Both the position numbers and the translations under genes were made by a program. Shown piece by piece: positions 1 through 64,000 of a stretch of 64,000 nucleotides of DNA. The stretch is from Octopus sinensis. Lineage: Eukaryota. The notes under the pieces were generated by a model. The model made no database searches. It was not told where the DNA came from and worked only from the letters and a program-made list of their open reading frames with translations. The DNA is taken from the NCBI RefSeq assembly GCF_006345805.1, contig NC_042997.1, forward strand, positions 73,346,001-73,410,000, read 5' to 3'. Within the stretch, counting starts at the first letter, position 1. Every line of letters starts with the position of its first letter.

Positions 1-1421
1 GCCGTTTTCGATCAAGCGGTCTGTTCGTGAAGGATGTCCCCTGTCTCCGATTCTGTATGTTCTGGCACTGGAGCCATTGCTGTGGTGGCTGGAGACGTTA
101 GGCGGGCAACCATATTGAGATTGGATACGGTAAGTTCACTTCTGCTTATGCGGATGACGTCACACTCATCGTGTCTAAAGAAGCACAACTACCTCATGTA
201 AAAGATGCTCTCCGAAGATACGAAGCGATGGCAGGAGCAAAGGTTAACAAAAACAAGTCCATTGGTTTGCGCCTTGGCACCTGGAGAAACAAGCCGATAT
301 CATCCAGTGTCGTCGGACACTGGACAGATGATCCTGTTAAGTTGCTTGGAGTTAGGTTTGGTTCAGACTCCCAAACAGAGAAGAATTGGAGCGAGGTACT
401 GGATAAGGTGGAGGCCACAGTACGGAAGGTCCGGAAGGTCTCTGTCCTTGAAGGGTAGAGCGGAGGTGGTGCAGGTGTTTATAGCATATGTAATCACCTG
501 CCGCCTGTCCGTTGTGCCTTGCTCCAATTTTTGGCTAAACAAGCTGGTACGACTCCTCTTCCGCATTTTGTGGAGACGGGGAAAGCCACTTGTGAGGCGC
601 TCCGTATGCTGCCAAGAACCACTAAAGGGTGCTTGGGGATGCCCTGGCTAATGATGCGCAGACATGCGTTGAGGCTGAGACATCTCTGGTGTGGAGTCCG
701 TTGGCGGAGGAGTTCTTGCCACGACCGACTTCTCTGGAGAGATTTAAACCCGATTTCATTAAAAGACGTAAGCTGACTTTATGGCAGAAGGCTGATCCAC
801 AAGACGGGCAAAGCCGGCTGCGGGAATACCGTTCAGCATGCTTTTGTAACATGTCGGGAGCTATCTAGCTTGATAAGTTACGTAGAACGTGTTATCGCAC
901 CTGGGACGAGTACAGCTGTCGGGTGGATCTATAATAAAGATGATACCGCCACCTGGACTCACAAAGGAAGGTAAGGCTTGTTTTTACTCTACGGTTGCAG
1001 TACTAAAAGAGTGTGTATGGAGGACCAGAATGGAAGGTTTTGTGATAGGTTCCTTCATCTCCGGCCCCGGTTTGCTATATTACTTCAGATGCCATCTGAA
1101 GAGCAACATGGAGTTGGAAAGGAAGACCCTGCCACCGAGTGATTACGAAAAACGAGGGAAGGATGTGGGGCCTTATAGGCTGCCGGGTTCAAATTTTTAA
1201 CCTGCATTTTCCCTTTTTCTTTTTAGCTTATGTTATGTTCTCTAGTTTTATTTTTAAAAACAAAAAAGTTCTCGTTGTAAAGGCAAAAGTAAGCCAAGGT
1301 TTCGTTTATGTCATATTACAATTAAATTTTTAAAAGTCTCATTCGAACACATGTAACATTTTTGTATTTGTCTTGTTATGTCCTTTTCTATGTTAGATCT
1401 CATGATCATAATAAAGATTTT
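1..1421 (+). mobile_element. Tx1-clade non-LTR retrotransposon, 3' part (RT C-terminus, decayed ORF2, 3' UTR); copy T1
   Basis: Translates PFSIKRSVREGCPLSP, YADD at 147-158, GLRLGTWRNKP and GMPWLMMRRHALRLRHLW with frameshifts. Roughly 85% identical by eye to 16800-18630. AATAAA at 1410-1415. Confidence 0.92.
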
Positions 1422-1600
1422 ATCGAAGACCAGTGATTGTCGTGCGCTGACGATGACAGGTAAATACTCAGAAACCCAGGTCCGTGCGTATCGCGTCAGG
1501 TCGACGATGGGAAGGATGGTTTCGCTTTGCAAATACTGATAGGGCACAGAAAGTGTGTCAATAGCCAGCTGGAGAAGATGTTCTCCTGGGGCTACAAGCT
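1422..1600 (-). pseudogene. Fragment of an unidentified coding sequence flanking T1 (probable insertion target)
   Basis: Stop-free minus frame LVAPGEHLLQLAIDTLSVPYQYLQSETILPIVDLTRYARTWVSEYLPVIVSARQSLVFD. Homologous, with conservative substitutions, to 20239-20415. Confidence 0.55.
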
Positions 1601-1820
1601 ACATTTAGCAGGCAAATATACTTCACAAACACACACACACACAGAGGGAGGGAGAGAGAGAAAAAGTAGGAAGATAAATTTTTTTCAACACATAAATACT
1701 GAACAGTATATATAATAGATAAAATCCTTTTAAGGGCAGAAAAATATTTCTACTTCTTATACGATATGTTTCAACACTTCAAAAGCAATTATGTTTATTT
1801 ACATATGACGTAATATGTAC

Positions 1821-1897
1821 GTATGTATGTATGTGGGTGTGTATGTATGTATGCAATGTATGTATGTATGTATGTATGTATGTATGTATGTATGTAT
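1821..1897. repeat. (TATG)n microsatellite
   Basis: Direct reading. Confidence 0.95.
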
Positions 1898-2081
1898 AGA
1901 TAATTATAAAACGGAGAAAAAAGACAAGAAACAAACAACAACACGAGGACTGGCACATGTAAAGTATTAATAATGCGTTCAGAGAAACAAAAGAGTGGTT
2001 GCTTTACGTTTCGGAAACAGGAAGCATAGGGAAGTCCAAAGGAAAAGGAAGAAGGAGGAAAAACACTGCCAACAGTCGACG

Positions 2082-2083
<2 letters not shown>

Positions 2084-2173
<90 letters not shown>

Positions 2174-2184
2174 TATATAGATAT

Positions 2185-2259
<75 letters not shown>

Positions 2260-2264
2260 GATAA
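2084..2264. repeat. Compound (TA)n/(GATA)n microsatellite
   Basis: Direct reading. Confidence 0.95.
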
Positions 2265-2274
2265 TATAGGAATA

Positions 2275-3330
2275 CTTCACTTTACGGAAGTAACGGGTTT
2301 CCAAAAATCTGGCTGTAACTGGAACTACCGTTATGCGAAATTAATTCTTTTTTATTGATTTTCCTGTTATCAAAAGAGATAGCGTCCCTACGAATTTTTT
2401 CGAAAAAATTACTTGAAAACTCAGAAAAAGGAACACGATATCTAAACATGCACAGTAAGATACAGATACATAAAAACAATAACATTTCAAGAAAAATATG
2501 TTAGGGGGATGTGGGACAATTTTTATTATTTTATAGTCCATTATCACCAACATCAGCTTGAGAGCTGAATGACTTATCCAAAGTTGTTTGTTGTTTATGG
2601 CGCATCATCTCTTTGTGTAGCTCAGAGTAGAAACAGAGCTCATTGTAAATGCTTCTCGTAATTTTTATATTATGTCCGCTATTGGGATCATTATCAGAAA
2701 ACACCTGCAGTCCTTCCTCTATAAGTGCCAACTTTTGTAATCAATTTATGTGGTTTAGATGGAATTCCCTTTGTCTCATCTGTAATTTCAGCTTGTTCTT
2801 TTTATGATAATATCAGCTCCTCGTTATATAAACTTTCTCTCTGGAAATTAGCAACTCAGTTACATCATCCTCTTTGACTTCTTCAAATTCACTTCTGAAA
2901 AGACTCACAGTCATACATGTTTTCTGATTTGAACGCCAAATCAGAGGTAGATTAAACTTTGTGTAACGATTGAAAGACTTTGAATTTTCGGAGTGATACA
3001 TGAGAAGGGGCTTTAATTTCATATCACCAGCGACATTTCCTCCAAAAAAAGTGTCAGATGATTTTTGGAAGCTTTAAATCCTTGTGAAGATTTTTCTTTC
3101 GGAAAAATGCAGTTTCATCAATATTGCATACTGTGTCTGGTGTGTGGTCTCATCAGAAATAATTTTCTCCAACTACTCGGGATAATTAGTAGCAGCCTCT
3201 GTGGCGTTTGGTCAGAGGTTAAGGACAGATGAGAATTCTGTAATACAATAATTGTATTCTACCAGTCCCAAGTTGAATTCCAAGTGTTGGTAAATTTAAC
3301 GAAGCAAATGCCATTTATCTCCCCCTTGAT
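2275..3330 (-). mobile_element. Decayed Tigger/pogo DNA transposon (transposase remnant)
   Basis: Minus-strand peptides NIDETAFF, QGFKASKNHLTLFFGGNVAGDMKLKPLLMYHSEN and LPLIWRSNQK match pogo/Tigger DDE motifs. Many stops and frameshifts. Confidence 0.8.
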
Positions 3331-4362
3331 CTCTGACGTCATCCAAGATGACGCCAACCAAGATGGTGTGAATCAGCTAGAAATAGCAACCCTAATACTT
3401 TTAAATCAGATCCCAATGCTGGATGTTTAAGAATCAAATGAAGAGCAGATTTTCAATCCTTTGATCAACCTGATTCCAAAAAGGTCTAATATGTCTATGT
3501 AGAGCAAATGTAGATTGAGATACAGGCCTCCTAGACGGGCCGTCAGAATTTCGCTTTTACTATGATGGTAGGCAAAAGTTGCAGAGTGACTAAAAGACCG
3601 AGTGTTTCTTGCGCTGGTTTTTATCAACAGATAAGTTGGCACTTATCAAACATCATTATTAAAGCATCAAAGTTAAATTAGTTTCTTGAAAGTCTTAAGT
3701 AATCGACATGCCGAAAAGGCAGTAAAGACTATATAAAAAACAGAATCTCAAACACGGAACATAAATTCTATGCAGGAATGAGCAGACGTTCGTGTACTTA
3801 TGAGTGTATACATGTCTCTGCGTAACTATGTATATTTGCATGCATCTCCACTTTTGTTTATGTAATTGTCCGCATACATTTCTGTTTATTCCCGTACGTT
3901 TTTGTATTCTTGGTATGTTTTAATGTACATTATATATATCCATGTCATTGGCTTCATGCATAAATGCATCTGACTACAAACCGTTACGACAATGTTATTT
4001 GATTAGATGAGCCCAACTTTGCTGAAACATTACTTTTTGATGTCACTGTCCACACTTTTGGATTTTGTGCACACTCTAAATAAAGGACGTCTGTAGCCGT
4101 AAACACAGACGTGGAGATACACTAGCTCGCGCACGTACACAGACGCACACACACATACAACACACATCTACATATATATATAAACAAATCTCTTTCTCTC
4201 TTTCTCTCTCTCTCTATATATATATATACATACATATATATATATATAAGGACACAGGAAATGTGTCAAGGCTGACAGGAAGCGTTGATACTTCCTAGGG
4301 CTAAATAGCGGTGGTGTGATTCCCTGATGGGACTGTCACGTTAAGTTGACAGTATACAACTG

Positions 4363-4438
<76 letters not shown>

Positions 4439-4750
4439 CAAGAACGCAAAACATCCAGACAGACGAAGCAAACAACCAGGGACAGGTCATTCGGAGTTTT
4501 CTATCCTCAGTCGAGTTCCAGATTATTTTTGCAATTTCGGCTGGTTATACTCGAGATTGCTCCAACCTGGCCAGCCCCAAGGAACAACTAAACTAAGAGC
4601 ATTAGATTCCTTGGAAGCAAGCAGCGAATGTATACGAAAACAAAGACGGAAAAAACGGAGAAATGTTACACAAATACAAATGCAATTAACAGGACATAAC
4701 AACAGGTGTCTTTCGACTAAGGACTAATTAAATTAAGCTGGCGTGTGTGG
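4439..4750. repeat. Interspersed non-coding repeat, diverged second copy at ~51390-51600
   Basis: CTAAACTAAGAG...GCGAATGT...AACAAAGAC...ATAACAACAGGT is shared between 4570-4750 and 51415-51590. Confidence 0.6.
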
Positions 4751-4856
4751 ACATAAAATTTGACAGGCACAGGGATGAATATAAATGTTGAACGGATGGT
4801 AGTCGAACCAAGAAAGATAGGTCAGGCAAATCGACTCCAGGACTTATTCTTTGTAA

Positions 4857-5156
4857 GACTAGTATTTATTCTATCGGCCTCTTTTTGCCGAACCGCTAAG
4901 TTACGGGGACATAAACACACCAGCATAGGTTGTCAAGCAATGTTAGGGGGACAAACACAAACACACAAACACATACACACACATACACATACATGTATAT
5001 GACAGGCTTCTTTCAGTTTCCGTCTACCAAATCCACTCACAAGGCGTTGGTCGGCCCGAGGCTATAGTAGAAGACACTTGCCTATGGTGCCACGCAATGG
5101 GAATGAACCTGGAACCATGTGGTTGGTAAGCAATCTACTCACCACACAGCCACTCC
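4857..5156 (-). mobile_element. tRNA-derived SINE with internal CA microsatellite
   Basis: Minus-strand head GGAGTGGCTGTGTGG (A box) ... GGTTCATTCCC (B-box-like). The body is shared with 47165-47480. Confidence 0.75.
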
Positions 5157-5984
5157 ATATACTTGGAAATGGATGCGTGGCGTTCAATTAATTAATAATA
5201 TAAATAATATATATATATATGCATATATACACATATACATATCTGTGGATATATGTATATGTCGGCTTATATTAGAGAAGATATAGAATTAGTGACGATT
5301 AAATATTTTGTTTACGTTATTATGTTGCGCCTAACCAATTATATTATATTATGTTATATATGATATCATATTATATCATATATATATATGTACATACATT
5401 TACAGACAATACAAATAAAATAGGTACAATCCTATACAAAAGTTTATCAAAGAATGAGATTTATGCCGATGAAGATTCAAAGCTACACTTTACATTTGCC
5501 TAAAAGCGTAGATGTTAATAATAGGTTATCTTTAACATTGTACAAAGAGATACTGTTACTTCATTTACTTTTCTTTCGTTGACTACATACACAAGTTCCC
5601 GACCACTCTTTTCCTCCCTCAGATGTACACATACATCTACACACACACATAGACATAACTACAGCTAAGTAGTGCACTAAGCACCCTCGAATTTGACCAT
5701 TTTGTCCCACAAATGTTTTCTACTGCACCGATGTTCTCAATATTCAATACTAGATTGCCAACATGCTTTCTAACATAACTGAAATATAATGACTTGAAAA
5801 TATGTTCAGCTCTTACATTTGGGCGATTTAACGAAATTAAGGCCCATAAAGTTTTCCTCTACTGTACCAAATTTTATACCTTTTGAATTCCCCTGATTTA
5901 GATCTTTGAAAATTTATCTATGTAGATACTCGATAAAATACCTTTTATTGCATATTAACACACATATACGTGAGCGCACACATG

Positions 5985-6004
5985 CATATATATATGTGTG
6001 GTTA

Positions 6005-6060
<56 letters not shown>

Positions 6061-6061
6061 A

Positions 6062-6092
<31 letters not shown>

Positions 6093-6149
6093 CATATATA
6101 TATACATATATATATAGACACACACACACACACACGCACACACACACAC

Positions 6150-6182
<33 letters not shown>

Positions 6183-6191
6183 GACACACAC

Positions 6192-6238
<47 letters not shown>
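5985..6238. repeat. Compound (TA)n/(CA)n microsatellite
   Basis: Direct reading. Confidence 0.95.
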
Positions 6239-6288
6239 AGCGAACTTTAGATTAGTTAAATATGTTAGTGATATATTTCAATTCTTAA

Positions 6289-6639
6289 AAGGCAAATTCA
6301 CTGCAGTTACCGTAGAGAAAATATTTCTCTTATGGTAAAAAGGTGTGAAAACACCCTATTAGTTCAGTGTCACCATCTATTGGGAATCCTAGACATCGAT
6401 GTTTGATGCTACTTGGCTTTTATCAATGAGATGTACCTAAGAACTGGTACTCTGAACAAATCTTATAAAGCAATAGCTTTAAGTAAAATACAGTCAACAA
6501 CGTTGACTTATTTGCGCTGGTAGATCGCGCGATGTCTGAGATTTCTGATAGCTGGCGTCACTGAACAAACTGGGCATCATCACACCATTTTACTATAAGA
6601 AAAGTATTTTCTTTACGGTAACTGCCATGAATTTGCCTT
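6289..6639. mobile_element. MITE with ~90 bp imperfect TIRs and TTAA-type target (Kolobok/piggyBac-like)
   Basis: AAGGCAAATTCA..GCAGTTACCGTA at the left end and its reverse complement at the right end. Flanked by TTAA (6285-6288) and TTAG (6640-6643). Confidence 0.75.
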
Positions 6640-7299
6640 TTAGCAGTTGAAATATGTCACAAACATGTTTGAGCTAACCTAAATTTTGCATGTACCTAAA
6701 CACTGCGCGGTGCTAACGTTTCATTATATATATAATATGCATGTGTGTGTGGGGGTGCATGTGTTTGGAGGTTTTTGAAATATTTAGAAGGAAAAGAGCA
6801 GGCTATTCTGGAATGATACAGTTCCGAAGTGGGATAATTTGAGGTAGCTTACTGCTAAACCAAACTACAGATGATGTTTGATATATAATGAAAAATATCT
6901 GACATAGCGGGTCCGGTAGAAGATACACGATAATTATGTCTAAAGTCATTTAGAAAGCAGTAGGAAACTTGTGTATAATATAATTAGGCAAAAATGTTTG
7001 CTAGTATTTTTAATTTCTATGAATGAGTATGTATTCGCTTATGACAATCTAAATGCATCAGTGGAATTGATTAGCATGAAGTGCAAGTGCTTATCTTTAC
7101 TAGTAGCTATGAAATGATGTGGTTATCTTTATAAAAACAAATATCATCTACTTACCCCATGTGAACCATCGGAGCTTCTGGTCCTACTGGCATTCCAGAG
7201 CCAATAGCACAAAGACAAGACACGAATTTTACCAGCAGAGTCCCCATACTGAACACATCTGGTATGTAAGTCCCATTTAAATAAGCACTCACTTGAGGC

Positions 7300-8000
7300 A
7301 TTCCCGAACCTCCAGCAGACGGTTTCAAAAACTAAAATAAATATAAAAATTCACAATAGCCTTTCTCCTGCCCGTATACTTTAAGGTGGTATTATATAGA
7401 TGTAGATTATTTAGAAAATATTTGTGGAACAAGTTTCATACATTTGCAAAAAAGAAGAAAGGAAAATCAAAATTTTACAAACTTTACTCTTCCAGCTTTC
7501 CAGTGAGAGTCGTGCAACAACAGCCCTTCTCCGAGTATAATCTTAAGTCCTATCATGAGCCTGCTGCTTCCAGGCCCAAACATATTTTCCAATACCTCCG
7601 CCATAGTCCTCGAACAGATTTTGACAGATTCACCTCGCTTCCTACACATAATCTTTGGTTTTTACTTGAGAGAAGTTATCAATGGTTTCTTCATGGACAT
7701 GTGTGGCACACAGACAGTCATTTTCAGCTATCTCACGGTGACAGTCACCCCTAGGTTACTCAATTTGGATTTTTCTATGCTTCTTTTAATCGTGATGTGC
7801 TCATGCCATGATATTCTTACTTTGATACTAGGACATTTTTATAGATTGTACTAGTCTTTTTTTTTTACATATCTCGCGGATATACATCACCGTTGGTAAA
7901 TACATGTAGAATCTGGTGCTGATGAAGTATATGGACCATATAATGTTTAGGCACAAGAAGATAGCTGCAGGTTTCTCGAGTGTCTTCTCTACATCGCTTT
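7300..8000 (-). mobile_element. Highly decayed RTE-clade LINE 3' fragment
   Basis: Minus peptides TLWSIYFISTRFYMYLPTVMYIREIC and KVRISWHEHIT resemble the RTE C-terminal region. Confidence 0.45.
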
Positions 8001-9894
8001 CCGAGTTCCAATATTTAGTAGATTGAGTGCATATACACTACATAACATATAAAAATGAGGTACTTAAGTTTTCAACAAGCAAGATACAAATATGACAACA
8101 AGTGTATGAGTTTGCGCGATATCGAATCCATTTGGCCAAAATAAAGTATCTGGCTAAGGGTAAAACGATTCACAGCACAGAATTATATCTTTGGAAGTTT
8201 CAGGAGAGCATAAGTATGACTCACCCTACAGTAACACGTTATATTACGTGTCTATACCAGCGACTCTATTCAGAATAGTTCAACAAATGATCACATAGAC
8301 ACTGTAAACAACTCGTGGAAATGTTTGAAGAATGTGTGCAATATGCTACAAACTAGAGTTATGAATTATGCTGACAGTCTACTGCAGGCAATGTCAATCA
8401 TCATAGTAAGCGATGTGTCAGATATAATTAATGACAATGAAGTGGGAAACACAAGAAAAAAGAATGAAAAAAGAAAAAAAAACGCATGCCCAACACAATA
8501 CAATTGTAGCAGGAGGGGTGAACACCCAGGAATCTGTACAAAGATGCCGATGGAAAGGACTCCCAACTAGCGGAGCTTCGACACATTTTGAAAGACAAAC
8601 TCAGAACACTTCGCAGGGCAGAGTGGCACACAAAACGAAAAAACACAAGGATTAGGAAGTAGAGATTTTCAGTTTCCAAACCGTTAAGATTTTCGAAGAA
8701 GCTGTTTGACGAACAGTAAAGTAGGTATCTCAAGAGTTGAGTGGATATAATAAATGTCTTCACCACTCCTGAATACGAAAGAGCTGGAGTTTCTCAAAAC
8801 GAAATCCTTATGAGAACAGGCCCTATGGGGCTTGGCCTGAATAAATCAAGCCGAAATTTCAGTATGTTACTAACGTTGTAAAGTCATACTCTGCTCACGG
8901 ACCCTGCAGAATACAGTGCTGCGTTATCCGAGGTTCATGCTGTAACTGTAGAAGTATCTAAAAGAGATCTGACGCAGAGAGAAAGAGAGAGAGAGGCAGA
9001 TAAAGAAAGAGAGAGGGAGTGTCGCTAGCTAATGGAGAATTTTAGTAGTGTTTAGATCCAAGATCCACAAGGGCAATTCTAAAAAGATCGAACAGTTTTG
9101 AACCATTCCTCTACTTAACAGAGAAGAAAAAATGTTTCAGTTATCTTGTTCGACGGTTGGAAAGATTTTTTTTCCTAAATAATGGCTACGTTGATACATA
9201 AGTACAGAAATGCATGATCTCTGACACCTGGCTACTTAGAAAAGGCAGTTCTCATGTATGCATCTCTTAACAGAAGCAAAGAAAGATCACGAAGTTCTGG
9301 TGATTTTGCGGTTATCACTCACAAATGCCTATGAGTTGAGGCTGCATCATCTCAGTATATAAGTTACTATAACTGGTTGCACCATCTCAGATATCATTAT
9401 TGCATTAACCATGAAGATAGTGGTCAAAGTAGCAGTGGTGGATTGTCATGGATTCAAGACAAAGATTGGCGCGCAGAAGTCATTAATAAGAGCTACTATC
9501 ATAGAAAACTTTAACTGCAGCCTGTAGGACAAAGATGACATCTGCAAAAATCACAGTGGCTTTAAGGCCTCGATCATCAAGCTGGCAAATCTTGGTTGTC
9601 CGATCAATCTGATGGTGTACTGATAAAGTCTGAGTTTACCAGCATGCCATCCTGCTAAGGATATCTTGACTATTCGTACTATACGATATCAGTATATCAG
9701 CTGTATAGCCCAGACAAACAAGATCGATGGTTCTATGAAATGTTAGTTTTGTATATTAAGAAACCTACTCAAAGCCTAAACAATGGCACCCTTATTTCGA
9801 TTATATCGGATTGATTGTATATGTACATCCAGAGAGACAGACAGACAGCCAATCAACCAACCAACCATACATACATACAAATATACAGAGGCAG

Positions 9895-9900
9895 GGAGAG

Positions 9901-9948
<48 letters not shown>
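9895..9948. repeat. (GA)n microsatellite
   Basis: Direct reading. Confidence 0.95.
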
Positions 9949-9950
<2 letters not shown>

Positions 9951-10404
9951 TGAATTAAAGCTATAGAGGACCAAAAATCCTAAGAGAACTTAATACCCGG
10001 CATGCAGTTAGCTGTAGAGACAATATGTACATTTTACAGATTTACTCTTAATGCAAAAATGTCTACTTTCTATAATTACAATTACTTTTCGGGAAATAGA
10101 AATTCTGAATCCTTAAATACTTCCGGAAATTTCTTTGTGATTCAAAGTTTCATAAAAATCTGAATTGTGATCATTAACATTATTTCTTTACTGAATAGGA
10201 CATCAAAAATTATTGAGTGAGTAGTCACACGGCGTCATTATATATAATTTGAAAACGTATATAATGCGGCTTCGTAACCGTATATCAAAATTTAAATGTA
10301 AATACGCACTTACAAATAAATGGAAATTATCTAATTAATGAGGTAGCATGTGATTAACAAAGCCACTAGTGAATCTTCTATATATTTTAACAGCCGCGAT
10401 GCAG

Positions 10405-10612
10405 TAGTATTATAGTTAGTTGCTATAAATGTAAAGGTGATGTCTTAGATAGAAACAATTACAGAGGTATCAAACTGCTGGGCCAGGTCATGAAAATTAC
10501 AAAGAGAGTTATAGCTCAATTGATTAGGAATAGAATTAAACTAGATGAGATGCAGTTTCGCTTTATTCTTAGGAGATGTACCACAGATGCCATCTTCTTA
10601 GTCTTGCAACTT
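10405..10612 (+). mobile_element. RTE-clade RT fragment, paralogous to 12825-13020
   Basis: Encodes NYRGIKLLGQVMKI and KLDEMQF. Near-identical to the segment at 12825-13020. Confidence 0.75.
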
Positions 10613-10619
10613 ACTTGGT

Positions 10620-10910
10620 AATCCTGCCGGTGCTGGTGCCACTTAGAAAACATCCAGTCCACACTGTGAAGTGTTTGGCATTATGGAAGGTCATCCTGCT
10701 GTAAAAGACATACCAGAACTGACCTGTCCTGTGCTGGTGCCACGTAAAAAGCACTCATTCCACTCTATAGGATGTTTGGTGTTAGGAAGGGTATCCAGCA
10801 ATAAAAAAACCATGCCAAAACAGACACTTTTTCCTGGGATAGCCTTGTATCTGGTCGACTCTTGTCGAACCGTCCAACCCATGCCTCTATGGAAGACGAA
10901 CGTTAAATTT
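10620..10910 (+). mobile_element. RTE/SINE 3'-tail-type repeat with internal duplication
   Basis: GTGCTGGTGCCAC occurs twice (~10629 and ~10731), followed by TTAGGAAGGGTATCCAGC...CCATGCC...GAACGTTAAA. Confidence 0.55.
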
Positions 10911-11621
10911 TATTGTCAAATTTTGATTAATCACATTGACCATCTGCAGTTCGTTCTTTGGATCACATTCTTCTAATGTGTTAATGATAAAGGGATTTTT
11001 ATGTATGAGTGTATGCGCGCACATATACAAGAGTATGTTTGCATGTGCATAAATATTACACGCGTGCGCGCGCACACACACATTTACACGTGCATGGTCA
11101 TGTGTGTTTGTATTTTTGAAGAGATATTATAGTAGCTGTATTTGAAATCTTGCTACTTTCATTTATAGGCTAGCGAAAAATTGACATTGATAGAAACTGA
11201 ATTCAGTGCTCCATTTTGTATGTTTCTAAAATCAATCAATACGGTAGTCATGTAAATTTAGAAACAGCGTCTACTCACCACGACGGATGCCGAACTAATA
11301 AATACAAAAATCACTGCATAGCCAACGCTCCACAGCCACGCTAAGTCATATTCTTCTTTCTGTTATAAAAAGAGAACAAATTCCATATAGCATTTTTTTT
11401 TTCCTTTTAAGAATTAAATAAAGCATAATATTTTAGCTGGTGCGGGAATGAAAAATTGCATCACTTGTCACCTGAAATTTTCTATGGCTTGCAAAACCTT
11501 CACGCAAATATATTCAGAAAATTATGCTGAGGATTATGCTATGTAGCAAATAATCACATATACCTAGCAATCCCGATATTCTAGCCAGTAATGAAGTATA
11601 GAATATCGCAATATTCTTTTC

Positions 11622-11745
11622 TACTCTAGGCACAATGCCCGAAATTTTGGGTGAGGGGGCCAGTCAATAAGCTCGATCCCAGTACGCAACTTGCACTTAA
11701 TTTATCGACTACGAAAGGATAAAAGGCCAAGTCGACCTCGGCAGA
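11622..11745 (+). mobile_element. SINE-like repeat fragment (family also at 24850-25200 and 43615-43720)
   Basis: Shared core CCCAGTAC..CT..ACTTA.TT.ATCGAC..CGAAAGGAT.AAAGGC.AAGTCGAC.TCGGC. Confidence 0.6.
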
Positions 11746-11974
11746 GAATATCGCAATATTTTAGCTGGTGATAATAATGACGGCGACAACAGCGACGTGG
11801 AGAGATGAAGATGATGATGATGATGGTACTAATGATTACTCAGGTGCCTACATTTGTTTAAATTGCTTTTTAAAAGGATTGTTTCCATCAGACAATTTTG
11901 AATTTGTTATTAATTTTCCCCCACCAGACTGATAAGTGATTAGGTAACTAGCTGGTTAATCAGTCTGGTGGTAA

Positions 11975-13680
11975 GATAAGCCAGGTCGATTACCTCCTCA
12001 TCAGACAACGAGATAGGATGACGCTCGCAAATGCGGAGTCTTTCCTATGTGAAGAATATACAGCGCAACATAGCCTACTAATTAGTGACATCAGAAATAG
12101 GAGTAGAAAGACTCTGAGAAATAGACCATACTGGAAAAGAAGGTTACGGAAGCTCAAAAACCCAGCAAACCAGCAAAAGTTTAGAGGCACTCTACTGGAA
12201 GCCTCTTATGATAGAGAGGAGGAGGAAGAGGAGGAGGATGGGACATATAGCTTAGAGAACAACTGGAAGCTCCTGTGGGCAATTTACTGGGGGTTGCTGA
12301 CCAAATCTGTGGATGGTGTAAAGTCCCAGCTAGGCCAAGGGTGACATGGTGGTGGAAGGAGGTGGACAGTGTCACAGGTTTACATAGCAAGAGGAATAGC
12401 AGAAGGTAAGAAGTTTGCCAATGTTCTACAGCGTGAGTATCAGAGGCGTGAGGTGTTCAAGATTGCAAAGCAGTGTATCAGAAAGAATAGGTGGTAGGTG
12501 AGAAATGTGTGCAAATGGATAATGGTATACTTGTACTTAGTAATTCAGAGAAGAAAGATTCATGAAGATGCCATTATGAAAGGTTAATAAATGATTGAGA
12601 GAAGGAGAGTCTTTCAAATATCGAACCAATTGAGGGACCAGTCAACAGAGTTGATAGTAGTATAATAGATAAGGCAACTAAAGATATGAAGGCTGAGAAA
12701 GTCCATGAACAATCGGGTATCACTGCCGAAATTATTAAAATATCAGGCAGTGTGGGATACAGCTTAGACATTCGCCTGGTTAATCGGGTTATTCAGGAAG
12801 GGATTATCCTCAAAGACTAGTGTAGTAGTATTATAGTTAGTTGCTACAAAGGTAAAGGTGATGTCTTAAAAACAATTACAGAGGTATTAAACTGCTGGAC
12901 CAGGTCATGAAAATTACAAAGAGAGTTATTGCTTAACTGATTAGGAATATAATTAAACTAGATGAGATGCAGTTTTGTTTATTCTTAGGAGATGTACTAC
13001 AGATGTCATCTTCCTAGTGAGATAGTTGCAAGAAAAGTATTTGGCCAAAAGTGAACCCATGTACTTAGCTTTTGACGACCTGGAGAAAGCTTTCGACAGG
13101 GTTCTCCGCTCTCTTATCTGGTGGTTTCTAAGGAATCTAGAAGTAGAGGAGTTCCAAGTATAGAAGCAAAACCTGGAATCAAAGGGCCTTGCGTTAACCT
13201 AGCAAAGATCAGAGTTGTTGTTAGCAAGAAACATAAGATTTTGTTTCCATCAGGTAAATGGCTATGCTCAATATGTGGGTAAGGAATGGGAAGAAATTTC
13301 ATTCGCTGCACGCAGTGTAAACAATGGACACATAAAATACGCAGTAGAATCACAGATAGATTAACAAATAAAGTCGCTTTCGTATTTGACAGATGTGCAG
13401 GAACAATAAGCACTAAGAGTACAAGGTACTCTGTGAAGCGTCCAGAAGGTTCTCATAAGGTAGTAGAGAGTTTCTGCTACTTAGGTGATCAAATCAGTAA
13501 CGGTGGTGAATGCTCTGAAAGTATTGTTTCTAGAAAAAGAATAGGATGGAGGAAGTTCAGGGAACTACTACCTCTGTTGGCAAAGGAAGGTCTCTCTCTC
13601 ACAGTGAAAGGTAGATTGTATGGATGTCTGTGTACGAACGGCTATACTCCATGATAATGAGACATGGGCTCTAAATGCGG
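11975..13680 (+). mobile_element. Decayed RTE-clade LINE (end of APE, partial RT, internal Cys-rich region)
   Basis: Peptides CEEYTAQHSLLISD, NYRGIKLLDQVMKI, DLEKAFDRV, RCTQCKQWTHK, FCYLGDQISNGG and IGWRKFRELLPLL, with frameshifts. Confidence 0.85.
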
Positions 13681-13704
13681 AGGACATACTTATTTATATA
13701 TATA

Positions 13705-13735
<31 letters not shown>

Positions 13736-13761
13736 CATACTTTATATATATATATATATAT

Positions 13762-13790
13762 ACAGACATCCATATAATCTACCTTTCACC

Positions 13791-13824
<34 letters not shown>

Positions 13825-13960
13825 CCTTTGCCAACAGAGATAGTAGTTCTCTGAGCTTCCTCCATCCTATTTTTTTTTCTAGAAACAAAACTTTCAGAGC
13901 ATTCACCACCGTTACTGATTTGATCACCTAAGTAGCAGAAACTCTCTACTACCTTATGAG
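13762..13960 (-). repeat. Local inverted duplicate of 13452-13631
   Basis: Reverse-complement match by eye, separated by ~130 bp containing a TA tract. Confidence 0.9.
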
Positions 13961-13961
13961 A

Positions 13962-14927
13962 GGAAGGATATTATCCATTTAATGAAAAGCTTCGGACTTA
14001 GTATAACTATAGATACTAGCCTAAAGGTTGTCAATTTCTTAGACGTTTCCTTAGATCTAAATAAGAACATTTATAAGCCTTATAGGAAGCCCAATGATAG
14101 ACTTCGTTATATTAATGTAGGTTCATGCCATCCCCCTATAGTATTCAAAACTTTAGTTAAAAATACTAGTAAGAGAATTTCTAGCCTCTCCTCCGATAAG
14201 GACATTTTTAATGGCGTTGACCCAGTATATAATAAGGCTTTAAAAGATAGTGGTTTTAGCGAAAAAATAAAATATACACCTGTTACTAACCCCAAAAGTA
14301 TAGATGAGGAAAAATAGAAATAGGAAGATCATCTGGTTTACACTCCCTTACTCACCCGAGGTGACCATCAATATAGGTAAATATTTCTTAGTACTGATAG
14401 ATAGATATTTTCCAGTTAACCATACTTATAGGAAGATATTCAATAAACAAAATTTAAAAGTTAGTTTTAGTTCAACTACCAATTTTAAAAATATAATCGC
14501 ACATAACACAGAAAAACCACAAGAAAACAGCTGTTCATGCAGGAATAAAAAATTGTGCCTGCTAAATGGAGCTTGCATGTCCGAGACCATCATATATGAA
14601 GCTACCGTGGACTCTATAACTACTAAAGACACCGTTTCGACGAAGAAATACGTGGGCCTTACAGAGGGTAATTTCAAGGCCAGGTTCAATAACCACACCT
14701 TGAGTTTTAGGCACTGGAACAAAATGGTAAGCGACAAAATTATCCAATCATATATGTCATTAAAAGATAAAGGTGTCAATTACAACATCCATTGGAAGAT
14801 TTTGGCCTAATGTAAGCCCTACACAAACGGCAGCGGAAGGTGCGGTCTATGCGACATGGAAAGATGGCTTATCTGGAAAAGTAGCTTAGACCCTACTACA
14901 TGTCTAAACTCAAGGACAGAACTTTTC
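13962..14927 (+). mobile_element. Penelope-like element (Naiad-like) fragment: RT thumb, Cys linker, GIY-YIG endonuclease
   Basis: VNFLDVSL, YRKPND..YINVGSCHPP, RKIIWFTLPYS, CSCRNKKLCLLNGAC, IIYEATV..KKYVGLTEGNFKARFNNH and CGLCDME..NSRTELF. Frameshifted and truncated. Confidence 0.85.
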
Positions 14928-14934
14928 GAATAAT

Positions 14935-17900
14935 TTTCTTTTTTTCGATGATTAAGTTAGGTTGTATAAATGTGCGTGGAATGGGGTCGAAATGGAAACA
15001 GGCTTGTTTTCGGGACGACCTCATTTCACATAGAATCGATGTAGCTGTTGTTACCGAGTCCAAGATGAAAGGACCCCAAGCGTTCTCACCACTTCTCAAT
15101 GGTTACGAGAAATTTATTTCTCCTAGCCGGGAGGGAGGTGCAGGCGTGGCAGTTCTTTTCAGGAAGAACTTGGACTTACAGGTAAGTACTGTCTTTCTGG
15201 ACCCAGAAGGTAGGCTGGTTGTCCTAGATGTGACGAACGTGAGTAAGCAGTCCTTCGGGTTGGTGGCTCCTAATTGACGTGGGCAGACCGGTTTGTTTCG
15301 GGAACTGGAGCACTTTCTAGTGACGTCCAAAACGGTAGTCTTGGTAGGGGATTTCAACACCATTCTCGATGCGCGGGTGGCTGGTGTAGGCTCGAGCGAT
15401 AGGAAGGGGAATCCTGGCCTCAAGGCTCTACTAGCGAGCTTTAATCTAGTAGACCGTTTTCGACTGGATGAGCCGAACGTTCCACAGTGGACGTGGAGTA
15501 ATAACGACGGCTCACGCAGATCGTACATAGATAGAGTATTTGTTAAGGAACGAGATAGGAATAGTGTTAGCTGTCCACAATCCTCTGTTGTGCCTTACAC
15601 GGATCACAAACTTGTGACGTGTGAGGTACAGGTAGATAAATGCCATAGACAAGGTCCCGGTACTGGAAAATGAACAAGTTTATTTTGACTTGTGAAGCTT
15701 TCCGTACCCGGATTAAGGAATTAGTACAGAGGGCATTATGTGGCACCATCATTAATAATAGATGGTGGCTCGCCCTCAAAAGAGCCATCCGTTTGGAGTC
15801 CATTAGATTTAGCAAGCAGCTAAGTTTAGATAGGACTAGAATAGAGGGCGAATTAGTTAAGAACTTAGACGAGGCTATGGAATCTGGCTGTGCATCCGGA
15901 GTGTTGGCAGCGAGAGCGGTATTGTACCGTCACCTCAACGCCAAGCGAGGGGTGTAGAGTCAGAGCTAAGTTACGTGCAGAAAACGAGAAGGTATTACGT
16001 TGCCGATGGGCCCGTCGTGAGGAGAGTCAGAAGGGCAAAAAGTCCTGTATTATGTCCTTAACTGACGAGCAGGACCGCAAGATCTATGGACAGGAGGAGA
16101 TGCAGAAGGTCCTTCACCAGCATTTCGCACGGCTGTTTGGGGGCGGTGGTCCGCTCGAGCGTGGGGAGACCTTAAAGGACTTCCAAGCTGGTGGGACTCG
16201 GCTCTCGGCAGGTGAGGCGGAGTGCTGTGAAGGATCGATCTCTCCCGCGGAGGTAAGAGGGGTTATGGCCGAGTGCGCCGGGGAAAAGTCGCCGGGGTTG
16301 GATGGTCTGCCCTATGAATTTTATTGTTGTATGCCGGACTTGTTCGGGGACATACTGGCAAGCGTCTATGCAAACTGGCAACAGAATGGGAGGATTCCCA
16401 GCTCTGTGAGTCGGGGAGTTGTGACGCTTGTCCAGAAAGACCCGAGCAAGGGGGACAGTATTAGTAATTATAGGCCATAACTCTACTTAATGTAGAGTTT
16501 AAGATTTTGGCCAAGGTTGACGGCTGTCGTGGAGAAACTTGTCGGGAAGGCATAGACATGTGCAATCCCAGGCAGGTCGATCCAGGATAATCTTCACCTT
16601 CTCCGCTACACTATAGATAGGGTCGGGAAATTAGACGGCAAAGGAGGGGCATTGGTCCATTTAGACCAAAGTAAAGCGTTCGATAGGGTAGACCATCGGT
16701 ACTTGGCGGCGGTCCTCGAAGCGGCTGGGCCCTGGCTTCTGCGGGTGTATCTCAGCTATGTACAGCGGCATCAAGTCCACAGTCCAGATAAACGGTTACC
16801 TAACGGAGCCGTTTTCGATCAAGCGTTCAATTCGTCAAGGGTGCCCCTTGTCCCCGCTTCTGAATGTTTTGGCTCTTGAGCCATTGCTGCGGAAGCTGGA
16901 GAAGTTGGGAGGCAACCCTAATGAAATCGGATGCGGTAAGTCTGTTTCTGCCCATGCGGATGACGTCACCCTCATCGTGTCCAACGGAACACAGCTACCT
17001 CGGGTGGCAGGTGCTCTCCATAGATACGAAGCGGTGGTAGGGGAAAAAGTTAACAGGGACAAGTCCAACGGTTTGCGCCTCGGCACCTGGAGGAACAAGC
17101 CGATACCGTCCAGTGTTGTTGGACACTGGACGGATGGTCTTGCTAAATTGCTCGGAGTCTGGTTTGGTCCAGACTCCCAGACGGAGAAGAATTGGAGCGA
17201 GGTAACGAGCAAGGTGGATGCCATAGTACGGAAGTGGTCCGGAAGGCATCTTTCCTTGAAAGGGAGGGCGGAGGTGGCACAGATGTTTATAGTCTCTGTC
17301 GTCACCTACCGCCTGACCGTCGTGCCTTGCCCCGATTCGTGGTTAAACAAGTTGGAACGACTCCTTTTCCGCTTTTTTGTGAAAGGAGGAAAGCCACTTG
17401 TGAGACGCCTCCGTGTGTTGCCAGGAACCGCTAAAGGGTGGACTGGGGATGCCTTGGCTAATGATGCGCAAGCATGCGTTGAGGCTGAGACACCTCTGGT
17501 GTTACCTGAAGGATAAGGTGTGGAGTTCGCTGGCAGAGGAATTCTTCTCGCGACCGGCCTCTATGGAGGGATTTACACCCGGTCTCATTAAAGGACGTAA
17601 CCTGACTTCATGGCAGAAGGACAGGCACTCTGGCTGATCCACAAGATGGGCAAGGCCGGCAGCGGGAATACCACCTCCGTGTTCTATAAAGGGCTGGTAG
17701 AGGGAAAAAATGACGACGTCCTAGGAAGGGCTCTGGGGTTCGATGAGGATCAACTCTCCAACCTGTTTAAGAAGACTTTCAGGTCGAGGTATTTGGATAA
17801 TTACCAAAAATCCCTGACCTGGCAGTGCTATAGGAATGCATTACCTGTTCGCGAGATGTTATCCAGGCACGGAATGTCAGTGCCACCGACGTGTCCAAGA

Positions 17901-18644
17901 TGTGGGTTGGACGATGAAACCGTTCAACACGCTTTTGTACAATGTCGGGAGCTGTCAGGCTTGATAAGTTACGTGGAACACGTGTTGTCGCATCTGGGAC
18001 GAGTACAGCTGTCGGCTGTATCTATAATTAAGATGATACCGCCAACTGGACTCTCAAAGGAAGGTAAGGCTTGTTTTTACTGTACGGTGGCAGTATTGAA
18101 AGAGTTTGTATGGAGAACTAGATTGGAAGGTCTAGTGAAAGGGTCCTTTATCTCTGGCCTCGGTTTGTTAAAATACTTCGGATATCATCTGAAGAGCAAG
18201 ATGGGGTTGGAGAAGAGGAGCCTGCCACAGAAAGAGTATATGGAACGTTGGAAGGATGTGATGAGAAAGGTGGGTGAGAGTAACCCAGCTTAATCATCGA
18301 GGAAAGGAAAATCAGCTGCTGGGATTTATAGACTGCCGGGTTCAAAATTGAAACTGGTGCCTCGCATTCCCTTTCACTGTACATAACTGTTTAAAATAAA
18401 GAAATAATAAAAAAAAAAGAAAACATACGCACTAAAAGTTCTCGTGATAAAGGCAAAAGTAAGCCAAGGTTTCGTTTCAAGGCAAAGTAAGCCAAGTTTT
18501 CCTACAAGTTACATAAAATTTTATTTTTGTAATTTTTATAATTTCATTCGAACTCGCATAGCATTTTTGTAATTGTTTTGTCCTGTAATGTCCCAATTCT
18601 ATGTTAGATCACTTGATCATAATAAAGATAAATCCAATCGAAAA
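14935..18644 (+). mobile_element. Tx1-clade LINE T2: full-span but disrupted ORF2 (APE-RT-CCHC) plus 3' UTR; no ORF1 upstream
   Basis: ATG at 14948 (MIKLGCINVRGMG). VGDFN, SYIDRVF and YTDHKLV (APE); KSPGLDGLPYEFY, HLDQSKAFDRVDH and HADD (RT); CPRCGLDDETVQHAFVQC. Stop at 18293, AATAAA at 18621. Several frameshifts. Confidence 0.95.
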
Positions 18645-20247
18645 TCGCTTTTTTTTTGGTGTCGGAATTTTTTATTGCGTTATTGGTGTGTCGAGGTTGT
18701 GAGTTCGAGTTCGTTGGTGGAGGCCGTTGAGGCGTGGTGAATGTTTTTGGAGATGTTTCGAAAATGCAAGCCCAGACGTATGCGGAAGCAGCAGACAGAG
18801 GCTTGACTGCGAGTGATTTAGAGCTGGAAGAAGTGGTAGTCGAGAAAGAGACATTGGAAAAATATTTCGACGGCTTGAAGTAGGAAGATGATTGTGTGAG
18901 AGTCACACCGTCTGAAGAAGAAGCAAAAGAAGCGGAGAAACGTATGATAACATACAGAACGTGGAGCGTGGCTTCAAAGAAAATAGAAGTGGCAGAGACG
19001 GAGGAAATAGAGAAATGTCTGCAAACGAGGAAGAAAATACGCTACAGTGGTCGTCCATTTTAAAAATGAAGATGAAGCAAGAAGGAATGTCACGAAAATT
19101 CTGAAATCTGAAAGATGGACATTATTACCAAGTTACTGCGGAAAGAGTGCAGTAAGAATAAGAATCGGTAGGATTTCGCCGGAGCTTAACATGGAAAGGA
19201 TTCTAGCGGCAGTGGTTTTCAACTGCAAGGAAAGCATTGAGGTGTTGAAGGTGGAAAGGTCAACAGAAGTAAAGTGGTGGGGTTATGCGGTGCAGGCATT
19301 GGTCCACATTACTATGCCAGACCTCTATAACATCCCGGAGGAGTTGGTGTTCCCCGACGAGACACGTCTTAGAGTCGTGGTGGAGGAGAGACCCCCAGTG
19401 TGTTACAAATGCAAAATAAGAGGCCACATGAAGGATGTGTGTCCGCTGGGAGAAGTGCAGGAGAAAACGATAGCACTGGAGGCTTTAACGAAGGAGTGGA
19501 AAGATACGTGTGTAGAGGAGGAAATCATCACTACAGATAATGTGGAAAGTGGTGAAGAGTTGGAGAAAGAAAATAGAAAGAGAACGCGGGTGAAATCACC
19601 ACCCAAAGAACAAAAAGAGGAAGAAAAAGCGAAAAACAAGATTACTGACGAGAGGGAAGACCGAACGTGCGAAGGGAGTGATGCAGAAGCAAAAGCAAGT
19701 GAACCAACAAAATTAACTGGAGAGGAAGAATGGGACAGAAGAATGGAAGAGCAGTTGAAAGGTCTATAAGAGAGGAGGAAGACCCAAAGGAAAGAAACAC
19801 AGAGTGGTAATATTATATTTCAAGGACAAAAATACGGAAAAGATGTTGGCAGGTAGGAAAAGTTTAATTAGAGTAAAGTTGAACCCAGAAATATATGATG
19901 ACCAGTGGAAGGCGGTAATCGTGGAGAGAGAGACATTGGAGAAAATGAGAGATGATTATAGTGTATGTGAATGATTATATGTACGTTATGACACTTTGCC
20001 AGCTATTGTGGATCAGGAGAGGTTGATAGAATACCTGACAGATGAACGACCAGTATAGCAGAACTGTGTTTTAATGAAGCTGCGAGTTATGGGGGGCTCG
20101 TAAGCCGTTCCATCTAATCCATTATAAATATTCATTTCACTTCATATTTTTCAATTTTTTTTATTATATGTACCCCATGTCCTGATTGTGATGTCCCCTC
20201 TTAATTCGGGCCTTAGTGCCTATAATAAAGATAAATCCAATCGAAAA
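18645..20247 (+). mobile_element. ORF1-only Tx1-derived retroelement (HAL1-like), element X
   Basis: ATG at 18764 (MQAQTYAEAA), RGRKYATVVVHF, knuckle CYKCKIRGHMKDVC at 19401-19442, Glu/Lys linker, no APE or RT. 3' UTR with hairpins and AATAAA at 20224. Confidence 0.85.
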
Positions 20248-20415
20248 CCGGTGATTACCGTACGTTGACGAGAGGCAAAAACCTCGAAACTATAGCCTGT
20301 ATGTATCACTTAGGTTTTCGAGAGGGGATGACCTCCCTTTGCGAATATTAGAAGGCACAGAAAATTTGTCTAAAGCCAGCTGGAGACGATGATCTCCTGG
20401 GGCTAAAAGCTTCAG
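20248..20415 (-). pseudogene. Second copy of the unidentified coding fragment seen at 1422-1600
   Basis: Minus peptide LLAPGDHRLQLALDKFSVP versus LVAPGEHLLQLAIDTLSVP. Confidence 0.55.
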
Positions 20416-20799
20416 TAACACCCACCCCCAGTGGCTAGCCACATTGAGATGGCTAGTACACTTTATGTTATCATTGGATATGTTATACAAAATTCATATT
20501 TTATATCTCTAAAGAGCAGAAGCGTTGTCTATAAATGCTTATCGATATAGGATTTCATAATAGGGACAACTCATCTGTGAAACGATCGTAAGATGCTTTA
20601 AATATTTAATTCAAAACTTTTAAACTGTCATATACATTATATATTTATATTTATACATATTTACATATATTTTTTTACATATTTATATTTATTTATTTAT
20701 ATATTCTTAATACAACTATTTTGCCACGTTTATATCTTTCTGAGGAGTTTTGATATTGATTTCCTTTCCTAATGTTAATAATAGTATATTAAAAAATAT

Positions 20800-20828
20800 G
20801 TATGTATATGTATATATATGTTAATATA

Positions 20829-20887
<59 letters not shown>

Positions 20888-21053
20888 TATGTATATTATA
20901 TATATACATATATATGTATATATATATATATATATATATACATACATATATATGTATATATACATATATGTATATATATATATGTGTATATATATATATA
21001 TATATAATATATAATATATATATATATAAATAATATATATATATATATAATAT

Positions 21054-21087
<34 letters not shown>

Positions 21088-21117
21088 ATATATATATATA
21101 TAATATATATATATATA

Positions 21118-21160
<43 letters not shown>

Positions 21161-21182
21161 TATATTATATATATATATATAT
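20800..21182. repeat. Long (TA)n-rich microsatellite
   Basis: Direct reading. Confidence 0.95.
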
Positions 21183-21540
21183 AACGATTTAGGAGTGACC
21201 CCAACAGGTCACTCGTCCACAGAAAGAGCAGCCATAACTCACACCGCCAAGTAATATTAATTCAGAAATTAGGTGAAAATTTAAAAACATTTACCTAAAT
21301 TCATCTTTTAGACGTTGCAACGTTTCTGTGTCATTAATGATTAAATAGCTTAATTAAATTAAATTAAGCCAATCTACCATCATTAATGACACAGAAACGT
21401 TGCAACGTCTAAAAGATGAATTAGGGTAAATGTTTTTAAATTTTCACCTAATTTCTGAATTAATATTACTTGGCGGTGTGAGTTATGGCTGCTCTTTCTG
21501 GTGGACGAGTGACCTGTTGGGGTCACTCCTAAATCGTTAT
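21181..21540. mobile_element. Foldback/MITE, 360 bp palindrome in a TA tract
   Basis: Arms 21181-21341 and 21379-21540 are near-perfect reverse complements. TA on both sides. Confidence 0.85.
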
Positions 21541-21653
21541 ATTTATATATTTAGTCGATGACTATTTTCTCTTTTTCACCAGGCCGCTGGTTGCGATAAA
21601 TTTCTATTGAATTTTTTGCTACCCTAAATTGACTATATATATATATATATATA

Positions 21654-23270
21654 CAGTTGCGGTCAAAATGTTCAGAACGGCATTGTTTTTGTCAGAAAAG
21701 TAGGTATAAGTTTTTATTAAAGTTGTCTCTTCAGAGACAATAAATACAATATTAATTGGTATTGTCTGAGATTTTGGTGTAATTTGAGTGGATAATACAA
21801 AAGTTATGGATGATATAGTGATTTACTGCAAAAACTATGGTGGCCAAAATGATCAGAACGATTGAAAAAATAACAAAATAATCAAAAAGTGACGGAGAAT
21901 GCTGGAATTATTTCATATTTAGTGTGAAGCCCTTTAGCTTCAATCAAAGTTTGATATTTTCGACTGCATGGGGAAATGAAATTTTCATTTTCTTGCTGGG
22001 TGACCTTATTCCATTCTTCCTGAAGGGCATTCCATAATTGCTCGGTTGTTTTAGGATTTCTGGCTTTCAAACGTTCTCCTAGAATATTCCACACATTTTC
22101 AATAGGATTGAGGTCTGGGCTTTGAGCAGGCCAATCCATAACAATAACCTTTTCAGCCTTGAGGAAGTTCATGACCACCTTAGCCTTGTGACATGGGGCA
22201 TTGTCCTGCATGAATATAGGTGGTCGCTTAGTTGAATTTCTCAGCACAGGCAAAACGTGATCTTTTACATGTTGTTTATAAACTCCTGCATTTACCTTTC
22301 CATGTAATCGCAGCAAAGGGCCCACAGCATCTCCAGATATCATCCCCCAAACCATGACACTTCCTCCACCGAATTTAAATCTAGTCTTAAGGCATTTAGG
22401 TGACAATATTTTACCTGCTTTTCGACGAACGTACCTTTTCCCATCTGAGCCAAATAACATAGACTTAGATTCATCACTGAAATGCACCGTTTGCAATTTT
22501 TCTTGAGACCACAACACATGTCCGGTTGCAAAGGTAAGACGACACTTTTTATTCTTGGAGCTGATCAGTGGCTTCACTGCAGGTGCTCTTGCTTGTAGGT
22601 CATGTTCAACTAAAGGACAAGACACAGTTTTTCGAGATACAGTTTTCTTCAGTACAATGCTCATTTCCCAAAAAACAGCAGCAGCAGTTTTAAATCTGTC
22701 CTTTTTAACCAACTTTACCATAGCACGATCTTCTCTCTTGGTCGTTTTTCTTGGCCTACCTGTAGACTTTCTTGCTTCACACGAACCACAATCATCGTAG
22801 ACCTTAAGAATACCGTGAACAACACTTTTTGACTTGTTAACAATCTTTGCAATAGACCTAATACTTAAATTATCCTTCTTTCGAAGCTTAATAATCTGTT
22901 GACGAATTGGTAACGGAGTAAGTGGCATTATATTAACAAAGTACACTGCAAATATTCTTACTAATGTTTAGTAAACGAACTGTCACGTAAACAAATTCAA
23001 AACATTAGAGTTCGACGGTTAAATATACTAAAACATGGAGTAAAAGCAACCGTTCTGATCATTTTGGCCGCCATGGGTTTTGCAGTAAATCACTAAATCA
23101 TCCATAACTTTTGTATTATCCTCTCAAATTACACCAAAATCTCAGTCAATAACACATAATATCGTATTTATTGTCTGTGAAAATGATAGAATATAAAACA
23201 GCTTTGATAAAAACTTATACCTACTTTTCTGACGAAAACAATGCCGTTCTGAACATTTTGGCCGCAACTG
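21654..23270 (-). mobile_element. Tc1-family DNA transposon with IR/DR-type long TIRs
   Basis: Begins CAGTTGCGG and ends CCGCAACTG, with TA on both sides. TIRs ~21654-21860 and ~23051-23270 each carry outer and inner copies of CAAAATG(T/A)TCAGAACG. Confidence 0.97.
21882..22928 (-). CDS. Tc1 transposase (DD34E), 348 aa open frame
   Basis: N-terminal HTH and GRPRK motif. FSDESK, MQDNAPCH and WPAQSPDLNPIENVW, with 34 residues between the second D and E. ATG at 22928. Some non-consensus residues suggest decay. Confidence 0.9.
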   Translation of the reverse strand: MPLTPLPIRQQIIKLRKKDNLSIRSIAKIVNKSKSVVHGILKVYDDCGSCEARKSTGRPRKTTKREDRAMVKLVKKDRFKTAAAVFWEMSIVLKKTVSRKTVSCPLVEHDLQARAPAVKPLISSKNKKCRLTFATGHVLWSQEKLQTVHFSDESKSMLFGSDGKRYVRRKAGKILSPKCLKTRFKFGGGSVMVWGMISGDAVGPLLRLHGKVNAGVYKQHVKDHVLPVLRNSTKRPPIFMQDNAPCHKAKVVMNFLKAEKVIVMDWPAQSPDLNPIENVWNILGERLKARNPKTTEQLWNALQEEWNKVTQQENENFISPCSRKYQTLIEAKGLHTKYEIIPAFSVTF

Positions 23271-23658
23271 TATATATATTTATATATATATATATATGAT
23301 CTGTGTGTAATTACCATAACAAATAACAGGGAGAATGTAATGTATTCCGAAAATCTATCGCCCAAAGTACAGTGCATTGATTTTTACTTATTAGAAAGAA
23401 GAGTGATGGAAGTTGTAAGTCAATCGTAATCGTGAGAGCACATGAAGCACATGAATCACAGAGATCGATGACGACATTTAATTTTAAAGCTTATTGTTTT
23501 TATCTTCGCTGCGAGAAGTGTGACGAATATAATCATATCATAAGACAAGTCAAGTGGACATAATTGATTGAACTTCTCACTTTTGTCACAAAATCATTAT
23601 GACATTAGAGAATTAAAAAAAAGTTTGTGCTCAGTGAAAAATGTTGCCATAGTTTGTG

Positions 23659-23985
23659 GCAACAAAAGCAGCCTAGCATTCAAGAGATCATCGTGTTGCA
23701 TCATCTGAAACCACCTTTCTGCTAGTTCTTTGATCCCACACAGATACTAGTTCTTGTCCTTCGAGATGAGCTTCCCTGCTGAAGCTTCCACCTCCTTTTA
23801 GTTGATGAAGAGTGGCGGGTGCAGGAAGTGAGCTATATTTTCAAGAGGAGAGCTTCTGTGAAGGAGTTCTTTGCCTCGAAGGACAAGAACTGGTGTCAGT
23901 GTGGGATCAAAGAACTGGCAGAATGGTGGCTTCAGATGGTACAACACGATGGCCTCTACTTTGAATGCTTGGATGCTTTTGTTGC
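23659..23985. mobile_element. Mariner-derived foldback remnant
   Basis: The plus strand of the right arm encodes EFFASKDKNWCQCGIKELAEWWLQMVQHDGLYFE (mariner C-terminus). The left arm is its diverged reverse complement. Confidence 0.75.
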
Positions 23986-24165
23986 AGCTTGACGAATAAA
24001 GCAAACAAGTTCCCAAAATATTGCAAAATTCTTGACTCAACACAGTAACCCTGATTTCTATGAAATACTGTAGTGCATTCCACTATATTGACATTTTTGT
24101 TATATATTTTGTGGAGTACGGAAGGTTGAAGGACAACGTCAACACAACGTTATTTGTTGTAACGA

Positions 24166-24238
24166 GCCGAAATAGCTCAGTTGGGAGAGCGTTAGACTGA
24201 AGATCTAAAGGTCCCTGGTTCAATCCCGGGTTTCGGCA
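24166..24238 (+). tRNA. trnF-GAA: tRNA-Phe (GAA)
   Basis: GCCGAAATAGCTCAGTTGGGAGAGCGTTAGACTGAAGATCTAAAGGTCCCTGGTTCAATCCCGGGTTTCGGCA. Full cloverleaf, anticodon at 24199-24201, canonical metazoan sequence. Confidence 0.98.
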
Positions 24239-24254
24239 TCCAGTGGTTGGACTA

Positions 24255-24259
24255 TTTTT
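24255..24259 (+). terminator. RNA polymerase III oligo-T terminator
   Basis: T5 run beginning 17 nt downstream of the tRNA. Confidence 0.8.
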
Positions 24260-24849
24260 AAAGGTGGTGCACCAGCATAGCCGCGGTCAAGTAAACTGAA
24301 ACAAGTAAACTAAACTCTACATAATAACTGGTTTGAGTTCCACGAATTCATTAGGATTAACAAAATACATTTATTCTATTCTTCGGCAATTATTGCATTG
24401 CTACATTTAAGAAAGGGTAATAACATCACCATAATAATACTGAATAAGAGACACTAAGACTACTATTTTGTTAAGATCAGTTCTAATATCTTCATAAAGG
24501 AAAATAATATTTAATGCCTCCTCAAATAGAAAGGCTGATATATTATAAGTAGATTCAGTACCTTAATTAATTACATTTTATAAGCTATTCTAAGAGCACT
24601 TACCTCAAATAAACTCTCTTGCATGTGTAGTTTGGTATTAAAAAGCAGAGTTATACCCTGGTGCAGCAAAAATCCGATGATTCCGACAGTCATTCCAATT
24701 AAGCCCATCACGACCCAACGCAATGTGTTAAATCTATTAATAACAAAAATTACAATAACAGTACTACAGCTGAAACTACTACGACTACTAAGATTAAATA
24801 ATAATAATCATATTTGTTAGGAATTTTTGCACAATGATAGCAGCTGTGA

Positions 24850-25200
24850 GGAAGGGGCAAGTCGATTACATCAGTTCCAGCGCTCGACTAGAACCCGAGA
24901 GGGACAGAAAACTCAGAATGTATAACTGTAAGTTTTTTTCCAGCATGTCAAAGATTCTGTCAGCTCGCCACCTTAAAGATGATCCTTTCTACTATAGGTA
25001 CAAGGCTGCAACGCTTGGTGAAGGTGCTAGTCGATTACATGAACTCAAATGCTCAACTGGTACTTATGTCATCAAACCCGAAAGGATCAAAGGCATTGTC
25101 GACATCGGCGAAATTTGAACTTAGAACGTTCAGACGGACAAAATACCGCAAAGCATTTTGTCTGGACTGCTAACTGTTTTGCTAGCTTGCCGCCTGACCA
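24850..25200 (+). mobile_element. Two tandem copies of the SINE-like repeat family
   Basis: AGTCGATTACAT occurs at ~24860 and ~25030, and both copies end near (C/T)AGCT(C/T)GCC(A/G)CCT. Confidence 0.6.
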
Positions 25201-25243
25201 CGTCAGTCGTAACAGATATATGACCATGACAGTGGCAACAAAA

Positions 25244-25410
25244 TGCAACAACAACAACAACAACAATAGAAGCAACAGCAGCAGCAAGAGTAACAACAAC
25301 AACAACAGCAGTGTGTGCACATCACGGGAAACGTAAGCAAGAAAATGAAATAATAATGAGGATTATGAGAATTTCTTTAATGGCGATAATAATAGTAATA
25401 ATAATAATTA
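25244..25410. repeat. (CAA)/(CAG) and (TAA) trinucleotide tracts
   Basis: Direct reading. Confidence 0.85.
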
Positions 25411-25414
25411 CAAA

Positions 25415-28400
25415 CACACCCTTTAGCCTGGTAAGGCAGATTATATAGAGATGGAATCTCAATAAAAATACTCGTAGGAAGGAAAATTCCAGAAATCACT
25501 CTCAAGGAATCACGAAAAAAAAAACAATAATGAAATAGTTAACGGCGTGAAGGAAGCTGGAACCAGTTACGGCGAAGGTCTCACGCCCGGTATGGAAGTG
25601 ATTGGTTACGGATGATCTTTACAAAGCAACAGATCACATACAAAACCTGCGTGCAGCTAGACACAAGTGGACGAGTACGCTATACTCATACTCATTGAAT
25701 GTCATGAAAGAACAAAACTAGAAGGCAGTAGTGGAGGAGGACGACGTACATAATTTCAATGTCAGAAAATAAATTAATGAATCAAGTGAGCGTGATTAGG
25801 CCGAAGAATTAGTTAACTGAGGCAGAAATATTTCAGATTACTGAACGTTTAAGGGAAGCTGCAGGTGAGCAACAAAGGTTGATTAGAGTAGAAACTGAAG
25901 CTAAAGAATGTGAAGTTAAAGGCAGAGAGTAAAATAGACAACAGGAACACGGGAATTATAATAGGACTATTAAGGCTGCTGAGGAGAACTGTTACAAATT
26001 GAACTTTGTTACTGATGAGTTTGATTACAGAGAACAAGGACAATTATAGATTATTCACTTCAATTACAAAGAGGAGTAAATGAATGCTCCTGAAGAAAAT
26101 ATCCCGATAAGTATGTGAAGGGTTCATAGGGGCATGATGTATGTAATTGTCAAAAAGATAAATGCTGTTATATCACATATCCAGACAGCGGACATAACGC
26201 AACAAGGACGACGGCGGAGGCGGTGGCGGCGACAGTGGTGGCAGCGACGGCCACGGCGACGACGACAACGATAACGACGACGGTGACAACCATGACGACG
26301 AGGGTGACGACCATGACGACGAGGGTGACGACGACGACGATTACAAAACGCTTTTGACCTCATACCGCGTTCATGGATCCTGAAATCGCCGTTCATCTTC
26401 AAAATTTCATCCGTAATTACAAATTTTCTGAAGCAAAATATGTTATAGTGGAACACGAATCTCCAATTATATCACTCTAATGGAGTACTAGCTTCAAACA
26501 ATATTAGCATCAATTGGGGAATTTTCCAAGGTGATTGACTTTCGCCTTTAACATTTTTTCATAGCTTTAGTACCTCTTAGATGTGAATTTAACAGAACAG
26601 GGTATGGCCATAAGATTGAAAAAAAAAAAGCCTTAAAACTCTACGGCACAAAAAGTGATGAGTTTGAAGACTTGTTACATACTGTAAAAGCATTCAGTGA
26701 TAACATCGGAATGGAATTAGGTCTTGATAATTGTGCCAAGGCCACTTTCGAGAAAGGGAAATTGATAACACCAAATTCAGTCGTATTAAGTATTGAAACA
26801 GATACAAGAACTTGAGCAAGAACAAACCTATAAATACCTAGGTATAAAAGAAGGCCCTGACATTCAGCGAACGATTAGGAAGGAATGCTATAGAATATGA
26901 GTTCTGAAAACTAAGCTAAATGCATATAACAAGGCATTCGCCATAAATTCCTTAGTTGTTCCAGTTGTTACTTAAAGCTTCAATGTGTTGAATTGGAATA
27001 TCCGTAAAAGAAAATCGACGGAAAAAATCATAAGTTGCTGATTTGTAATAAAATATACGCCAAAAGACAGACGTGGATCTGATTTTACTTTCCCAGAGCT
27101 CTAGGATCTAGAAGCTTAATCTACAATTGGTCTGGCCACATATCTTGAAACACCTAAGACTGGATGTTAAAACTCGTTGAAAAGCACGGGAGGCGTAAGA
27201 AGCTTTATTCTATCTTGGAAGAGAGGAAATAATTTTCTATTGATTTCATGCTGAATATCCTGAAGGAAATGTGGCAGTTGTTGCTGCAAAGAAAGTAACA
27301 TAAATGGCAAAGGCAGTAAAATTAATTGGCTGGTAGGTTGGAGCAGAAATCTCTGCATGGAAAATATGTGACCCGTTGCAAGCATGCATATGTTGACCAG
27401 AAGCATCTTCATCAAAGGCTACGAAGCATGGGCTCAAGGTAAATAGAAAAGGTTTCATGTTAGCTGCTCAATATCAAAACTTCTTGACCCGGAACTACCA
27501 AGTCAACGTGATGAAAAATTGAATAGATCTAGAGTGCCGGTTCTGCAATGAGGAAATTGAAACAATGGAGCACCTAATCTTTGAATGTAAATTTTAATCG
27601 GTAGTAAAGTGTAAATCAAAACATGACACTGTTTGATATGCCAGCATCATAAAATCAAAATTGGTGACAAGTAGTATAAGCATGACTTTGAGACTGTAGC
27701 TGAGGGAGAAAATGGGATCTTTTCTAAAAGATGGACAGAATTTTCTACTTAACTAAATAATTTGAAACTTCGTATACTCTTAGAATGTGTCTGTTTTGAC
27801 CTCAATTCATTTTTTTCTGCCGTGTTATTCGTCCTTATCCATGTCTTCTGTCTTCAAAAGCTTCTCGCATGTTTATTTCAATGTCATCCCTGACTTACGG
27901 AACGATTACTTGTGTGTGTGTGTTTTTGTTGTGTATGTGTGTGCGTGTGTGTGTTTGTTGTGTGTGTGTTATTGTTGTGTATGTGTGTGTGTGTGTGTTT
28001 GTTGTGTGTGTGTGTTTGTTGTGTGTGTGTGTTATTGTCGTGTATGTGTGTGTGTGTGTTTGTTGTGTGTGTGTTATTGTTGTGTATGTGTGTGTGTGTT
28101 TGTTGTGTGTGTGTGTTATTGTTGTGTATGTGTGTGTGTATTTTTGTTGTGTATGTGTGCGTATGTGTGTGTCTTTTTGTTGTGTATGTGTGCGTGTGTT
28201 GTGTATCTCTTAAATCGAGGAATTTCGTCGCCCAATAAAAATATTAACGATATTTTTTGAAATTTGATATCATTAATATTTTTATTGGGCGACGAAATTC
28301 ATCGATTTAAGAGATACACAACACAGGCACACATGCACAACAAAAAAAAAACACACACACACACACACACATACACAACAAAAAGACACACACACATACG

Positions 28401-29250
28401 CACACATACACAACAAAAACACACACACACATACACGACAATAATACACACACATACACGACAATAACACACACACACACAACAAACACACACACACACA
28501 CACAACAATAACACACACACACAACAAACACACACACGCACACACATACACAACAAAAACACACACACACAGGTAATCGTTCCGTAAGTCAGGGATGACA
28601 TTGGAATAAACATGCGAGAAGTTTTTGAAGACAGAAGACAGAAGACATGGATAAAGACGAATAACTCGGCAGAAAAAATGAATTGAGGTCAAAACAGAGA
28701 ATACGATTGGTTAAAATTCGAAGAATTAAACTACCTAAAAGTTACAAAATACATTTTTCTCAAAAAAACTTTTTGAAATTAATGTTTTCTTTTGACACAT
28801 TCTAACAGTATACGAAGTTTCAAATTATTTAGTTAAATAGAAAATTCTGTCCATCTTTTAGAAAAGATCCAGAAAATGTAACGAGTCTTTGGGACATTCC
28901 GGCACATACAGACAGTACCATCAACGCGAATACGCCGGTTATTGTGGCAAAAGACCAAAATAATATCTGTTTATTGATTGACAGGAGTATCCAATGTGGT
29001 CATTATATTTCGGCAAAAGAATTTGACAAGCTCAGCAACTATAAAGATTTTGCTCGTTGAAGAAATCAAGTATTGAGAAGAGCATTGTCGCTATGCGAAC
29101 GACTTCCACTGTGTAAATGATATTTTTTGCATAACTTTATTTGATTTGGTAAATGAACAACCTGGGGTGTTTATTTACATGGCCTACCAACGTATACAGT
29201 GAGATTCTCTTCCCTACGTGTCACGAAAACACTCGGGAATAAAAGGAACC
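25415..29250 (+). mobile_element. Decayed R4/Dong-type LINE, family A copy 1, interrupted by a foldback transposon
   Basis: 26340-27714 and 28879-29250 align to 35625-37620 (RT, CCHC, endonuclease, 3' UTR). Upstream part poorly conserved. (TAA)n tract at the 5' flank. Confidence 0.75.
27715..28870. mobile_element. 1156 bp foldback DNA transposon with 8 bp TSD (Merlin- or MULE-like)
   Basis: Termini GGATCTTTTCTAAAAGATGG / CCATCTTTTAGAAAAGATCC. TSD AGAAAATG at 27707-27714 and 28871-28878. Almost the whole element is an inverted repeat. Confidence 0.92.
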
Positions 29251-29254
29251 AATA

Positions 29255-29980
29255 TTGTTGGAGGCCAATACACCGCAAGGCTTGACAGAGAAGTGAGCCT
29301 AAGTAAAAGCCAACAATGGATCAAATGCTCTGGACTAAAAGCTGAAAAGAAGGACTGCTTCTCGCTGCACAAGGCCAATGTCTGAATACGAACACGTATA
29401 AAAGCAAAATAATGAAAACAGCACAATGAGACAGTTGACCACATTATCTCTGGCTGCCCAACCTTGCCAAATTTGAATATATATTGAGACATGACCGAGT
29501 AAGTAGTTATATCAACTGGACAATATATCAACACTACAACGTAAAAACTGATTATAGTTGGCATAAACATGTGCCAAACAAGATACAAGACAACGTCCAG
29601 GCCACAATCCTCCAACAAAGAAATCAAAACGATAAAGAAATAAAAACTAATCACCCAGGCGTAATCAAGGATTGAGAAAAAATCACCTGCTTACTGATAG
29701 ACATAATCACTTCTGACCAAAATATTGTTCTAACAGAAGTGGAGAAGTCGTCAAAGTACAACGACCCCGAAACTGAAATATTCAAGATGTGGTTCATGAA
29801 GGTGAAAACAATACCAGTAATAATTGGAGCATTGATCATGACAAAAAACATGAGTAAAAACATAGAAGCTATACCTGGATCCTCAACACTACACAGAATC
29901 CAAAAAAATTAGCCCTACAAAGAGAAGCCCACATCCTACGCAAGACAATATCGATTCACTAATGAAACCTAACAAAACAA
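29255..29980 (+). mobile_element. Decayed R4/Dong-type LINE 3' fragment (family D)
   Basis: QQWIKCSGLKAE, DHIISGCPTLAKFEYILRHDRV and KTIPVIIGAL remnants. Confidence 0.75.
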
Positions 29981-30129
29981 TCCACATGCACAAGACACAC
30001 TCTATATAGCAAATATCCAATGAAATAAACAACCAGCTGCAGACTAGTTGCACACGCATTACACACACAACACACAATACAAGCATTAATACAACAAATG
30101 ACTGCGTCACACTACATGAAAAAGAGAAA

Positions 30130-33100
30130 CTGATGCAATAGAGTATCGGGAAGAATTTGCACTCCTCAAACAACGAAAAATAACACACAACGTTGCGCGG
30201 ATTACAAAAGACCACGTACCCGAAAATTGAACCAAATTCTGATTGAAAAATCAGCTACTGGATCAAATCTTCCCAACACACAGGAGCTGGACGTACCCCA
30301 CAACCGGAATATTCCAACAGATGGCCATCCATGCTCGTCACCAAATAATCAAAAGAAAAAGAAGGTAAAATGGTCTAGGGAAGATAATAAAGAAGTTCTT
30401 GGGGCCTTCTACCATGCCATATATTTCCCCACAGATAAATCTAACACTGTACAAACAAACTTAAACTGGAGACAGAAACACCCTGAAGTAAGACCCTACA
30501 TAGACAGTAACAAACTTGCCAACGTCAGAAGAAAATTACTGACTGAAGTAGAGATTGATCAAGTTAGACAAGCAATATCGGATAAAATGAACGAAGCTGC
30601 AGCTAGAGAAGATAATACAGAGGAAATAATTATAGACCAGCCCAGGGCTGATAAAAACGAAGTAAGGATTGAAAGAGTTAGTATAAGTGATATGCAAAGT
30701 GAAATACTCCCTGAACCAATCATAAACACAAAGACAGATGAACATCAAATAGATAGAGAAAGTCACACAAATATTGACCCAACAGAACTACATGAGCTAA
30801 AAAATCAAATCATGATTAAATGGCTGAAAATTAAAGAAACCAGCAATTAAAATCCGCAACTCTAACCAAAACATGAAAATAATTGGTAAAATCCGGCTTG
30901 CACTTAAGGATATAATTTCAGCTAATGATGTTGATATCACAAATCACGACCACCTATACTATGCATCCGCGACAATCTCAACGATCCTATGTGGTGTAAA
31001 GATTAGAAAACGGCAACATTCCCACAAAAAGCCTTCTTGGCAAGAGCGTCTGCAACAACAAATTAAACGATTTAGATCTGACATTGAATATTAAGGCTCA
31101 CAAGACTACCAAACCTACAAAAACCCAAAAATTGCTGAAAAATACAATATGAAAACTATACTTGATATTGATGCCACCATAGAAACCATCAAACAAAAGG
31201 TATCTGCCAAAGCTGCCCGCATAGCGAGGTATGAAAAGCGTGTTAGATTTTTCAAGGACAACAACATGTTCAAAAATAACCCCAAGAATTTTTACAGGAA
31301 GATAGGAAAAACAGCGTTTACTGTAAATTATGTACCATCAAAAGAAGTGCAGGGATTTTGGAATAAAATTTGGGCAGAAGAGAAAAAACACAACGAAAAG
31401 GCCCCCTGTATTGACAGAATATCTACAGAACTGGACCCCTTAGAAGAGCAAAAGTGGGAGGGTGTCAAGGTAGAAGATCTGCTCTCAGGAGGTCAAGCAA
31501 ATGGAAGTCTCCAGGAAAGGATAAAATTCCTAACTTCTGGCTGAATGCCTTCCCAGAGAGCCATGAACTGCTAACAGAACTGTACAATGATGTTTTGCAA
31601 CACCCTAGTTGGATGCTTCCTTGGCTAGTTAATGGGTTAACATTCCTGCTTCCAAAAAGTGAAGAAACAAATGAACCAAAAAACTATAGACCCATAACCT
31701 GCTTAATAACTATGTACAAAACGCTAACATCTGTCCTGACGGAATATACTTATAGTTTTTTAACAGACAGCAGCATATTCCCTAATGAACAGAAAGGATG
31801 TAAACGTGGATCCTACGACTGTAAAGATCAACTACTCATCAATAAGATGATCTTAGAAGATTGTCACAAACGACACAAAAACTTATCAATAGCCTGGATA
31901 GACTATAAAAAGGCTTTTGATAGCCTACCACATAGCTGGATTAGGAAATGCCTTGGAAATGTATAAGATAGCACCTACTCTGCGAAACTTTTTGACTGTA
32001 AGTATGAGATCATGGAGAACCACACTAACTCTGAACAGTGACAATGAATCCCTAAATGTTGGTGATGTAAAAATTTCGTGTGGCATTTTCCAGGGTGACT
32101 CTCTGTCACCACTCTTCTTTTGTTTAGCCTTAATACCTCTCTCAAAACTGCTCAATGACGCGCAGTACGGGTATAAAATGTTTGATAAAAATATAAATCA
32201 TTATCATTTACATGGATGATTTAAAGCTCTTTGCAAAAAATGACCAACAACTCAAGGGCTTACTACCGATAGTCAAACAATTCAGTGACGACATCAGAAT
32301 GCAATTCGGACTCGATAAATGTGCAAAAGCTACCTTTATCAAAATGACAGAAACATCTAACGTTAACCTTGACCAGCAGAATGTCATAAAGGATTAGACC
32401 CAGCGGAGAGCTACGAGTACCTAGGAGTAATTGAAGGGAACGGAATAAGGCATTCAGAGATGAAGGAAAGGATCAGGAGAGAATGTTATCGAAGAGTGAG
32501 AGCAATACTCAAGACAGAGCTGAATGCAAGAAACAGGATCGAAGCGATCAATGCATTAGCCATACCAGTTGTGACTTACAGTTTCAATATCGTTAACTGG
32601 TCAATTACTGAAAAATGTCAGCTCGACAGAAAAATAAGAAAACTGTTGACAATGCATAGAATGCACCGCCCTAAGGCAGATACAGAACGACTTTATCTGT
32701 CAAGAAAAGAGGGAGGCCGTGGTCTTTTGAAACTGGCAATAACAATGAAGATTGCTACAATTGGCCTAGACACCGACCTGAAAAAGTCTGAGGACTGGTT
32801 GTTAAAACTTGTCTCAAAACATGAAAACAAGAAAGCATCATACTCAGTAACAAACCAGGCAAAGGAATATCTAAGTGAATTCTGAATACAACCAATTTCG
32901 GAATTAGAGATAGACATACAAGAAACAAGCAAAGAAAAAGCCAAGCGCATGAAAACCCGTGCCAAAACTGCTGCCTTAGATATTCTGAATAATAAATGGC
33001 AAGAAAAACCTCTCTATGGCAAATACCCAAAGAGAGCGAATAATGCAGATATTGACAAAGCCCTGACCCATCAATGGCTAATGGTCTCTGGCTTAAAATC

Positions 33101-33949
33101 TGAAACAGAAGGGGTTTATCATAGCAGCTCAAGATCAATGCCTACCAACAAAAAACTACCAGGCCAACATATTAAAGAACGGCAGTAGCCCAGCATGTCG
33201 TGTATGCCGACAACAAAATAAAACCATTGATCATGTTGTCTCCAAATGCAGTCTTCTAGCGCCTACAGAGTACCTCAGCAGGCATGATAGAGCTGCACAA
33301 TATGTTCACTGGGTAATTTGCAAAAACCTGGATTTGCCCCATGAAAAAAACTGGTGGGAACATAATCCACCTCCAATGCTTGAAAATGACCACATCTCAC
33401 TCCTCTGGAACTTCACCATTCAAACTGACAGAAAGATAGATGCAAATAGGCCAGGCATCATATTGAAAGACTTCAGACAAAGAACATGCCTCCTCATTGA
33501 TATGACTGTCTCAATCGATATAAACGTATCTGTCAAGACCTACCAAAAACTGGGCAAATATAAAGATCTTGAAATAGAAATCAGCAAAATGTGGAACCTG
33601 AAGACTAAAACAATACCTGTTGTCATAGGTGCCCTGGGAATGATAGCGAAAGGGACTGATTGCTACCTAACTCAGATACCAGGAAACCCCAAAATGGCAG
33701 AAATTCAAAAGATAGTGCTCATGGGAACTCCTCATATCCTACGCAAAATACTCTCTATGTAATCCCAAGGTTTAAAACAAACTTTTTTTTTAATGTATTA
33801 GACATTCACTAGCACAGCACCAAAAAACCCCCAAATATATGGCACACTAGGCATAACAACAACGTGAACTTCCAACCTGTTGTCTCTTGAGGTCTCTGGG
33901 TGAGACTTGGAGCCAACTTGTACAGACATAAAGCAAAAGTCAAACATAG
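30130..33949 (+). mobile_element. R4/Dong-type LINE family B copy 1, near full length, frameshifted
   Basis: N-terminal KWSREDNKEV (Myb-like). WKSPGKDKIPNFW, NYRPITCL, AWIDYKKAFDS and MDDLKLF (RT). RH..ANRPGI..DM..KYKDLEIE (PD-(D/E)xK endonuclease). Ends in (TAA)n. Confidence 0.92.
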
Positions 33950-33983
33950 AATAATAATAACAATAATAATAATAATAATAATA

Positions 33984-36900
33984 CTCAACTTTCTCAAAAA
34001 GAGATCAAGTGATAGAAGATAAAAGACCGAGAAGAGTATAAAGAAGTAATATACACTTATTACTATGCATTAGGTAGGCCATCTCAAGAGAGACACACCG
34101 CAAACTCTTACAGTATATGGAGAACACGGAATCAAGACAGTAGGCCCTATTTGGACGAGAACAAATTAGCAAATGTGAGGAGGGATATCCTTAGAAATAA
34201 CAGACTCACAGACAGTGAAATAAGCGCGATCAAGCACGCAACGGAAAATGACATAAATATAAGACACAAAGGAAATGAAGAATCAGATGAACAGTATAGC
34301 CCGCCACGAGGCTTAATTGAAAGACTGCCATCTGACCAAAGTACGCAAAGGCCTGAAGATACAAGAAATTCTATTGTACCTCTTAAAGATAGCCAGGAAA
34401 ACGAAAAAAACAACAGTAACTGAAGATCTCGCATTTGCTGAAGAACACAGAGAGTCTATGGCAGAAATGAGGCAGAAAATCCTGAATACGCTTGAAGTTG
34501 TAAGACATACAAGTATGAATGATAGAGAACCACTTCATAAACTCTCAAATACAAACCAAAATAAAAAACAAATCCAAATTGGCAACTATGTAACAAATGA
34601 AATAATACGAGAATTAAAACCTGATTTTACTGAGTTAAATGAAATTATTTACGCTTCTGCTAGGGCAATTGAAACCAGCTGTATGCCCCCGAAAAAACAA
34701 AGAAAACAAAACCTGGGAAGAAATCAAACCTGGAGAAGTAAAATTGAAAAAGAGATTGAATTTATGAGAGGGGAAATATCAATATTAAATGAAATAATAT
34801 GTGGAAATGATGTAAGATCCAGAACAGGAAGAAAGATGAAGAGAAAATTTGGATCCTCACCAAGAGAAGAACTGATATCAATAAAAGAAACGCTGAAACA
34901 AAAAGTCCAAGCAAAAGCCCAAAGAATACGAAGATTTGAGAAGAGAAACAAGATTTACAAGCAAAATAAGCTGTTCACATCCAATGCCAAAAAATTCTAC
35001 AGAGAAATAGGGAAGGAGAAAGTAACCGTTAAAGACCCCCCTCCCATGGAAGAAGTTCAAAACTTTTGGAAAAGGATTTGGAGTGACAAGAAGACGTACA
35101 ACATAAATGCAGACTGGATTATACAAACTGAAGGATCCTACCAAAATTTTCAACAACAAGCATGGGAAGACATCACAATAGCAGACCTAAGAAAGGCACT
35201 CACGAAGGCCCATAATTGGAAATCCCCCGGTAAAGATAGGGTGCCGAATTTCTGGCTCGCATCGCTCCCATGCGCACACGGTAAGCTAGTTCAGCTGCTC
35301 AATGGAATTATGAGAGACCCAAAGAAAACACCTGAATGGTTAGCAAGTGGCATTACTTACCTACTCCCAAAGAATAACGAAACCAACCTTCCAAAAAACT
35401 ATCGGCCTATAACCTGTCTATCCACCACGTATAAAATCCTAACATCTATCCTGGCGGAGAAAACATATGCGTTCATGGAGAAGAACGATATTTTCCCCAT
35501 TGAACAAAAAGGGTGCCGCCGAGGCTCTTATGGATGCAAAGATCAACTGCTAATCAATCGTATGATCCTTGAGAACTGTCACAACAAGCGCAGAAATCTC
35601 AGCACCGCATGGATTGACTATAAAAAGGCCTTCGACAGTATACCGCATCCATGGATCTTGAGATCGCTGGACATCTTCAAAATTTCCCCTGTGATTTCAA
35701 ACTTCCTGAAGCACAATATGTCGTTGTGGAATACGAATCTCCAATTATACCACTCTAATGGAGTACTTGCCTCAGAAAATATAAACATCAACTGTGGAAT
35801 TTTTCAAGGTGACTCACTTTCACCTTTAATATTCTGCATAACCCTAATACCCCTTACAAGTAAATTAAACAGAACAGGGTATGGGTATAAAATTGCCAAT
35901 AAAAAAATAAGCCATCTATTTTATATGGATGACTTAAAACTTTATGGTAAAGACAATAATGAACTTGAAGGCCTATTGCGCACCGTGAAAGCATTCAGCG
36001 ATGACATCAGGATGGAGTTTGGACTTGAGAAGTGTGCCAAGGCCACTTTCCAGAAAGGGAAAGTGAAGACCACAAATTCAGTCGTGTTAGATGTTGACAC
36101 AGTCATAAGAGAGCTTGAGCAAGAACAAACATACAAATATTTAGGGATAAATGAAGGCTCTGGTATTCAGCATGCAAGCATGAAAGAGAAGATCAGGAAG
36201 GAATGTTATAGGAGAGTTCGTGCAGTCCTGAAATCTGAACTAAATGCACGTAACAAGGTGTTAGCTATAAATTCCTTAGCAGTTCCAGTTGTTACTTATA
36301 GCTACAATGTGTTCAACTGGAATATGAGTGAAGTAAGGAATATAGATAGGAAAATACGCAAGCTGCTGAGTTGTAATAGGATGCATCACCCAAAGGCAGA
36401 CGTAGATCGCCTTTACCTTCCCAGAGCCCAAGGAGGTCGAGGCCTGATCCAATTTGAACTAGCTTACAAAACAACCACAATTGGACTGGCCAAATATCTC
36501 GAAATATCGAATGACTGGATGCTAAAGCTCGTGGAAAATCACGAGAGACGAAAGAAGCTTCATTCTATCATAAAGGAAAGCAAAAAATTTGCTATTGATC
36601 TCGTGCAGGATACCCAAACTGAACAACCCGAGGGAAGTACGGCAACTATTGTTGCAAAGAAGGTGAAGATGATGGCAATGAAAAAAGCGCACGAGCAATT
36701 GGCTGATAGGTGGGAGGAGAAACCTCTGCACGGCAAATATGTGACCCGCAGCAAACAAGCTGATGTTGACCAGAAGCAAACCTATCAGTGGCTACAGAGC
36801 TCAGGGCTAAAAGCAGAGAGCGAAGGTTTCATCCTGGCTGCTCAAGATCAAAGCCTATTAACCCGGAACTACCAGGCCAATGTGATGAAAAATGGAGCGG

Positions 36901-37635
36901 ACCCAAAATGCCGATTCTGCAACGACATGATTGAAACAGTGGACCACCTAATCTCTGGATGTAAAGTCTTAGCACCAGTGGAGTATAAATTAAGACATGA
37001 CAGAGTTGACCAATGTCTCCACTGGCTAATAAGTCGGCATTACAATATCAAAACTGCCGACAAGTGGTATAATCACCACCCTGAGGCTGTAACTGAAGGA
37101 GAAAATGTAACCATTCTGTGGGACTTTCCAGTACATACAGACCGAACCATCAAGGCCAATAAACCAGATATTGTTGTGAAAGACCAAAACAATAAAGTTT
37201 GCTTATTGATCGACATGAGCATCCCCTGTGATCATAATATCTCAGCGAAAGAGTTTGACAAGCTCAGAAAATATAAAGACCTACTCATTGAAATTGAGAA
37301 AATGTGGCATCTCAAGGCGGTTACAATACCAGTGATCGTAGGAGCACTAGGAATGATCAAGAAGGGAACCGAAAATTATATGAGAATGATCCCTGGCTTA
37401 CCATCCCTGCAAGAAGTGCAAAAGATTGTCTTAACTGGTTCATCACACGTATTGAGAAGAGCATTGTCGTTGTGAGAACTGTTGCTGCTCATGTATTTTA
37501 ATTTAGCTTAAAAAAAAAAAAAAATGAACGAACTATTGAGTTTGGTTTAATGGCCTACCAATGTATACTATGAGTTTCTTTGCCCTAGGAGTCGGGAAGA
37601 CACTCGGCAAGAAATGGAAGCAAATTTGAAAGAAG
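33984..37635 (+). mobile_element. R4/Dong-type LINE family A copy 2, 5'-truncated, near intact
   Basis: Starts directly after a (TAA)n tract, carries the long ORF below, and ends in poly-A/(TAA)n at 37636-37675. Confidence 0.95.
34317..37475 (+). CDS. RT + CCHC zinc knuckle + restriction-like endonuclease polyprotein (R4/Dong type), 1052-codon open frame
   Basis: WKSPGKDRVPNFW, EQKGCRRGSYGCKDQLL, GIFQGDSLSP, FYMDDLK, CRFCNDMIETVDHLISGC, RHDRV and NKPDI..DM..EFDKLRKY. The first ~30 codons are out-of-frame read-through; the true N-terminus lies in another frame upstream of a frameshift near 34410. Confidence 0.9.
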   Translation: MKDCHLTKVRKGLKIQEILLYLLKIARKTKKTTVTEDLAFAEEHRESMAEMRQKILNTLEVVRHTSMNDREPLHKLSNTNQNKKQIQIGNYVTNEIIRELKPDFTELNEIIYASARAIETSCMPPKKQRKQNLGRNQTWRSKIEKEIEFMRGEISILNEIICGNDVRSRTGRKMKRKFGSSPREELISIKETLKQKVQAKAQRIRRFEKRNKIYKQNKLFTSNAKKFYREIGKEKVTVKDPPPMEEVQNFWKRIWSDKKTYNINADWIIQTEGSYQNFQQQAWEDITIADLRKALTKAHNWKSPGKDRVPNFWLASLPCAHGKLVQLLNGIMRDPKKTPEWLASGITYLLPKNNETNLPKNYRPITCLSTTYKILTSILAEKTYAFMEKNDIFPIEQKGCRRGSYGCKDQLLINRMILENCHNKRRNLSTAWIDYKKAFDSIPHPWILRSLDIFKISPVISNFLKHNMSLWNTNLQLYHSNGVLASENININCGIFQGDSLSPLIFCITLIPLTSKLNRTGYGYKIANKKISHLFYMDDLKLYGKDNNELEGLLRTVKAFSDDIRMEFGLEKCAKATFQKGKVKTTNSVVLDVDTVIRELEQEQTYKYLGINEGSGIQHASMKEKIRKECYRRVRAVLKSELNARNKVLAINSLAVPVVTYSYNVFNWNMSEVRNIDRKIRKLLSCNRMHHPKADVDRLYLPRAQGGRGLIQFELAYKTTTIGLAKYLEISNDWMLKLVENHERRKKLHSIIKESKKFAIDLVQDTQTEQPEGSTATIVAKKVKMMAMKKAHEQLADRWEEKPLHGKYVTRSKQADVDQKQTYQWLQSSGLKAESEGFILAAQDQSLLTRNYQANVMKNGADPKCRFCNDMIETVDHLISGCKVLAPVEYKLRHDRVDQCLHWLISRHYNIKTADKWYNHHPEAVTEGENVTILWDFPVHTDRTIKANKPDIVVKDQNNKVCLLIDMSIPCDHNISAKEFDKLRKYKDLLIEIEKMWHLKAVTIPVIVGALGMIKKGTENYMRMIPGLPSLQEVQKIVLTGSSHVLRRALSL

Positions 37636-37676
37636 AAAAAAAAAAAAATAATAATAATAATGATAATAATAATAAC

Positions 37677-40521
37677 AAACAAACCCTGTGTATAAATAAC
37701 ATCCAAAACAAAATACAAAAAATAAGAAAAGATCTGTCGATTCTTAATGAAATCAGTAGACAATGAACGCTGCTGAGCAACAAAAAGAAAACAAAAATAC
37801 TCCGCAAATACAATATCACACAAAAAGATTTACCTGAGATAAAAGAAAAGCTAAAGCAAGATATCCTTGCCAAAGCACAAGGGATCCGCCGGTACGAGAA
37901 ACGCCAGCGCTTCTTTGAACAAAACAAAAAGTTCAACTCCAACCTCAAAAAGTTCTACCAAGAACTTGGCAAAAATAAAATAGAAATTACTGCAGCACCA
38001 ACGACAGAAGAAGTGGAAGAATTCTGGAGAGAAATATGGTCGGCGAACGAACAACCAAAAGAAAAAAGGAGTATTGAAATAACAAATTCAGCATCTGAGC
38101 AACTTTGGACCCCCATAACAACTGAAGAGGTCACCCAGGCACTGCAAAGACTAAGCAACTGGAAGGCACCTGGGCATGACAAGATCCCCAACTTCTGGTT
38201 GAAATATCTAACAGGAATGCACAAAAAGCTGGCTGAAAATTTTAACAACATACTAGCAGAGCCAGAGACAATGCCTGAATGGCTCACGAAGGGGAAAACC
38301 ATCTTAATTCCCAAATCAAATGAGACAGCAAAACCAGAAAACTACAGACCAATAACCTGTCTCCCAAAATGTACAAGGCATTTACTGCAGTGATATCGCA
38401 ATGGTTGAACAAGCACCTGGACGAAAACAACCTGTTTCCAGAAGAGCAGAAAGGATGCCGCAAGGGCTCATACGGCTGTAAAGATCAACTAATGATCAAT
38501 AAAGCCATAACTGAGGACAGCCACAGAAAGAAGAAAGGCCTCAGTATGGCCTGGATTGACTACAAAAAGGCGTTTGATAGCATCCCCCACACATGGATCC
38601 TCGAAACACTAGCCATTAACAAAGTAGCACCAACAATTATAAAATTCATTGGGCACTCTATGAATAAATGGCAAACAGTGCTACAGCTCCAAACAAAAGA
38701 GGGACTCATGAAAACCAAAGACATCCCCATTAGAAGAGGAATATTCCATGGAGACACGCTCTCTCCACTCTTTTTCTGCTTGGCACTGTCACCTCTACCT
38801 GATATGCTAAATAGAACTGGATGCGGATATAAATGTTACGGCAAAACGATCAGCCACCTTTTATATATGGATGACCTAAAACTATACGCTGCAAATGACA
38901 AACAGCTGGAAACACTATTAGAGACAGTTCATGGATTTACCAAAGAAATAGATATGAAATTTGGATTAGAAAAATGCGCCAAAGTAACCATGAAAAGAGG
39001 AAAACTAGTTAAGAGTAGCAACATCATACTAGATAAAACCAATGAAATAAAAGAATTAGACCAAAGCCAAACTTACAAATACTTAGGAATCCATGAACTA
39101 GATAAGACACAACACACACAAATGAAAGAGAAAACAAAAAAAGAATATTATAGACGAGTTAGATCAATACTAAAAACAGAGCTCAATGCTAAAAACAAGA
39201 TAATAGGTATTAACACTTTAGCTGTCCCAGTTATAAGTTACAGCTACAATATCCTTAACTGAACACTAAATGAACTGACCAAAATAGATAGGAAAACAAG
39301 AAAAATAATTGACAGGGTCTAGGATGCATCACCCAAAATCTGACATAGAAAGACTATATATACAGCGTATAGAAGGTGGTAGAGGCCTTATACAGCTGGA
39401 AAACTACTATAAAATAACCACCATAGGACTGCAAAAACACCTACTTCAGAAGGAAGGAAAACTGATACAAATAGCGGCAAAACACGAGCAAAACAAAAAG
39501 CTGTTCTCAGTATTTAAGGAAGCTGACAAATACAAACAAGAAATCATACCACCTAACAAATATAAAGAAGAAGAAAAAGAAGATGAAGAAACAACAAAAG
39601 CTATAAAACAAATGAAATCCAAACTAAAACTAGAACAGCAAAGAACCATGATAAAACGATGGCAAGAAAAACCCCTCCACGGTAAATACTGGACTAAACT
39701 AAATGCAAAAGAAATAGACAAAGAAAAATCCCAGCAATGGTTGAGAAGCTCGGGACTCAAAGCAGAGACAGAGGGATTTTTAATTGCAGCACAAGACCAA
39801 AGCCTCCCCACCAGAAATTACCAAAAACATATAATGAAAAGAAATATAACAAGTAACTGCAGAATATGTGGAGATGGACAAGAAACAATAAATCATATTA
39901 TCTCTGGCTGCCCAGTCCTGGCTAAGAAGGAGTATATTCACAGACACGACAGAGTTGGGACCTACATACACTGGAAGCTATGCCAACATTATGGAATAAC
40001 AGCATAAAAAAGATGGTATAGGCACACACCAGAAAAGGTCACAGAAAATGAGAAAGCAACCATACTCTGGGATATGTCAATATACACAGATAGAGAAATT
40101 AAGGCCAACATACTAGATATAGTTGTCAGAGATCATGAAGGAAAAAAATGCTTTCTAATTGATGTATCAATACCGGCAGATGACAACGTGTCTCTAAAAG
40201 AAATGGAGAAACTTTCAAAATACAAAGACCCGGAAATGGAGGTAACCAGAATGTGGAATCTAAAAACAGAAACAATTCCTATCATAGTAGGTGCATTAGG
40301 CATGATAAAGAAATATTCAGACAAATACATAACAAAAACACCAGGACTTACAAACACATATAACATACAGAAAATTGCACTACTAGGCACTGCACACATC
40401 CTACGCAGAACACTTTCCATACAATAACCATCAGAGCATCACAACAAATCACAGCACATACCCAAGGCACACAGAGCTGCGCTCGGTAGTGAAGTGAAAG
40501 CACGCTATAAAAATAAAACTA

Positions 40522-40524
<3 letters not shown>
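37677..40524 (+). mobile_element. R4/Dong-type LINE family C, 5'-truncated, few frameshifts
   Basis: WKAPGHDKIPNFW, AWIDYKKAFDSIPH, LYMDDLKLY, CRICGDGQETINHIISGC and KYKDPEME. Flanked by (TAA)n on both sides. Confidence 0.93.
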
Positions 40525-40552
<28 letters not shown>

Positions 40553-40566
40553 TAATAATAATGATG

Positions 40567-40609
<43 letters not shown>

Positions 40610-40628
40610 TAATAATAATAAATAATAA
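40525..40628. repeat. (TAA)n tract (others at 33950-33983, 37648-37675, 41183-41267, 42531-42597)
   Basis: Direct reading. Each lies at a junction between elements. Confidence 0.95.
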
Positions 40629-41182
40629 ATGCCTTGATGCAGTACCAGGCAGTGGCTCCCGTGGCTTCTAATCTTAACTGATTGGAAGTGTTATCATGTA
40701 AATTGTTTGTCTTGGTATAAAAGATGGGCCACAGCAAATATTCTGCTCAATACCACAGATTTGCTTGTCAGTTGTTTGACCTTAACCAGTTGAGCATGTC
40801 CCTTAGTGGCTGACGATATGTGCATCTCTGATCACGAGTAGAAGTAGTGGGGAGCATCATAGCCATGTGTTGAGAGGGATTCTTTGGGGATTTGGATAAT
40901 TAACCCTTGGAAACATCGGTGTTTCGTTCAACATCCTTAAACAACCCTTATTTAGGAACTTTTTGAGCGGGATGGGTTACTCGACCAGAAGAAAGTTCTA
41001 ACTGGGCCCCACCTGCAAGGTCATGTGCTGTTTATCTTGATATGAGATCACCATGTCGCACACATATGGTTGTGATGCATGTGCCTTGTGTACCCTTATC
41101 AGACGGGTAGTCATGACTGGTATACTGGGCTTCGTATATTTTATCCCAGTGTCACTTGATGGGATGCACTGCTCTTTCACTC
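40629..41182 (+). mobile_element. ~555 bp non-coding retroposon-like element between two (TAA)n tracts
   Basis: Partial second copy at 43082-43385. No ORF recognised. The 3' end CTTTCACTC runs into (AAT)n. Confidence 0.7.
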
Positions 41183-41195
41183 AATAATAATAATG

Positions 41196-41269
<74 letters not shown>

Positions 41270-41271
<2 letters not shown>

Positions 41272-42528
41272 CAACAACATCAATAAGATGATCTTGGAAG
41301 ATTTCACAAATGACACAAAAACTTGTCGATTAAGAAATGTCTGAAAATGTATAAAATAATAGCATCTACTCTGCGAAACTTCTTGTCTGTAAGTATAAAA
41401 TCATGGAGAACCACACTGATTTTGAATCGTGACAATGAATCTCTTAATACTGGAGATGTAAGAATAAATGTACAAAAGTTCCTTTTATCAAAGGAAAAAT
41501 CACAAAAACATCCAACGTTAACCTTGACCAGCAGAATGTTATAAAGGAGTTAGAACCAGCGGAGAGCTCCAAATCCCTAGAGGTATTTCAAAGTGATGGA
41601 ATCAAACATTCAATGACGAGGGAAAGGATCAGAAGATAATGTTATCGCAGTGTAAGGGCAATACTCAAGACAGAGCTGAATGCAGGGAACAGGATCGAAG
41701 CGATCAATACCTTAGCCATACTTGTCTCGACTTACAGTTTCAATATCATTAACTGGTAAATTACTGAAATATGTAATCTTGACAGAAAGATACAAAACTT
41801 GTTGACAATGCATAGAATACACCACCCTAAGGCAGATACAGTACGACTTTACCTGCTAAGAAAAGAGGGTGGCCGTGGATTTTAAAAACTGGAATTAACA
41901 ATGAAGATTGCCACAATTGGCCTCAACACCTACCTGAAAATCTCTGATGACTAGATGTTAAAACTTGTCTTAAACCACCTCCAATGCTTGAAAATGACTA
42001 CATCTTACTCCTCTGGAACTTCACCATTCAAACTGACAGAAAGATAGATGCGAATAGGCCAGACATTATATTGAAAGACTTCAGACAAAAAACATGCCTC
42101 CTCATTGATATGACTGTCCCAATCGATATAAACGTATCCATCAAGACCTATCAAAAACTGAGCAATTATAAAGATCTTGAAATAGAAACAATCCCTAAAA
42201 CAATCCTTGTTGTCATAGTTGCCCTAGGAATGATAGCAAAAGGGGTTGATTGCTACCTAGCTCAGATACGAGGAAACATCAAAATGGCAGAAATTCAAAA
42301 GATAGTGCTCATGGGAACTGCCCATATCCTACATAACATACTGTCTATGTAATCTCAAATTTTAAAACAAACTTATAATTTTCTTGTTTTCTAGAACAAT
42401 ACAACGTGCAAAACCAAATATAGGTCACCCTAGGTATAACACCAACTTGAACTCCTAACGTTTTGTCTCCCGAGGTCTCTGGGTGAGACTTGAAATCAAC
42501 TTGTACAAATACAAAGCAAAAGTCAAAC

Positions 42529-42530
<2 letters not shown>
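41270..42530 (+). mobile_element. R4/Dong family B copy 2, truncated with internal deletions
   Basis: Aligns to 31835-33949 with deletions, e.g. joins ~32815 to ~33365. Same 3' UTR ending GTCAAACAT(AAT)n. Confidence 0.9.
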
Positions 42531-42597
<67 letters not shown>

Positions 42598-43082
42598 TTA
42601 AAATCTGAAACATAGCAGCTCAAGATCAATGCCTACCAACAAGGAACTACCAGACCAACATATTAAAGAACGGCAGTAGACCAACATGTCGTGTATGTCA
42701 ACAACAAAATGAAACCATTGATCATGTTGACTCGAAGTGCTGTCTTCTAACGCCTACAGAGTATCTCAACAGGCATGATAGAGCTGCACAATATGTTCAC
42801 TGGGTAATTTGCAAAAACCTGCAAAAACTCCATGAAAAAAACTGGTGGGAACACAAACCACCTCCAGTGCTTGAAAATGACCACATCTCACTCCTCTGGA
42901 ACTTCACAATTCAACCTGACAGAAAGATAGATGCAAATAGGCTAGACATCATATTGAAAGACATCAGACAAAGAACATGCCTCCTCATTGATATGACTGT
43001 CTCAATCGATATTCCAAAACCTGAGCAAATATAAAGATCTTGAAATAGAAATCAGCAAAATGTGGAACCTGAAGACTAAAAC
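42598..43082 (+). mobile_element. R4/Dong family B copy 3, short internal/3' fragment
   Basis: Aligns to 33097-33610 and starts after a (TAA)n tract. Confidence 0.88.
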
Positions 43083-43385
43083 ATCTCTGATCATGAGCAG
43101 AAGTAGGGGAGGGAGCATCAGAGGTTTGGATAATTCACCTTTGGAAACATGGGTGGTTCGTTCCACATCCTTAAACAACCCTTATTCAGGGACCTTTTGA
43201 TCGGGATGGGCTACTCGACCAGAAGAAAATTCTAACTGGACTCCACCTGCAAGGTCATGCGCTGTTTATCCTGATATGAGATCACCATGTCGCGCACATA
43301 TGGTTGTGATGCATGTGTCTAGTGTACCCTTGTCAGACGGGTAGTCATGATGGGTATACTGGGCTTCGTATATTTTACCACAGTG
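43082..43385 (+). repeat. Partial second copy of the 40629-41182 element
   Basis: CATCTCTGATCA..AGAAGTAG through GGGCTTCGTATATTTTA matches 40825-41150. Confidence 0.85.
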
Positions 43386-44168
43386 AGGAAACAATGGGAG
43401 ACCAAGACAACAAATATTCCTGTAGTGATTGCTGAACACCTAAAATGAGACCTAAAAGACTGAAAGAGATTGGAAATTGAAACTGTAGAAAAGTACCATC
43501 CTATATTCTGCAAGAACACCAAGGAAGCTTATTGAGAATTGAGAAAACTTGTTATCACCAAATAGCCAGATAAAATACCTGCTAACTAAATTGACATGCA
43601 CTAGCGTAAACATATTTTCAAATTTTGGCACAAAGCCAGCAAATTCAAACGAGGAGCTAAGTCAATCACAGCGATCCCAGTACTGAACTAGTAGTTATTT
43701 AACCGTCCCCGAAACTATGAAAAGCCCTAAGAGTAATAATAATAATAAACTTGTAATTTGGTCTTTCGAAATCGATGCCGGGAACATGATGTTGTTCTTA
43801 TATGCTCACATTTTATTGTACAACAATAGACACCGTATTGGGATTAAACAGAACAAGCCTGTTATAGCCTTTTAAATAGTTCACGATTGCTGTATTTCAC
43901 TTGTCACTTTATCACTTGTACTTCAAAAGCCTGTCGGTTGCGATGTTTTTTTCCGACAGCTTCTTTGTATAAACCTATTAAATTACCGTCTAACCTAACA
44001 TTTTTTACTGCGTGTCTTTACTGAACCTAAGATGTTTTATTCTAATCTTCCACTTAAAAATCTTTATACTTATTAATGAACATATTTAATAGGGCTGCAC
44101 CTATCCCGAATGCGTAAGTTGAAAACCAGCAAGTAGAAATTGTACTCTGCGCGATCCACATCCACTAA

Positions 44169-45300
44169 TCATATCTATAAAAGGCAGGATGTGTGTGCGT
44201 GTGTGTGTGTGTGTGTGTGTACGTGATTGTAATTTAGGCACGTCCACAAATTATCACGCATGTAGCTCAAATTTTAGGAGGACATTTGTCAACATCCTAT
44301 CTGGGTTTTGTCAACTTATTTTTTCCCGAGGCACCCACGAATAGGGTAAAAACCTGTTTTCAACCATTTTCAACCATAGCTTTTAACCATAACAAATATC
44401 AGCCATTGGTTTTTGATGGCGTCTAACAAAGAAAATAAGATAAAGAAAAGGGGAAGAAGGAGGCGGAGAGTTTCACAGGAAAGACAAAGTGAGAGGGAGA
44501 GAGAGAGAGCCATTGCTTTTTTGACGGCGTCTAAAAAAAATAAGATAGATAAAGGAAAGTGAAAGAAGGAGGCAGACGGTTTCACGGGAAAGACAAAGTG
44601 AGAGAGGGAGAGAGAGAGTCATTGCTTTTTTGATAGCGTCTAACAAAAAAAAAAAGAAATAAGATATAGAAAAGTGGAAGAAGGAAGCAGAGAGTTTCAC
44701 GGGAAAGACAAAGTGAGAGAGGGAAAGAGAGAGTAAGTTATGACGTTCATAAAAAATAAAATGTAAAATGTTTTGTTTTTTGTTTTTGAAAGACACACTA
44801 TATTTCATAATCATAGTATATATTCTTTCTCACACAACAATTACAATATATTTATTTTAAATCGTTCTTCTTTCTCCCCCCTTACTCTCTCTCACACACA
44901 TTACTTTGGGTGCGAAAGTGTTTTGTTTTTATTTTACGCCGAGTAAAAAGTGTTTTGATGACAATCCATTTATTTAATAACAAAGAAACAAAGAGGTGAG
45001 TAACAATTTGTCAGTGAATTACACAATATAGATGGGTACAATTTGCGAGGCTTCCACCACACCTCACTCCGTTTCACGACCACAAAACGGGTTTTGAGGC
45101 CAGAGTAATTGATTTCACGCAAAAAAAAGATTTTGTTTTTCTTAGTGAAAATCGTGCGAGTGTTAATCTACAAATTGAACATTTTTTCCATTCATTTCTG
45201 TTTATGAACATGTATGCGTGCACAAAACATGCAATAGGTGTACGTACGTACGTACGTGTGTGTATGTGTGTTCGTGTCTGTTGCCCATATATATTTATAT

Positions 45301-45369
<69 letters not shown>

Positions 45370-45508
45370 ATATATATATAATATAACTAATTTCAACAGG
45401 TTTCGCCCAAATTTGACGTCTATATTACTTAGTTTGGTTTGAAATAAAGAACTTAATTAGCTTAATAATCGTAACTTAATCCCGGGCAAGGCCGGGTTAT
45501 ACTGCTAG
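44169..45508 (+). mobile_element. Non-autonomous Helitron
   Basis: A|TC 5' end. GC hairpin CCCGG-GCAAGG-CCGGG at 45481-45496 followed by CTAG|T. Internal microsatellites and a minisatellite. Confidence 0.75.
44402..44735. repeat. Minisatellite, three ~107-117 bp units
   Basis: Units start at 44402, 44509 and 44618 (CATTG.TTTTTGA.GGCGTCTAA...GAAAGACAAAGTGAGAG). Confidence 0.9.
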
Positions 45509-45519
45509 TGTAAAATATT

Positions 45520-46400
45520 GATCGATACACCATCTGAAAAACCCACTGAGGATTTTCAAATTTCAATTTATTGCATTCGGGAAAGATATTGAAAACCTTT
45601 CACATATTTGCAAAAGCCTGGGCAGTTTTGACTGTCTACACTTTCACCTAATTTCCCAATCTTATTATGTGATTAAAATCACACCAGACATAAAGTAACA
45701 CTGATGAAAAAGTATAAATGGTGTTTTTGACTAAGAAATATCAAACCACCGACTGAGTACAAAAAGATTGTCCTCTCGTTTAGACCAAATCTTTCAGAAA
45801 CAATGTGGGACAGAGGAAGTGGAGGATGCACTTCCCGGGAATTTTAGTTTTACTGATGCTCAATACGTTAATTCTTAGTGTCTTCAGATCATTTAGAAAA
45901 TCTACTTGCAATTCTGCTGACTTCAAGACATTCACATTGTTGAATCCCATTTTCACAATACGGCCGTAGATGAAAATGGGATATTACCGCGCTTTATAAT
46001 TCGTTTTGCAATCCATTGTTTTTATTTATACTTCAAATATATAGATTTTAGATCGTTTTAAATGGACACAATTTCATGAGGAACTTTTCACAAAAGTCTT
46101 ACTTATTCATAATGCTATGTTCACCTTGTATCTAGCTTTAGTAGTTTTCGGAAGAGTGATTATAGACTCCATTCTGAATATATACTTCTACTGCTTCAGA
46201 CAACAGTGAGTTTCAGTAGTTACAACTTTATCCCTTTCTTGCGCTAGATGTTAATACTGTTGCTTCCGTTGCTAATAGTCTATTATAGATATAATCTGCT
46301 CACTCGTTTACTACGTGGCTTTAACTCTTTGAATTTTTCACGTTTTGAAGTATCGACACCTATTCTTGGTCATCTTTCCTTCGATATGATCAACCCTTAC
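45520..46400 (-). mobile_element. Highly decayed L1/Tx1-like fragment (APE N-terminus, possible ORF1 remnant)
   Basis: Minus peptide MGFNNVNVLKSAELQVDFLNDLKTLRINVLSISKTKI aligns by eye to LGCINVRGMGSKWKQACFRDDLISHRIDVAVVTESKM of T2. Confidence 0.5.
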
Positions 46401-46467
46401 TTCATCTCACGCTCACACAAAATACATACTCATATATGTGTATGTATAACCTTGTTTTAGCGTATGC

Positions 46468-46530
<63 letters not shown>

Positions 46531-46563
46531 TGAATGTATGTATGTATGTATTGTGTTTTGTAT

Positions 46564-46625
<62 letters not shown>

Positions 46626-46630
<5 letters not shown>

Positions 46631-46906
46631 TGCAGCGTGGAAGGTGTTTATAAGCCATTTAAGAAACACACAAAAGCCGTTCGATTCACTCCAACATTTA
46701 AGTTTAATTTGTCAAAATATTTTCGTCGCTAAAATCCGCGACCTTTTCACTGACAAAGTCCGTGCTGCACGGACTTTGTCAGTGAACAGGTCGCGGATTT
46801 TAGCGACGAAAATATTTTGACAAATTAAACTTAAATGTTGGAGTGAATCGAACGGCTTTTGTGTGTTTCTTAAATGGCTTATAAACACCTTCCACGCTGC
46901 AATTGT
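46626..46906. mobile_element. 281 bp near-perfect palindrome (MITE/foldback)
   Basis: Two 140 bp arms around a single T at 46766. One mismatch seen. Confidence 0.9.
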
Positions 46907-46962
46907 TTTCGTTTCAGCACACGATCTCAGATCAAATTACTTGCTATGCGAGTACATCTCCG

Positions 46963-47010
<48 letters not shown>

Positions 47011-47164
47011 TATATATACACATGTATATGCGTGTATTTGTATGTGACTGTGTCTGCTTCCATATATATATTTATTAATTTTTTTCTTTTACTTGTTTCA
47101 GTCATCTGACTGTGGCCATGCTGGAGCATCGCCTTCAATCGAACAAATCAACCCCAGGAGTTGT

Positions 47165-47290
47165 AAACCTAGTACTTAGTCTATCGGTTCTTTTGCCGAA
47201 CCGTTAAGTGACATACCAGCAACGGTTATCAAGCGATGCTGGGGGGACAAACACACACAAATAACAAATGCATACGCGCGCACACACACA

Positions 47291-47337
<47 letters not shown>

Positions 47338-47350
47338 ACATACACACACA

Positions 47351-47408
<58 letters not shown>

Positions 47409-47480
47409 GACGGGCTCCTTTCAGTTTCCATCTACCAAATCCACTAACAAGGCTTTGGTCGGCCTGAGAGTTATACGTCG
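47165..47480 (-). mobile_element. Partial SINE of the 4857-5156 family
   Basis: TTTTGCCGAACCG..AAG and TTTCAGTTTCC.TCTACCAAATCCACT.ACAAGGC are shared. Confidence 0.75.
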
Positions 47481-47619
47481 GTCTGCTTTGGGTTTATATT
47501 ATCTGTCAACAGCCATTTTGACCTTCGTTTACCTCCTTCTGTGTAATGTCTTCTCGCTCTACCAAATCTTCTCCCTTCACTTGACAGTCTGGCTAAAATC
47601 TTGATCTACAAAAGTATTT

Positions 47620-47962
47620 ATGGGTAAGGATAAAGACCCCACTTCGGTCATGAATGACCATGGAATTGCACCAGAAAGTTACCCTGCGAGGTACAAATCA
47701 AGGCAAGGTTGTTTATGGAAGACTAGCAGTCGCCCATGTATACGAACCTCCCCTCTCCATGCCATCGATGTTACCCAACGGAAAAGCAAAGACTGATACA
47801 TCTTGGCACCAGTGACGTCGCAACTCATTTCTACAGCTGAGTGAACTGGAGCAACGTGAAATAAATAGTCTTGCTCAAGAACATAACACACAGCCCGGCC
47901 TGGAATCGGATTCTCTACCTCATGATTGTGAACCCGACACTCTAACCATTGAGCCATGCGCC
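47620..47962 (-). mobile_element. tRNA-headed SINE (second family)
   Basis: Minus head GGCGCATGGCTCAATGGTTAGAGTGTCGGG...AATCCGATTCC, followed by a conserved-domain-like TTGCTCCAGTTCACTCAGCTGTAGAAATG. Confidence 0.7.
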
Positions 47963-47964
47963 TT

Positions 47965-48265
47965 AGTGACCCTCATACTTTCTCTTCGTCTTTGCATTCT
48001 GTATTTCTCTTCTGTCCTCTTTTTCTTTCTCTCGTTGTCTTAGTTACTGCATCTGTCACTCTATATTTCCAAGGATATGCACATATATAGTTTTTTTTTT
48101 ATCTGTTGTTTCTGTCATCATCTTTACAGCCTCTCATAGAGAATTTTCATATATCTATCCATAAACAGAATTTCAAACATTTATCTTATTCTTCTCGGAA
48201 GGACATCTTCCGCAATCTCCTGAATTTCATTCCCTACATATGTATATGTTTTTTTATTGGTTATG

Positions 48266-48343
<78 letters not shown>

Positions 48344-49620
48344 TTTATGTATATATATATATATATATATAATGCAAGTCTAAGCCATATTTTGTTTCCT
48401 TTTTCTTCTTCCCTTTGTTTATATTGTATGCTCTTGTTTTCACTCTGCGTGTTTCGTCTGTGTGTCTGTTTTTAGGTTTCTGGGATTCTGAGCTACCTTG
48501 TATCTGTTTGTCTATATTTCTGTGCATTTGTATGTCCGTGTGTTTGAGTGACTGTGGGTCTGAATCTTTCAGTACTTGTAAATCCTTTACTAGTGATCCT
48601 ACTGGGGAATTATCCCCGTTTCTCGTCGTAGGTTGGGTTACCTCTTTCATTGCTTTGTAGTTATTCAGTTCCACTATCGTTGGTGACTTTCTTCTCTCTC
48701 TTTTTCTTGCTTTCACCTCCGCAAAATTCCCGTCTAGTTTTGTTATCTGTTTCTGCTGTTTCTCCACCATTATATTCTCCTGAATACTCTCCTCTACAAT
48801 TTCCACTGCTGCTCTAGGGCATTTCTTTCTCAAGTGCCCTCTTTCACCACATTTGTAACACTTTGAGGGGTCTCCCCTCCAACATTATCTCCAGTTTTTC
48901 TTTATTTGGTAGCTCTAAAGTTTCAGGTATTTCGTTGTAACATTTCGGGCTCACTGCACAAATTTTCTCTAATCCGTAGTCCCAGTACTTCACTTGTTGG
49001 GCTCGGCTTATCATGCCCATCTTCACGTCTTCGTTTTCCTTCCTTATCTCCGAATAATATATCGCCGCTTTTATCCACTCTGGGTCCATGGGGAGATTCT
49101 TCTCACCCCAATTCTTATAATTCGTTTATCCAAACAGTTTGTCATCAATGTCCATTTCCCTCCGTGTATCATCCTGTTGGAGGAGTTTTCCGCCTCCTCT
49201 TCTGATGGTTACCACTATAGACACATATCTATTTCCTCTCATAAAGAACGCTATGCCGTCTCCTATCAGTCTTTCCAAAATTTCTTCTATTTCTTCCTGC
49301 GGCGCTTTTTCACTTCTGTTTTTATTTGAAAATGTTCTGAATATTACCGTCTTCTTTTCCATTTTCGCTTTTTCCTCCTCTGGTAGGGTCAGTTTTATAT
49401 TTGACCCTTCTTTCTCAACCATACTACTATATTTTTCTATCATCTCACTTTTGCACTCTACCATCTCTAGTTTCAGCACATTTAGATCTAGGGGAACTCG
49501 ACCTCCAGTAGTTTCTGCATAAATTTTCATTTTTCTCAATTATTTACTACCGCCCAAGAATGGTGCCTTCGCACAAAAACTTCAGGTAGAGTTCTTCAAA
49601 AAACAACACAAAAAGTGGCT
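47965..49620 (-). mobile_element. ORF1-only Tx1-derived element Z2 (3' end not recognisable)
   Basis: ATG at 49530 (MKIYAETTG), RGNRYVSIVVT, knuckle CYKCGERGHLRKKC at 48819-48860, (CT)n(TA)n tract inside the linker. No APE or RT. Confidence 0.8.
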
Positions 49621-49624
49621 TGGT

Positions 49625-51322
49625 AGCTTGATTCTTTATTACAGGCACAAGGCCTAAATGCAGAAGGGACATACAAAGAGATGCGGGAACAAATATCACA
49701 TAAAGATGAATATATAATGAATAAAATACAATGCAAATGAGACGGCTATCTCGCTCCCGCTGCGAGATGAAACCGCAACTTCCCTTTTCGCTTTTGCCCA
49801 ACAATTACACACCTTTCAAACAAATGTTCATACAGGATTTACTTCTTATTTTTCCTTTTTTTTTACCTAAAGCCAACCTAATGTATATCACAAAATTTTT
49901 TTTAACCATTTTGAAAACCTGTTCATTCAACAATTTCAAAATTTGGTAGTTTTCCTTTTTTTTTTCCTTAACAGTTCAAATAAATATTTTCTCAGTTACA
50001 GTCTTTACAAAATATATATCGACTTACCTCTTCTGTCTCTCACAATGTATTTCACTTATTCAAACTTTTACGTTGGAGTGTCTTATCTCACTATAATTTT
50101 CCTTTTTCATTTTGTCTCTTTTTGTTCCTATTTTCCTGCTGTCTTGCATGTTCTTGCATTTTCGTCTCTAAGTCTGTGTGTTCGTGTATTTGTGTGTCTG
50201 TGTGTTCATTTGACTGCAACTCTACGTGTTTCGTCTGTATGTGTATGTTTTTAGGTTTCTGTAATTCTGGGTTGCTTTGTTTCTGGTCTGAATGATTCTG
50301 TACTTATAATTCCTTTGCTGGTACTTCCACTGGTAAATTTTCTCCGTTTCTCGTCGTGGTTTGGGTTTCTTCCTCCATTCCTTTAATCTCCTTCAAGTCC
50401 ACTGTCGTCGGTGACTTTATTCTCTGTCATTTCCTGGGTTGTACCTCCGCAAAATTCCCATTACATTCTATTTTTTGTTTCTGCTTTTTTTCCACCACTA
50501 TATCTTCCTGAGCATTCTATTCCACCATTTCCTCTGTTGCTCTAGGGCATTTCCTTCTCAGGTACCCTCTTTCACCACATCGGTAACATTTTGGGGCTAG
50601 TTTTTCACCGTTTGGTAATTCCAATGTTTCCGCCATTTCGTCGTAATATTTTCGGCTTACCGCACAGATTATTTTCATACCATAACCTCAACAATTCAAT
50701 TTTTGTGATCTACTTTCTATGCCAATCCTCAGGTCTTCATTCTTCCTCAGCTCTGAATTAAACGTTGCAGCTATTACCCATCCTGGGTCTATCGACCCTG
50801 ATTCTGACGATTCTTTTGCCCCAACAGTTCGGCATCAACGTCCATTTTACTCCCGTCAACATCATATTGCCTGATTTTTTCGCCTCCTCTTCTGAAAGAA
50901 AGGTTACTACTATAATTCCGTATCTTCTTCCTCTTGTAAAAAACGTTATCTTTTCTCCCGTGTTCACCACCAACATTTCCTCTATCTCTTCTGGCGGCGC
51001 GTGTTCGATTCTCCCAATTTTCATTTGAAAATGTTCTGAATGTTACCGTCTTGCTTTCCATTTTTCTTTTTTCCTCCTCTGGCAGGGTATTTTTATGTTT
51101 GACCCTACTTTCTTTTGATTCTCACAATATTTAATTATCTTCTTTTCATTCCACTCCATCTTCTCCAGCTTCAGCACACTTGGGTCTATAGCATCTCGAC
51201 CCCGGTAGCTTCCGCGTAACTCTTTATTTTTTTTTTATGTTTCCCAACCACCCAACAATGACGGCTTCGCAAAATCATTTGGCTAGACTCATTCCAAAAA
51301 ATAACAACAAAAGTGGCTGTCG
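49625..51322 (-). mobile_element. ORF1-only Tx1-derived element Z1, head-to-tail with Z2
   Basis: SYAEATG, RGRRYGIIVVTF, degenerate knuckle CYRCGERGYLRRKC at 50547-50588. 3' UTR with hairpins and AATAAA (49635-49640, minus). 5' end AGCCACTTTT shared with Z2. Confidence 0.83.
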
Positions 51323-52814
51323 TTGCCTATTCGCCTTTCAAAACATAGATTTCAAGTGAAATACATTCACTGGTTTCGAAAATAGAAATAAGACCCACCC
51401 CACCCCACCAAAAAGTCTAAACTAAGAGTATTAGTTTTTTTTTGTAAGAAAGCTAGCGAATGTGTACGGCAACAAAGACAAAAAACAGAGAACATGATAC
51501 ACAATTACAAATACAGCCAACAAAAAAATAACAACAGGTATCTTTGAACTGAGAACGAATCAAATTGAGCTGGCCTGTATGAAGTGAAATCCTAAAGGCA
51601 GAAACTCAGAAAATGGACATAAGAGGTGTTGGCGGTCGGCAGTCAGGCCAAGAAAGAAAGATCGTGGCTGGCCGAACACCGGTCACATGGAGAGAGGGCT
51701 AGGGGGAAGCAGGATTGAAGGATTAGAAAAAATCAAAGGGAAAAGTGCAGGGAAGATAAACGAGGGGGACAAGTGAGAGTTAGAGAATGAGAGGGCCAAA
51801 AAATGTGTGAGAGAGAGAGAGAGGGGGGAGCGAGAAAAAGAAAAGGGAAGAAAGTATGAGGGGGACTAAAAGATAGAGTAAGAGTTGTACAAAATTTAGA
51901 TACATACCTATATATAAACATACATAAATGTAAATGTTTTTCGCAAATAAATTGCGCATCATGCTTGAAGCTCCGATGAAGCTATAGTGTGATACACAAG
52001 CTCTCAACTGTGAGTGCGTTGCATCTTATAGCAGAAACAGCCGTAAGCTAATGAAGTTCATAACAGTTGTTTATTATCTTTGTCATCCCAGTTTCTAATT
52101 ACCGCTCTGTACTCGACTGATTCTTCGCATATGTCTATATTGGGAATCCTAAATGTTAAAATGTGTGTGTGTGAGAGAGAGAGTGGGGAGAGAAGCTTCA
52201 CACACTACTCAATATGCACCAGACCCTCTAGTTTATCATTTTCATAGAACTGTCTCCAGAAAATATTAAACTTACCCACATCAGTGTTTTTAATCTCAAA
52301 AGAGAACTAAAGAAAATGTTACCTTTTTTCTTTCTGTGTTTGGAGCCAACGTCTGTAGAGTAAGCTATGCGATGGAAGGTAATTTTGACTTTCATAATTT
52401 GCAAGCGTTTCCTTTTCTTCATCCGTATATATATGGGAGACGTCAGCTGGCTGGTAATCTCGGCCCTAAAAATAACACAGTCAGAACAGTAATTGATTGC
52501 ATACATTGCTACGCAACCACATAATTGTTAGGTAAGTGTATGGAAAATACATTTAACCGCAATAAATTTCAGGCACGTATTTTACCGATACGATAAACGA
52601 ATACTGTTGAATTTGAAACAGACCAATAAATAAATGAATGAAACTAAATACTGCAAATCTACCTTAAGTATATCGATTTTAACTGATGTAGTAACCGCCA
52701 ATACAAAATCACACTTTCATGAAAGGTGCATCGTATTTCGTATTCCATCATTAGTTTTGTATCAGTGTAATCCTCATTGTCGTTGTGAAATTCATAGTAT
52801 TGGTACTATATATA

Positions 52815-52847
<33 letters not shown>

Positions 52848-52848
<1 letters not shown>

Positions 52849-53340
52849 CTTTACATATATAAAACTGAGAATGTGTGTGTGTGTGTCTGTCTGTGTGTTT
52901 CCCTAAAACTTGAGAACTACACAACCAATTTCATTCAAATTTTACACATGCCTTGCTTAGGGTCCGGGGAGTGTCATCGGCAAACAAAATTTGAACTTTT
53001 TGCCTAGGGCGAGCCCACAGCAATATTATATCTTCTCCACTACGATTCCCTAAAACTCGAGAACTACACAACCAATTCCATTCAAATTTTACACATGCCG
53101 TACTTAGGGTCCATGTAGTTTCATGGGCAAAACAAATGTTCAACTTCTTGCCTAGAGCGAGCCCATAGCAATATCATATCTTCTCCACTATTTCAGTATT
53201 ACGTGATAAAAGTGAAACCAAAATATTTCTCTATTTTATGTCAGATACTTTCACTTTAACAATAAAAATAATAATAACAAATGAATTATATGTAGTAAGT
53301 AATAAAATCAAACTAAAGTATACTATAATCGTAATATAAC
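52848..53340 (+). mobile_element. Helitron-like repeat, 5' part with internal ~145 bp tandem duplication
   Basis: TC..TATATAAAACTGAGAATGTGTG 5' motif. CCCTAAAACT.GAGAACTACACAACCAATT unit at ~52901 and ~53048. Same family at 62872 and 63705. Confidence 0.7.
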
Positions 53341-53349
53341 AAAAGTAAA

Positions 53350-53530
53350 AATAGCAATTGGTATAAAATTGCATCAATTATTTGAACTTGAAAAAGTGGT
53401 TTCACATGAATGGGAATAAATTAAAAATAAAATTAGCGTGCAGAAATGGAATAGTCCAGATGGATAATAAAAAATTAAATTAAAGAAAATACTATTGTCT
53501 ATAAAGTATACAATGTAGAGAAAAAAGGTC
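53350..53530 (+). pseudogene. 5' half of an older ORF1, split by the Y array
   Basis: ELEKVV (53384-53401) and ENTIVYKVYNVEKK (53485-53526) match the N-terminal motifs ELEEVV and IIYKTYDTTKK of other ORF1s in the window. Confidence 0.5.
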
Positions 53531-55213
53531 GCGTTTTTTTGCGCTCTGTAAAATTCGGTTAAAAAAGAAAAACAACAAAAAGTGAATTGTGGTTGCGGAA
53601 TTGGAACGTCGGTTGGTGCGGTTTCGCGTCGCACTGGTTCTGTGCGTCGCACGTTTTCTGTTCGGGAGGCCGTTTTTCGGTCGGAGGCGACTATGAGCCG
53701 CCTCTACCAAACGGATGAGATGTAAGGGAGAAATTTCTCTGAAAATTCGTCGACATCTGAGGAGGAGTTGGCGGTGAAAAAAATGGAAAGCACCTATGCA
53801 GGTATAACGAAGAAGTCAACAGAAAAAGAGTTAGACCTGGCTAAGTTGACGGACTTCCAGGAGTTCATGAAGGAGGAGGAGAACGGAGAGGTTGAGCTGT
53901 TGCCTCTAGCAGGGCGCGGAGACTGGTTCCATCGTAGAACCATTAAATATAAAGTATTTATGAATGGAGGTAGAAAAATGGAAGTGATTAACATGGAAGC
54001 AATTGAAGAGGCTTTCAAACGGACAGGAGAAGAAATTGTGTACATGGCAAAAGGATTAGAATATGGAACCATAACGGTACAATTTAAAAGTGAGAAAGCA
54101 GCCAGGAATATAGCAGCCAAGGTGGTGAGTACACAAAAGTTTTACTTGTTCCCCTCGTATTTGAATAGAAGGCCCACCAGAATTAGGGTGGAAGGAATAC
54201 CTCCACACCTAGAGGGCGAATTAATAACGGCTGCGGTTATCAAAGGAAATGAAGATAAAGTGGACATCCTCCACGCCATTATGAAATATGAAGGCGTGAG
54301 TGGTGCCACACTAGTAATGAACATACAGACGGAGGCGGAAGTTATAGAAAAGCTTACGGACAGTATAAAAACTGGAATATTATTATGAGAGTGTGGGTGG
54401 AGGGTAGGGCGCCCAGGTGCTACAAGTGTGGCATGAGGGGTCACATAAGAGCCTACTGCCCTCCACCACTAAAGGAAAAAGAAAAGGAAATCGTCGCGGA
54501 AGCCCCAAAAGAGGAAGAAACCAAAGAGAACCAAAGGGAAAAAGAAACGACAGAAGAAGAGGAGATGCAACAAGAGTGGGAAGAAGAAGAAAAAAGAGAA
54601 AAAGAAAGAAAAAGAAAAACTGTGCGAAGCCCCAACCCACCCCAACACCACCCGCACCCTCTGAATCCCACCCTTCCCCTGCAGACAGTGAACCCACCCG
54701 CTCCCCTCCAACAAGAAAACAAAAGAAAAATAACAATACAGACAGACAAGAGTTTGAAAACGAACCCAGGCCGAACATTTATATTGTGACTGAACAGAAA
54801 GAGGTTGAAAGGGTAATGGAGGAGTATGAATGGTATGAAATGGATGGGACCAGATATGCAGTGCTGGAAAAGAAGAATATAGATGAGTTTGTGTTGAGGT
54901 GTGAAAGGGAGAATTGGGAGGTGAAAGATACAAGAATGAGCGATGAATTCGTGGAATATATGGAGGACAGTTTCGGAGTAAGAATGGATATGGATGGTCT
55001 TCGTATTGGGAATGAACATTCAGGTGACAGTGAAAACAAAAGGACAGGTAAGTGATGCTGGCGGAGGGGGCCGTTAGCATCGCTTTCATATTATCCTTTT
55101 TTCATTTTCATTTGCTCATAAATTTTATCATATTGTTCTATGTCCCCCATGTTTTGTTATGTCCGCCATTCTTCGTAGCCCCTGGTGGGTAATAAAGAAA
55201 TAACATGGAGGAA
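53531..55213 (+). mobile_element. ORF1-only Tx1-derived element Y1
   Basis: MESTYAGIT, GLEYGTITVQF, knuckle CYKCGMRGHIRAYC at 54418-54459, stop at 55055. No APE or RT. AATAAA at 55191, then AACATGGAGGAAA. Confidence 0.87.
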
Positions 55214-57140
55214 ATCTATCCACATGTGTTGAGTTATTTTGTATGCGAAAATTGGAAAAAAACTGTTAAAAATTGTCAAAAAGTTGAGTCGCGCGAGGCG
55301 TTTGCCGCTGCGTGTTTGAACCTTTTATAGAAGGTGTGTCGACCCTCAAGTCATGGAGACTTACGCGGGGGTCGCCACAACAAAAAGTGACGAGTCTCTT
55401 AGAATAAAAGAAGTGTTCTTTAGAAAAGAACAATTGAAGGAATACGAGAAGTTCGTCAAAAGGGAGGGTGACAGCGTGAAGCTGGTCCCGCCTGTGGAAA
55501 CAATAGAAGAGAAAAATAACAAGACGATAACGTATAGAACGCAAGATAGAAACACGAGAAAACTGGTGAGAGTGACGATTGAAGAAATAGAGAAATGTCT
55601 GGGGGACATCATGAAAAAAGCGACTTTTGTAGACAGAGGAAAGAAATATGGTACGGTGGAGGTGAGATGCGCAACAAAGGAAGTGGCCGCCTCATTGGCT
55701 TCCACTGTCCTGAAAGCGGAAAATTTCACCATGTGGCCGACGTATAAAGGAAGACGAGGGGTACGGGTAAGAGTCCCAAAGGTGCCCCCAGATATTAAAA
55801 CAGAAATGCTGGTAACAGCCATTATTGGGGCAGCAAAAGAGGAAGTAGAAATAGGGTCAATTAAGGAGACGAACGTTGTAAATTGGAAGGGATTCGGAGT
55901 AGAGTTGTGGCTGATGGCCACAATGGAAGACATCGAAAGATTTCCTTCCAAATAGAAATAGAAAACGAGAAAACAATTAGTGTAATAGTGGAAGGCAGAA
56001 AACCGAATTGCTACCTGTGCGGATCAAGAGGGCACATAAAAAAGGAATGTCCGATGTATGAATTCACAGCGGAGCAAAAAGAGACACAAAGTGGAGAGAA
56101 GGAAAACGAACACGAAGGAAAGAACAGCGAAAACAAGGAAAAGGAAATAACGGAGAAACAACAAGAGAAGGGAAGTAACAACGCACTGAAGGAAAATGAA
56201 AACAAAGGGAAGAAGATAGTAGAAAAGGAGCAAAATTCACAGGGTGCAGAAGTAGTGGAGAAGGAGCCAAGGCAGAAGCAAGAGAAAGAAAAGGAAAGTA
56301 CATTAAAGGAAAGAGAAAAAGCAGGAAAAGAACAAGAGAAGGAACAGAACCAAGAGAAAGGAAAAGATGGTATGCAAAAAGGAAAAGAAACAACAGGAAA
56401 GGAACTTAAGGCACAGGGTAGAGAGACGGCAGACAAAGAGCCAAAAAGACAAGAGAAGGAAAAAGAAAGAAGAGAAAGCAAAAAGAGAGAAAGAGAGAAA
56501 CCGAGGGAGGAGAAAGAAGAGGAAGTAAGTCCTAAGAGAAAAACTAGAGAAAACGTAGGTACGAATAGAAAATTCAAATACTATGGAACGTTGATCCATC
56601 ACAGGCACTGTGAGGAGATGGAAGATTTAATAAACGTAACAAACGGATATACGTGGGTCAGGATGGGCACCGAATGGAAAGAAACAGGTGCACTCGTCCA
56701 CGAGAACGACGCCGAGGCGTTCATCGAGGCAGCTGGCAAGAACGTGTCAAAACATATGAAATGCCGACTTACAAGGTGGCCTCGAACGATGGAAGTTACT
56801 CAGATTTGGTAGACATAATGGAGTATATATAAAAGAAAAGGTATTGTGAAAACTTTAATTTGGAAATGATAAAAAGAACTTTAAATTCTGAAAAAAAAAA
56901 AAAGAAATGTTGAACTTTGTAAAACTTTTGAAATGTATGTTGAAAATGTATAAAATGTTTTATTTGGAAAATATTGTTGACGAATAAAAAACAAATGACG
57001 AAATGTAACCGCTCGATTTCGGGGATCGAGTGGGCATTACACCACATTGTACAAACTTCATAATTCATTATTCATTTTCCCGATTGTATTGTCCCATCTA
57101 TGTAGCCCCTCGTGGGTAATAATAAAACAACATGGAGGAA
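55214..57140 (+). mobile_element. ORF1-only Tx1-derived element Y2
   Basis: ATG at 55353 (METYAGVAT), RGKKYGTVEVRC, knuckle CYLCGSRGHIKKEC at 56009-56050, long E/K linker, stop at 56812, one frameshift near 55950. AATAAA at 57121, then ACAACATGGAGGAAA. Confidence 0.88.
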
Positions 57141-60100
57141 ATCAATTTTTTGCGTTATTAGTAAGTTGATATATTTTTGCTCTCGTACTATTATCTCTGT
57201 TATTATATACTGTTGGTCTACCTGTTTTGTCTATTGTCGTCTAACTGACGAAGTAAGCCTTCGCGCGAAGACTTCGCGTTGGTGTTCCCCCCTCCGTGGG
57301 GGAAAACTACAATTAATTTGGATTTACCAAAGGCTTGTTAAAGCCATTTGTTCAAGATGGAGTCCCCCATCTCTTATTCGCCCGTGACGAGAGAGGATGA
57401 ATACCCGGCGTTGTCGCCAAGAAAAAAAGAGGCGTTGTCGCCAAGAAAAAAAGAGGCGTTGTCGCCGAAGAAAAAAGAGGCGGCGTCGCCCAAGAAAATG
57501 GAAAAACCAGTACCAGCATCAACTCCACCAAAAAAATTCGCTGAAGTGGCTGGGAAAAAGATCAAAAAAATAAATATAGAAAATTTTTTGAAAATTTGCA
57601 GACTGTGTAAAAAAAGAAGGCACAGAAGTGACTGTGGCCACAAACATACAAAAACATGACGATATAGAAAAAAAAAAGAATAATATATAAAACTTACGAC
57701 ACAACGAAAAAAATGATCCAAAAAATCGAAGAAAAAAAAATAGAGTTTTGTCTAAAACCTTTTATGGATAAAATAACGTATATAAACAGAGGAAAAAGAT
57801 ACGGCACAGTGGAGGTGCGTTTTACTACGGAGGAGATAGCGAAGAAACTATCGATGGAGCCGATCAAAGCGGAAAACATTGTCTTCCTTATAAAGGAAAA
57901 AGGACGTCGAAAATTTCAATGAACAACATACCGCCAGAGGCAGATGCTGAATGTCTGGTGGCAGCAGTGATGGTAGGTCTGGAGGAAAAAATAAACATCC
58001 TCCAGGCCACAGTGGAGGAAGAGGAGTTTTGGAAAGGGCAGAAAATAGTGATAGCCATTCAGGCGGAGGTGCAAACACTGGAAGAAATTCCAGAAACGGT
58101 AAAGATTAGTGAAGACGAGAAAATAACAGTTTTCGTGGAGGGCAGGAAGCCGAGGTGCTTCGGCTGCGGCAAGAAGGGTCATGTAAGGGCGGAATGCCAA
58201 CCCCAACCCAAACCGCAGGAAGCACCTAAGCCAAAAGAAAAAGAAGATAATGTGTCACCAGAAGCAGCGTCGGACGGCCCAGAAGGGAAGACTGAAGGTG
58301 TGGAGGTGACGGTGACAGCAGAACCAGCGGCGGAGGAAAAAAAGAGCGAGGAAAAGATAAATGAGGAGGGGTGGGCAAAAATGACCGGAAAAAAAAAGAA
58401 AAACGGAAACCACCCCACCCAGAGTAATTTTAAAAAAGAAAAAAGAGTCAATGAACTCGTATATGGCCGTAAAGGCAGCAAATAGCAGACTCGGAAACGT
58501 GTTGGCAGCCATGGCCAAAGTGGAGAAAGTAGTGAAAAAAAACGACTTTGTAATTTACAGAATAGGCCGGAAGGATTACGGGCGGATAAAGTCAGAATTC
58601 TTCCATGACGTAGGCCCACTTAGATTGGATGTGACATCTCCACATATATTCGAGGGCCTACGTCAGACTCCCCAACGAGGCCCAGAAAAAGAGTTAGAAG
58701 AACAAGAGAAAACCGAACCACTGATATAAGGTAAGTAATGGATTACATTTATGTTAGTTGTTTGAATGTGCGCGGCCTGGGAGCAGGCTGGAAGCAAGGT
58801 CGCTTCCTGCATGATATCAGGTCGCGTAATTTAGATGTTATTGTTGCTACAGAAACCCGGTTAGAGGGGCCAAGAGGTCTACTCCCGCTGTTTGACGGCT
58901 ACGAGAGTTTTTTCTCTCCTGGCAGTCCTACAGGCGGGAGTGGGGAGTTGGTCCTATTAAAAAGAAACCGGGTTTCTGAGAAAAAGTTAATTTTTGCAGA
59001 TCCAGAAGGTAGGCTGGTCGTCATGGATTTGACGTTCAGTAATGGTAAAGTTATCAGACTGGTTGCAATTTACGCACCCAACCATACAGGGCAAAGTGAT
59101 TATTTTCGTGAACTAGAAAACTTTCTTGGTACTTCGCATTCATTAGTGGTGCTAGGAGACTTTAACACAATTTGCAAAGCGGATGTAGATTGTGTTGGCT
59201 CGCGTCCAGATAGAAAAGGCAACAGTGGCTTCATGGAACTGCTAAGCCGCTTTGAGCTAGCAGATCCTTATAGGCTGGAATTTCCGAACGCTCCATTGTG
59301 GACATGGTCAAACAGCGACGGATCTTCCAGGTCATATTTAGATAGAATACTAATTAGAAAAGTAGACAGTAAAATAGCTAAGTGTCCACAGTTTTACCCG
59401 ATCAGCTACAGTGATCATAAAATGGTCACTTGTAAGCTTGACATAGATAAGGTTAAAAATAGAGGATCCGGTTACTGGAAACTTAATACGTCCCTTTTGG
59501 CGATTAAGGAGTACAAAGACCGGATTAGGAATATAATTCAGAGGGCACTATCTGGTACCATCATTAATAACAAATGGTGGTACGCCCTCAAACGAGCCAT
59601 CAAGTTTGAGTCTATTAGATATAGCATAGGAGTAGTGGCTAGAGAGGCTAGAAGGGAAACTACTCTAGTTAAGGAATTAGAGGAAGCCATGAAAACTGGC
59701 TCTGCGGCTCAGGTGGCGTCCAAGAGACTGGTGTTAAACCAGCACCTCGAGGCCAAACACATGGGCTGCATTGTCAGGGCTAGAATCCGCCATATGGGAT
59801 GTGAAGGAATCAACGCCGTGAGATGGGCCCGAGTGGTGGAAGCTCAGCATGGTAACGATGCCACGATTCGATCTTTGACGAACCAACAAGGTGAGTTGAT
59901 AAACGAACCCGAGGAGATGTGTGAGGCCTTTCAGGAGCACTTCGCTCAGCTTTTCGGTGAGTGCGGCGGACTGGATAGGAGGAGGGCCTTTACGGACCTA
60001 CTCGACGGGCTGCCGCGCTTATCGGGGCGAGATGCGGAGGGCTGTGAAGGGCCAATCACGCCTCAGGAGGTGGTTGAGGCAATGGCGGACTGCGGCGCGG

Positions 60101-62380
60101 GCAAGGCGCCGGGTCTGGATGGTCTACCCTATGAGTTATATAAGAGTATGCCAGACTTGTTCGGGCACCTACTGGCGGAGGTCTATGCGAACTGGCAGCA
60201 GAACGGGCTTATACCCAGATCTGTGCGCCGGGGAGTAGTGACTCTCGTCAGAAAGGACCCGAGCAAGGGGGAGTGCATTGATAATTTCAGGCCCATCACT
60301 CTGCTAAACACAGAGTTGAAGATTTTGGCCAAAGTGTTATCGAAAAGATTGGCGCGTGTCGCGGATGGTCTGATCGGAGAGGCACAGACATGTGCCGTTC
60401 CGGGCAGATCCATTCAGGATAATCTCCATCTAATGCGGTACACTATAGAGGGGTTTAATAGTGATTCTGGCAAGGGTGGGGCACTGGTCCATTTAGACCA
60501 ATCTAAAGCTTTTGATAGGGTCGACCATCGTTACCTGGTATCTGCCCTGGCACAGTTCGGGCTGAGCCTTGGCTTCCTCAGGTGGATTATCCAAATTTAT
60601 GATAACATCGACTCGGTAGTTCGGGTGAACGGCTTCTTGTCGAAGCCGTTCAAAATCAAACGCTCGGTCCGTCAAGGGTGTCCGCTCTCCCCGCTTTTGT
60701 ACGTGATGGCTCTTGAGCCATTACTGCGAAAACTGAGCGGCATCCCGAGACAGCCAGGTAATGGAAAATCAGTGTCAGCGTACGCGGATGACATCACCAT
60801 CATCGTAACCGAAATGTACCACCTATGTAAAGTAGGCAAGGCCATAGAGGTTTACGAGACGGTGACAGGAGCAAAAGTTAATCGCGAAAAGTCAGTCGGC
60901 TTGCAACTCGGCACCTGGAGAGGCAAGTCGATGCCTCCTGACAGCGTCGTGGGACGTTGGACGGAGGGTCCGATTAAACTGCTAGGGGTCTGGTTCGGTC
61001 CAGACCTCCAAATAGAGAAGAATTGGGGCGAGGTAACGAGCAAGGTGGCTGCAGTAGCCAAGACCTGGTCTTGGCGGTGGCTATCCCTGAAAGGAGGGCG
61101 GAGGTGGCCAATGTGTTTATCGCATCGGTTATCACCTACCGCCTTTCCGTCGTTCCTTGCCCTGATTCGTGGTTGATCAAGTTGGAAAGACAGCTCTTCT
61201 ACTTCTTGTGGAAGGGCGGGAAACCACTTGTGAAACGCTCTACTTGCTGTCAACAACCGTTAAAGGGTGGGCTAGGGATGCCTTGGCTGATGATGCGCAG
61301 ACATGCGCTGAGGTTAAGACATCTGTGGCTCTACCTGGATGGTGAACGGGTGTGGTCTTCGCTAGCAAAACTGATGTTTCCCAAGTTCACTAGTTTCGGT
61401 GGATGGGAAACCTGGCTGAATCGTAGATCGAAACTTGGTACTTGGTACACGGAGTGTCGCAAGGCTCTCCTGCTATTCCGTCGCTCGGGCAACGCCTGCG
61501 GTGGGGGTTCCACCACATTCTTCTATAGAGGGTTGGTAGAGGCGGAATGTGAAGATACCTTGGGGGAAACCCTAGGTCTCGACGATAATCAGCTGGCCAG
61601 TCTGTTCCGACGTACGTTCGAGCCGAGGACACTGGACAACTTCCAGAAGTCTCTGGCATGGCAATGCTACAGAGGAGCTCTACCTGTTCGGGATAAACTC
61701 GCAAGGCACGGTGGCCAAGACAGTCCGATATGTCCAAGATGCGGGCGGGATAGGGAAACCGTCCCGCACGCTATTGTTCATTGTCCGGACGTGTCTGAGG
61801 TGTGGGTTTATGCCGAACACCTGTTGTCAGGTACACGAAGAGTACAGCTGTCGACTGAGTCGATTACAAAAATTGACCCACCGGATTTCCTCGTGAATGA
61901 AGGTAAGTTTCGTTTTCTCGTTGTAGTAGCAATTGCGAAAGAGGTGATATGGAAGACGAGAATGAAAGGTTTACAGTCAGGCAAGTTCATCTCCGGCCCT
62001 GGTTTGATGAAGTATTTCATCTTTCACCTGAAAAGGAAGATAGGGCTGGAGAGAATATGCCTGACTAGGAGAGTGTATGAAGAACGATGGAAGGATGTAG
62101 CACGAAAGTTGCGAGTGAAAGATACAACATAAATGTAATACCAAGCGCAACCAAAAGTATCAGTGGGGAGGCGGGGCTCGTGGGGTCCGAGCTAAACCCG
62201 CACCCACTCCACCCGTAATGTCTTCCGGTCTGTCCCATCATTCGATTTCTGTCCATTTATTGTAATTCATGAAAATTTTTAAATCCGATTTATTGTAAAA
62301 ACCCATTCGTTTGTCTGACCCCATCATCAGATTGTATTGTCCCATCTATGTTCGCCCCTTGTGGGTAATAATAAAACAAC
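57141..62380 (+). mobile_element. Full-length Tx1-clade LINE Y3 (ORF1 + ORF2 + 3' UTR)
   Basis: ORF1 ~57357-58729 (frameshifts at A runs; knuckle CFGCGKKGHVRAEC at 58156-58197), ORF2 58738-62132, AATAAA at 62370. Confidence 0.95.
58738..62132 (+). pseudogene. Tx1 ORF2 (APE-RT-CCHC), intact except for one 1-bp deletion near 61090
   Basis: CLNVRGL, ATETR, GDFN, SYLDRIL, YSDHKMV, LDQSKAFDRVDH, RQGCPLSP, YADDI (60781-60795) and CPRCGRDRETVPHAIVHC (61731-61784). CTGAAAGGAGGG here versus TTGAAAGGGAGGG in T2 marks the missing G. Confidence 0.93.
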
Positions 62381-62690
62381 ATGGAGGAAAGCACCTTCGG
62401 AAAGTGTCTTGGTGCGACTATGATAGGTATCTAATCAGAGGCGGTAAATTCGCCACAATAGAAGCAAGGTTCGAGTCAACGAAGCGTGCAAGGGAGTACT
62501 CGACTCGAACTTGTAAAGTGGAAATATATTATTTTTACCTTTATATCTGGGACGTAGGACGTTCTGGAAAAAATTTTAAATGCCCCCCCACTCCACCCCG
62601 AAGTAGAGGTAGGCTGGATTGTAGCCACACTTCTATACAAGAGGGATGACAAGATACAATTGATCGAAATTACAAGAGACGGGCTAACAA
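62381..62690 (+). pseudogene. 3' continuation of the older ORF1 split by the Y array
   Basis: MEESTFGKCLG, RGGKFATIEARF (62437-62472) and PEVEVGWIVATLLYKRDDKIQLIEIT align to the other ORF1s. Confidence 0.7.
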
Positions 62691-62841
62691 TTCCAGTCTG
62701 TTATATATTTTGAGTATTGTTATCATTAGCGATATCAAGATATAACTTTGTATTTTGTATTTTATGTGTATATGTATATATATAGATGTACATGTAATAT
62801 GTACACATATATATACACATATATACATGCACTAGCACTAT

Positions 62842-62871
62842 GACCCGGCAATGACGGGTCTTTAATGCTAG
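62842..62871 (+). other. Helitron 3' terminus
   Basis: Hairpin GACCCG-GCAATGA-CGGGTC followed by CTAG|T. Confidence 0.75.
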
Positions 62872-63100
62872 TATATGTATATAACTGAGAATGTGTGTCT
62901 GTCTGTCTGTCTGTCTGTCTGTGTGTTTCCCTAAAACTTGAGAACTACACAACCAATTTCATTCAAATTTTACACATGCCTTACTTAAGGTCCAGGGAGT
63001 GTCATCGTGTGGGATGTGCTAGAAACATCAGCAAAATCTCCCTTAAATCACTACCCATTTTGTCTGAAAAAATTTCAAGGTTTTTATTTTTACTGAAAAG
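62872..63100 (+). mobile_element. Helitron-like repeat, 5' part, directly after the preceding 3' terminus
   Basis: Same AACTGAGAATGTGTGTCTGTC...CCCTAAAACTTGAGAACTACAC motif as 52860. Confidence 0.7.
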
Positions 63101-63627
63101 GCTCCTCCCATCGTTTTTAAGTTCGTGGTGCCAAAAAATTGGTCAAAACCGGTCCGGGTAGAGAGGTAAGAGGGAGTTTAAAAAATTATTATATTCAAAA
63201 ATTTTTCTTCACAAAAAAGTGCCTCCCGCTTCATCATGTCAAAGGCCGTGGTAAAAAAAGATTGGAAAATTCTCCGTTAAAACGGAGAAAGGGGCAGCTT
63301 ATACGGGAGTCCTGATCAGAAACTTCGTTAACTTATGAAGAGTCCCAGAAAAAATAAGTTTTATAACGATATCCAAGCAAGCAATTAACTTTCAGGTAAA
63401 AATCTAAAATCAATTATACTAGATTCAATACAAAGAAATTGCGTTACACTACGATAATTGAAGAGTATGTAGCTCGGTTCCTTGATATTCATATTCTACT
63501 AATGTCAACATTGCTTTTTTTCCTTGAAAATCAGGCCATTATCATTTGTCTGTAAGTATATCTAACTATATACTCTCTCTCTCTCTTTCATATTCTCTAT
63601 CTTTCTATCTGCGTCTGTCTTTCTTGC

Positions 63628-63639
<12 letters not shown>

Positions 63640-63713
<74 letters not shown>

Positions 63714-63723
63714 TGAGAATGTG

Positions 63724-63754
<31 letters not shown>

Positions 63755-64000
63755 TTCCCTAAAACTTGAGAACTACACAACCAATTTCATTCAAATTTTA
63801 CACATGCTTTACTTAAGGTCCAGGGTGTGTCATCAGCAAAAATAATTTAACTTTTTCCCTAGGGCGAGCCCACAGCAATATCATATCTTCTTCACTATTT
63901 CAGTATTACGTGTTAAAAGTGAAACAAAAACATCTCTCTATTGTAATGCAGACACTTTAATACTCAAACTATTAAAGTGAAAGTATTATATAACAGTGAT
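63640..64000 (+). mobile_element. Helitron-like repeat, 5' part (runs off the window)
   Basis: Matches 52860-53260. Confidence 0.7.

Follow-up and report, generated by a model that had tools for sequence, protein, structure and literature searches.

Whether a "stringent" LINE reverse transcriptase copies a given RNA depends on a structured 3' end, which thereby governs the spread of SINEs and non-autonomous elements; such repeats abound in cephalopod genomes. The 64,000-nt stretch of Octopus sinensis DNA analysed here (the window) raises the question of whether five of its retrotransposon copies, X, Y1, Y2, Y3 and Z1, share a fold in which a G-rich hairpin loop in the 3' UTR pairs with a C-rich tract downstream, and what such a fold might do. 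The initial annotation had read it as a conserved pseudoknot that serves as a recognition, priming or stability signal for ORF2.

By domain content, the five fall within a cephalopod set of non-LTR retrotransposons of L1/Tx1-like type, ORF1-only derivatives included. The best ORF2 matches come from Octopus sinensis and Argonauta hians, the nearest named proteins being uncharacterised cephalopod ones. Pfam domains Exo_endo_phos, RVT_1 and zf-RVT were found in ORF2 of Y3 and of another window element, W, while zf-CCHC is matched by ORF1 of X and Y2, with CX2CX4HX4C motifs in Y1 and Y3. This is the domain set of the Tx1 group (APE, RT and a C-terminal zinc-binding zf-RVT in ORF2, a CCHC knuckle in ORF1), which comprises target-specific LINEs of the L1 clade (PMC3747384). 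A further likeness to Tx1 is the head-to-tail arrangement of W-X, Y1-Y2-Y3 and Z1-Z0; a related sequence, L006, holds two tandem elements (L006a and L006b), and homologous flanks follow both the W-like copy el1 and the W/X array. These arrays suggest a preferred target; an analysis of target site duplications and targets at the "acatggaggaaa" and "aatccaatcgaaaa" ends found no defined target sequence. Genomic copies stop at or just past AATAAA, or run into microsatellites.

X, Y1, Y2 and Z1 have kept ORF1 and the family 3' tail and lack ORF2, as had been proposed, with the qualification that ORF1 is fragmented in X, Y1 and Y2. Calling Y3 autonomous went too far, as a frameshift near 61100 splits its ORF2 and its ORF1, too, is in fragments; every copy of these elements in the window shows decay. 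HAL1 (half-L1) elements, the ORF1-only non-autonomous L1 derivatives of mammals, resemble the four in having ORF1 and no ORF2, but belong to another L1 lineage, and the octopus derivatives retain a structured tail instead of poly(A). With an ORF1 protein identity of only 25-45%, and no detectable similarity between Y2 and Z1, the five carriers are, judged by these proteins, deep lineages. The ORF1 protein search found no homologues, so that no additional ORF1-only elements were collected.

All five hairpins and C-rich tracts were found where the initial annotation had put them. In X (forward strand), the arms GCGAG (20082-20086) and CTCGT (20097-20101) enclose the loop TTATGGGGGG (20087-20096), of which ATGGGG is complementary to the box CCCCAT at 20173-20178 (duplex dG -8.5 kcal/mol); AUGGGG stays in the loop of the local fold (dG -10.3 kcal/mol, z -2.5). 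Z1, on the reverse strand, has the arms ATCTCGC (49768-49762) and GCGAGAT (49754-49748) around the loop AGCGGGA (49761-49755; local fold dG -9.6 kcal/mol), and its GCGGGA complements TCCCGC at 49683-49688. The remaining three lie on the forward strand. Y1 forms an 11-bp hairpin (55054-55064 with 55071-55081; dG -23.2 kcal/mol, z -6.3), the 5' arm of which contains the stop codon TGA of the ORF; its loop AGGGGG (55065-55070) faces the box CCCCC (55144-55148, context CCCCCAT), and only G5:C5 matches, the flanks being unpaired. The Y2 hairpin (CCGCTCGAT, 57009-57017, with ATCGAGTGG, 57025-57033; dG -15.1 kcal/mol) exposes the loop TTCGGGG (57018-57024), and here TCGGGG meets TCCCGA (57078-57083) in five Watson-Crick pairs and one G.U. 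Finally, the Y3 hairpin, GCTCG (62176-62180) and CGAGC (62188-62192), is flanked by an outer helix GCGGG...CCCGC, and its entire 7-nt loop TGGGGTC (62181-62187) is complementary to GACCCCA at 62317-62323 (duplex dG -12.0 kcal/mol). As such, the listed pairings hold as complementarity in all five elements, with the shortfalls noted for Y1 and Y2. Contiguous Watson-Crick pairs between loop and box number 5-7 in 5/5 elements (duplex dG -8.3 to -12.0 kcal/mol), across an AU-rich linker of 50-130 nt. Local folding (dG between -9.6 and -23.2 kcal/mol) places the G run inside the loop of X, Z1 and Y1 and, for the most part, of Y3; in Y2 some of it is taken up in wobble pairs. The claim that the stems differ completely was too strong: Z1, Y2 and Y3 have the core CTCG...CGAG in common, and X carries it flipped.

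Could a G run and a C run match this well by chance? When hairpin loops with a downstream complement were searched for freely, dinucleotide shuffles gave an equal match in 7-45% of cases per element (P 0.07-0.45; Fisher combined about 0.1), and no single element is significant. Together with the small data set and the choice of windows after the sequences had been seen, this speaks for chance and ascertainment, with the pairing under no constraint. We consider that reading quite improbable, since three kinds of joint test are positive and the module is kept across Octopus, Argonauta and metagenome relatives, the UTRs of which are unalignable apart from it. Taken jointly, the elements show loop/box complementarity beyond chance. 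Among ten elements, the cognate helix lengths sum to 58 on the diagonal, against an off-diagonal mean of 4.77 per cell (permutation P=0.0013); among the five from the window alone, 2/120 permutations were as good as the true pairing, and the five relatives from outside the window, taken alone, showed no cognate advantage (58/120 permutations). Randomising the flanks of the tract while keeping its C run reduced the summed Watson-Crick helix from 58 to 46.8+-2.7 (P=0.0002; P=0.0024 with G.U allowed). A comparison of cognate with non-cognate whole-UTR RNAduplex energies gave only P=0.064, from a noisy measure that allows large internal loops and in which L006 was mis-cut.

The covariation itself was measured in a run-anchored alignment of 10-11 sequences, some of them akin (L008/L009, Y3/L001, L006a/b); anchoring on the G and C runs biases such an alignment towards structure. 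Within it, 71% of cells are paired versus 61.8+-2.7 in shuffles (0/500), the covariation score is 0.301 versus 0.161 (0/500), and 8/11 pairs show changes on both sides (13/500). Over all measures, the test gave 0/500 on three, and 13/500 and 53/500 on two stricter ones, while slid controls were all lower. Next to the GGG:CCC core, five elements have a U-A pair where Y2 and Z1 have C-G, and the second pair beyond it is G-C, U-A, A-U or G.U. Y2 and Y3, despite tails that are 95% identical, differ in loop and box in matching fashion. Given the depth of these lineages, recent shared descent does not account for the CGGG/CCCG state common to Y2 and Z1. Both-side changes and the joint permutation test speak for the compensatory change that had been claimed, though in a small anchored sample and with no cognate advantage among the outside relatives.

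It is possible, if doubtful, that the two motifs are instead conserved separately and never pair: the G-rich loop might be a protein site, e.g. for the CCHC knuckle of ORF1p, the CCCCAY box a part of the tail, and the complementarity a G run meeting a C run, picked post hoc by the reader. It is in just this manner that the knuckles of retroviral nucleocapsid proteins bind to G-rich loops in packaging stem-loops. The knuckle motifs in ORF1 of X, Y2, Y1 and Y3 would suit such a role, as would the position of the hairpin at the stop codon or at most 40 nt from it in X, Y1 and Y3. Furthermore, Y1, L006a and L006b pair through the G run and C run only, single elements are within chance, and CCCCAT is near-identical in X, Y1, Y3, L002 and L006, so that conserved sequences account for much of the match. 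Against this, the flanks of the runs co-vary (first pair U-A/C-G; second G-C/U-A/A-U) beyond shuffles and slid controls, Y2 and Z1, which are unrelated lineages, changed both strands in matching ways, and W and el1 are without both motifs together. On balance we lean towards the long-range pairing being real.

Relatives from outside the window bear on how widely the arrangement may extend. The layout of G run and "CCCCAY" box recurs in most of those checked in Argonauta and metagenomes, where a G run able to occupy a hairpin loop, on differing stems, is joined by a GTAAACCCCCAY box; the matches span 10 bp (L002), 7 bp (L008) and 6 bp (L009). The helix of L001, a relative from O. sinensis, carries one mismatch in a copy that appears decayed, and in several Argonauta-type relatives a nearby C run offers the G run an alternative partner. 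Further afield, L094 has a long, different hairpin whose loop is without a G run, together with a CCCCAT box, and in L003 and L004 (ORF2 39-41% identical) the 3' UTRs are long and rich in C and do not align with the module. L005 and L007 end before the C box and the P0010 contigs before the 3' UTR. No relatives emerged from two metagenome scans that used ORF2 C-terminal patterns, and when viral and prokaryotic genome collections were scanned for the tail pattern, the only matches were chance ones in bacteria.

Several other roles and partners were considered for the G-rich loop. No 3' UTR matched an Rfam covariance model, either at the gathering threshold or with E<=1, and a self-cleaving ribozyme or another known RNA family was rejected on that ground. 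There is no ORF 3' of the hairpin on which a readthrough or frameshift stimulator could act, and a single G run does not make a G-quadruplex. Pairing of the loop with the TGTCCC box, which lies further downstream, matches just 4 bp, shorter than with the first box.

So would the pairing, if real, form a pseudoknot? ViennaRNA folds are nested only, pseudoknots being outside its model, and in that model (MFE and partition function) the long-range helix is predicted for Z1, L001 and L002 with P 0.84-0.99; the loop and C box strands of Z1 are paired with P=0.93. In Z1 and L001, the helix is predicted to remodel or displace the hairpin, and in Z1 it reaches 11 bp with G.U, running into the 3' arm. 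These predictions favour a real pairing without a pseudoknot, either because hairpin and long-range helix exclude each other or because the helix closes a large nested domain of the 3' UTR. Y3 fits this too: all 7 loop nucleotides would pair and none would be left to span the groove, and a loop without spare nucleotides for that crossing strains the H-type geometry. We nevertheless hold a pairing without a pseudoknot to be unlikely, as very stable hairpins keep the G run in the loop in Y1 (-23 kcal/mol, z -6.3), Y2 and L006a, and the loop geometry is regular in X, Z1, Y1 and Y2, with 1-3 nt before the paired segment and 0-2 nt after it. In Y1, Y2, Y3 and L009, both strands are largely unpaired in the nested model. 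Of the conserved pseudoknot first proposed, the loop/box complementarity stands as a joint result beyond chance, whereas the topology is put in question by the nested folds of Z1, L001 and L002.

A second structure lies closer to the 3' end. Directly 5' of AATAAA sits a 4-bp hairpin with a CTTGT-like loop and a stem that covaries strongly, through compensatory changes. The tail of X (20192-20229) has a TGTCCC box, the arms GGGC (20208-20211) and GCCT (20218-20221) and AATAAA at 20224-20229; that of Z1 (reverse strand, 49635-49671) a TGTCCC box, AGGC (49655-49652) and GCCT (49646-49643) and AATAAA at 49640-49635. Y1, Y2 and Y3 have GCCC/GGGT stems, at 55178-55181 and 55187-55190 (tail 55160-55196, AATAAA 55191-55196), 57105-57108 and 57114-57117 (tail 57090-57126, AATAAA 57121-57126), and 62354-62357 and 62363-62366 (tail 62338-62375, AATAAA 62370-62375), respectively. 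W (tail 18589-18626) has GATC (18607-18610) and GATC (18615-18618) before AATAAA at 18621-18626, and el1 (1379-1415, forward strand like W) has the same GATC/GATC hairpin, then AATAAA; L001 and L009 have GGCC/GGCT or GGCC. In neither W nor el1 was a C-run box or a G-loop hairpin found, yet both keep the terminal hairpin. At the Argonauta locus L002, more than 10 short SINE-like copies end in CTTCTGTGTTCGGCCCTTGTGGCTAATAGAGAAA, and one Argonauta SINE-like type shares the last ~40 nt alone, including the terminal hairpin, with both G-loop hairpin and C box absent. ARAGORN did not call the heads of the L002 repeats as tRNA, and no SINE-like repeats sharing the tail were seen within the window. 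Microsatellite repeats follow the terminal stem-loop in the Argonauta relatives. Because this SINE-like type carries the terminal ~40 nt without the other two parts, a role of the long-range pairing in ORF2 recognition or priming, as first suggested, is doubtful, and W and el1 point the same way; the main reverse-transcriptase signal is unlikely to lie in this pairing.

The explanation that we tentatively favour is a modular 3' UTR in which the long-range pairing is an accessory to the terminal hairpin. In order, the module would comprise a stable hairpin with a G-run loop by the stop codon, an AU-rich linker of 50-130 nt, a "CCC(C/G)AY" box, the TGTCCC box, the 4-bp terminal hairpin with its CTTGT-type loop, and AATAAA. 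The G-rich loop would most likely pair with the CCCCAY box over 5-10 bp (about -8 to -15 kcal/mol), closing off the linker and setting the tail beside the part of the UTR nearest the stop codon. If the hairpin is retained, the result would be an H-type pseudoknot with an L1 of 1-3 nt, an S2 of 5-7 bp and a greatly extended L3; if the helix invades a hairpin arm, as in Z1 and L001, it would be an alternative nested fold. That the RNA pairs in vivo, and to what end, we infer from sequence: the terminal hairpin would be the primary recognition element for the reverse transcriptase, and the pairing an accessory fold for RNP compaction, stability or cis-preference. A pairing in trans, by which the G-rich loop of an ORF1-only RNA kisses the CCCCAY box of an autonomous element, or the reverse, and derivatives ride the RNP of the partner, seems to us very improbable indeed; GGGG/CCCC (X, Y1, Y3) and CGGG/CCCG (Y2, Z1) would then be parasite-host compatibility groups. 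As a separate observation, X, Y1 and Y3 pair with one another over 4-7 bp, and Z1 and Y2 pair with the others at 3-5 bp at most in either direction, a matrix compatible with pairing in trans.

Among known systems, R2 offers one comparison for the favoured modular UTR. Its pseudoknotted 3' UTR element is bound by the R2 protein and starts target-primed reverse transcription, and in R2Tg a compact pseudoknot within the last 67 nt is necessary and sufficient (PMC12222951). Both are non-LTR elements with a structured 3' UTR, a pseudoknot near the 3' end (shown in R2, proposed in octopus) and insertion that does not rely on a long poly(A) tail. However, R2 has a restriction-like endonuclease and one ORF, whereas the octopus elements have APE, RT, zf-RVT and a separate ORF1; the R2Tg fold is compact, whereas the octopus strands lie 50-130 nt apart and are both missing from the SINE-like type that has the tail; and the two show no sequence or Rfam relationship. 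Another comparison is with the stringent-type LINEs, such as UnaL2/ZfL2, with a 3' stem-loop recognised by ORF2p (PMC4176376), and the L1-clade tails of maize/sorghum and Chlamydomonas (PMC3747384). These have in common with the octopus elements a short conserved terminal stem-loop near the 3' end, the stem of which covaries while its loop is conserved, and a tail that is also found in SINE-like partners. The known tails are single stem-loops, to which the octopus elements appear to add a long-range loop-to-box pairing; we found no description of such an addition to stringent-type LINE tails in the literature.

If the pairing is real, it would extend the folds by which LINE RNAs are recognised beyond R2 and L2-type tails into an L1/Tx1-like lineage, and would provide a testable model of the ways in which ORF1-only derivatives and SINE-like repeats make common use of the autonomous machinery or escape it. 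If it is not, a well-supported terminal hairpin tail remains, common to octopod LINEs, ORF1-only elements and SINE-like repeats.

The elements of this window are L1-superfamily non-LTR retrotransposons whose domain set is Tx1-like. Pfam searches of the long ORFs in the window, which has a GC content of about 38% and frequent microsatellites, identified Exo_endo_phos, RVT_1 and zf-RVT. X, Y1, Y2 and Z1 carry ORF1-like frames only, each broken across several reading frames, and are in concept similar to mammalian HAL1. Y3 retains ORF1 remnants in at least three pieces (57348-58729) as well as an ORF2, the C-terminal part of which has its best protein matches, both uncharacterised, in Octopus sinensis and Argonauta hians. 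These matches, the GC content and the microsatellites mark the window as cephalopod nuclear DNA of octopus-like character. Y3 is the sole ORF2-bearing copy in the window with this 3' UTR and is not intact, as its ORF2 lies in two frames, which a frameshift separates right behind "...LSLKG" near 61100 (about 61023-61176). As such, Y3 has the architecture of the autonomous element that the initial annotation saw in it, but with a frameshifted ORF2 and a fragmented ORF1 it is not an intact copy. The LINEs T1 (3' end near 29256) and T2 (near 37650) had correctly been set apart; they belong to a separate family with A-rich or (AAT)n ends. Compared with T2, T1 has an extra insert of ~1.2 kb (27629-28870), which is bounded by 77-nt inverted repeats of 97% identity (27715-27791 and 28794-28870), contains a long hairpin (28142-28383) with sub-threshold matches to plant miRNA families, and resembles a MITE or foldback DNA transposon within a LINE.

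The five G-loop hairpins and five downstream C tracts (boxes) reported for the 3' UTRs of X, Z1, Y1, Y2 and Y3 are all present. Loop and tract can form six Watson-Crick pairs in X (ATGGGG with CCCCAT) and in Z1 (GCGGGA with TCCCGC), five in Y1 (GGGGG with CCCCC), five plus a G.U in Y2 (TCGGGG with TCCCGA) and seven in Y3 (TGGGGTC with GACCCCA). Local folding supports the five hairpins, with a dG of -9.6 to -23.2 kcal/mol. That their stem sequences differ completely was overstated, since a CTCG...CGAG core is common to Z1, Y2 and Y3 and is flipped in X. The geometry is regular in these elements: one to three loop nucleotides stay unpaired on the 5' side of the paired segment, which is 5-7 bp long, and zero to two on its 3' side. 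This is compatible with an H-type pseudoknot having a very long third loop. An Rfam search of the region, ribozymes included, gave zero family matches.

Is this complementarity more than coincidence? When all hairpins with 5 bp or more and a loop of 4-12 nt were admitted, with any downstream complement, in dinucleotide shuffles of each UTR, the observed match length was reached in 7-45% of shuffles, depending on the element, and a Fisher combination of these tests gave ~0.1. The loop/tract match in any single element is not beyond chance, and the argument therefore rests on whether loop and box co-vary. We compared the longest Watson-Crick helix of each G-strand window with every element's C-box window. 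For the five window elements the diagonal sum was reached in 2 of 120 permutations, and for ten elements including relatives the cognate advantage had P=0.0013 (P=0.0097 if G.U pairs count); on their own, the five relatives that lie outside the window had none (58 of 120 permutations). With the box flanks randomised and the C run kept, the summed helix was 58 against 46.8+-2.7 (P=0.0002), or 79 against 65.1+-3.9 with G.U allowed (P=0.0024). The covariation tests as a whole draw on a small, partly related sample, with sequence windows picked after the data had been seen.

An ungapped alignment of the loop and box strands of 11 elements, anchored on the G and C runs, was compared with 500 shuffles and with slid controls. 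Paired cells amounted to 71.1% against 61.8+-2.7 and the covariation score to 0.301 against 0.161 (neither reached in any shuffle), 8 of 11 pairs change on both strands (13 of 500 shuffles) and the count of further pair types was matched in 53 of 500; it should be noted that anchoring on runs biases these figures towards structure, and that the relatedness of the sequences weakens the shuffle control. The slid controls were all lower (41-55% paired, score at most 0.18). Next to the invariant GGG:CCC core, five elements have a U-A pair and two, Y2 and Z1, a C-G; one position further out there are three G-C, two U-A, one A-U and two G.U pairs. Among X, Y1, Y2, Y3 and Z1, the ORF1 proteins share only 25-45% identity, with no match between those of Y2 and Z1, and the CGGG/CCCG state shared by the latter two is therefore not due to recent common descent. 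Furthermore, Y2 and Y3 are 95% identical over their terminal 60 nt, yet their loops and boxes both differ, each matching its partner. Taken together, a conserved, co-varying long-range pairing is likely. Pure chance would be in line with the single-element tests and the small data set, but is very improbable in view of the covariation.

A further sign of pairing comes from a hypothesis-blind nested thermodynamic model, which joins the two strands with P=0.93 in Z1, and with 0.84 and 0.99 in two relatives, L001 and L002; in Y1, Y2, Y3 and the relative L009 it leaves the same strands mostly unpaired. The former values would also suit a pairing that is real but nested, or real but mutually exclusive with the hairpin. 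This alternative, which overlaps with the pseudoknot model, we consider unlikely.

Relatives outside the window were gathered through exact-protein look-ups. L001, from O. sinensis, is a decayed Y3-like element that has kept the GACCCCA box, its loop GTAGGGTTG carrying one mismatch. A second lineage comprises Argonauta L002, two L006 copies and the contigs L005 and L007-L009, most of them with 57-59% protein identity to Y3. Here the 3' UTR opens with a covarying hairpin (GGGCA/TGCCC vs TAACAC/GTGTTA), after which comes a G run (consensus GTGGGGTT) that can occupy the loop of a second hairpin. Stems of this second hairpin vary among the relatives (GGGGA/TCCCC, GGAAA/TTTCC, GGGAAA/TTTCCC, CCAGG/CCTTGG, GAATGATGCA/TGTATCATTC and GTGTA/TGCAC). 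On the 3' side of the G run lie an AU-rich linker, a "GTAAACCCCCAY" box, the same tail, and then (ATT)n or (ATCT)n. The loop-box match spans 10 bp in L002 (eight Watson-Crick and two further pairs), 7 bp in L008 and 6 bp in L009, while both L006 copies have GGGG/CCCC pairing alone, and in several relatives of this lineage a nearby C run is an alternative partner for the G run. L094, more distant, has the hairpin and a CCCCAT box but a loop without a G run. The predicted module is as such conserved across octopods, though not universally, and its flank pairing not always. Alternatively, the G loop could be a protein site, e.g. for the CCHC knuckle of ORF1p, with the complementarity incidental. 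The zf-CCHC domain that Pfam finds in X and Y2, within their ORF1-like frames, would fit such a site, and the co-variation of loop with box argues against it; we regard this as possible, though doubtful. Among the protein records, an ORF2 fragment of this LINE family (P0005) is filed under a Herbaspirillum MAG as a 'zinc-binding domain-containing protein', and metagenome contigs of JGI and ENA contain similar fragments; the probable source of these is host (mollusc) DNA that entered the metagenome bins.

Seven window elements (el1, W, X, Y1, Y2, Y3 and Z1) have one common 3' tail architecture: an optional C-run box, a TGTCCC box, a CTATGT-like spacer, a 4-bp hairpin with a CTTGT-type loop, and AATAAA. 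This terminal hairpin, distinct from the stop-proximal G-loop hairpin, lies directly 5' of AATAAA in all seven. Terminal hairpin and AATAAA together span 18607-18626 in W, 20208-20229 in X, 55178-55196 in Y1, 49655-49635 (minus) in Z1, 57105-57126 in Y2 and 62354-62375 in Y3; the el1 tail with its hairpin is at 1379-1415. Stem swaps are fully compensatory (GATC/GATC, GGGC or AGGC/GCCT, GCCC/GGGT), with pairs 2 and 3 outward from the loop being T-A/A-T in el1 and W, G-C/G-C in X and Z1, C-G/C-G in Y1-Y3, and C-G/G-C in L001 and L009. As a predicted structure, this terminal hairpin has far stronger support than the long-range pairing. Both W and el1 retain it and have neither G loop nor C run, which agrees with the latter two being lost or kept jointly, and with each of them being dispensable.

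Argonauta hians L002 is dense with short SINE-like repeats, over ten of them, that end in "CTTCTGTGTTCGGCCCTTGTGGCTAATAGAGAAA" and fall into two or more types (161-203, 4560-4719, 4900-5355, 11826-11857, 12125-12159, 12816-12847, 15193-15229 and 16150-16224); they carry the terminal ~40 nt of the LINE. Type 1 is a ~155-nt unit, present as a tandem triple at 4900-5355, with tRNA-like box A/B motifs, although ARAGORN called no tRNA in the L002 repeats. Its overlap with the LINE is limited to about the last 40 nt, G-loop hairpin and CCCCAY box both being absent. In type 2 a G run and a TTTCCCTGTCC box flank a short hairpin, an arrangement that by eye resembles the loop-box pairing in miniature and nested form. 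A "stringent" LINE/SINE tail relationship is already known (PMC3747384, PMC4176376). The tail-only repeats fit this relation, and we therefore argue that the minimal RT recognition element is the terminal hairpin, and not the pseudoknot; such a role for the hairpin is likely. Of the initial proposal, a conserved pseudoknot acting as an ORF2 signal, the pairing thus holds as likely and the pseudoknot topology as no more than possible, while these tail-only repeats make the recognition role unlikely.

Family members lie head to tail, each beginning right after the preceding tail, an order common to the LINEs, the ORF1-only elements and the SINE-like units, and to the window and Argonauta alike. 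Window junctions are at 18650/18651 between W (about 14300-18650) and X (18651-20252), about 55216/55217 (Y1-Y2), 57141/57142 (Y2-Y3) and, on the minus strand, about 49620 (Z1 and its neighbour Z0); Argonauta arrays occupy 9690-12787 and 13722-18852 of L006 and 4900-5355 of L002. X begins exactly after W's terminal "gataaatccaatcgaaaa" and ends in the identical 18 nt, possibly a target-site duplication. Y1, Y2 and Y3, directly consecutive, all terminate in "acatggaggaaa". These arrangements suggest insertion beside an existing tail or its microsatellite. Downstream of el1 (3' end near 1418), 1419-1600 is homologous to 20253-20411 after the W-X array (83% over the last 79 nt); both flanks end ...gccagctggaga.gatg.tctcctgg and represent a shared target or, alternatively, sequence of the W-type element past its AATAAA. 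A tRNA-derived SINE-like sequence (ggctcaatggttagagtg...ggttcacaatc; 47640-47960, minus) closely follows the truncated Z0 on its downstream side and has a 3' end without the family tail. A tRNA gene at 24166-24238 (69.8 bits) is the only gathering-level Rfam match in the window.

In full-text literature searches, no account of this module turned up for cephalopods or for Tx1-like elements, which is weak evidence of absence. The module would work like other structured LINE 3' UTRs, for which there are two closest comparisons. In the R2 3' UTR, the protein binds a small pseudoknotted element to begin TPRT (PMC12222951); the octopus elements are not members of that system, as endonuclease, ORF structure and fold geometry all differ. 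The other is formed by L2-type and some L1-clade tails, which have a terminal stem-loop in common with SINEs (PMC4176376, PMC3747384). For the octopus elements, we lean, if only slightly, towards a model in which the G-rich loop base-pairs with the CCCCAY box. This pairing would loop out the AU-rich linker and bring the UTR's stop-codon end next to the tail hairpin. Rather than being the priming signal itself, it may then have an accessory function in RNP compaction or stability, or in cis-preference.

What the first reader, a model, noticed from the sequence alone, without database searches (positions are those of the whole stretch)
18645..57140. A diverse family of ORF1-only (half-LINE) Tx1 derivatives in head-to-tail arrays
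Seen: X, Z1, Z2, Y1 and Y2 are 1.6-1.9 kb units. Each has a T-rich 5' leader and one ORF1 (YA[E/G] start motif, RGxxYxTxxVxF-type RRM-like region, CX2CX4HX4C knuckle, charged linker). X, Z1, Y1 and Y2 end in a structured 3' UTR and AATAAA. None has APE or RT. Their proteins are highly diverged from one another yet keep the motifs. Known: mammalian HAL1 elements are ORF1-only L1 derivatives mobilised in trans. Inference: a long-lived Tx1-clade equivalent whose ORF1 stayed under selection. I cannot confirm whether it has been described.
Basis: partly seen in the sequence, partly recalled or inferred. Interest (0 to 1): 0.88.

Follow-up and report, generated by a model that had tools for sequence, protein, structure and literature searches.

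The report
ORF1-only LINE stacks in octopus
This octopus DNA holds stacks of small jumping genes that kept only the RNA-binding gene of an L1/Tx1-type retrotransposon and lost the copying enzyme, a lifestyle best known from mammalian HAL1 and fly telomere elements; here they pile up one after another at the same insertion sites.

Summary
Five 1.3-1.9 kb units (X; Z1 and Z2 on the minus strand; Y1, Y2) carry only a type-I ORF1 (tandem RRM, CCHC knuckle, charged linker, C-terminal domain). Four of them also have a 3'UTR ending in AATAAA; Z1 is cut off. APE/RT occurs only in V, W and Y3. Every ORF1 in the window is broken by 1-4 frameshifts or stops.

Outside copies show these are real ORF1-only retrotransposon families, not one-off deletions:
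- Octopus vulgaris has arrays of 8 and at least 7 Y2-type units (95-99.8% identical) on two chromosomes.
- It also has a Y2-Y2-Y3 array, a Y1-Y2 pair at an unrelated site, and a solo Z element with an intact ORF1 and a perfect 11-bp target-site duplication (TSD).
- O. bimaculoides has three X-like units in tandem.

dN/dS is 0.15-0.4. Each junction carries a locus-specific 9-19 nt TSD copy. I therefore read the stacks as repeated target-primed insertions into one regenerated site, not as DNA duplication. A full-length Y3 closes four of four Y arrays and shares the last ~50 nt with the ORF1-only units, which points to ORF2 supplied in trans. That step was not tested.

This is a new variant of a known kind. 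The closest analogues are HAL1, Drosophila HeT-A/TART arrays and tandem Tx1-mobilised SINEU-3.

The parts
1..1410 (+). V: 3' part of an ORF2-bearing element (cut by the window edge). It is followed directly by the 185-bp unit D' (1422-1603), so it serves as an 'X-free' version of the W/X site.
14940..18633 (+). W: 5'-truncated L1/Tx1-type element (ORF2 only, several frameshifts). Ends ...GATCACTTGATCATAATAAAGATAAAT.
18634..18647 (+). TSD copy tX (CCAATCGAAAATCG) between W and X.
18649..20236 (+). X: ORF1-only unit. T-rich 5' leader, ORF1 from ATG 18765 (1 stop, 2 frameshifts), C-terminal domain, 3'UTR. Ends ...GGGCCTTAGTGCCTATAATAAAGATAAAT.
20237..20414 (+). Second tX copy (20237-20250, CCAATCGAAAACCG), which runs on into the 185-bp unit D. 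D also follows V at 1422-1603 (72% identity) and is the presumed target sequence of the V/W/X group.
49631..51315 (-). Z2: degraded ORF1-only unit with a complete 3'UTR. Ends ...AGGCCTTGTGCCTGTAATAAAGAAT.
48345..49617 (-). Z1: ORF1-only unit directly downstream of Z2 on the minus strand. 13 nt (CAAGCTACCAAGC, 49630-49618) lie between the two. Z1's 3' part is lost at the (TA)n(GA)n microsatellite.
53046..53527 (+). U: upstream flank of the Y stack. It is the same carrier sequence (93.6% identity) that flanks the Y2' array of L001, and it also flanks L004. It ends at ...AGAGAAAAAAG in all three.
53528..55201 (+). Y1: ORF1-only unit (2 frameshifts). The ORF1 stop lies inside CAG|GTAAGTGA. Ends ...GTGGGTAATAAAGAAAT.
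55202..55216 (+). TSD copy t1 (AACATGGAGGAAATC).
55217..57128 (+). Y2: ORF1-only unit (frameshift in an A-run at about 55950, and a second near the C-terminus). Ends ...GTGGGTAATAATAAAAC.
57129..57143 (+). TSD copy t1 (AACATGGAGGAAATC).
57144..62377 (+). Y3: full-length L1/Tx1-type element. ORF1 has 3 frameshifts. ORF2 58738-62132 (APE, RT, zf-RVT) has 1 frameshift. Its 3' end is nearly identical to that of Y2.
62378..62392 (+). TSD copy t1 (AACATGGAGGAAAGC).
62393..62874 (+). Downstream flank, shared with L003 (91%). It consists of unit S (to about 62689, absent from the L004 carrier) and then the carrier tail from ATTCCAGTCTG to a hairpin + CTAG|T end.

Best explanation
The region holds three head-to-tail stacks of L1/Tx1-type non-LTR retrotransposons in an Octopus genome. 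Most members are non-autonomous 'ORF1-only' elements.

Each ORF1-only element has three parts: a short 5'UTR; a type-I ORF1 (two RRM-like domains, a CCHC knuckle, a charged linker and a small C-terminal domain); and a 3'UTR ending in a short hairpin plus AATAAA. None has ORF2. They form several old, diverged families (X, Z, Y1, Y2/Y2') that copy themselves by target-primed reverse transcription and make 9-19 bp target-site duplications.

The families keep ORF1 under purifying selection. This presumably reflects a need for their own RNA-coating protein in cis. They borrow endonuclease and reverse transcriptase from full-length relatives such as Y3, whose last ~50 nt they share.

Stacks arise because each insertion regenerates the cleaved target as a TSD, which is then cut again. 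The next copy lands exactly beside the previous one, most likely at the upstream edge of the stack. Local unequal exchange may add further copies.

Shown:
- ORF1-only structure.
- Multi-copy families in two species.
- TSDs, and a TSD copy at every junction.
- dN/dS below 1.
- The shared 3' end.

Inferred:
- Trans use of Y3-type ORF2p.
- Recognition of the 3' hairpin.
- The direction in which stacks grow.
For: 1. No APE/RT in X, Z1, Z2, Y1 or Y2. ORF1 domains come from Pfam, the family alignment and an AF2 model whose best PDB matches are tandem-RRM proteins.

2. Further copies with the same layout:
- L001: 8 Y2' units followed by Y3.
- L003: at least 7 Y2' units followed by Y3.
- L004: Y2-Y2-Y3*.
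- L002: Y1''-Y2'' in a different target.
- L005: solo Z with an intact 379-aa ORF1 and TSD TGCTGGGTTCG on both sides.
- L006: three X-like units in O. bimaculoides.

3. The sequence just after the conserved ...TAATAAAGAAAT / ...AATAAAAC end differs by locus and matches the local flank. It occurs n+1 times for n units:
- t1, CA(C/A)CATGGAGGAAAKC, in the window, L001 and L003.
- TTCCAGTCT(G) in L004.
- CAGAAACGTCAGCACGCCG in L002.
- CCAATCGAAAAYCG for W/X.

4. Y2' units on different chromosomes are 98.5-99% identical, while units within one array differ by up to 5%. Junction nucleotides vary between units of L003 even though both flanks of each junction are invariant.

5. Selection:
- dN/dS is 0.16-0.41 between Y2' subfamily consensuses (Fisher p = 3e-9).
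- dN/dS is 0.15 for Y2 against Y2', with dS 1.2-1.9.
- For Y1 against Y1'', pN is 0.26 against pS 0.78.
- One of 15 Y2' units has an intact 467-aa ORF1. Five more are broken only at a C6/C7 run.

6. The last ~50 nt are shared by Y1, Y2, Y2', Y2'' and Y3. A Y2-specific upstream 3'UTR hairpin block is kept across Y2, Y2' and Y2''. A 4-bp hairpin before AATAAA is possible in every family, with three different stem sequences.

7. A full-length Y3 sits at the 3' end of four of four Y arrays.

8. Precedent: tandem Tx1-mobilised SINEU-3 insertions sandwiching a TSD are explained as sequential insertion (PMC4494074).
Against: - No copy of Y3 seen here has both ORFs intact, so a working ORF2 donor is assumed, not shown.
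- X's terminal hairpin resembles that of Z, not that of its neighbour W, so donor-parasite pairing is not one-to-one.
- The eight L001 junctions are nearly uniform, which fits DNA-level unequal exchange for part of that array.
- All window ORF1s, and 14 of 15 Y2' ORF1s, are interrupted.
- The loci were found through annotated ORF1 proteins, so sampling is biased. A full-length element with a Y2-, Y1-, Z- or X-type ORF1 could exist unseen.
- Why a Y3 is always the first (3'-most) member is not explained.
Confidence: 0.75

Rival explanations
1. The arrays are DNA-level tandem duplications (unequal crossing-over or replication slippage) of a single deletion derivative that lost ORF2 after insertion. 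On this view the units never transposed as ORF1-only RNAs.
For: L001 junctions are almost identical. Neighbouring units are often the most similar: u5-u7 are 99.2-99.8% identical. Double insertions are known to seed satellite-like expansion (PMC5932611).
Against: - A solo Z element has a perfect 11-bp TSD.
- The Y1-Y2 pair sits at an unrelated target with its own TSD triplet.
- Different families are stacked at one site: Y1, Y2 and Y3 in the window.
- L001 u1-3 are closer to L003 units on another chromosome than to L001 u5-8.
- L003 junctions are hypervariable between invariant flanks.
Confidence: 0.1
2. Each stack was made in one integration event. Y3's reverse transcriptase copied Y3 RNA and then jumped end-to-end onto the 3' ends of ORF1-only RNAs, giving a concatemer with Y3 last.
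For: Y3 is always the 3'-most member. There is no poly(A) between units. Extra or variable nucleotides occur at junctions. End-to-end template jumping is documented for the R2 reverse transcriptase (reference cited in PMC4494074).
Against: - Each internal junction carries a copy of the local target sequence, which a template jump would not recreate.
- Units in one array belong to subfamilies that differ by 2-5%.
- The L002 stack and the Z pair contain no full-length member.
Confidence: 0.08
3. ORF1-only copies are by-products made again and again from full-length elements, through spliced or internally deleted transcripts. There is then no long-lived ORF1-only lineage, and the constraint on ORF1 reflects selection on the full-length parents.
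For: - A perfect 5' splice-site consensus sits at the ORF1 stop / ORF2 start of Y3 (AAG|GTAAGT).
- HAL1 arose several times independently (PMC5753468).
- ORF2 was lost repeatedly in fly telomeric elements (PMC13534243).
Against: - Y2, Y2' and Y2'' have dS above 1 but share the same ORF1-to-3'UTR layout, including a Y2-specific 3'UTR block that Y3 lacks.
- The Y2' subfamilies A, B and C are all ORF1-only, with dN/dS 0.16-0.41 between them.
- Y1 keeps the GTAAGT unspliced.
- The only full-length element seen next to these units (Y3) has an ORF1 only about 33% identical to theirs.
Confidence: 0.12
4. The ORF1 units are host genes domesticated from a retrotransposon (as L1TD1 is) and arranged as a tandem gene family.
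For: Purifying selection on ORF1. Several units are annotated as protein-coding genes in octopus assemblies.
Against: - Frameshifts or stops in nearly all copies.
- TSDs and LINE-type 5' and 3' ends.
- Insertion inside other repeats.
- High copy turnover between loci.
- The gene models are chimeras that splice across neighbouring repeats (P0002, P0003, P0004).
Confidence: 0.02

Closest known systems
HAL1 (half-L1) of mammals
   Same: A non-autonomous derivative of an L1-superfamily LINE that encodes only ORF1p and depends on ORF2p supplied in trans. HAL1 arose more than once (PMC5753468).
   Different: HAL1 carries a type-II ORF1 (Transposase_22), is dispersed with poly(A) tails, and is not known for same-site stacking. 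The octopus elements have a type-I ORF1 (RRM + CCHC) and no poly(A), end in a hairpin plus AATAAA, and mostly sit in head-to-tail stacks.
Drosophila telomeric HeT-A / TART / TAHRE arrays (Jockey clade)
   Same: Head-to-tail arrays mix ORF1-only (Gag-only) elements with ORF2-bearing relatives that occupy the same niche. ORF1-only lineages are long-lived and can give rise to new ORF1-only lineages (PMC13534243).
   Different: The fly elements belong to a different LINE clade. They attach to chromosome ends without TSDs. The octopus stacks are interstitial (39-157 Mb into chromosomes of 128-226 Mb), carry a TSD copy at every junction, and show no TTAGGG repeats nearby.
Tx1-clade sequence-specific LINEs and their SINEU-3 passengers
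   Same: Target preference for a particular site inside another transposon. Tandem insertions sandwich a TSD and are explained by sequential insertion (PMC4494074). Type-I ORF1 is described as typical of Tx1-like elements (PMC5203782).
   Different: SINEU-3 is a non-coding SINE with an snRNA head. The passengers here are 1.6-1.9 kb and keep a selected ORF1. Stacks reach at least 9 members.
Tandem TE dimers from double insertion (for example R1 and other site-preferring TEs in Drosophila)
   Same: Repeated insertion at one preferred site gives head-to-tail dimers, which can then expand by unequal exchange (PMC5932611).
   Different: In that work the repeated elements are copies of one family and are mostly autonomous. 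Here several diverged non-autonomous families and one full-length element share a site.

Membership tests
L1-superfamily (L1/Tx1) LINE: applies to Y3, W and V | ORF2 with an N-terminal APE endonuclease, an RT and a C-terminal zinc-binding domain | tested here: met
   Pfam finds Exo_endo_phos, RVT_1 and zf-RVT. The match to human L1 ORF2p runs end to end: residues 3-723 against 7-742, E = 1.7e-57.
L1-superfamily (L1/Tx1) LINE: applies to Y3, W and V | ORF1 upstream of ORF2 on the same strand | tested here: met
   Y3 has ORF1 at 57348-58730 and the ORF2 ATG at 58738. W is 5'-truncated and lacks ORF1.
Tx1 clade specifically | RT phylogeny placing the element with Tx1 and not with L1 sensu stricto | not tested
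   No labelled Tx1 or L1 reference set was available. The named relatives found were only 'hypothetical protein'. Indirect support: L1-Tx1 is the only L1-like group listed for O. vulgaris (PMC13282606).
Tx1 clade specifically | Type-I ORF1 (RRM + CCHC knuckle) | tested here: met
   zf-CCHC by Pfam. The AF2 model has tandem-RRM proteins as its best PDB matches (E = 4e-5). The literature criterion is taken from PMC5203782.
Tx1 clade specifically | Sequence-specific insertion | tested here: inconclusive
   The same carrier site is used in the window, L001, L003 and L004, and V and W/X share a target. But L002 and L005 use unrelated targets. This looks like strong re-use of occupied sites, not one fixed recognition sequence.
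ORF1-only non-autonomous LINE (HAL1-like / HeT-A-like) | Encodes ORF1, lacks ORF2, and keeps LINE 5' and 3' ends | tested here: met
ORF1-only non-autonomous LINE (HAL1-like / HeT-A-like) | Amplified as such: multiple copies with the same ORF1-to-3'UTR junction, flanked by TSDs | tested here: met
   Y2/Y2'. Y1. Z. X-like.
ORF1-only non-autonomous LINE (HAL1-like / HeT-A-like) | ORF1 under purifying selection within the ORF1-only lineage | tested here: met
   dN/dS is 0.16-0.41 and 0.15. For Y1, pN is well below pS. Caveat: the test used consensus and pairwise NG86 estimates, not a branch model.
ORF1-only non-autonomous LINE (HAL1-like / HeT-A-like) | Mobilised in trans by the ORF2p of an autonomous relative | not testable with these tools
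   Only indirect support: the 3'-terminal ~50 nt shared with Y3, and co-residence with Y3.
Telomeric retrotransposon array (HTT-like) | Located at chromosome ends, added to free ends without TSDs | tested here: not met
   The loci lie tens of Mb from chromosome ends. TSD copies occur at junctions. There are no telomeric repeats in the window.

The most novel reading that the evidence does not exclude
Octopods carry a guild of ancient ORF1-only L1/Tx1 lineages that settle preferentially at the upstream edge of a resident full-length element. There they build interstitial arrays that converge on the architecture of Drosophila telomeres. If so, loss of ORF2 with retention of ORF1 would be a general outcome whenever LINEs share a self-regenerating insertion niche, not a peculiarity of telomeres. 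The arrays would also record their own growth order in the drifting TSD copies.
Probability: 0.35. Interest if true: 0.7.

Novelty: new variant of a known kind. Interest (0 to 1): 0.55.

Why it matters
ORF1-only LINEs are well documented in only two settings: HAL1 in mammals and the telomeric Jockey elements of flies. The fly case has been called striking because ORF2 loss seemed confined to the telomere niche (PMC13534243).

A third, independent case now appears in a mollusc. It lies in the L1/Tx1 group, at interstitial sites, and has several old families and measurable selection on ORF1. This supports two ideas. First, ORF1p is needed in cis while ORF2p can be borrowed. Second, sharing an insertion niche favours such cheaters.

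There is also a practical point. These units are currently annotated as octopus protein-coding genes, and some of those models are chimeric. They inflate gene counts in the octopus annotations.

Tried and rejected
- Rfam scans of the whole window, and of the sequences that follow X and Y3. I was testing whether the conserved post-element sequences are small-RNA genes, as for snRNA- or tRNA-targeting Tx1 elements. Only an unrelated tRNA at 24166 was found.
- Telomere hypothesis: the window has no TTAGGG or CCCTAA repeats, and the loci are interstitial.
- Premature polyadenylation as the origin of the ORF1-only units: rejected, because their 3' ends equal the true 3' end of Y3, which lies beyond ORF2.
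- I first read the 15 nt after AATAAAAC as the element's own 3' terminus. I dropped this when L002 and L004 showed the same families ending in different sequences that match the local flank.
- I first took unit identity as an age gradient along the arrays. I dropped this when the Y3 copies of L001 and L003 proved 99.1% identical. The direction of growth now rests only on how junction variants are inherited.
- The alignment-based word search for X, Y1 and Z relatives returned only Y3-type proteins. The exhaustive profile search was needed to reach the Z and X loci.
- The ORF2 homologue search gave no clade-informative names.
- The L002 SINE-like target motif was not found in the window or in the other loci.
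- Two script calls produced nothing because of my own errors. An early C-terminal dN/dS value was wrong because a stop codon was dropped by the aligner; it is corrected.

Full report
**What is in the window**

The window is TE-rich eukaryotic DNA. All close protein matches are from Octopus.

tblastn of the window's own ORF pieces locates six ORF1-type coding regions:
- X, about 18875-19770 (+)
- Z1, about 49540-48345 (-)
- Z2, about 51200-50130 (-)
- Y1, 53768-55052 (+)
- Y2, 55353-56812 (+)
- Y3, 57348-58730 (+)

It locates only three ORF2-type regions: V at 2-1170, W at 14951-18272, and Y3 at 58738-62132.

Y3 ORF2 has Exo_endo_phos, RVT_1 and zf-RVT domains. It aligns end to end with human L1 ORF2p (E = 1.7e-57).

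The ORF1s carry a CCHC knuckle. They also share the Y/F-A-E/G, RGxxYGT and CX2CX4HX4C motifs, at only 31-35% identity between families. An AlphaFold model of an intact relative has pLDDT 73-87 over residues 30-220. Its best PDB matches are tandem-RRM proteins. This fits the 'type-I' ORF1 that the literature links with Tx1-like elements (PMC5203782).

- The Z units lie on the minus strand.
- One Z unit has lost its 3' part to a microsatellite.
- Every ORF1 in the window has between 1 and at least 4 frameshifts or stops.
- There are no poly(A) tails.

**Are the ORF1-only units real families?**

Octopus ORF1 proteins found by homology search led to six further loci.

| Locus | Position | Content |
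|---|---|---|
| L001 | O. vulgaris OX597814.1, 64.2 Mb | Eight 1.78-kb Y2-type units (Y2', about 71% nt identity to Y2), then a Y3 copy |
| L003 | OX597820.1, 100.1 Mb | At least seven Y2' units, then Y3, then the same downstream flank as the window |
| L004 | OX597820.1, 39.2 Mb | Y2, Y2, then a Y3-type element, in the same carrier sequence |
| L002 | OX597815.1, 157 Mb | A Y1-type unit followed by a Y2-type unit, in an unrelated target, with no Y3 |
| L005 | OX597833.1, 33.0 Mb | A solo Z-type element, 1.74 kb: intact 379-aa ORF1, a 3'UTR matching that of window Z2, and a perfect 11-bp duplication (TGCTGGGTTCG) on both sides |
| L006 | O. bimaculoides CM046605.1, 72.5 Mb | Three X-like ORF1 units head to tail, 1.7-1.9 kb apart, with no ORF2 |

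A profile search of 1.8 billion representative proteins found 1748 relatives with E <= 1e-3. Those that carry names are all from octopods: O. vulgaris, O. sinensis, O. bimaculoides and Argonauta hians.

The 'single-copy deletion' alternative is therefore excluded for all four families.

**Selection**

- The fifteen Y2' units fall into subfamilies A, B and C.
- Between subfamily consensuses, dN/dS is 0.16-0.41. For A against B, there are 32.5 synonymous differences on 275 sites and 28.5 non-synonymous differences on 1114 sites (Fisher p = 3e-9).
- Y2 against Y2' gives dN/dS 0.15, with dS 1.2-1.9.
- Y1 against its L002 relative has pN 0.26 against a saturated pS of 0.78 in the N-terminal two-thirds.
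- Y2, Y2' and Y2'' share the same ORF1-to-3'UTR layout, including a Y2-specific hairpin block that Y3 lacks. The ORF1-only organisation therefore predates their divergence.
- Only one of 15 Y2' ORF1s is fully open. Five more are broken only at a C6/C7 run whose length does not follow the unit phylogeny. This could be polymerase slippage or assembly error; I cannot tell which.

**How the stacks form**

All units end a few bases after AATAAA (...GTGGGTAATAAAGAAAT or ...AATAAAAC). What follows is locus-specific and matches the local flank:

| Locus | Sequence at each junction |
|---|---|
| Window, L001, L003 | CA(C/A)CATGGAGGAAAKC |
| L004 | TTCCAGTCT(G) |
| L002 | CAGAAACGTCAGCACGCCG |
| W/X | CCAATCGAAAAYCG |

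This sequence occurs once more than the number of units. These are target-site duplications, regenerated and re-used. The same explanation was given for tandem Tx1-mobilised SINEU-3 copies that sandwich a TSD (PMC4494074), and it resembles 'double insertion' dimers (PMC5932611).

Three observations argue against pure DNA duplication:
- Units on different chromosomes are 98.5-99% identical, while units within one array differ by up to 5%.
- L003 junction nucleotides vary from unit to unit between invariant flanks.
- Different families share one site.

The near-uniform junctions of L001 suggest that unequal exchange also contributes.

One-step template jumping is unlikely, because it would not recreate the target at each junction.

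Junction variants are inherited from the Y3-proximal junction outward, while the copy next to the downstream flank keeps the ancestral form. This is most simply explained by growth at the upstream edge, with Y3 inserted first. That remains an inference. The 99.1% identity of the L001 and L003 Y3 copies shows that both arrays are young, so unit identity cannot be used as a clock.

**Who supplies ORF2?**

A full-length Y3-type element closes four of four Y arrays (window, L001, L003, L004). The last ~50 nt of Y1, Y2, Y2', Y2'' and Y3 are nearly the same.

A 4-bp hairpin directly before AATAAA can be drawn in every family, with three different stem sequences: GCCC/GGGT, RGGC/GCCT and GATC/GATC. 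This is weak covariation support for a short stem.

These features fit 'stringent' recognition of the 3' end by a partner's ORF2p, but nothing here tests it. No Y3 copy examined has both ORFs intact.

The C-terminal domain and 3'UTR of Y1 and its L002 relative are much younger (pS 0.13) than the rest of the ORF (pS 0.78). So 3' modules appear to be exchanged between lineages.

**Comparison with known systems**

- In function these elements are HAL1-like: ORF1-only derivatives in the L1 superfamily.
- In genomic architecture they resemble Drosophila HeT-A/TART/TAHRE arrays, where ORF1-only lineages persist beside ORF2-bearing ones (PMC13534243). They differ in being interstitial and flanked by TSDs.
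- Tx1-clade membership is plausible: the ORF1 is type I, sites are re-used, and L1-Tx1 is the only L1-like group reported in O. vulgaris (PMC13282606). It was not tested phylogenetically.
- I found no description of ORF1-only Tx1-like elements or of these stacks in the searchable literature. Repbase and Dfam could not be consulted.

**Verdict**

I have added the mechanism that builds the arrays and evidence from other loci and another species. This is a new variant of a known kind, of moderate interest.

Noticed in passing
window 52807-53527 and 62690-62874; L001 3679-4262; L004 6690-7330 and 16230-16400; L003 18400-18604: The Y stacks sit inside a repeated 'carrier'. Its right end is a GC-rich hairpin (GACCCGGCAACGACGGGTC) about 7 nt before CTAG, followed by T in three loci. 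That is the look of a Helitron 3' end. It would be an octopus counterpart of Tx1L inserting into the Tx1D DNA transposon. Not verified.
   Followed up: partly
window 62393-62689 (also L003 18125-18400): A roughly 300-bp unit 'S' (ACCTTCGGAAAG...GGGCTAACA) lies between the Y stack and the carrier tail. In L004 only its last 10 nt are present. It looks like another retroposed insert at the same carrier site. The window-type stacks use its 5' edge as their target.
   Followed up: partly
window 20237-20414 and 1422-1603: A 185-bp sequence follows both V and W/X (72% identity). Rfam finds no match to it even at E = 1. It is the presumed specific target of that element group, and its identity is unknown.
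   Followed up: partly
window 58726-58740 (Y3) and 55046-55056 (Y1); L002 10110-10120: A consensus 5' splice site (AAG|GTAAGT, CAG|GTAAGT) overlaps the ORF1 stop codon in Y3, Y1 and the L002 Y1 copy. In Y3 it lies immediately before the ORF2 ATG. The O. vulgaris gene model P0002 actually uses the L002 site as a donor. Possible roles are splicing out of ORF2 or U1 binding.
   Followed up: no
L001 and L003 Y2' units, about 175 nt after each ORF1 ATG: A C6/C7 homopolymer switches the ORF1 frame in 11 of 15 units, in a pattern that does not follow the unit phylogeny. It is either a slippage hot spot or a residual assembly error.
   Followed up: partly
window 54774-55201 against L002 9890-10263: Y1 and its L002 relative are mosaic. 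The C-terminal domain and 3'UTR have pS 0.13, whereas the N-terminal two-thirds of ORF1 has pS 0.78. This implies exchange of the 3' module between lineages.
   Followed up: partly
window 14633-14934 and L005 8490-8791: The sequence just upstream of W's truncated 5' end is 91% identical to a segment about 1.1 kb upstream of the solo Z element in L005. It is the 3' end of another repeat; the ORFs at 13982-14810 look like a Penelope/GIY-YIG-type element.
   Followed up: no
window 26345-27714, 30227-43385: Several copies and fragments of an unrelated LINE family, including one intact 1052-aa ORF at 34317-37475. It has an RT and a conserved C-terminal domain (...IDMSIPCDHNI...VIVGALGMI). There are also (AAT)n tails and nested copies.
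   Followed up: no
window 21882-22946 (-), flanked by inverted repeats 21634-21864 / 23047-23290: A Tc1/mariner-type transposase ORF (354 aa) with terminal inverted repeats at 87% identity. A tRNA gene or tRNA-derived SINE head lies at 24166-24238, and a tRNA-like SINE at about 47700-47980 (-).
   Followed up: no
P0002, P0003, P0004, P0008 (O. vulgaris annotation): Octopus gene models built on these ORF1s are chimeras spliced across neighbouring repeats. One is named 'EPM2A-interacting 1-like'. They are TE ORF1s, not host genes.
   Followed up: partly

What the first reader, a model, noticed from the sequence alone, without database searches (positions are those of the whole stretch)
53350..62690. 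The Y array sits inside the ORF1 of an older relative: retroelements targeting their own kin
Seen: Y1, Y2 and Y3 are each followed by AACATGGAGGAAA (55202, 57129, 62378). After Y3 this reads on as MEESTFGKCLG...RGGKFATIEARF. Left of Y1 lies ENTIVYKVYNVEKK. Joined, they align with IIYKTYDTTKKMIQKIEEKKIEFCL...RGKRYGTVEVRF of Y3 ORF1. Inference: three different elements inserted successively at one site within an ORF1 coding region, so the endonuclease targets ORF1 of related elements (safe haven or competition). The left flank lacks an exact copy of the motif (AATGTAGAGAAAA differs by four transitions).
Basis: partly seen in the sequence, partly recalled or inferred. Interest (0 to 1): 0.85.

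Follow-up and report, generated by a model that had tools for sequence, protein, structure and literature searches.

The report
Retrotransposon array inside a relative's ORF1
Three different LINE-type retrotransposons sit head to tail at one point inside the decayed first gene of an older, related LINE; this looks like the site-specific targeting of other mobile elements already known for this kind of LINE, but only one target site could be examined.

Summary
Y1 (53527-55201), Y2 (55215-57128) and Y3 (57142-62377) are three distinct full-length units, each followed by an exact AACATGGAGGAAA. The right flank (to about 62700) is clearly a decayed ORF1 of the same superfamily: profile scores 21.4 + 11.7 bits, 0 of 300 shuffles. 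The left flank is probably the upstream part of that ORF1 (6.2 bits, 40 of 2000 shuffles, in the right place and order).

The 13-mer corresponds to ORF1 codons (N-M-E-E) at the homologous site; Y1's own ORF1 has 11 of 13 bases there. ORF2 is APE + RT + zf-RVT and ORF1 has a CCHC knuckle, so this is an L1/Tx1-group LINE, probably from a cephalopod.

A sister lineage in the window (X) and a relative in Argonauta (Z) each carry their own tail. X abuts one repeat at two separate places; both Z copies abut (TATC)n. Site-specific arrays therefore look usual for this group.

There is one independent Y target. I could not tell whether the right-hand 13-mer is host or element sequence. No other Y copy could be retrieved.

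Tx1-clade LINEs that target DNA transposons and LTR elements, and tandem copies around a target duplication, are already published. This is a new variant of a known kind.

The parts
53375..53526 (+). Left part of the host: decayed N-terminal region of an ORF1 (QLFELEKVV ... ENTIVYKVYNVEKK), GC about 22%.
   Evidence: ORF1 N-terminal profile scores 6.2 bits at the end of the flank (profile positions 50-67 of 73). Reached by 40/2000 shuffles and 0/160 natural AT-rich windows. A colinear weak match QLFELEKVV to Y2 QLKEYEKFV.
53512..53524 (+). AATGTAGAGAAAA, a 9/13 copy of the tail (four transitions), 2 nt from the Y1 junction. It is either the host's own version of the target or a chance match.
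   Evidence: matches with 4 or fewer mismatches occur at about 1% of positions in ORF1 N-terminal DNA. Transitions-only matches occur at about 1e-4 per position in the window.
53527..55201 (+). Y1: full-length ORF1-only unit. It has two extra G, then 5' end TCGCG-T7-GCGC, ORF1 53783-55055 with two frameshifts, and no ORF2.
   Evidence: The 5' end resembles those of Y3 and X-c.
55178..55190 (+). Y1 3' hairpin GCCC-CTGGT-GGGT, directly before AATAAAG.
55202..55214 (+). 13-nt tail AACATGGAGGAAA after Y1.
55215..57128 (+). Y2: full-length ORF1-only unit. ORF1 55353-56812 has one frameshift near 55940 and a CCHC knuckle. No ORF2.
   Evidence: zf-CCHC E 1.4e-5.
57105..57117 (+). Y2 3' hairpin GCCC-CTCGT-GGGT.
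57129..57141 (+). 13-nt tail after Y2.
57142..62377 (+). Y3: unit with both ORFs. ORF1 57357-58730 has at least three frameshifts. ORF2 58738-62132 has one frameshift near 61095-61104.
58738..62132 (+). Y3 ORF2: apurinic-type endonuclease, reverse transcriptase and a C-terminal zinc-binding domain.
   Evidence: Pfam: Exo_endo_phos 6.2e-11, RVT_1 1.7e-31, zf-RVT 2.6e-9.
62354..62366 (+). Y3 3' hairpin GCCC-CTTGT-GGGT.
   Evidence: In one search the minimum-energy fold of this 44-nt stretch was a different structure, so the hairpin here rests on the pattern scan.
62378..62390 (+). 13-nt tail after Y3. It reads N-M-E-E in frame with the right flank. Host-derived or element-derived: unresolved.
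62391..62700 (+). Right part of the host: decayed central ORF1 region (STFGKCLG..RGGKFATIEARF..PPLHPEVEVGWIVATLL..), with two frameshifts and stops. It breaks off before the zinc knuckle.
   Evidence: tblastn E 7e-7 to 4e-5 against a very small database. Profile 21.4 + 11.7 bits, 0/300 shuffles. Multiple alignment.

Best explanation
**What it is.** A fragment of an old, decayed ORF1 from an L1/Tx1-group LINE ('host') was hit by a site-specific LINE lineage (Y). The hit lies at the codons N-(M/V)-E-(E/K), just upstream of the best-conserved central block of ORF1.

**The three units.** Three different full-length RNAs were reverse-transcribed there head to tail. They share one 3' module: a small hairpin, AAUAAA, then the 13-nt tail AACAUGGAGGAAA.
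- Y3 carries the endonuclease and reverse transcriptase.
- Y1 and Y2 are ORF1-only units that presumably borrow that enzyme through the shared 3' module.

**Why an array forms.** The tail has the same sequence as the ORF1 target codons. After the first insertion, tail plus right flank re-create a perfect site, so the same spot is hit again.

**Shown here.**
- The anatomy of the three units and their tails.
- ORF1 homology of both flanks.
- The correspondence between the tail and ORF1 codons.
- Site-specificity of lineage X, and (TATC)n after both Z copies.

**Inferred.**
- That the Y endonuclease recognises this sequence.
- Target-primed reverse transcription as the mechanism.
- Trans-mobilisation of Y1 and Y2.
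- The order of insertion.

**Two sub-models remain open.**
- (a) The right-hand 13-mer is host DNA, and a short stretch was lost at the Y1 5' junction.
- (b) The host's own copy is the 9/13 AATGTAGAGAAAA on the left, and every Y unit brought its own tail.
For: - Three exact 13-mers end a shared 3' module.
- The units differ deeply in ORF1 (29-33% identity) yet share the 3' end.
- Each unit starts at a family-typical 5' end, so they come from full-length transcripts.
- The right flank is ORF1: 21.4 + 11.7 bits, 0/300 shuffles.
- The left flank is ORF1-like at the right place and in order: 40/2000 shuffles, 0/160 natural windows.
- The joined flanks align along the whole ORF1 family alignment.
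- The 13-mer matches the homologous codons of other ORF1s. Y1 has 11/13 at 53990, one of only eight non-tail near-matches in 128 kb.
- ORF2 is APE + RT + zf-RVT.
- Lineage X ends with its own tail against the same repeat at two separate places.
- Argonauta Z copies end in (TATC)n twice.
- The hairpin shows compensatory changes between lineages.
- Tx1-clade LINEs that target other transposons, and tandem copies around a target duplication, are published (PMC4494074).
Against: - There is only one independent Y target site.
- The left flank has no exact 13-mer. A plain target-duplication model does not fit without an extra deletion.
- The left-flank homology is modest (p about 0.02 before position is counted).
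- The host is only about 0.5 kb (152 + 310 bp), truncated on the right.
- All three Y units carry frameshifts, so no active copy was seen.
- Endonuclease specificity was not tested.
- The clade was not established by phylogeny.
Confidence: 0.55

Rival explanations
1. Off-target hit. The Y lineage's usual target is some other repeat that carries AACATGGAGGAAA. This locus is a rare insertion into a look-alike site (AATGTAGAGAAAA, 9/13) that happens to lie in an ORF1. The 13-mers are simply the elements' own tails.
For: - Only the degenerate copy is present on the left.
- With one site, the rule cannot be seen.
- Sister lineages target non-LINE sequences.
Against: - Sites with 4 or fewer mismatches are common: 3.4 per kb. 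Such loose recognition would not give site-specific arrays.
- The tail matches the homologous ORF1 codons of several families, and Y1 at 11/13. An unrelated target would not predict this.
- Tail plus flank reads in frame as ORF1.
Confidence: 0.22
2. No insertion into ORF1. The right flank is a 5'-truncated older member of the same array, and the left flank is unrelated AT-rich DNA whose ORF1 likeness is chance.
For: - The left-flank score is weak.
- 5' truncation is common in LINEs (established knowledge).
- A weak 3'-module-like string, ATGGATAATAAAAAA, lies at 53460.
Against: - The left match sits exactly at the junction, at the expected profile position and in order. No natural AT-rich window reaches its score.
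- The truncation point would have to coincide with codons that the tail imitates.
- A strict hairpin + TAATAAA scan finds only known modules (six of the seven; Y1 is outside its geometry), not 53460.
- The right flank has no 3' module of its own.
Confidence: 0.08
3. One event, not three. A single reverse-transcription run jumped from the 5' end of one RNA to the 3' end of the next (Y3, then Y2, then Y1), laying down the whole array at once in the ORF1 site.
For: - The interior junctions are exact tail-to-5'-end joins with no extra bases.
- Interior tails are explained without any target duplication.
- End-to-end template jumping is an established property of LINE reverse transcriptases (from my own knowledge; R2).
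Against: - Arrays with different partners occur at other sites (X-b/X-c, W1/W2). Sequential reuse of a regenerated site explains these equally well.
- Nothing here separates the two.
Confidence: 0.15

Closest known systems
Tx1-clade target-specific LINEs: Tx1L into the piggyBac-type Tx1D; Tx1-Mar into Mariner-N4_AMi; Tx1-9_AMi into Harbinger; Tx1-8_Crp and Tx1-4_AMi into LTR retrotransposons (PMC4494074)
   Same: An APE-type LINE that inserts at one position of another mobile element. Different sub-lineages have different targets, including microsatellites, as with Argonauta Z and (TATC)n here.
   Different: The target here is the ORF1 coding region of a related LINE. That source does not list this target class. 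Clade membership of Y was not tested by phylogeny, and only one site was seen.
Tandem SINEU-3 insertions 'sandwiching a TSD' in crocodilians (PMC4494074)
   Same: Head-to-tail copies at one specific site with a constant short sequence (16 bp there, 13 bp here) between them, read there as sequential insertions.
   Different: Here the units are three different ORF1-bearing elements. The outer left copy of the short sequence is not exact, so a simple duplication is not demonstrated.
Drosophila telomeric HeT-A / TART / TAHRE arrays (PMC13534243, PMC5537684)
   Same: Head-to-tail mixed arrays of LINEs in which a Gag/ORF1-only element coexists with partners that encode reverse transcriptase.
   Different: Those elements add to chromosome ends and belong to the Jockey clade. 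Here the array is internal, at a defined sequence, and the elements are of the L1/Tx1 type.
HAL1 'half-L1' elements of mammals (from my own knowledge, not checked here)
   Same: Non-autonomous LINE derivatives that keep ORF1 and lack ORF2.
   Different: The Y1 and Y2 ORF1s are as far from Y3's as from other lineages, and only the 3' module is shared.

Membership tests
APE-type non-LTR retrotransposon, L1/Tx1 group | ORF2 with an N-terminal apurinic-type endonuclease followed by reverse transcriptase. | tested here: met
   Pfam: Exo_endo_phos 6.2e-11 and RVT_1 1.7e-31 on 58738-61095.
APE-type non-LTR retrotransposon, L1/Tx1 group | C-terminal cysteine/histidine zinc-binding motif in ORF2. | tested here: met
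   zf-RVT 2.6e-9 on 61104-62129.
APE-type non-LTR retrotransposon, L1/Tx1 group | ORF1 with an RNA-binding (RRM-type) domain and a CCHC knuckle. | tested here: inconclusive
   zf-CCHC is met in Y2 (1.4e-5), and the CxxC..H..C motif is seen in Y1 and Y3. The RRM fold is not shown: no Pfam hit, the AlphaFold model has mean pLDDT 49, and Foldseek found nothing.
Tx1 clade (in the strict sense) | The reverse-transcriptase domain groups with Tx1 references in a phylogeny. | not testable with these tools
   No labelled reference sequences were available. The nearest named hits are unannotated cephalopod and plant LINE proteins.
Target-specific LINE | Independent copies lie at the same position of the same target sequence. 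| tested here: inconclusive
   Y has one independent site holding three units. X meets the criterion at n=2. Both Z copies end in (TATC)n, but their downstream flanks are nearly identical, so they may share one duplication. No further Y loci were found.
Target-specific LINE | A target-site duplication of fixed sequence flanks each copy. | tested here: not met
   The left copy is AATGTAGAGAAAA, 9/13. The interior and right copies are exact.
ORF1-only non-autonomous LINE partner (HAL1- or HeT-A-like) | ORF1 is present, ORF2 is absent, and the 3' end is shared with an autonomous element. | tested here: met
   Y1 and Y2 give no ORF2 hit. Their 3' module and tail are shared with Y3.

The most novel reading that the evidence does not exclude
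The Y lineage is a LINE that lives on other LINEs. Its endonuclease homes to a conserved codon block at the start of the conserved central block of ORF1 in sibling families. The element carries a copy of that block as its own 3' tail. ORF1-only satellites with the same tail ride along, so kin ORF1s become landing pads that fill with mixed arrays.
Probability: 0.35. Interest if true: 0.7.

Novelty: new variant of a known kind. Interest (0 to 1): 0.5.

Why it matters
If it holds genome-wide, it would extend the known target range of site-specific LINEs to the coding sequence of their own relatives. That would bear on competition between transposon families, and on how LINE-rich cephalopod genomes build nested arrays. 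It would also give a compact, testable case of an endonuclease whose target is mirrored in the element's own 3' tail. As it stands, it is one well-documented locus.

Tried and rejected
**Searches for more Y copies (all empty)**
- Exact look-up of the 812-aa Y3 ORF found nothing.
- A metagenome scan with the 3' end pattern gave 0 hits.
- A metagenome scan with ORF2 C-terminal protein patterns gave 0 confirmed hits.
- A protein search with Y2 ORF1 gave 0 hits.
- The best ORF2 relative (59% identity, L003) sits on a 3.1-kb contig that ends before the 3' end.

**Ideas tested and dropped**
- The one-mismatch motif at 23032 lies inside a Tc1/mariner element, so it is chance.
- I suspected a hammerhead ribozyme or a small RNA gene in the X target. 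Rfam gave nothing at the gathering threshold or at E up to 1.
- The minus-strand ORF1 at 50991 seemed to begin at the target codon. It is an intact unit of another lineage, W, and is not interrupted.
- The left flank might have been part of the flanking S repeat. That repeat ends at about 53251.
- The left flank might have been a decayed Y-type 3' module (ATGGATAATAAAAAA at 53460). It has only a 3-bp stem, lies 37 nt from the 13-mer-like string, and is not found by the strict scan.
- I looked for a programmed frameshift in Y1 and Y2 ORF1. No slippery heptamer is visible, so I treat the shifts as mutations.
- RRM fold by AlphaFold and Foldseek: the model confidence was too low and there were no matches.
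- Reading frame as a test between sub-models (a) and (b): both readings can be made in frame, so it is not informative.
Full report
**Setting.** The window is eukaryotic and rich in repeats, with microsatellites, a Tc1/mariner element and a Penelope-like fragment. The best named relative of the Y3 ORF2 is a protein of the octopod Argonauta hians at 49% identity, and the best hit overall is 59%. The source is therefore probably a cephalopod whose own sequences are not in the searchable collections.

**Anatomy of the array.** Exact AACATGGAGGAAA occurs at 55202, 57129 and 62378. Each copy ends a shared 3' module: a 4-bp hairpin (GCCC/GGGT), AATAAA, a few bases, then the 13-mer (the hairpin is the predicted minimum-energy fold for Y1 and Y2 but not Y3).

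The three units are:
- **Y1, 53527-55201.** 5' UTR, ORF1 with two frameshifts, 3' UTR. No ORF2.
- **Y2, 55215-57128.** The same layout, with one frameshift. No ORF2.
- **Y3, 57142-62377.** ORF1 with at least three frameshifts, and ORF2 with one.

ORF2 has Exo_endo_phos, RVT_1 and zf-RVT domains, and ORF1 has a CCHC knuckle. The three ORF1s are only 29-33% identical to each other. That is as far apart as they are from other lineages in the window. Their last 60 nt, in contrast, are nearly the same.

Y2 and Y3 start TC(T/A)AT directly after the preceding tail. Y1 starts TCGCG-T7-GCGC after two extra G, like X-c, which starts TCGC-T9-GG. All three are therefore full-length copies of different RNAs that share one 3' module. 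This is the pattern expected if Y1 and Y2 use the Y3-type enzyme. That last point is an inference.

**The flanks.** The right flank, 62391 to about 62700, is a decayed ORF1.
- A profile of seven ORF1s scores 21.4 bits in one frame and 11.7 bits in another, in order. The best of 300 shuffles scored 5.9.
- It aligns from the E-E-x-x-K-C-L-G block, through RG-x-x-Y/F-[GA]-T, to the PP-x-x-x-E block. It stops before the zinc knuckle.

The left flank is much weaker.
- It scores 6.2 bits, reached by 40 of 2000 shuffles and by none of 160 natural AT-rich windows.
- The match (ENTIVYKVYNVEKK against T-I-x-Y-[KR]-[TV]-[YF]) lies at the very end of the flank, at profile positions 50-67 of 73.
- A second weak match (QLFELEKVV) lies upstream in the right order.

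I take the left flank as probably the same ORF1. About 10% remains for chance. The host carries several stops and shifts within about 100 codons, so it is older than the Y units.

**What the 13-mer is.** Read in the frame of the right flank, the 13-mer gives N-M-E-E. In the family alignment this falls on the conserved hydrophobic-E-E position. The homologous DNA of the other ORF1s resembles the 13-mer:

| ORF1 | Sequence at the homologous site | Matches to the 13-mer |
|---|---|---|
| Y1 | AACATGGAAGCAA | 11/13 |
| Y3 | AAAATCGAAGAAA | 10/13 |
| X-c | GAGACGGAGGAAA | 10/13 |
| Y2 | ACGATTGAAGAAA | 9/13 |

The Y1 site is one of only eight non-tail matches with 2 or fewer mismatches in 128 kb of both strands. 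The tail is therefore an ORF1-like sequence from exactly this position. That would be an odd coincidence if the usual Y target were unrelated to ORF1.

**Two sub-models.**

(a) The right 13-mer is host DNA.
- The joined host lacks only about 3 residues relative to the family.
- The interior tails then need a target duplication, and the expected left copy must have been deleted at the Y1 5' junction.
- The 9/13 transitions-only string at 53512 would be a coincidence. Matches that loose occur at about 1% of positions in such DNA, and transitions-only ones at about 1e-4.

(b) The nick lay to the right of the host's own diverged copy, AATGTAGAGAAAA, and each unit brought its own tail.
- This explains every 13-mer without an extra deletion.
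- It leaves the host about 9 residues short at that point.
- It also leaves two A and two G unexplained at the junction.

A plain target duplication cannot give unequal left and right copies, because both would come from host DNA. I cannot decide between (a) and (b) from one locus. In both, the target is this ORF1 codon block.

**Relatives behave the same way.**
- **Lineage X** (ORF2 about 50% identical to Y3) has units at 1-1429, 14948-18644 and 18645-20247. The last is ORF1-only and lies head to tail with the second. X units end hairpin + TAATAAAG + ATAAATCCAATCGAAAA. At two separate places they abut the same unknown repeat at the same point, and those flanks are 72-81% identical.
- **Lineage W** forms an ORF1-only pair on the minus strand with the tail GAATCAAGCTACCAA.
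- **Lineage Z**, in Argonauta, ends hairpin + TAATAAAGAAA and runs into (TATC)n twice.

The hairpin changes by paired substitutions between lineages: GCCC/GGGU, GAUC/GAUC, AGGC/GCCU, GCC/GGC. A strict scan for this hairpin before TAATAAA finds six of the seven known modules and nothing else; Y1 falls outside the scan's geometry. Lineage-specific tails, fixed targets and arrays are therefore normal for this group. This raises the odds that the Y flank is a true target.

**Comparison with what is known.**
- Tx1-clade LINEs are known to target piggyBac, mariner and Harbinger DNA transposons, LTR retrotransposons, microsatellites and small RNA genes.
- Tandem copies 'sandwiching a TSD' at such sites have been described and read as sequential insertions (PMC4494074).
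- Mixed head-to-tail arrays with ORF1-only members recall the Drosophila telomeric elements (PMC13534243).
- What would be new is the target class: the ORF1 of a related LINE, mirrored in the element's own tail.
- Strict Tx1 membership was not tested, because no labelled references were available.

**Limits.**
- One independent Y target.
- No intact Y copy.
- No genome-wide data.
- The RRM fold of ORF1 was not shown.

**Verdict.** This is a new variant of a known kind, of moderate interest.

Noticed in passing
window 53527-57128; 18645-20247; 51318-48400 (minus strand): Five of the eight units of this LINE group in the window (Y1, Y2, X-c, W1, W2) have a 5' UTR, ORF1 and 3' UTR but no ORF2. 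Their ORF1s are very divergent, while the 3' module matches that of an ORF2-bearing partner where one is present (none for W). This looks like a guild of ORF1-only riders.
   Followed up: partly
window 1409, 18620, 20223, 55190, 57120, 62369, 49641 (minus); L001 12770 and 18840: A conserved small hairpin with compensatory base changes lies directly before TAATAAA(G). It is followed by a lineage-specific tail of 13-18 nt, with no poly(A). This is likely the recognition module for the reverse transcriptase.
   Followed up: partly
window 1430-1603 and 20248-20414: The two right flanks of lineage X are diverged copies (72-81% identical) of one unknown repeat, entered at the same point. It has no Rfam match, and a hammerhead-like look was not confirmed.
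   Followed up: partly
window 58730-58737 (Y3), about 55048 (Y1), about 50030 (W1, minus strand): GGTAAGT, a perfect 5' splice-site-like heptamer, sits at the end of ORF1 in several lineages. In Y3 it lies between the ORF1 stop and the ORF2 ATG. Its meaning is unknown.
   Followed up: no
window about 54385 (Y1) and about 55940 (Y2): Y1 and Y2 both need a shift into the same relative frame about 10 codons before the zinc knuckle, while Y3 is in frame there. No slippery site is visible. This is probably coincidence but is unexplained.
   Followed up: partly
window 52852-53251, 62872-63007, 63700-63958: A SINE-like repeat, preceded by (TA)n and (CTGT)n runs, brackets the host-plus-array region on both sides in the same orientation.
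   Followed up: partly
window 13960-14930: The 3' part of a Penelope-like element (an ORF that looks by eye like a GIY-YIG nuclease, 14304-14810; Pfam found no domain in it) abuts the start of X-b ORF2 at 14948. X-b therefore lacks its ORF1 and 5' UTR.
   Followed up: no
L001 (Argonauta hians) 9690-18900: Two related elements end in (TATC)n of different lengths, followed by about 170 bp of nearly identical flank. Upstream of the second lies a (CATC)n run. This is consistent with a microsatellite-targeting lineage.
   Followed up: partly
window 21650-23270; 24166-24238; 52325-52470 (minus strand): A Tc1/mariner element with a 354-aa open frame, a tRNA gene (69.8 bits), and what looks like a host exon with splice-site-like borders.
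   Followed up: no
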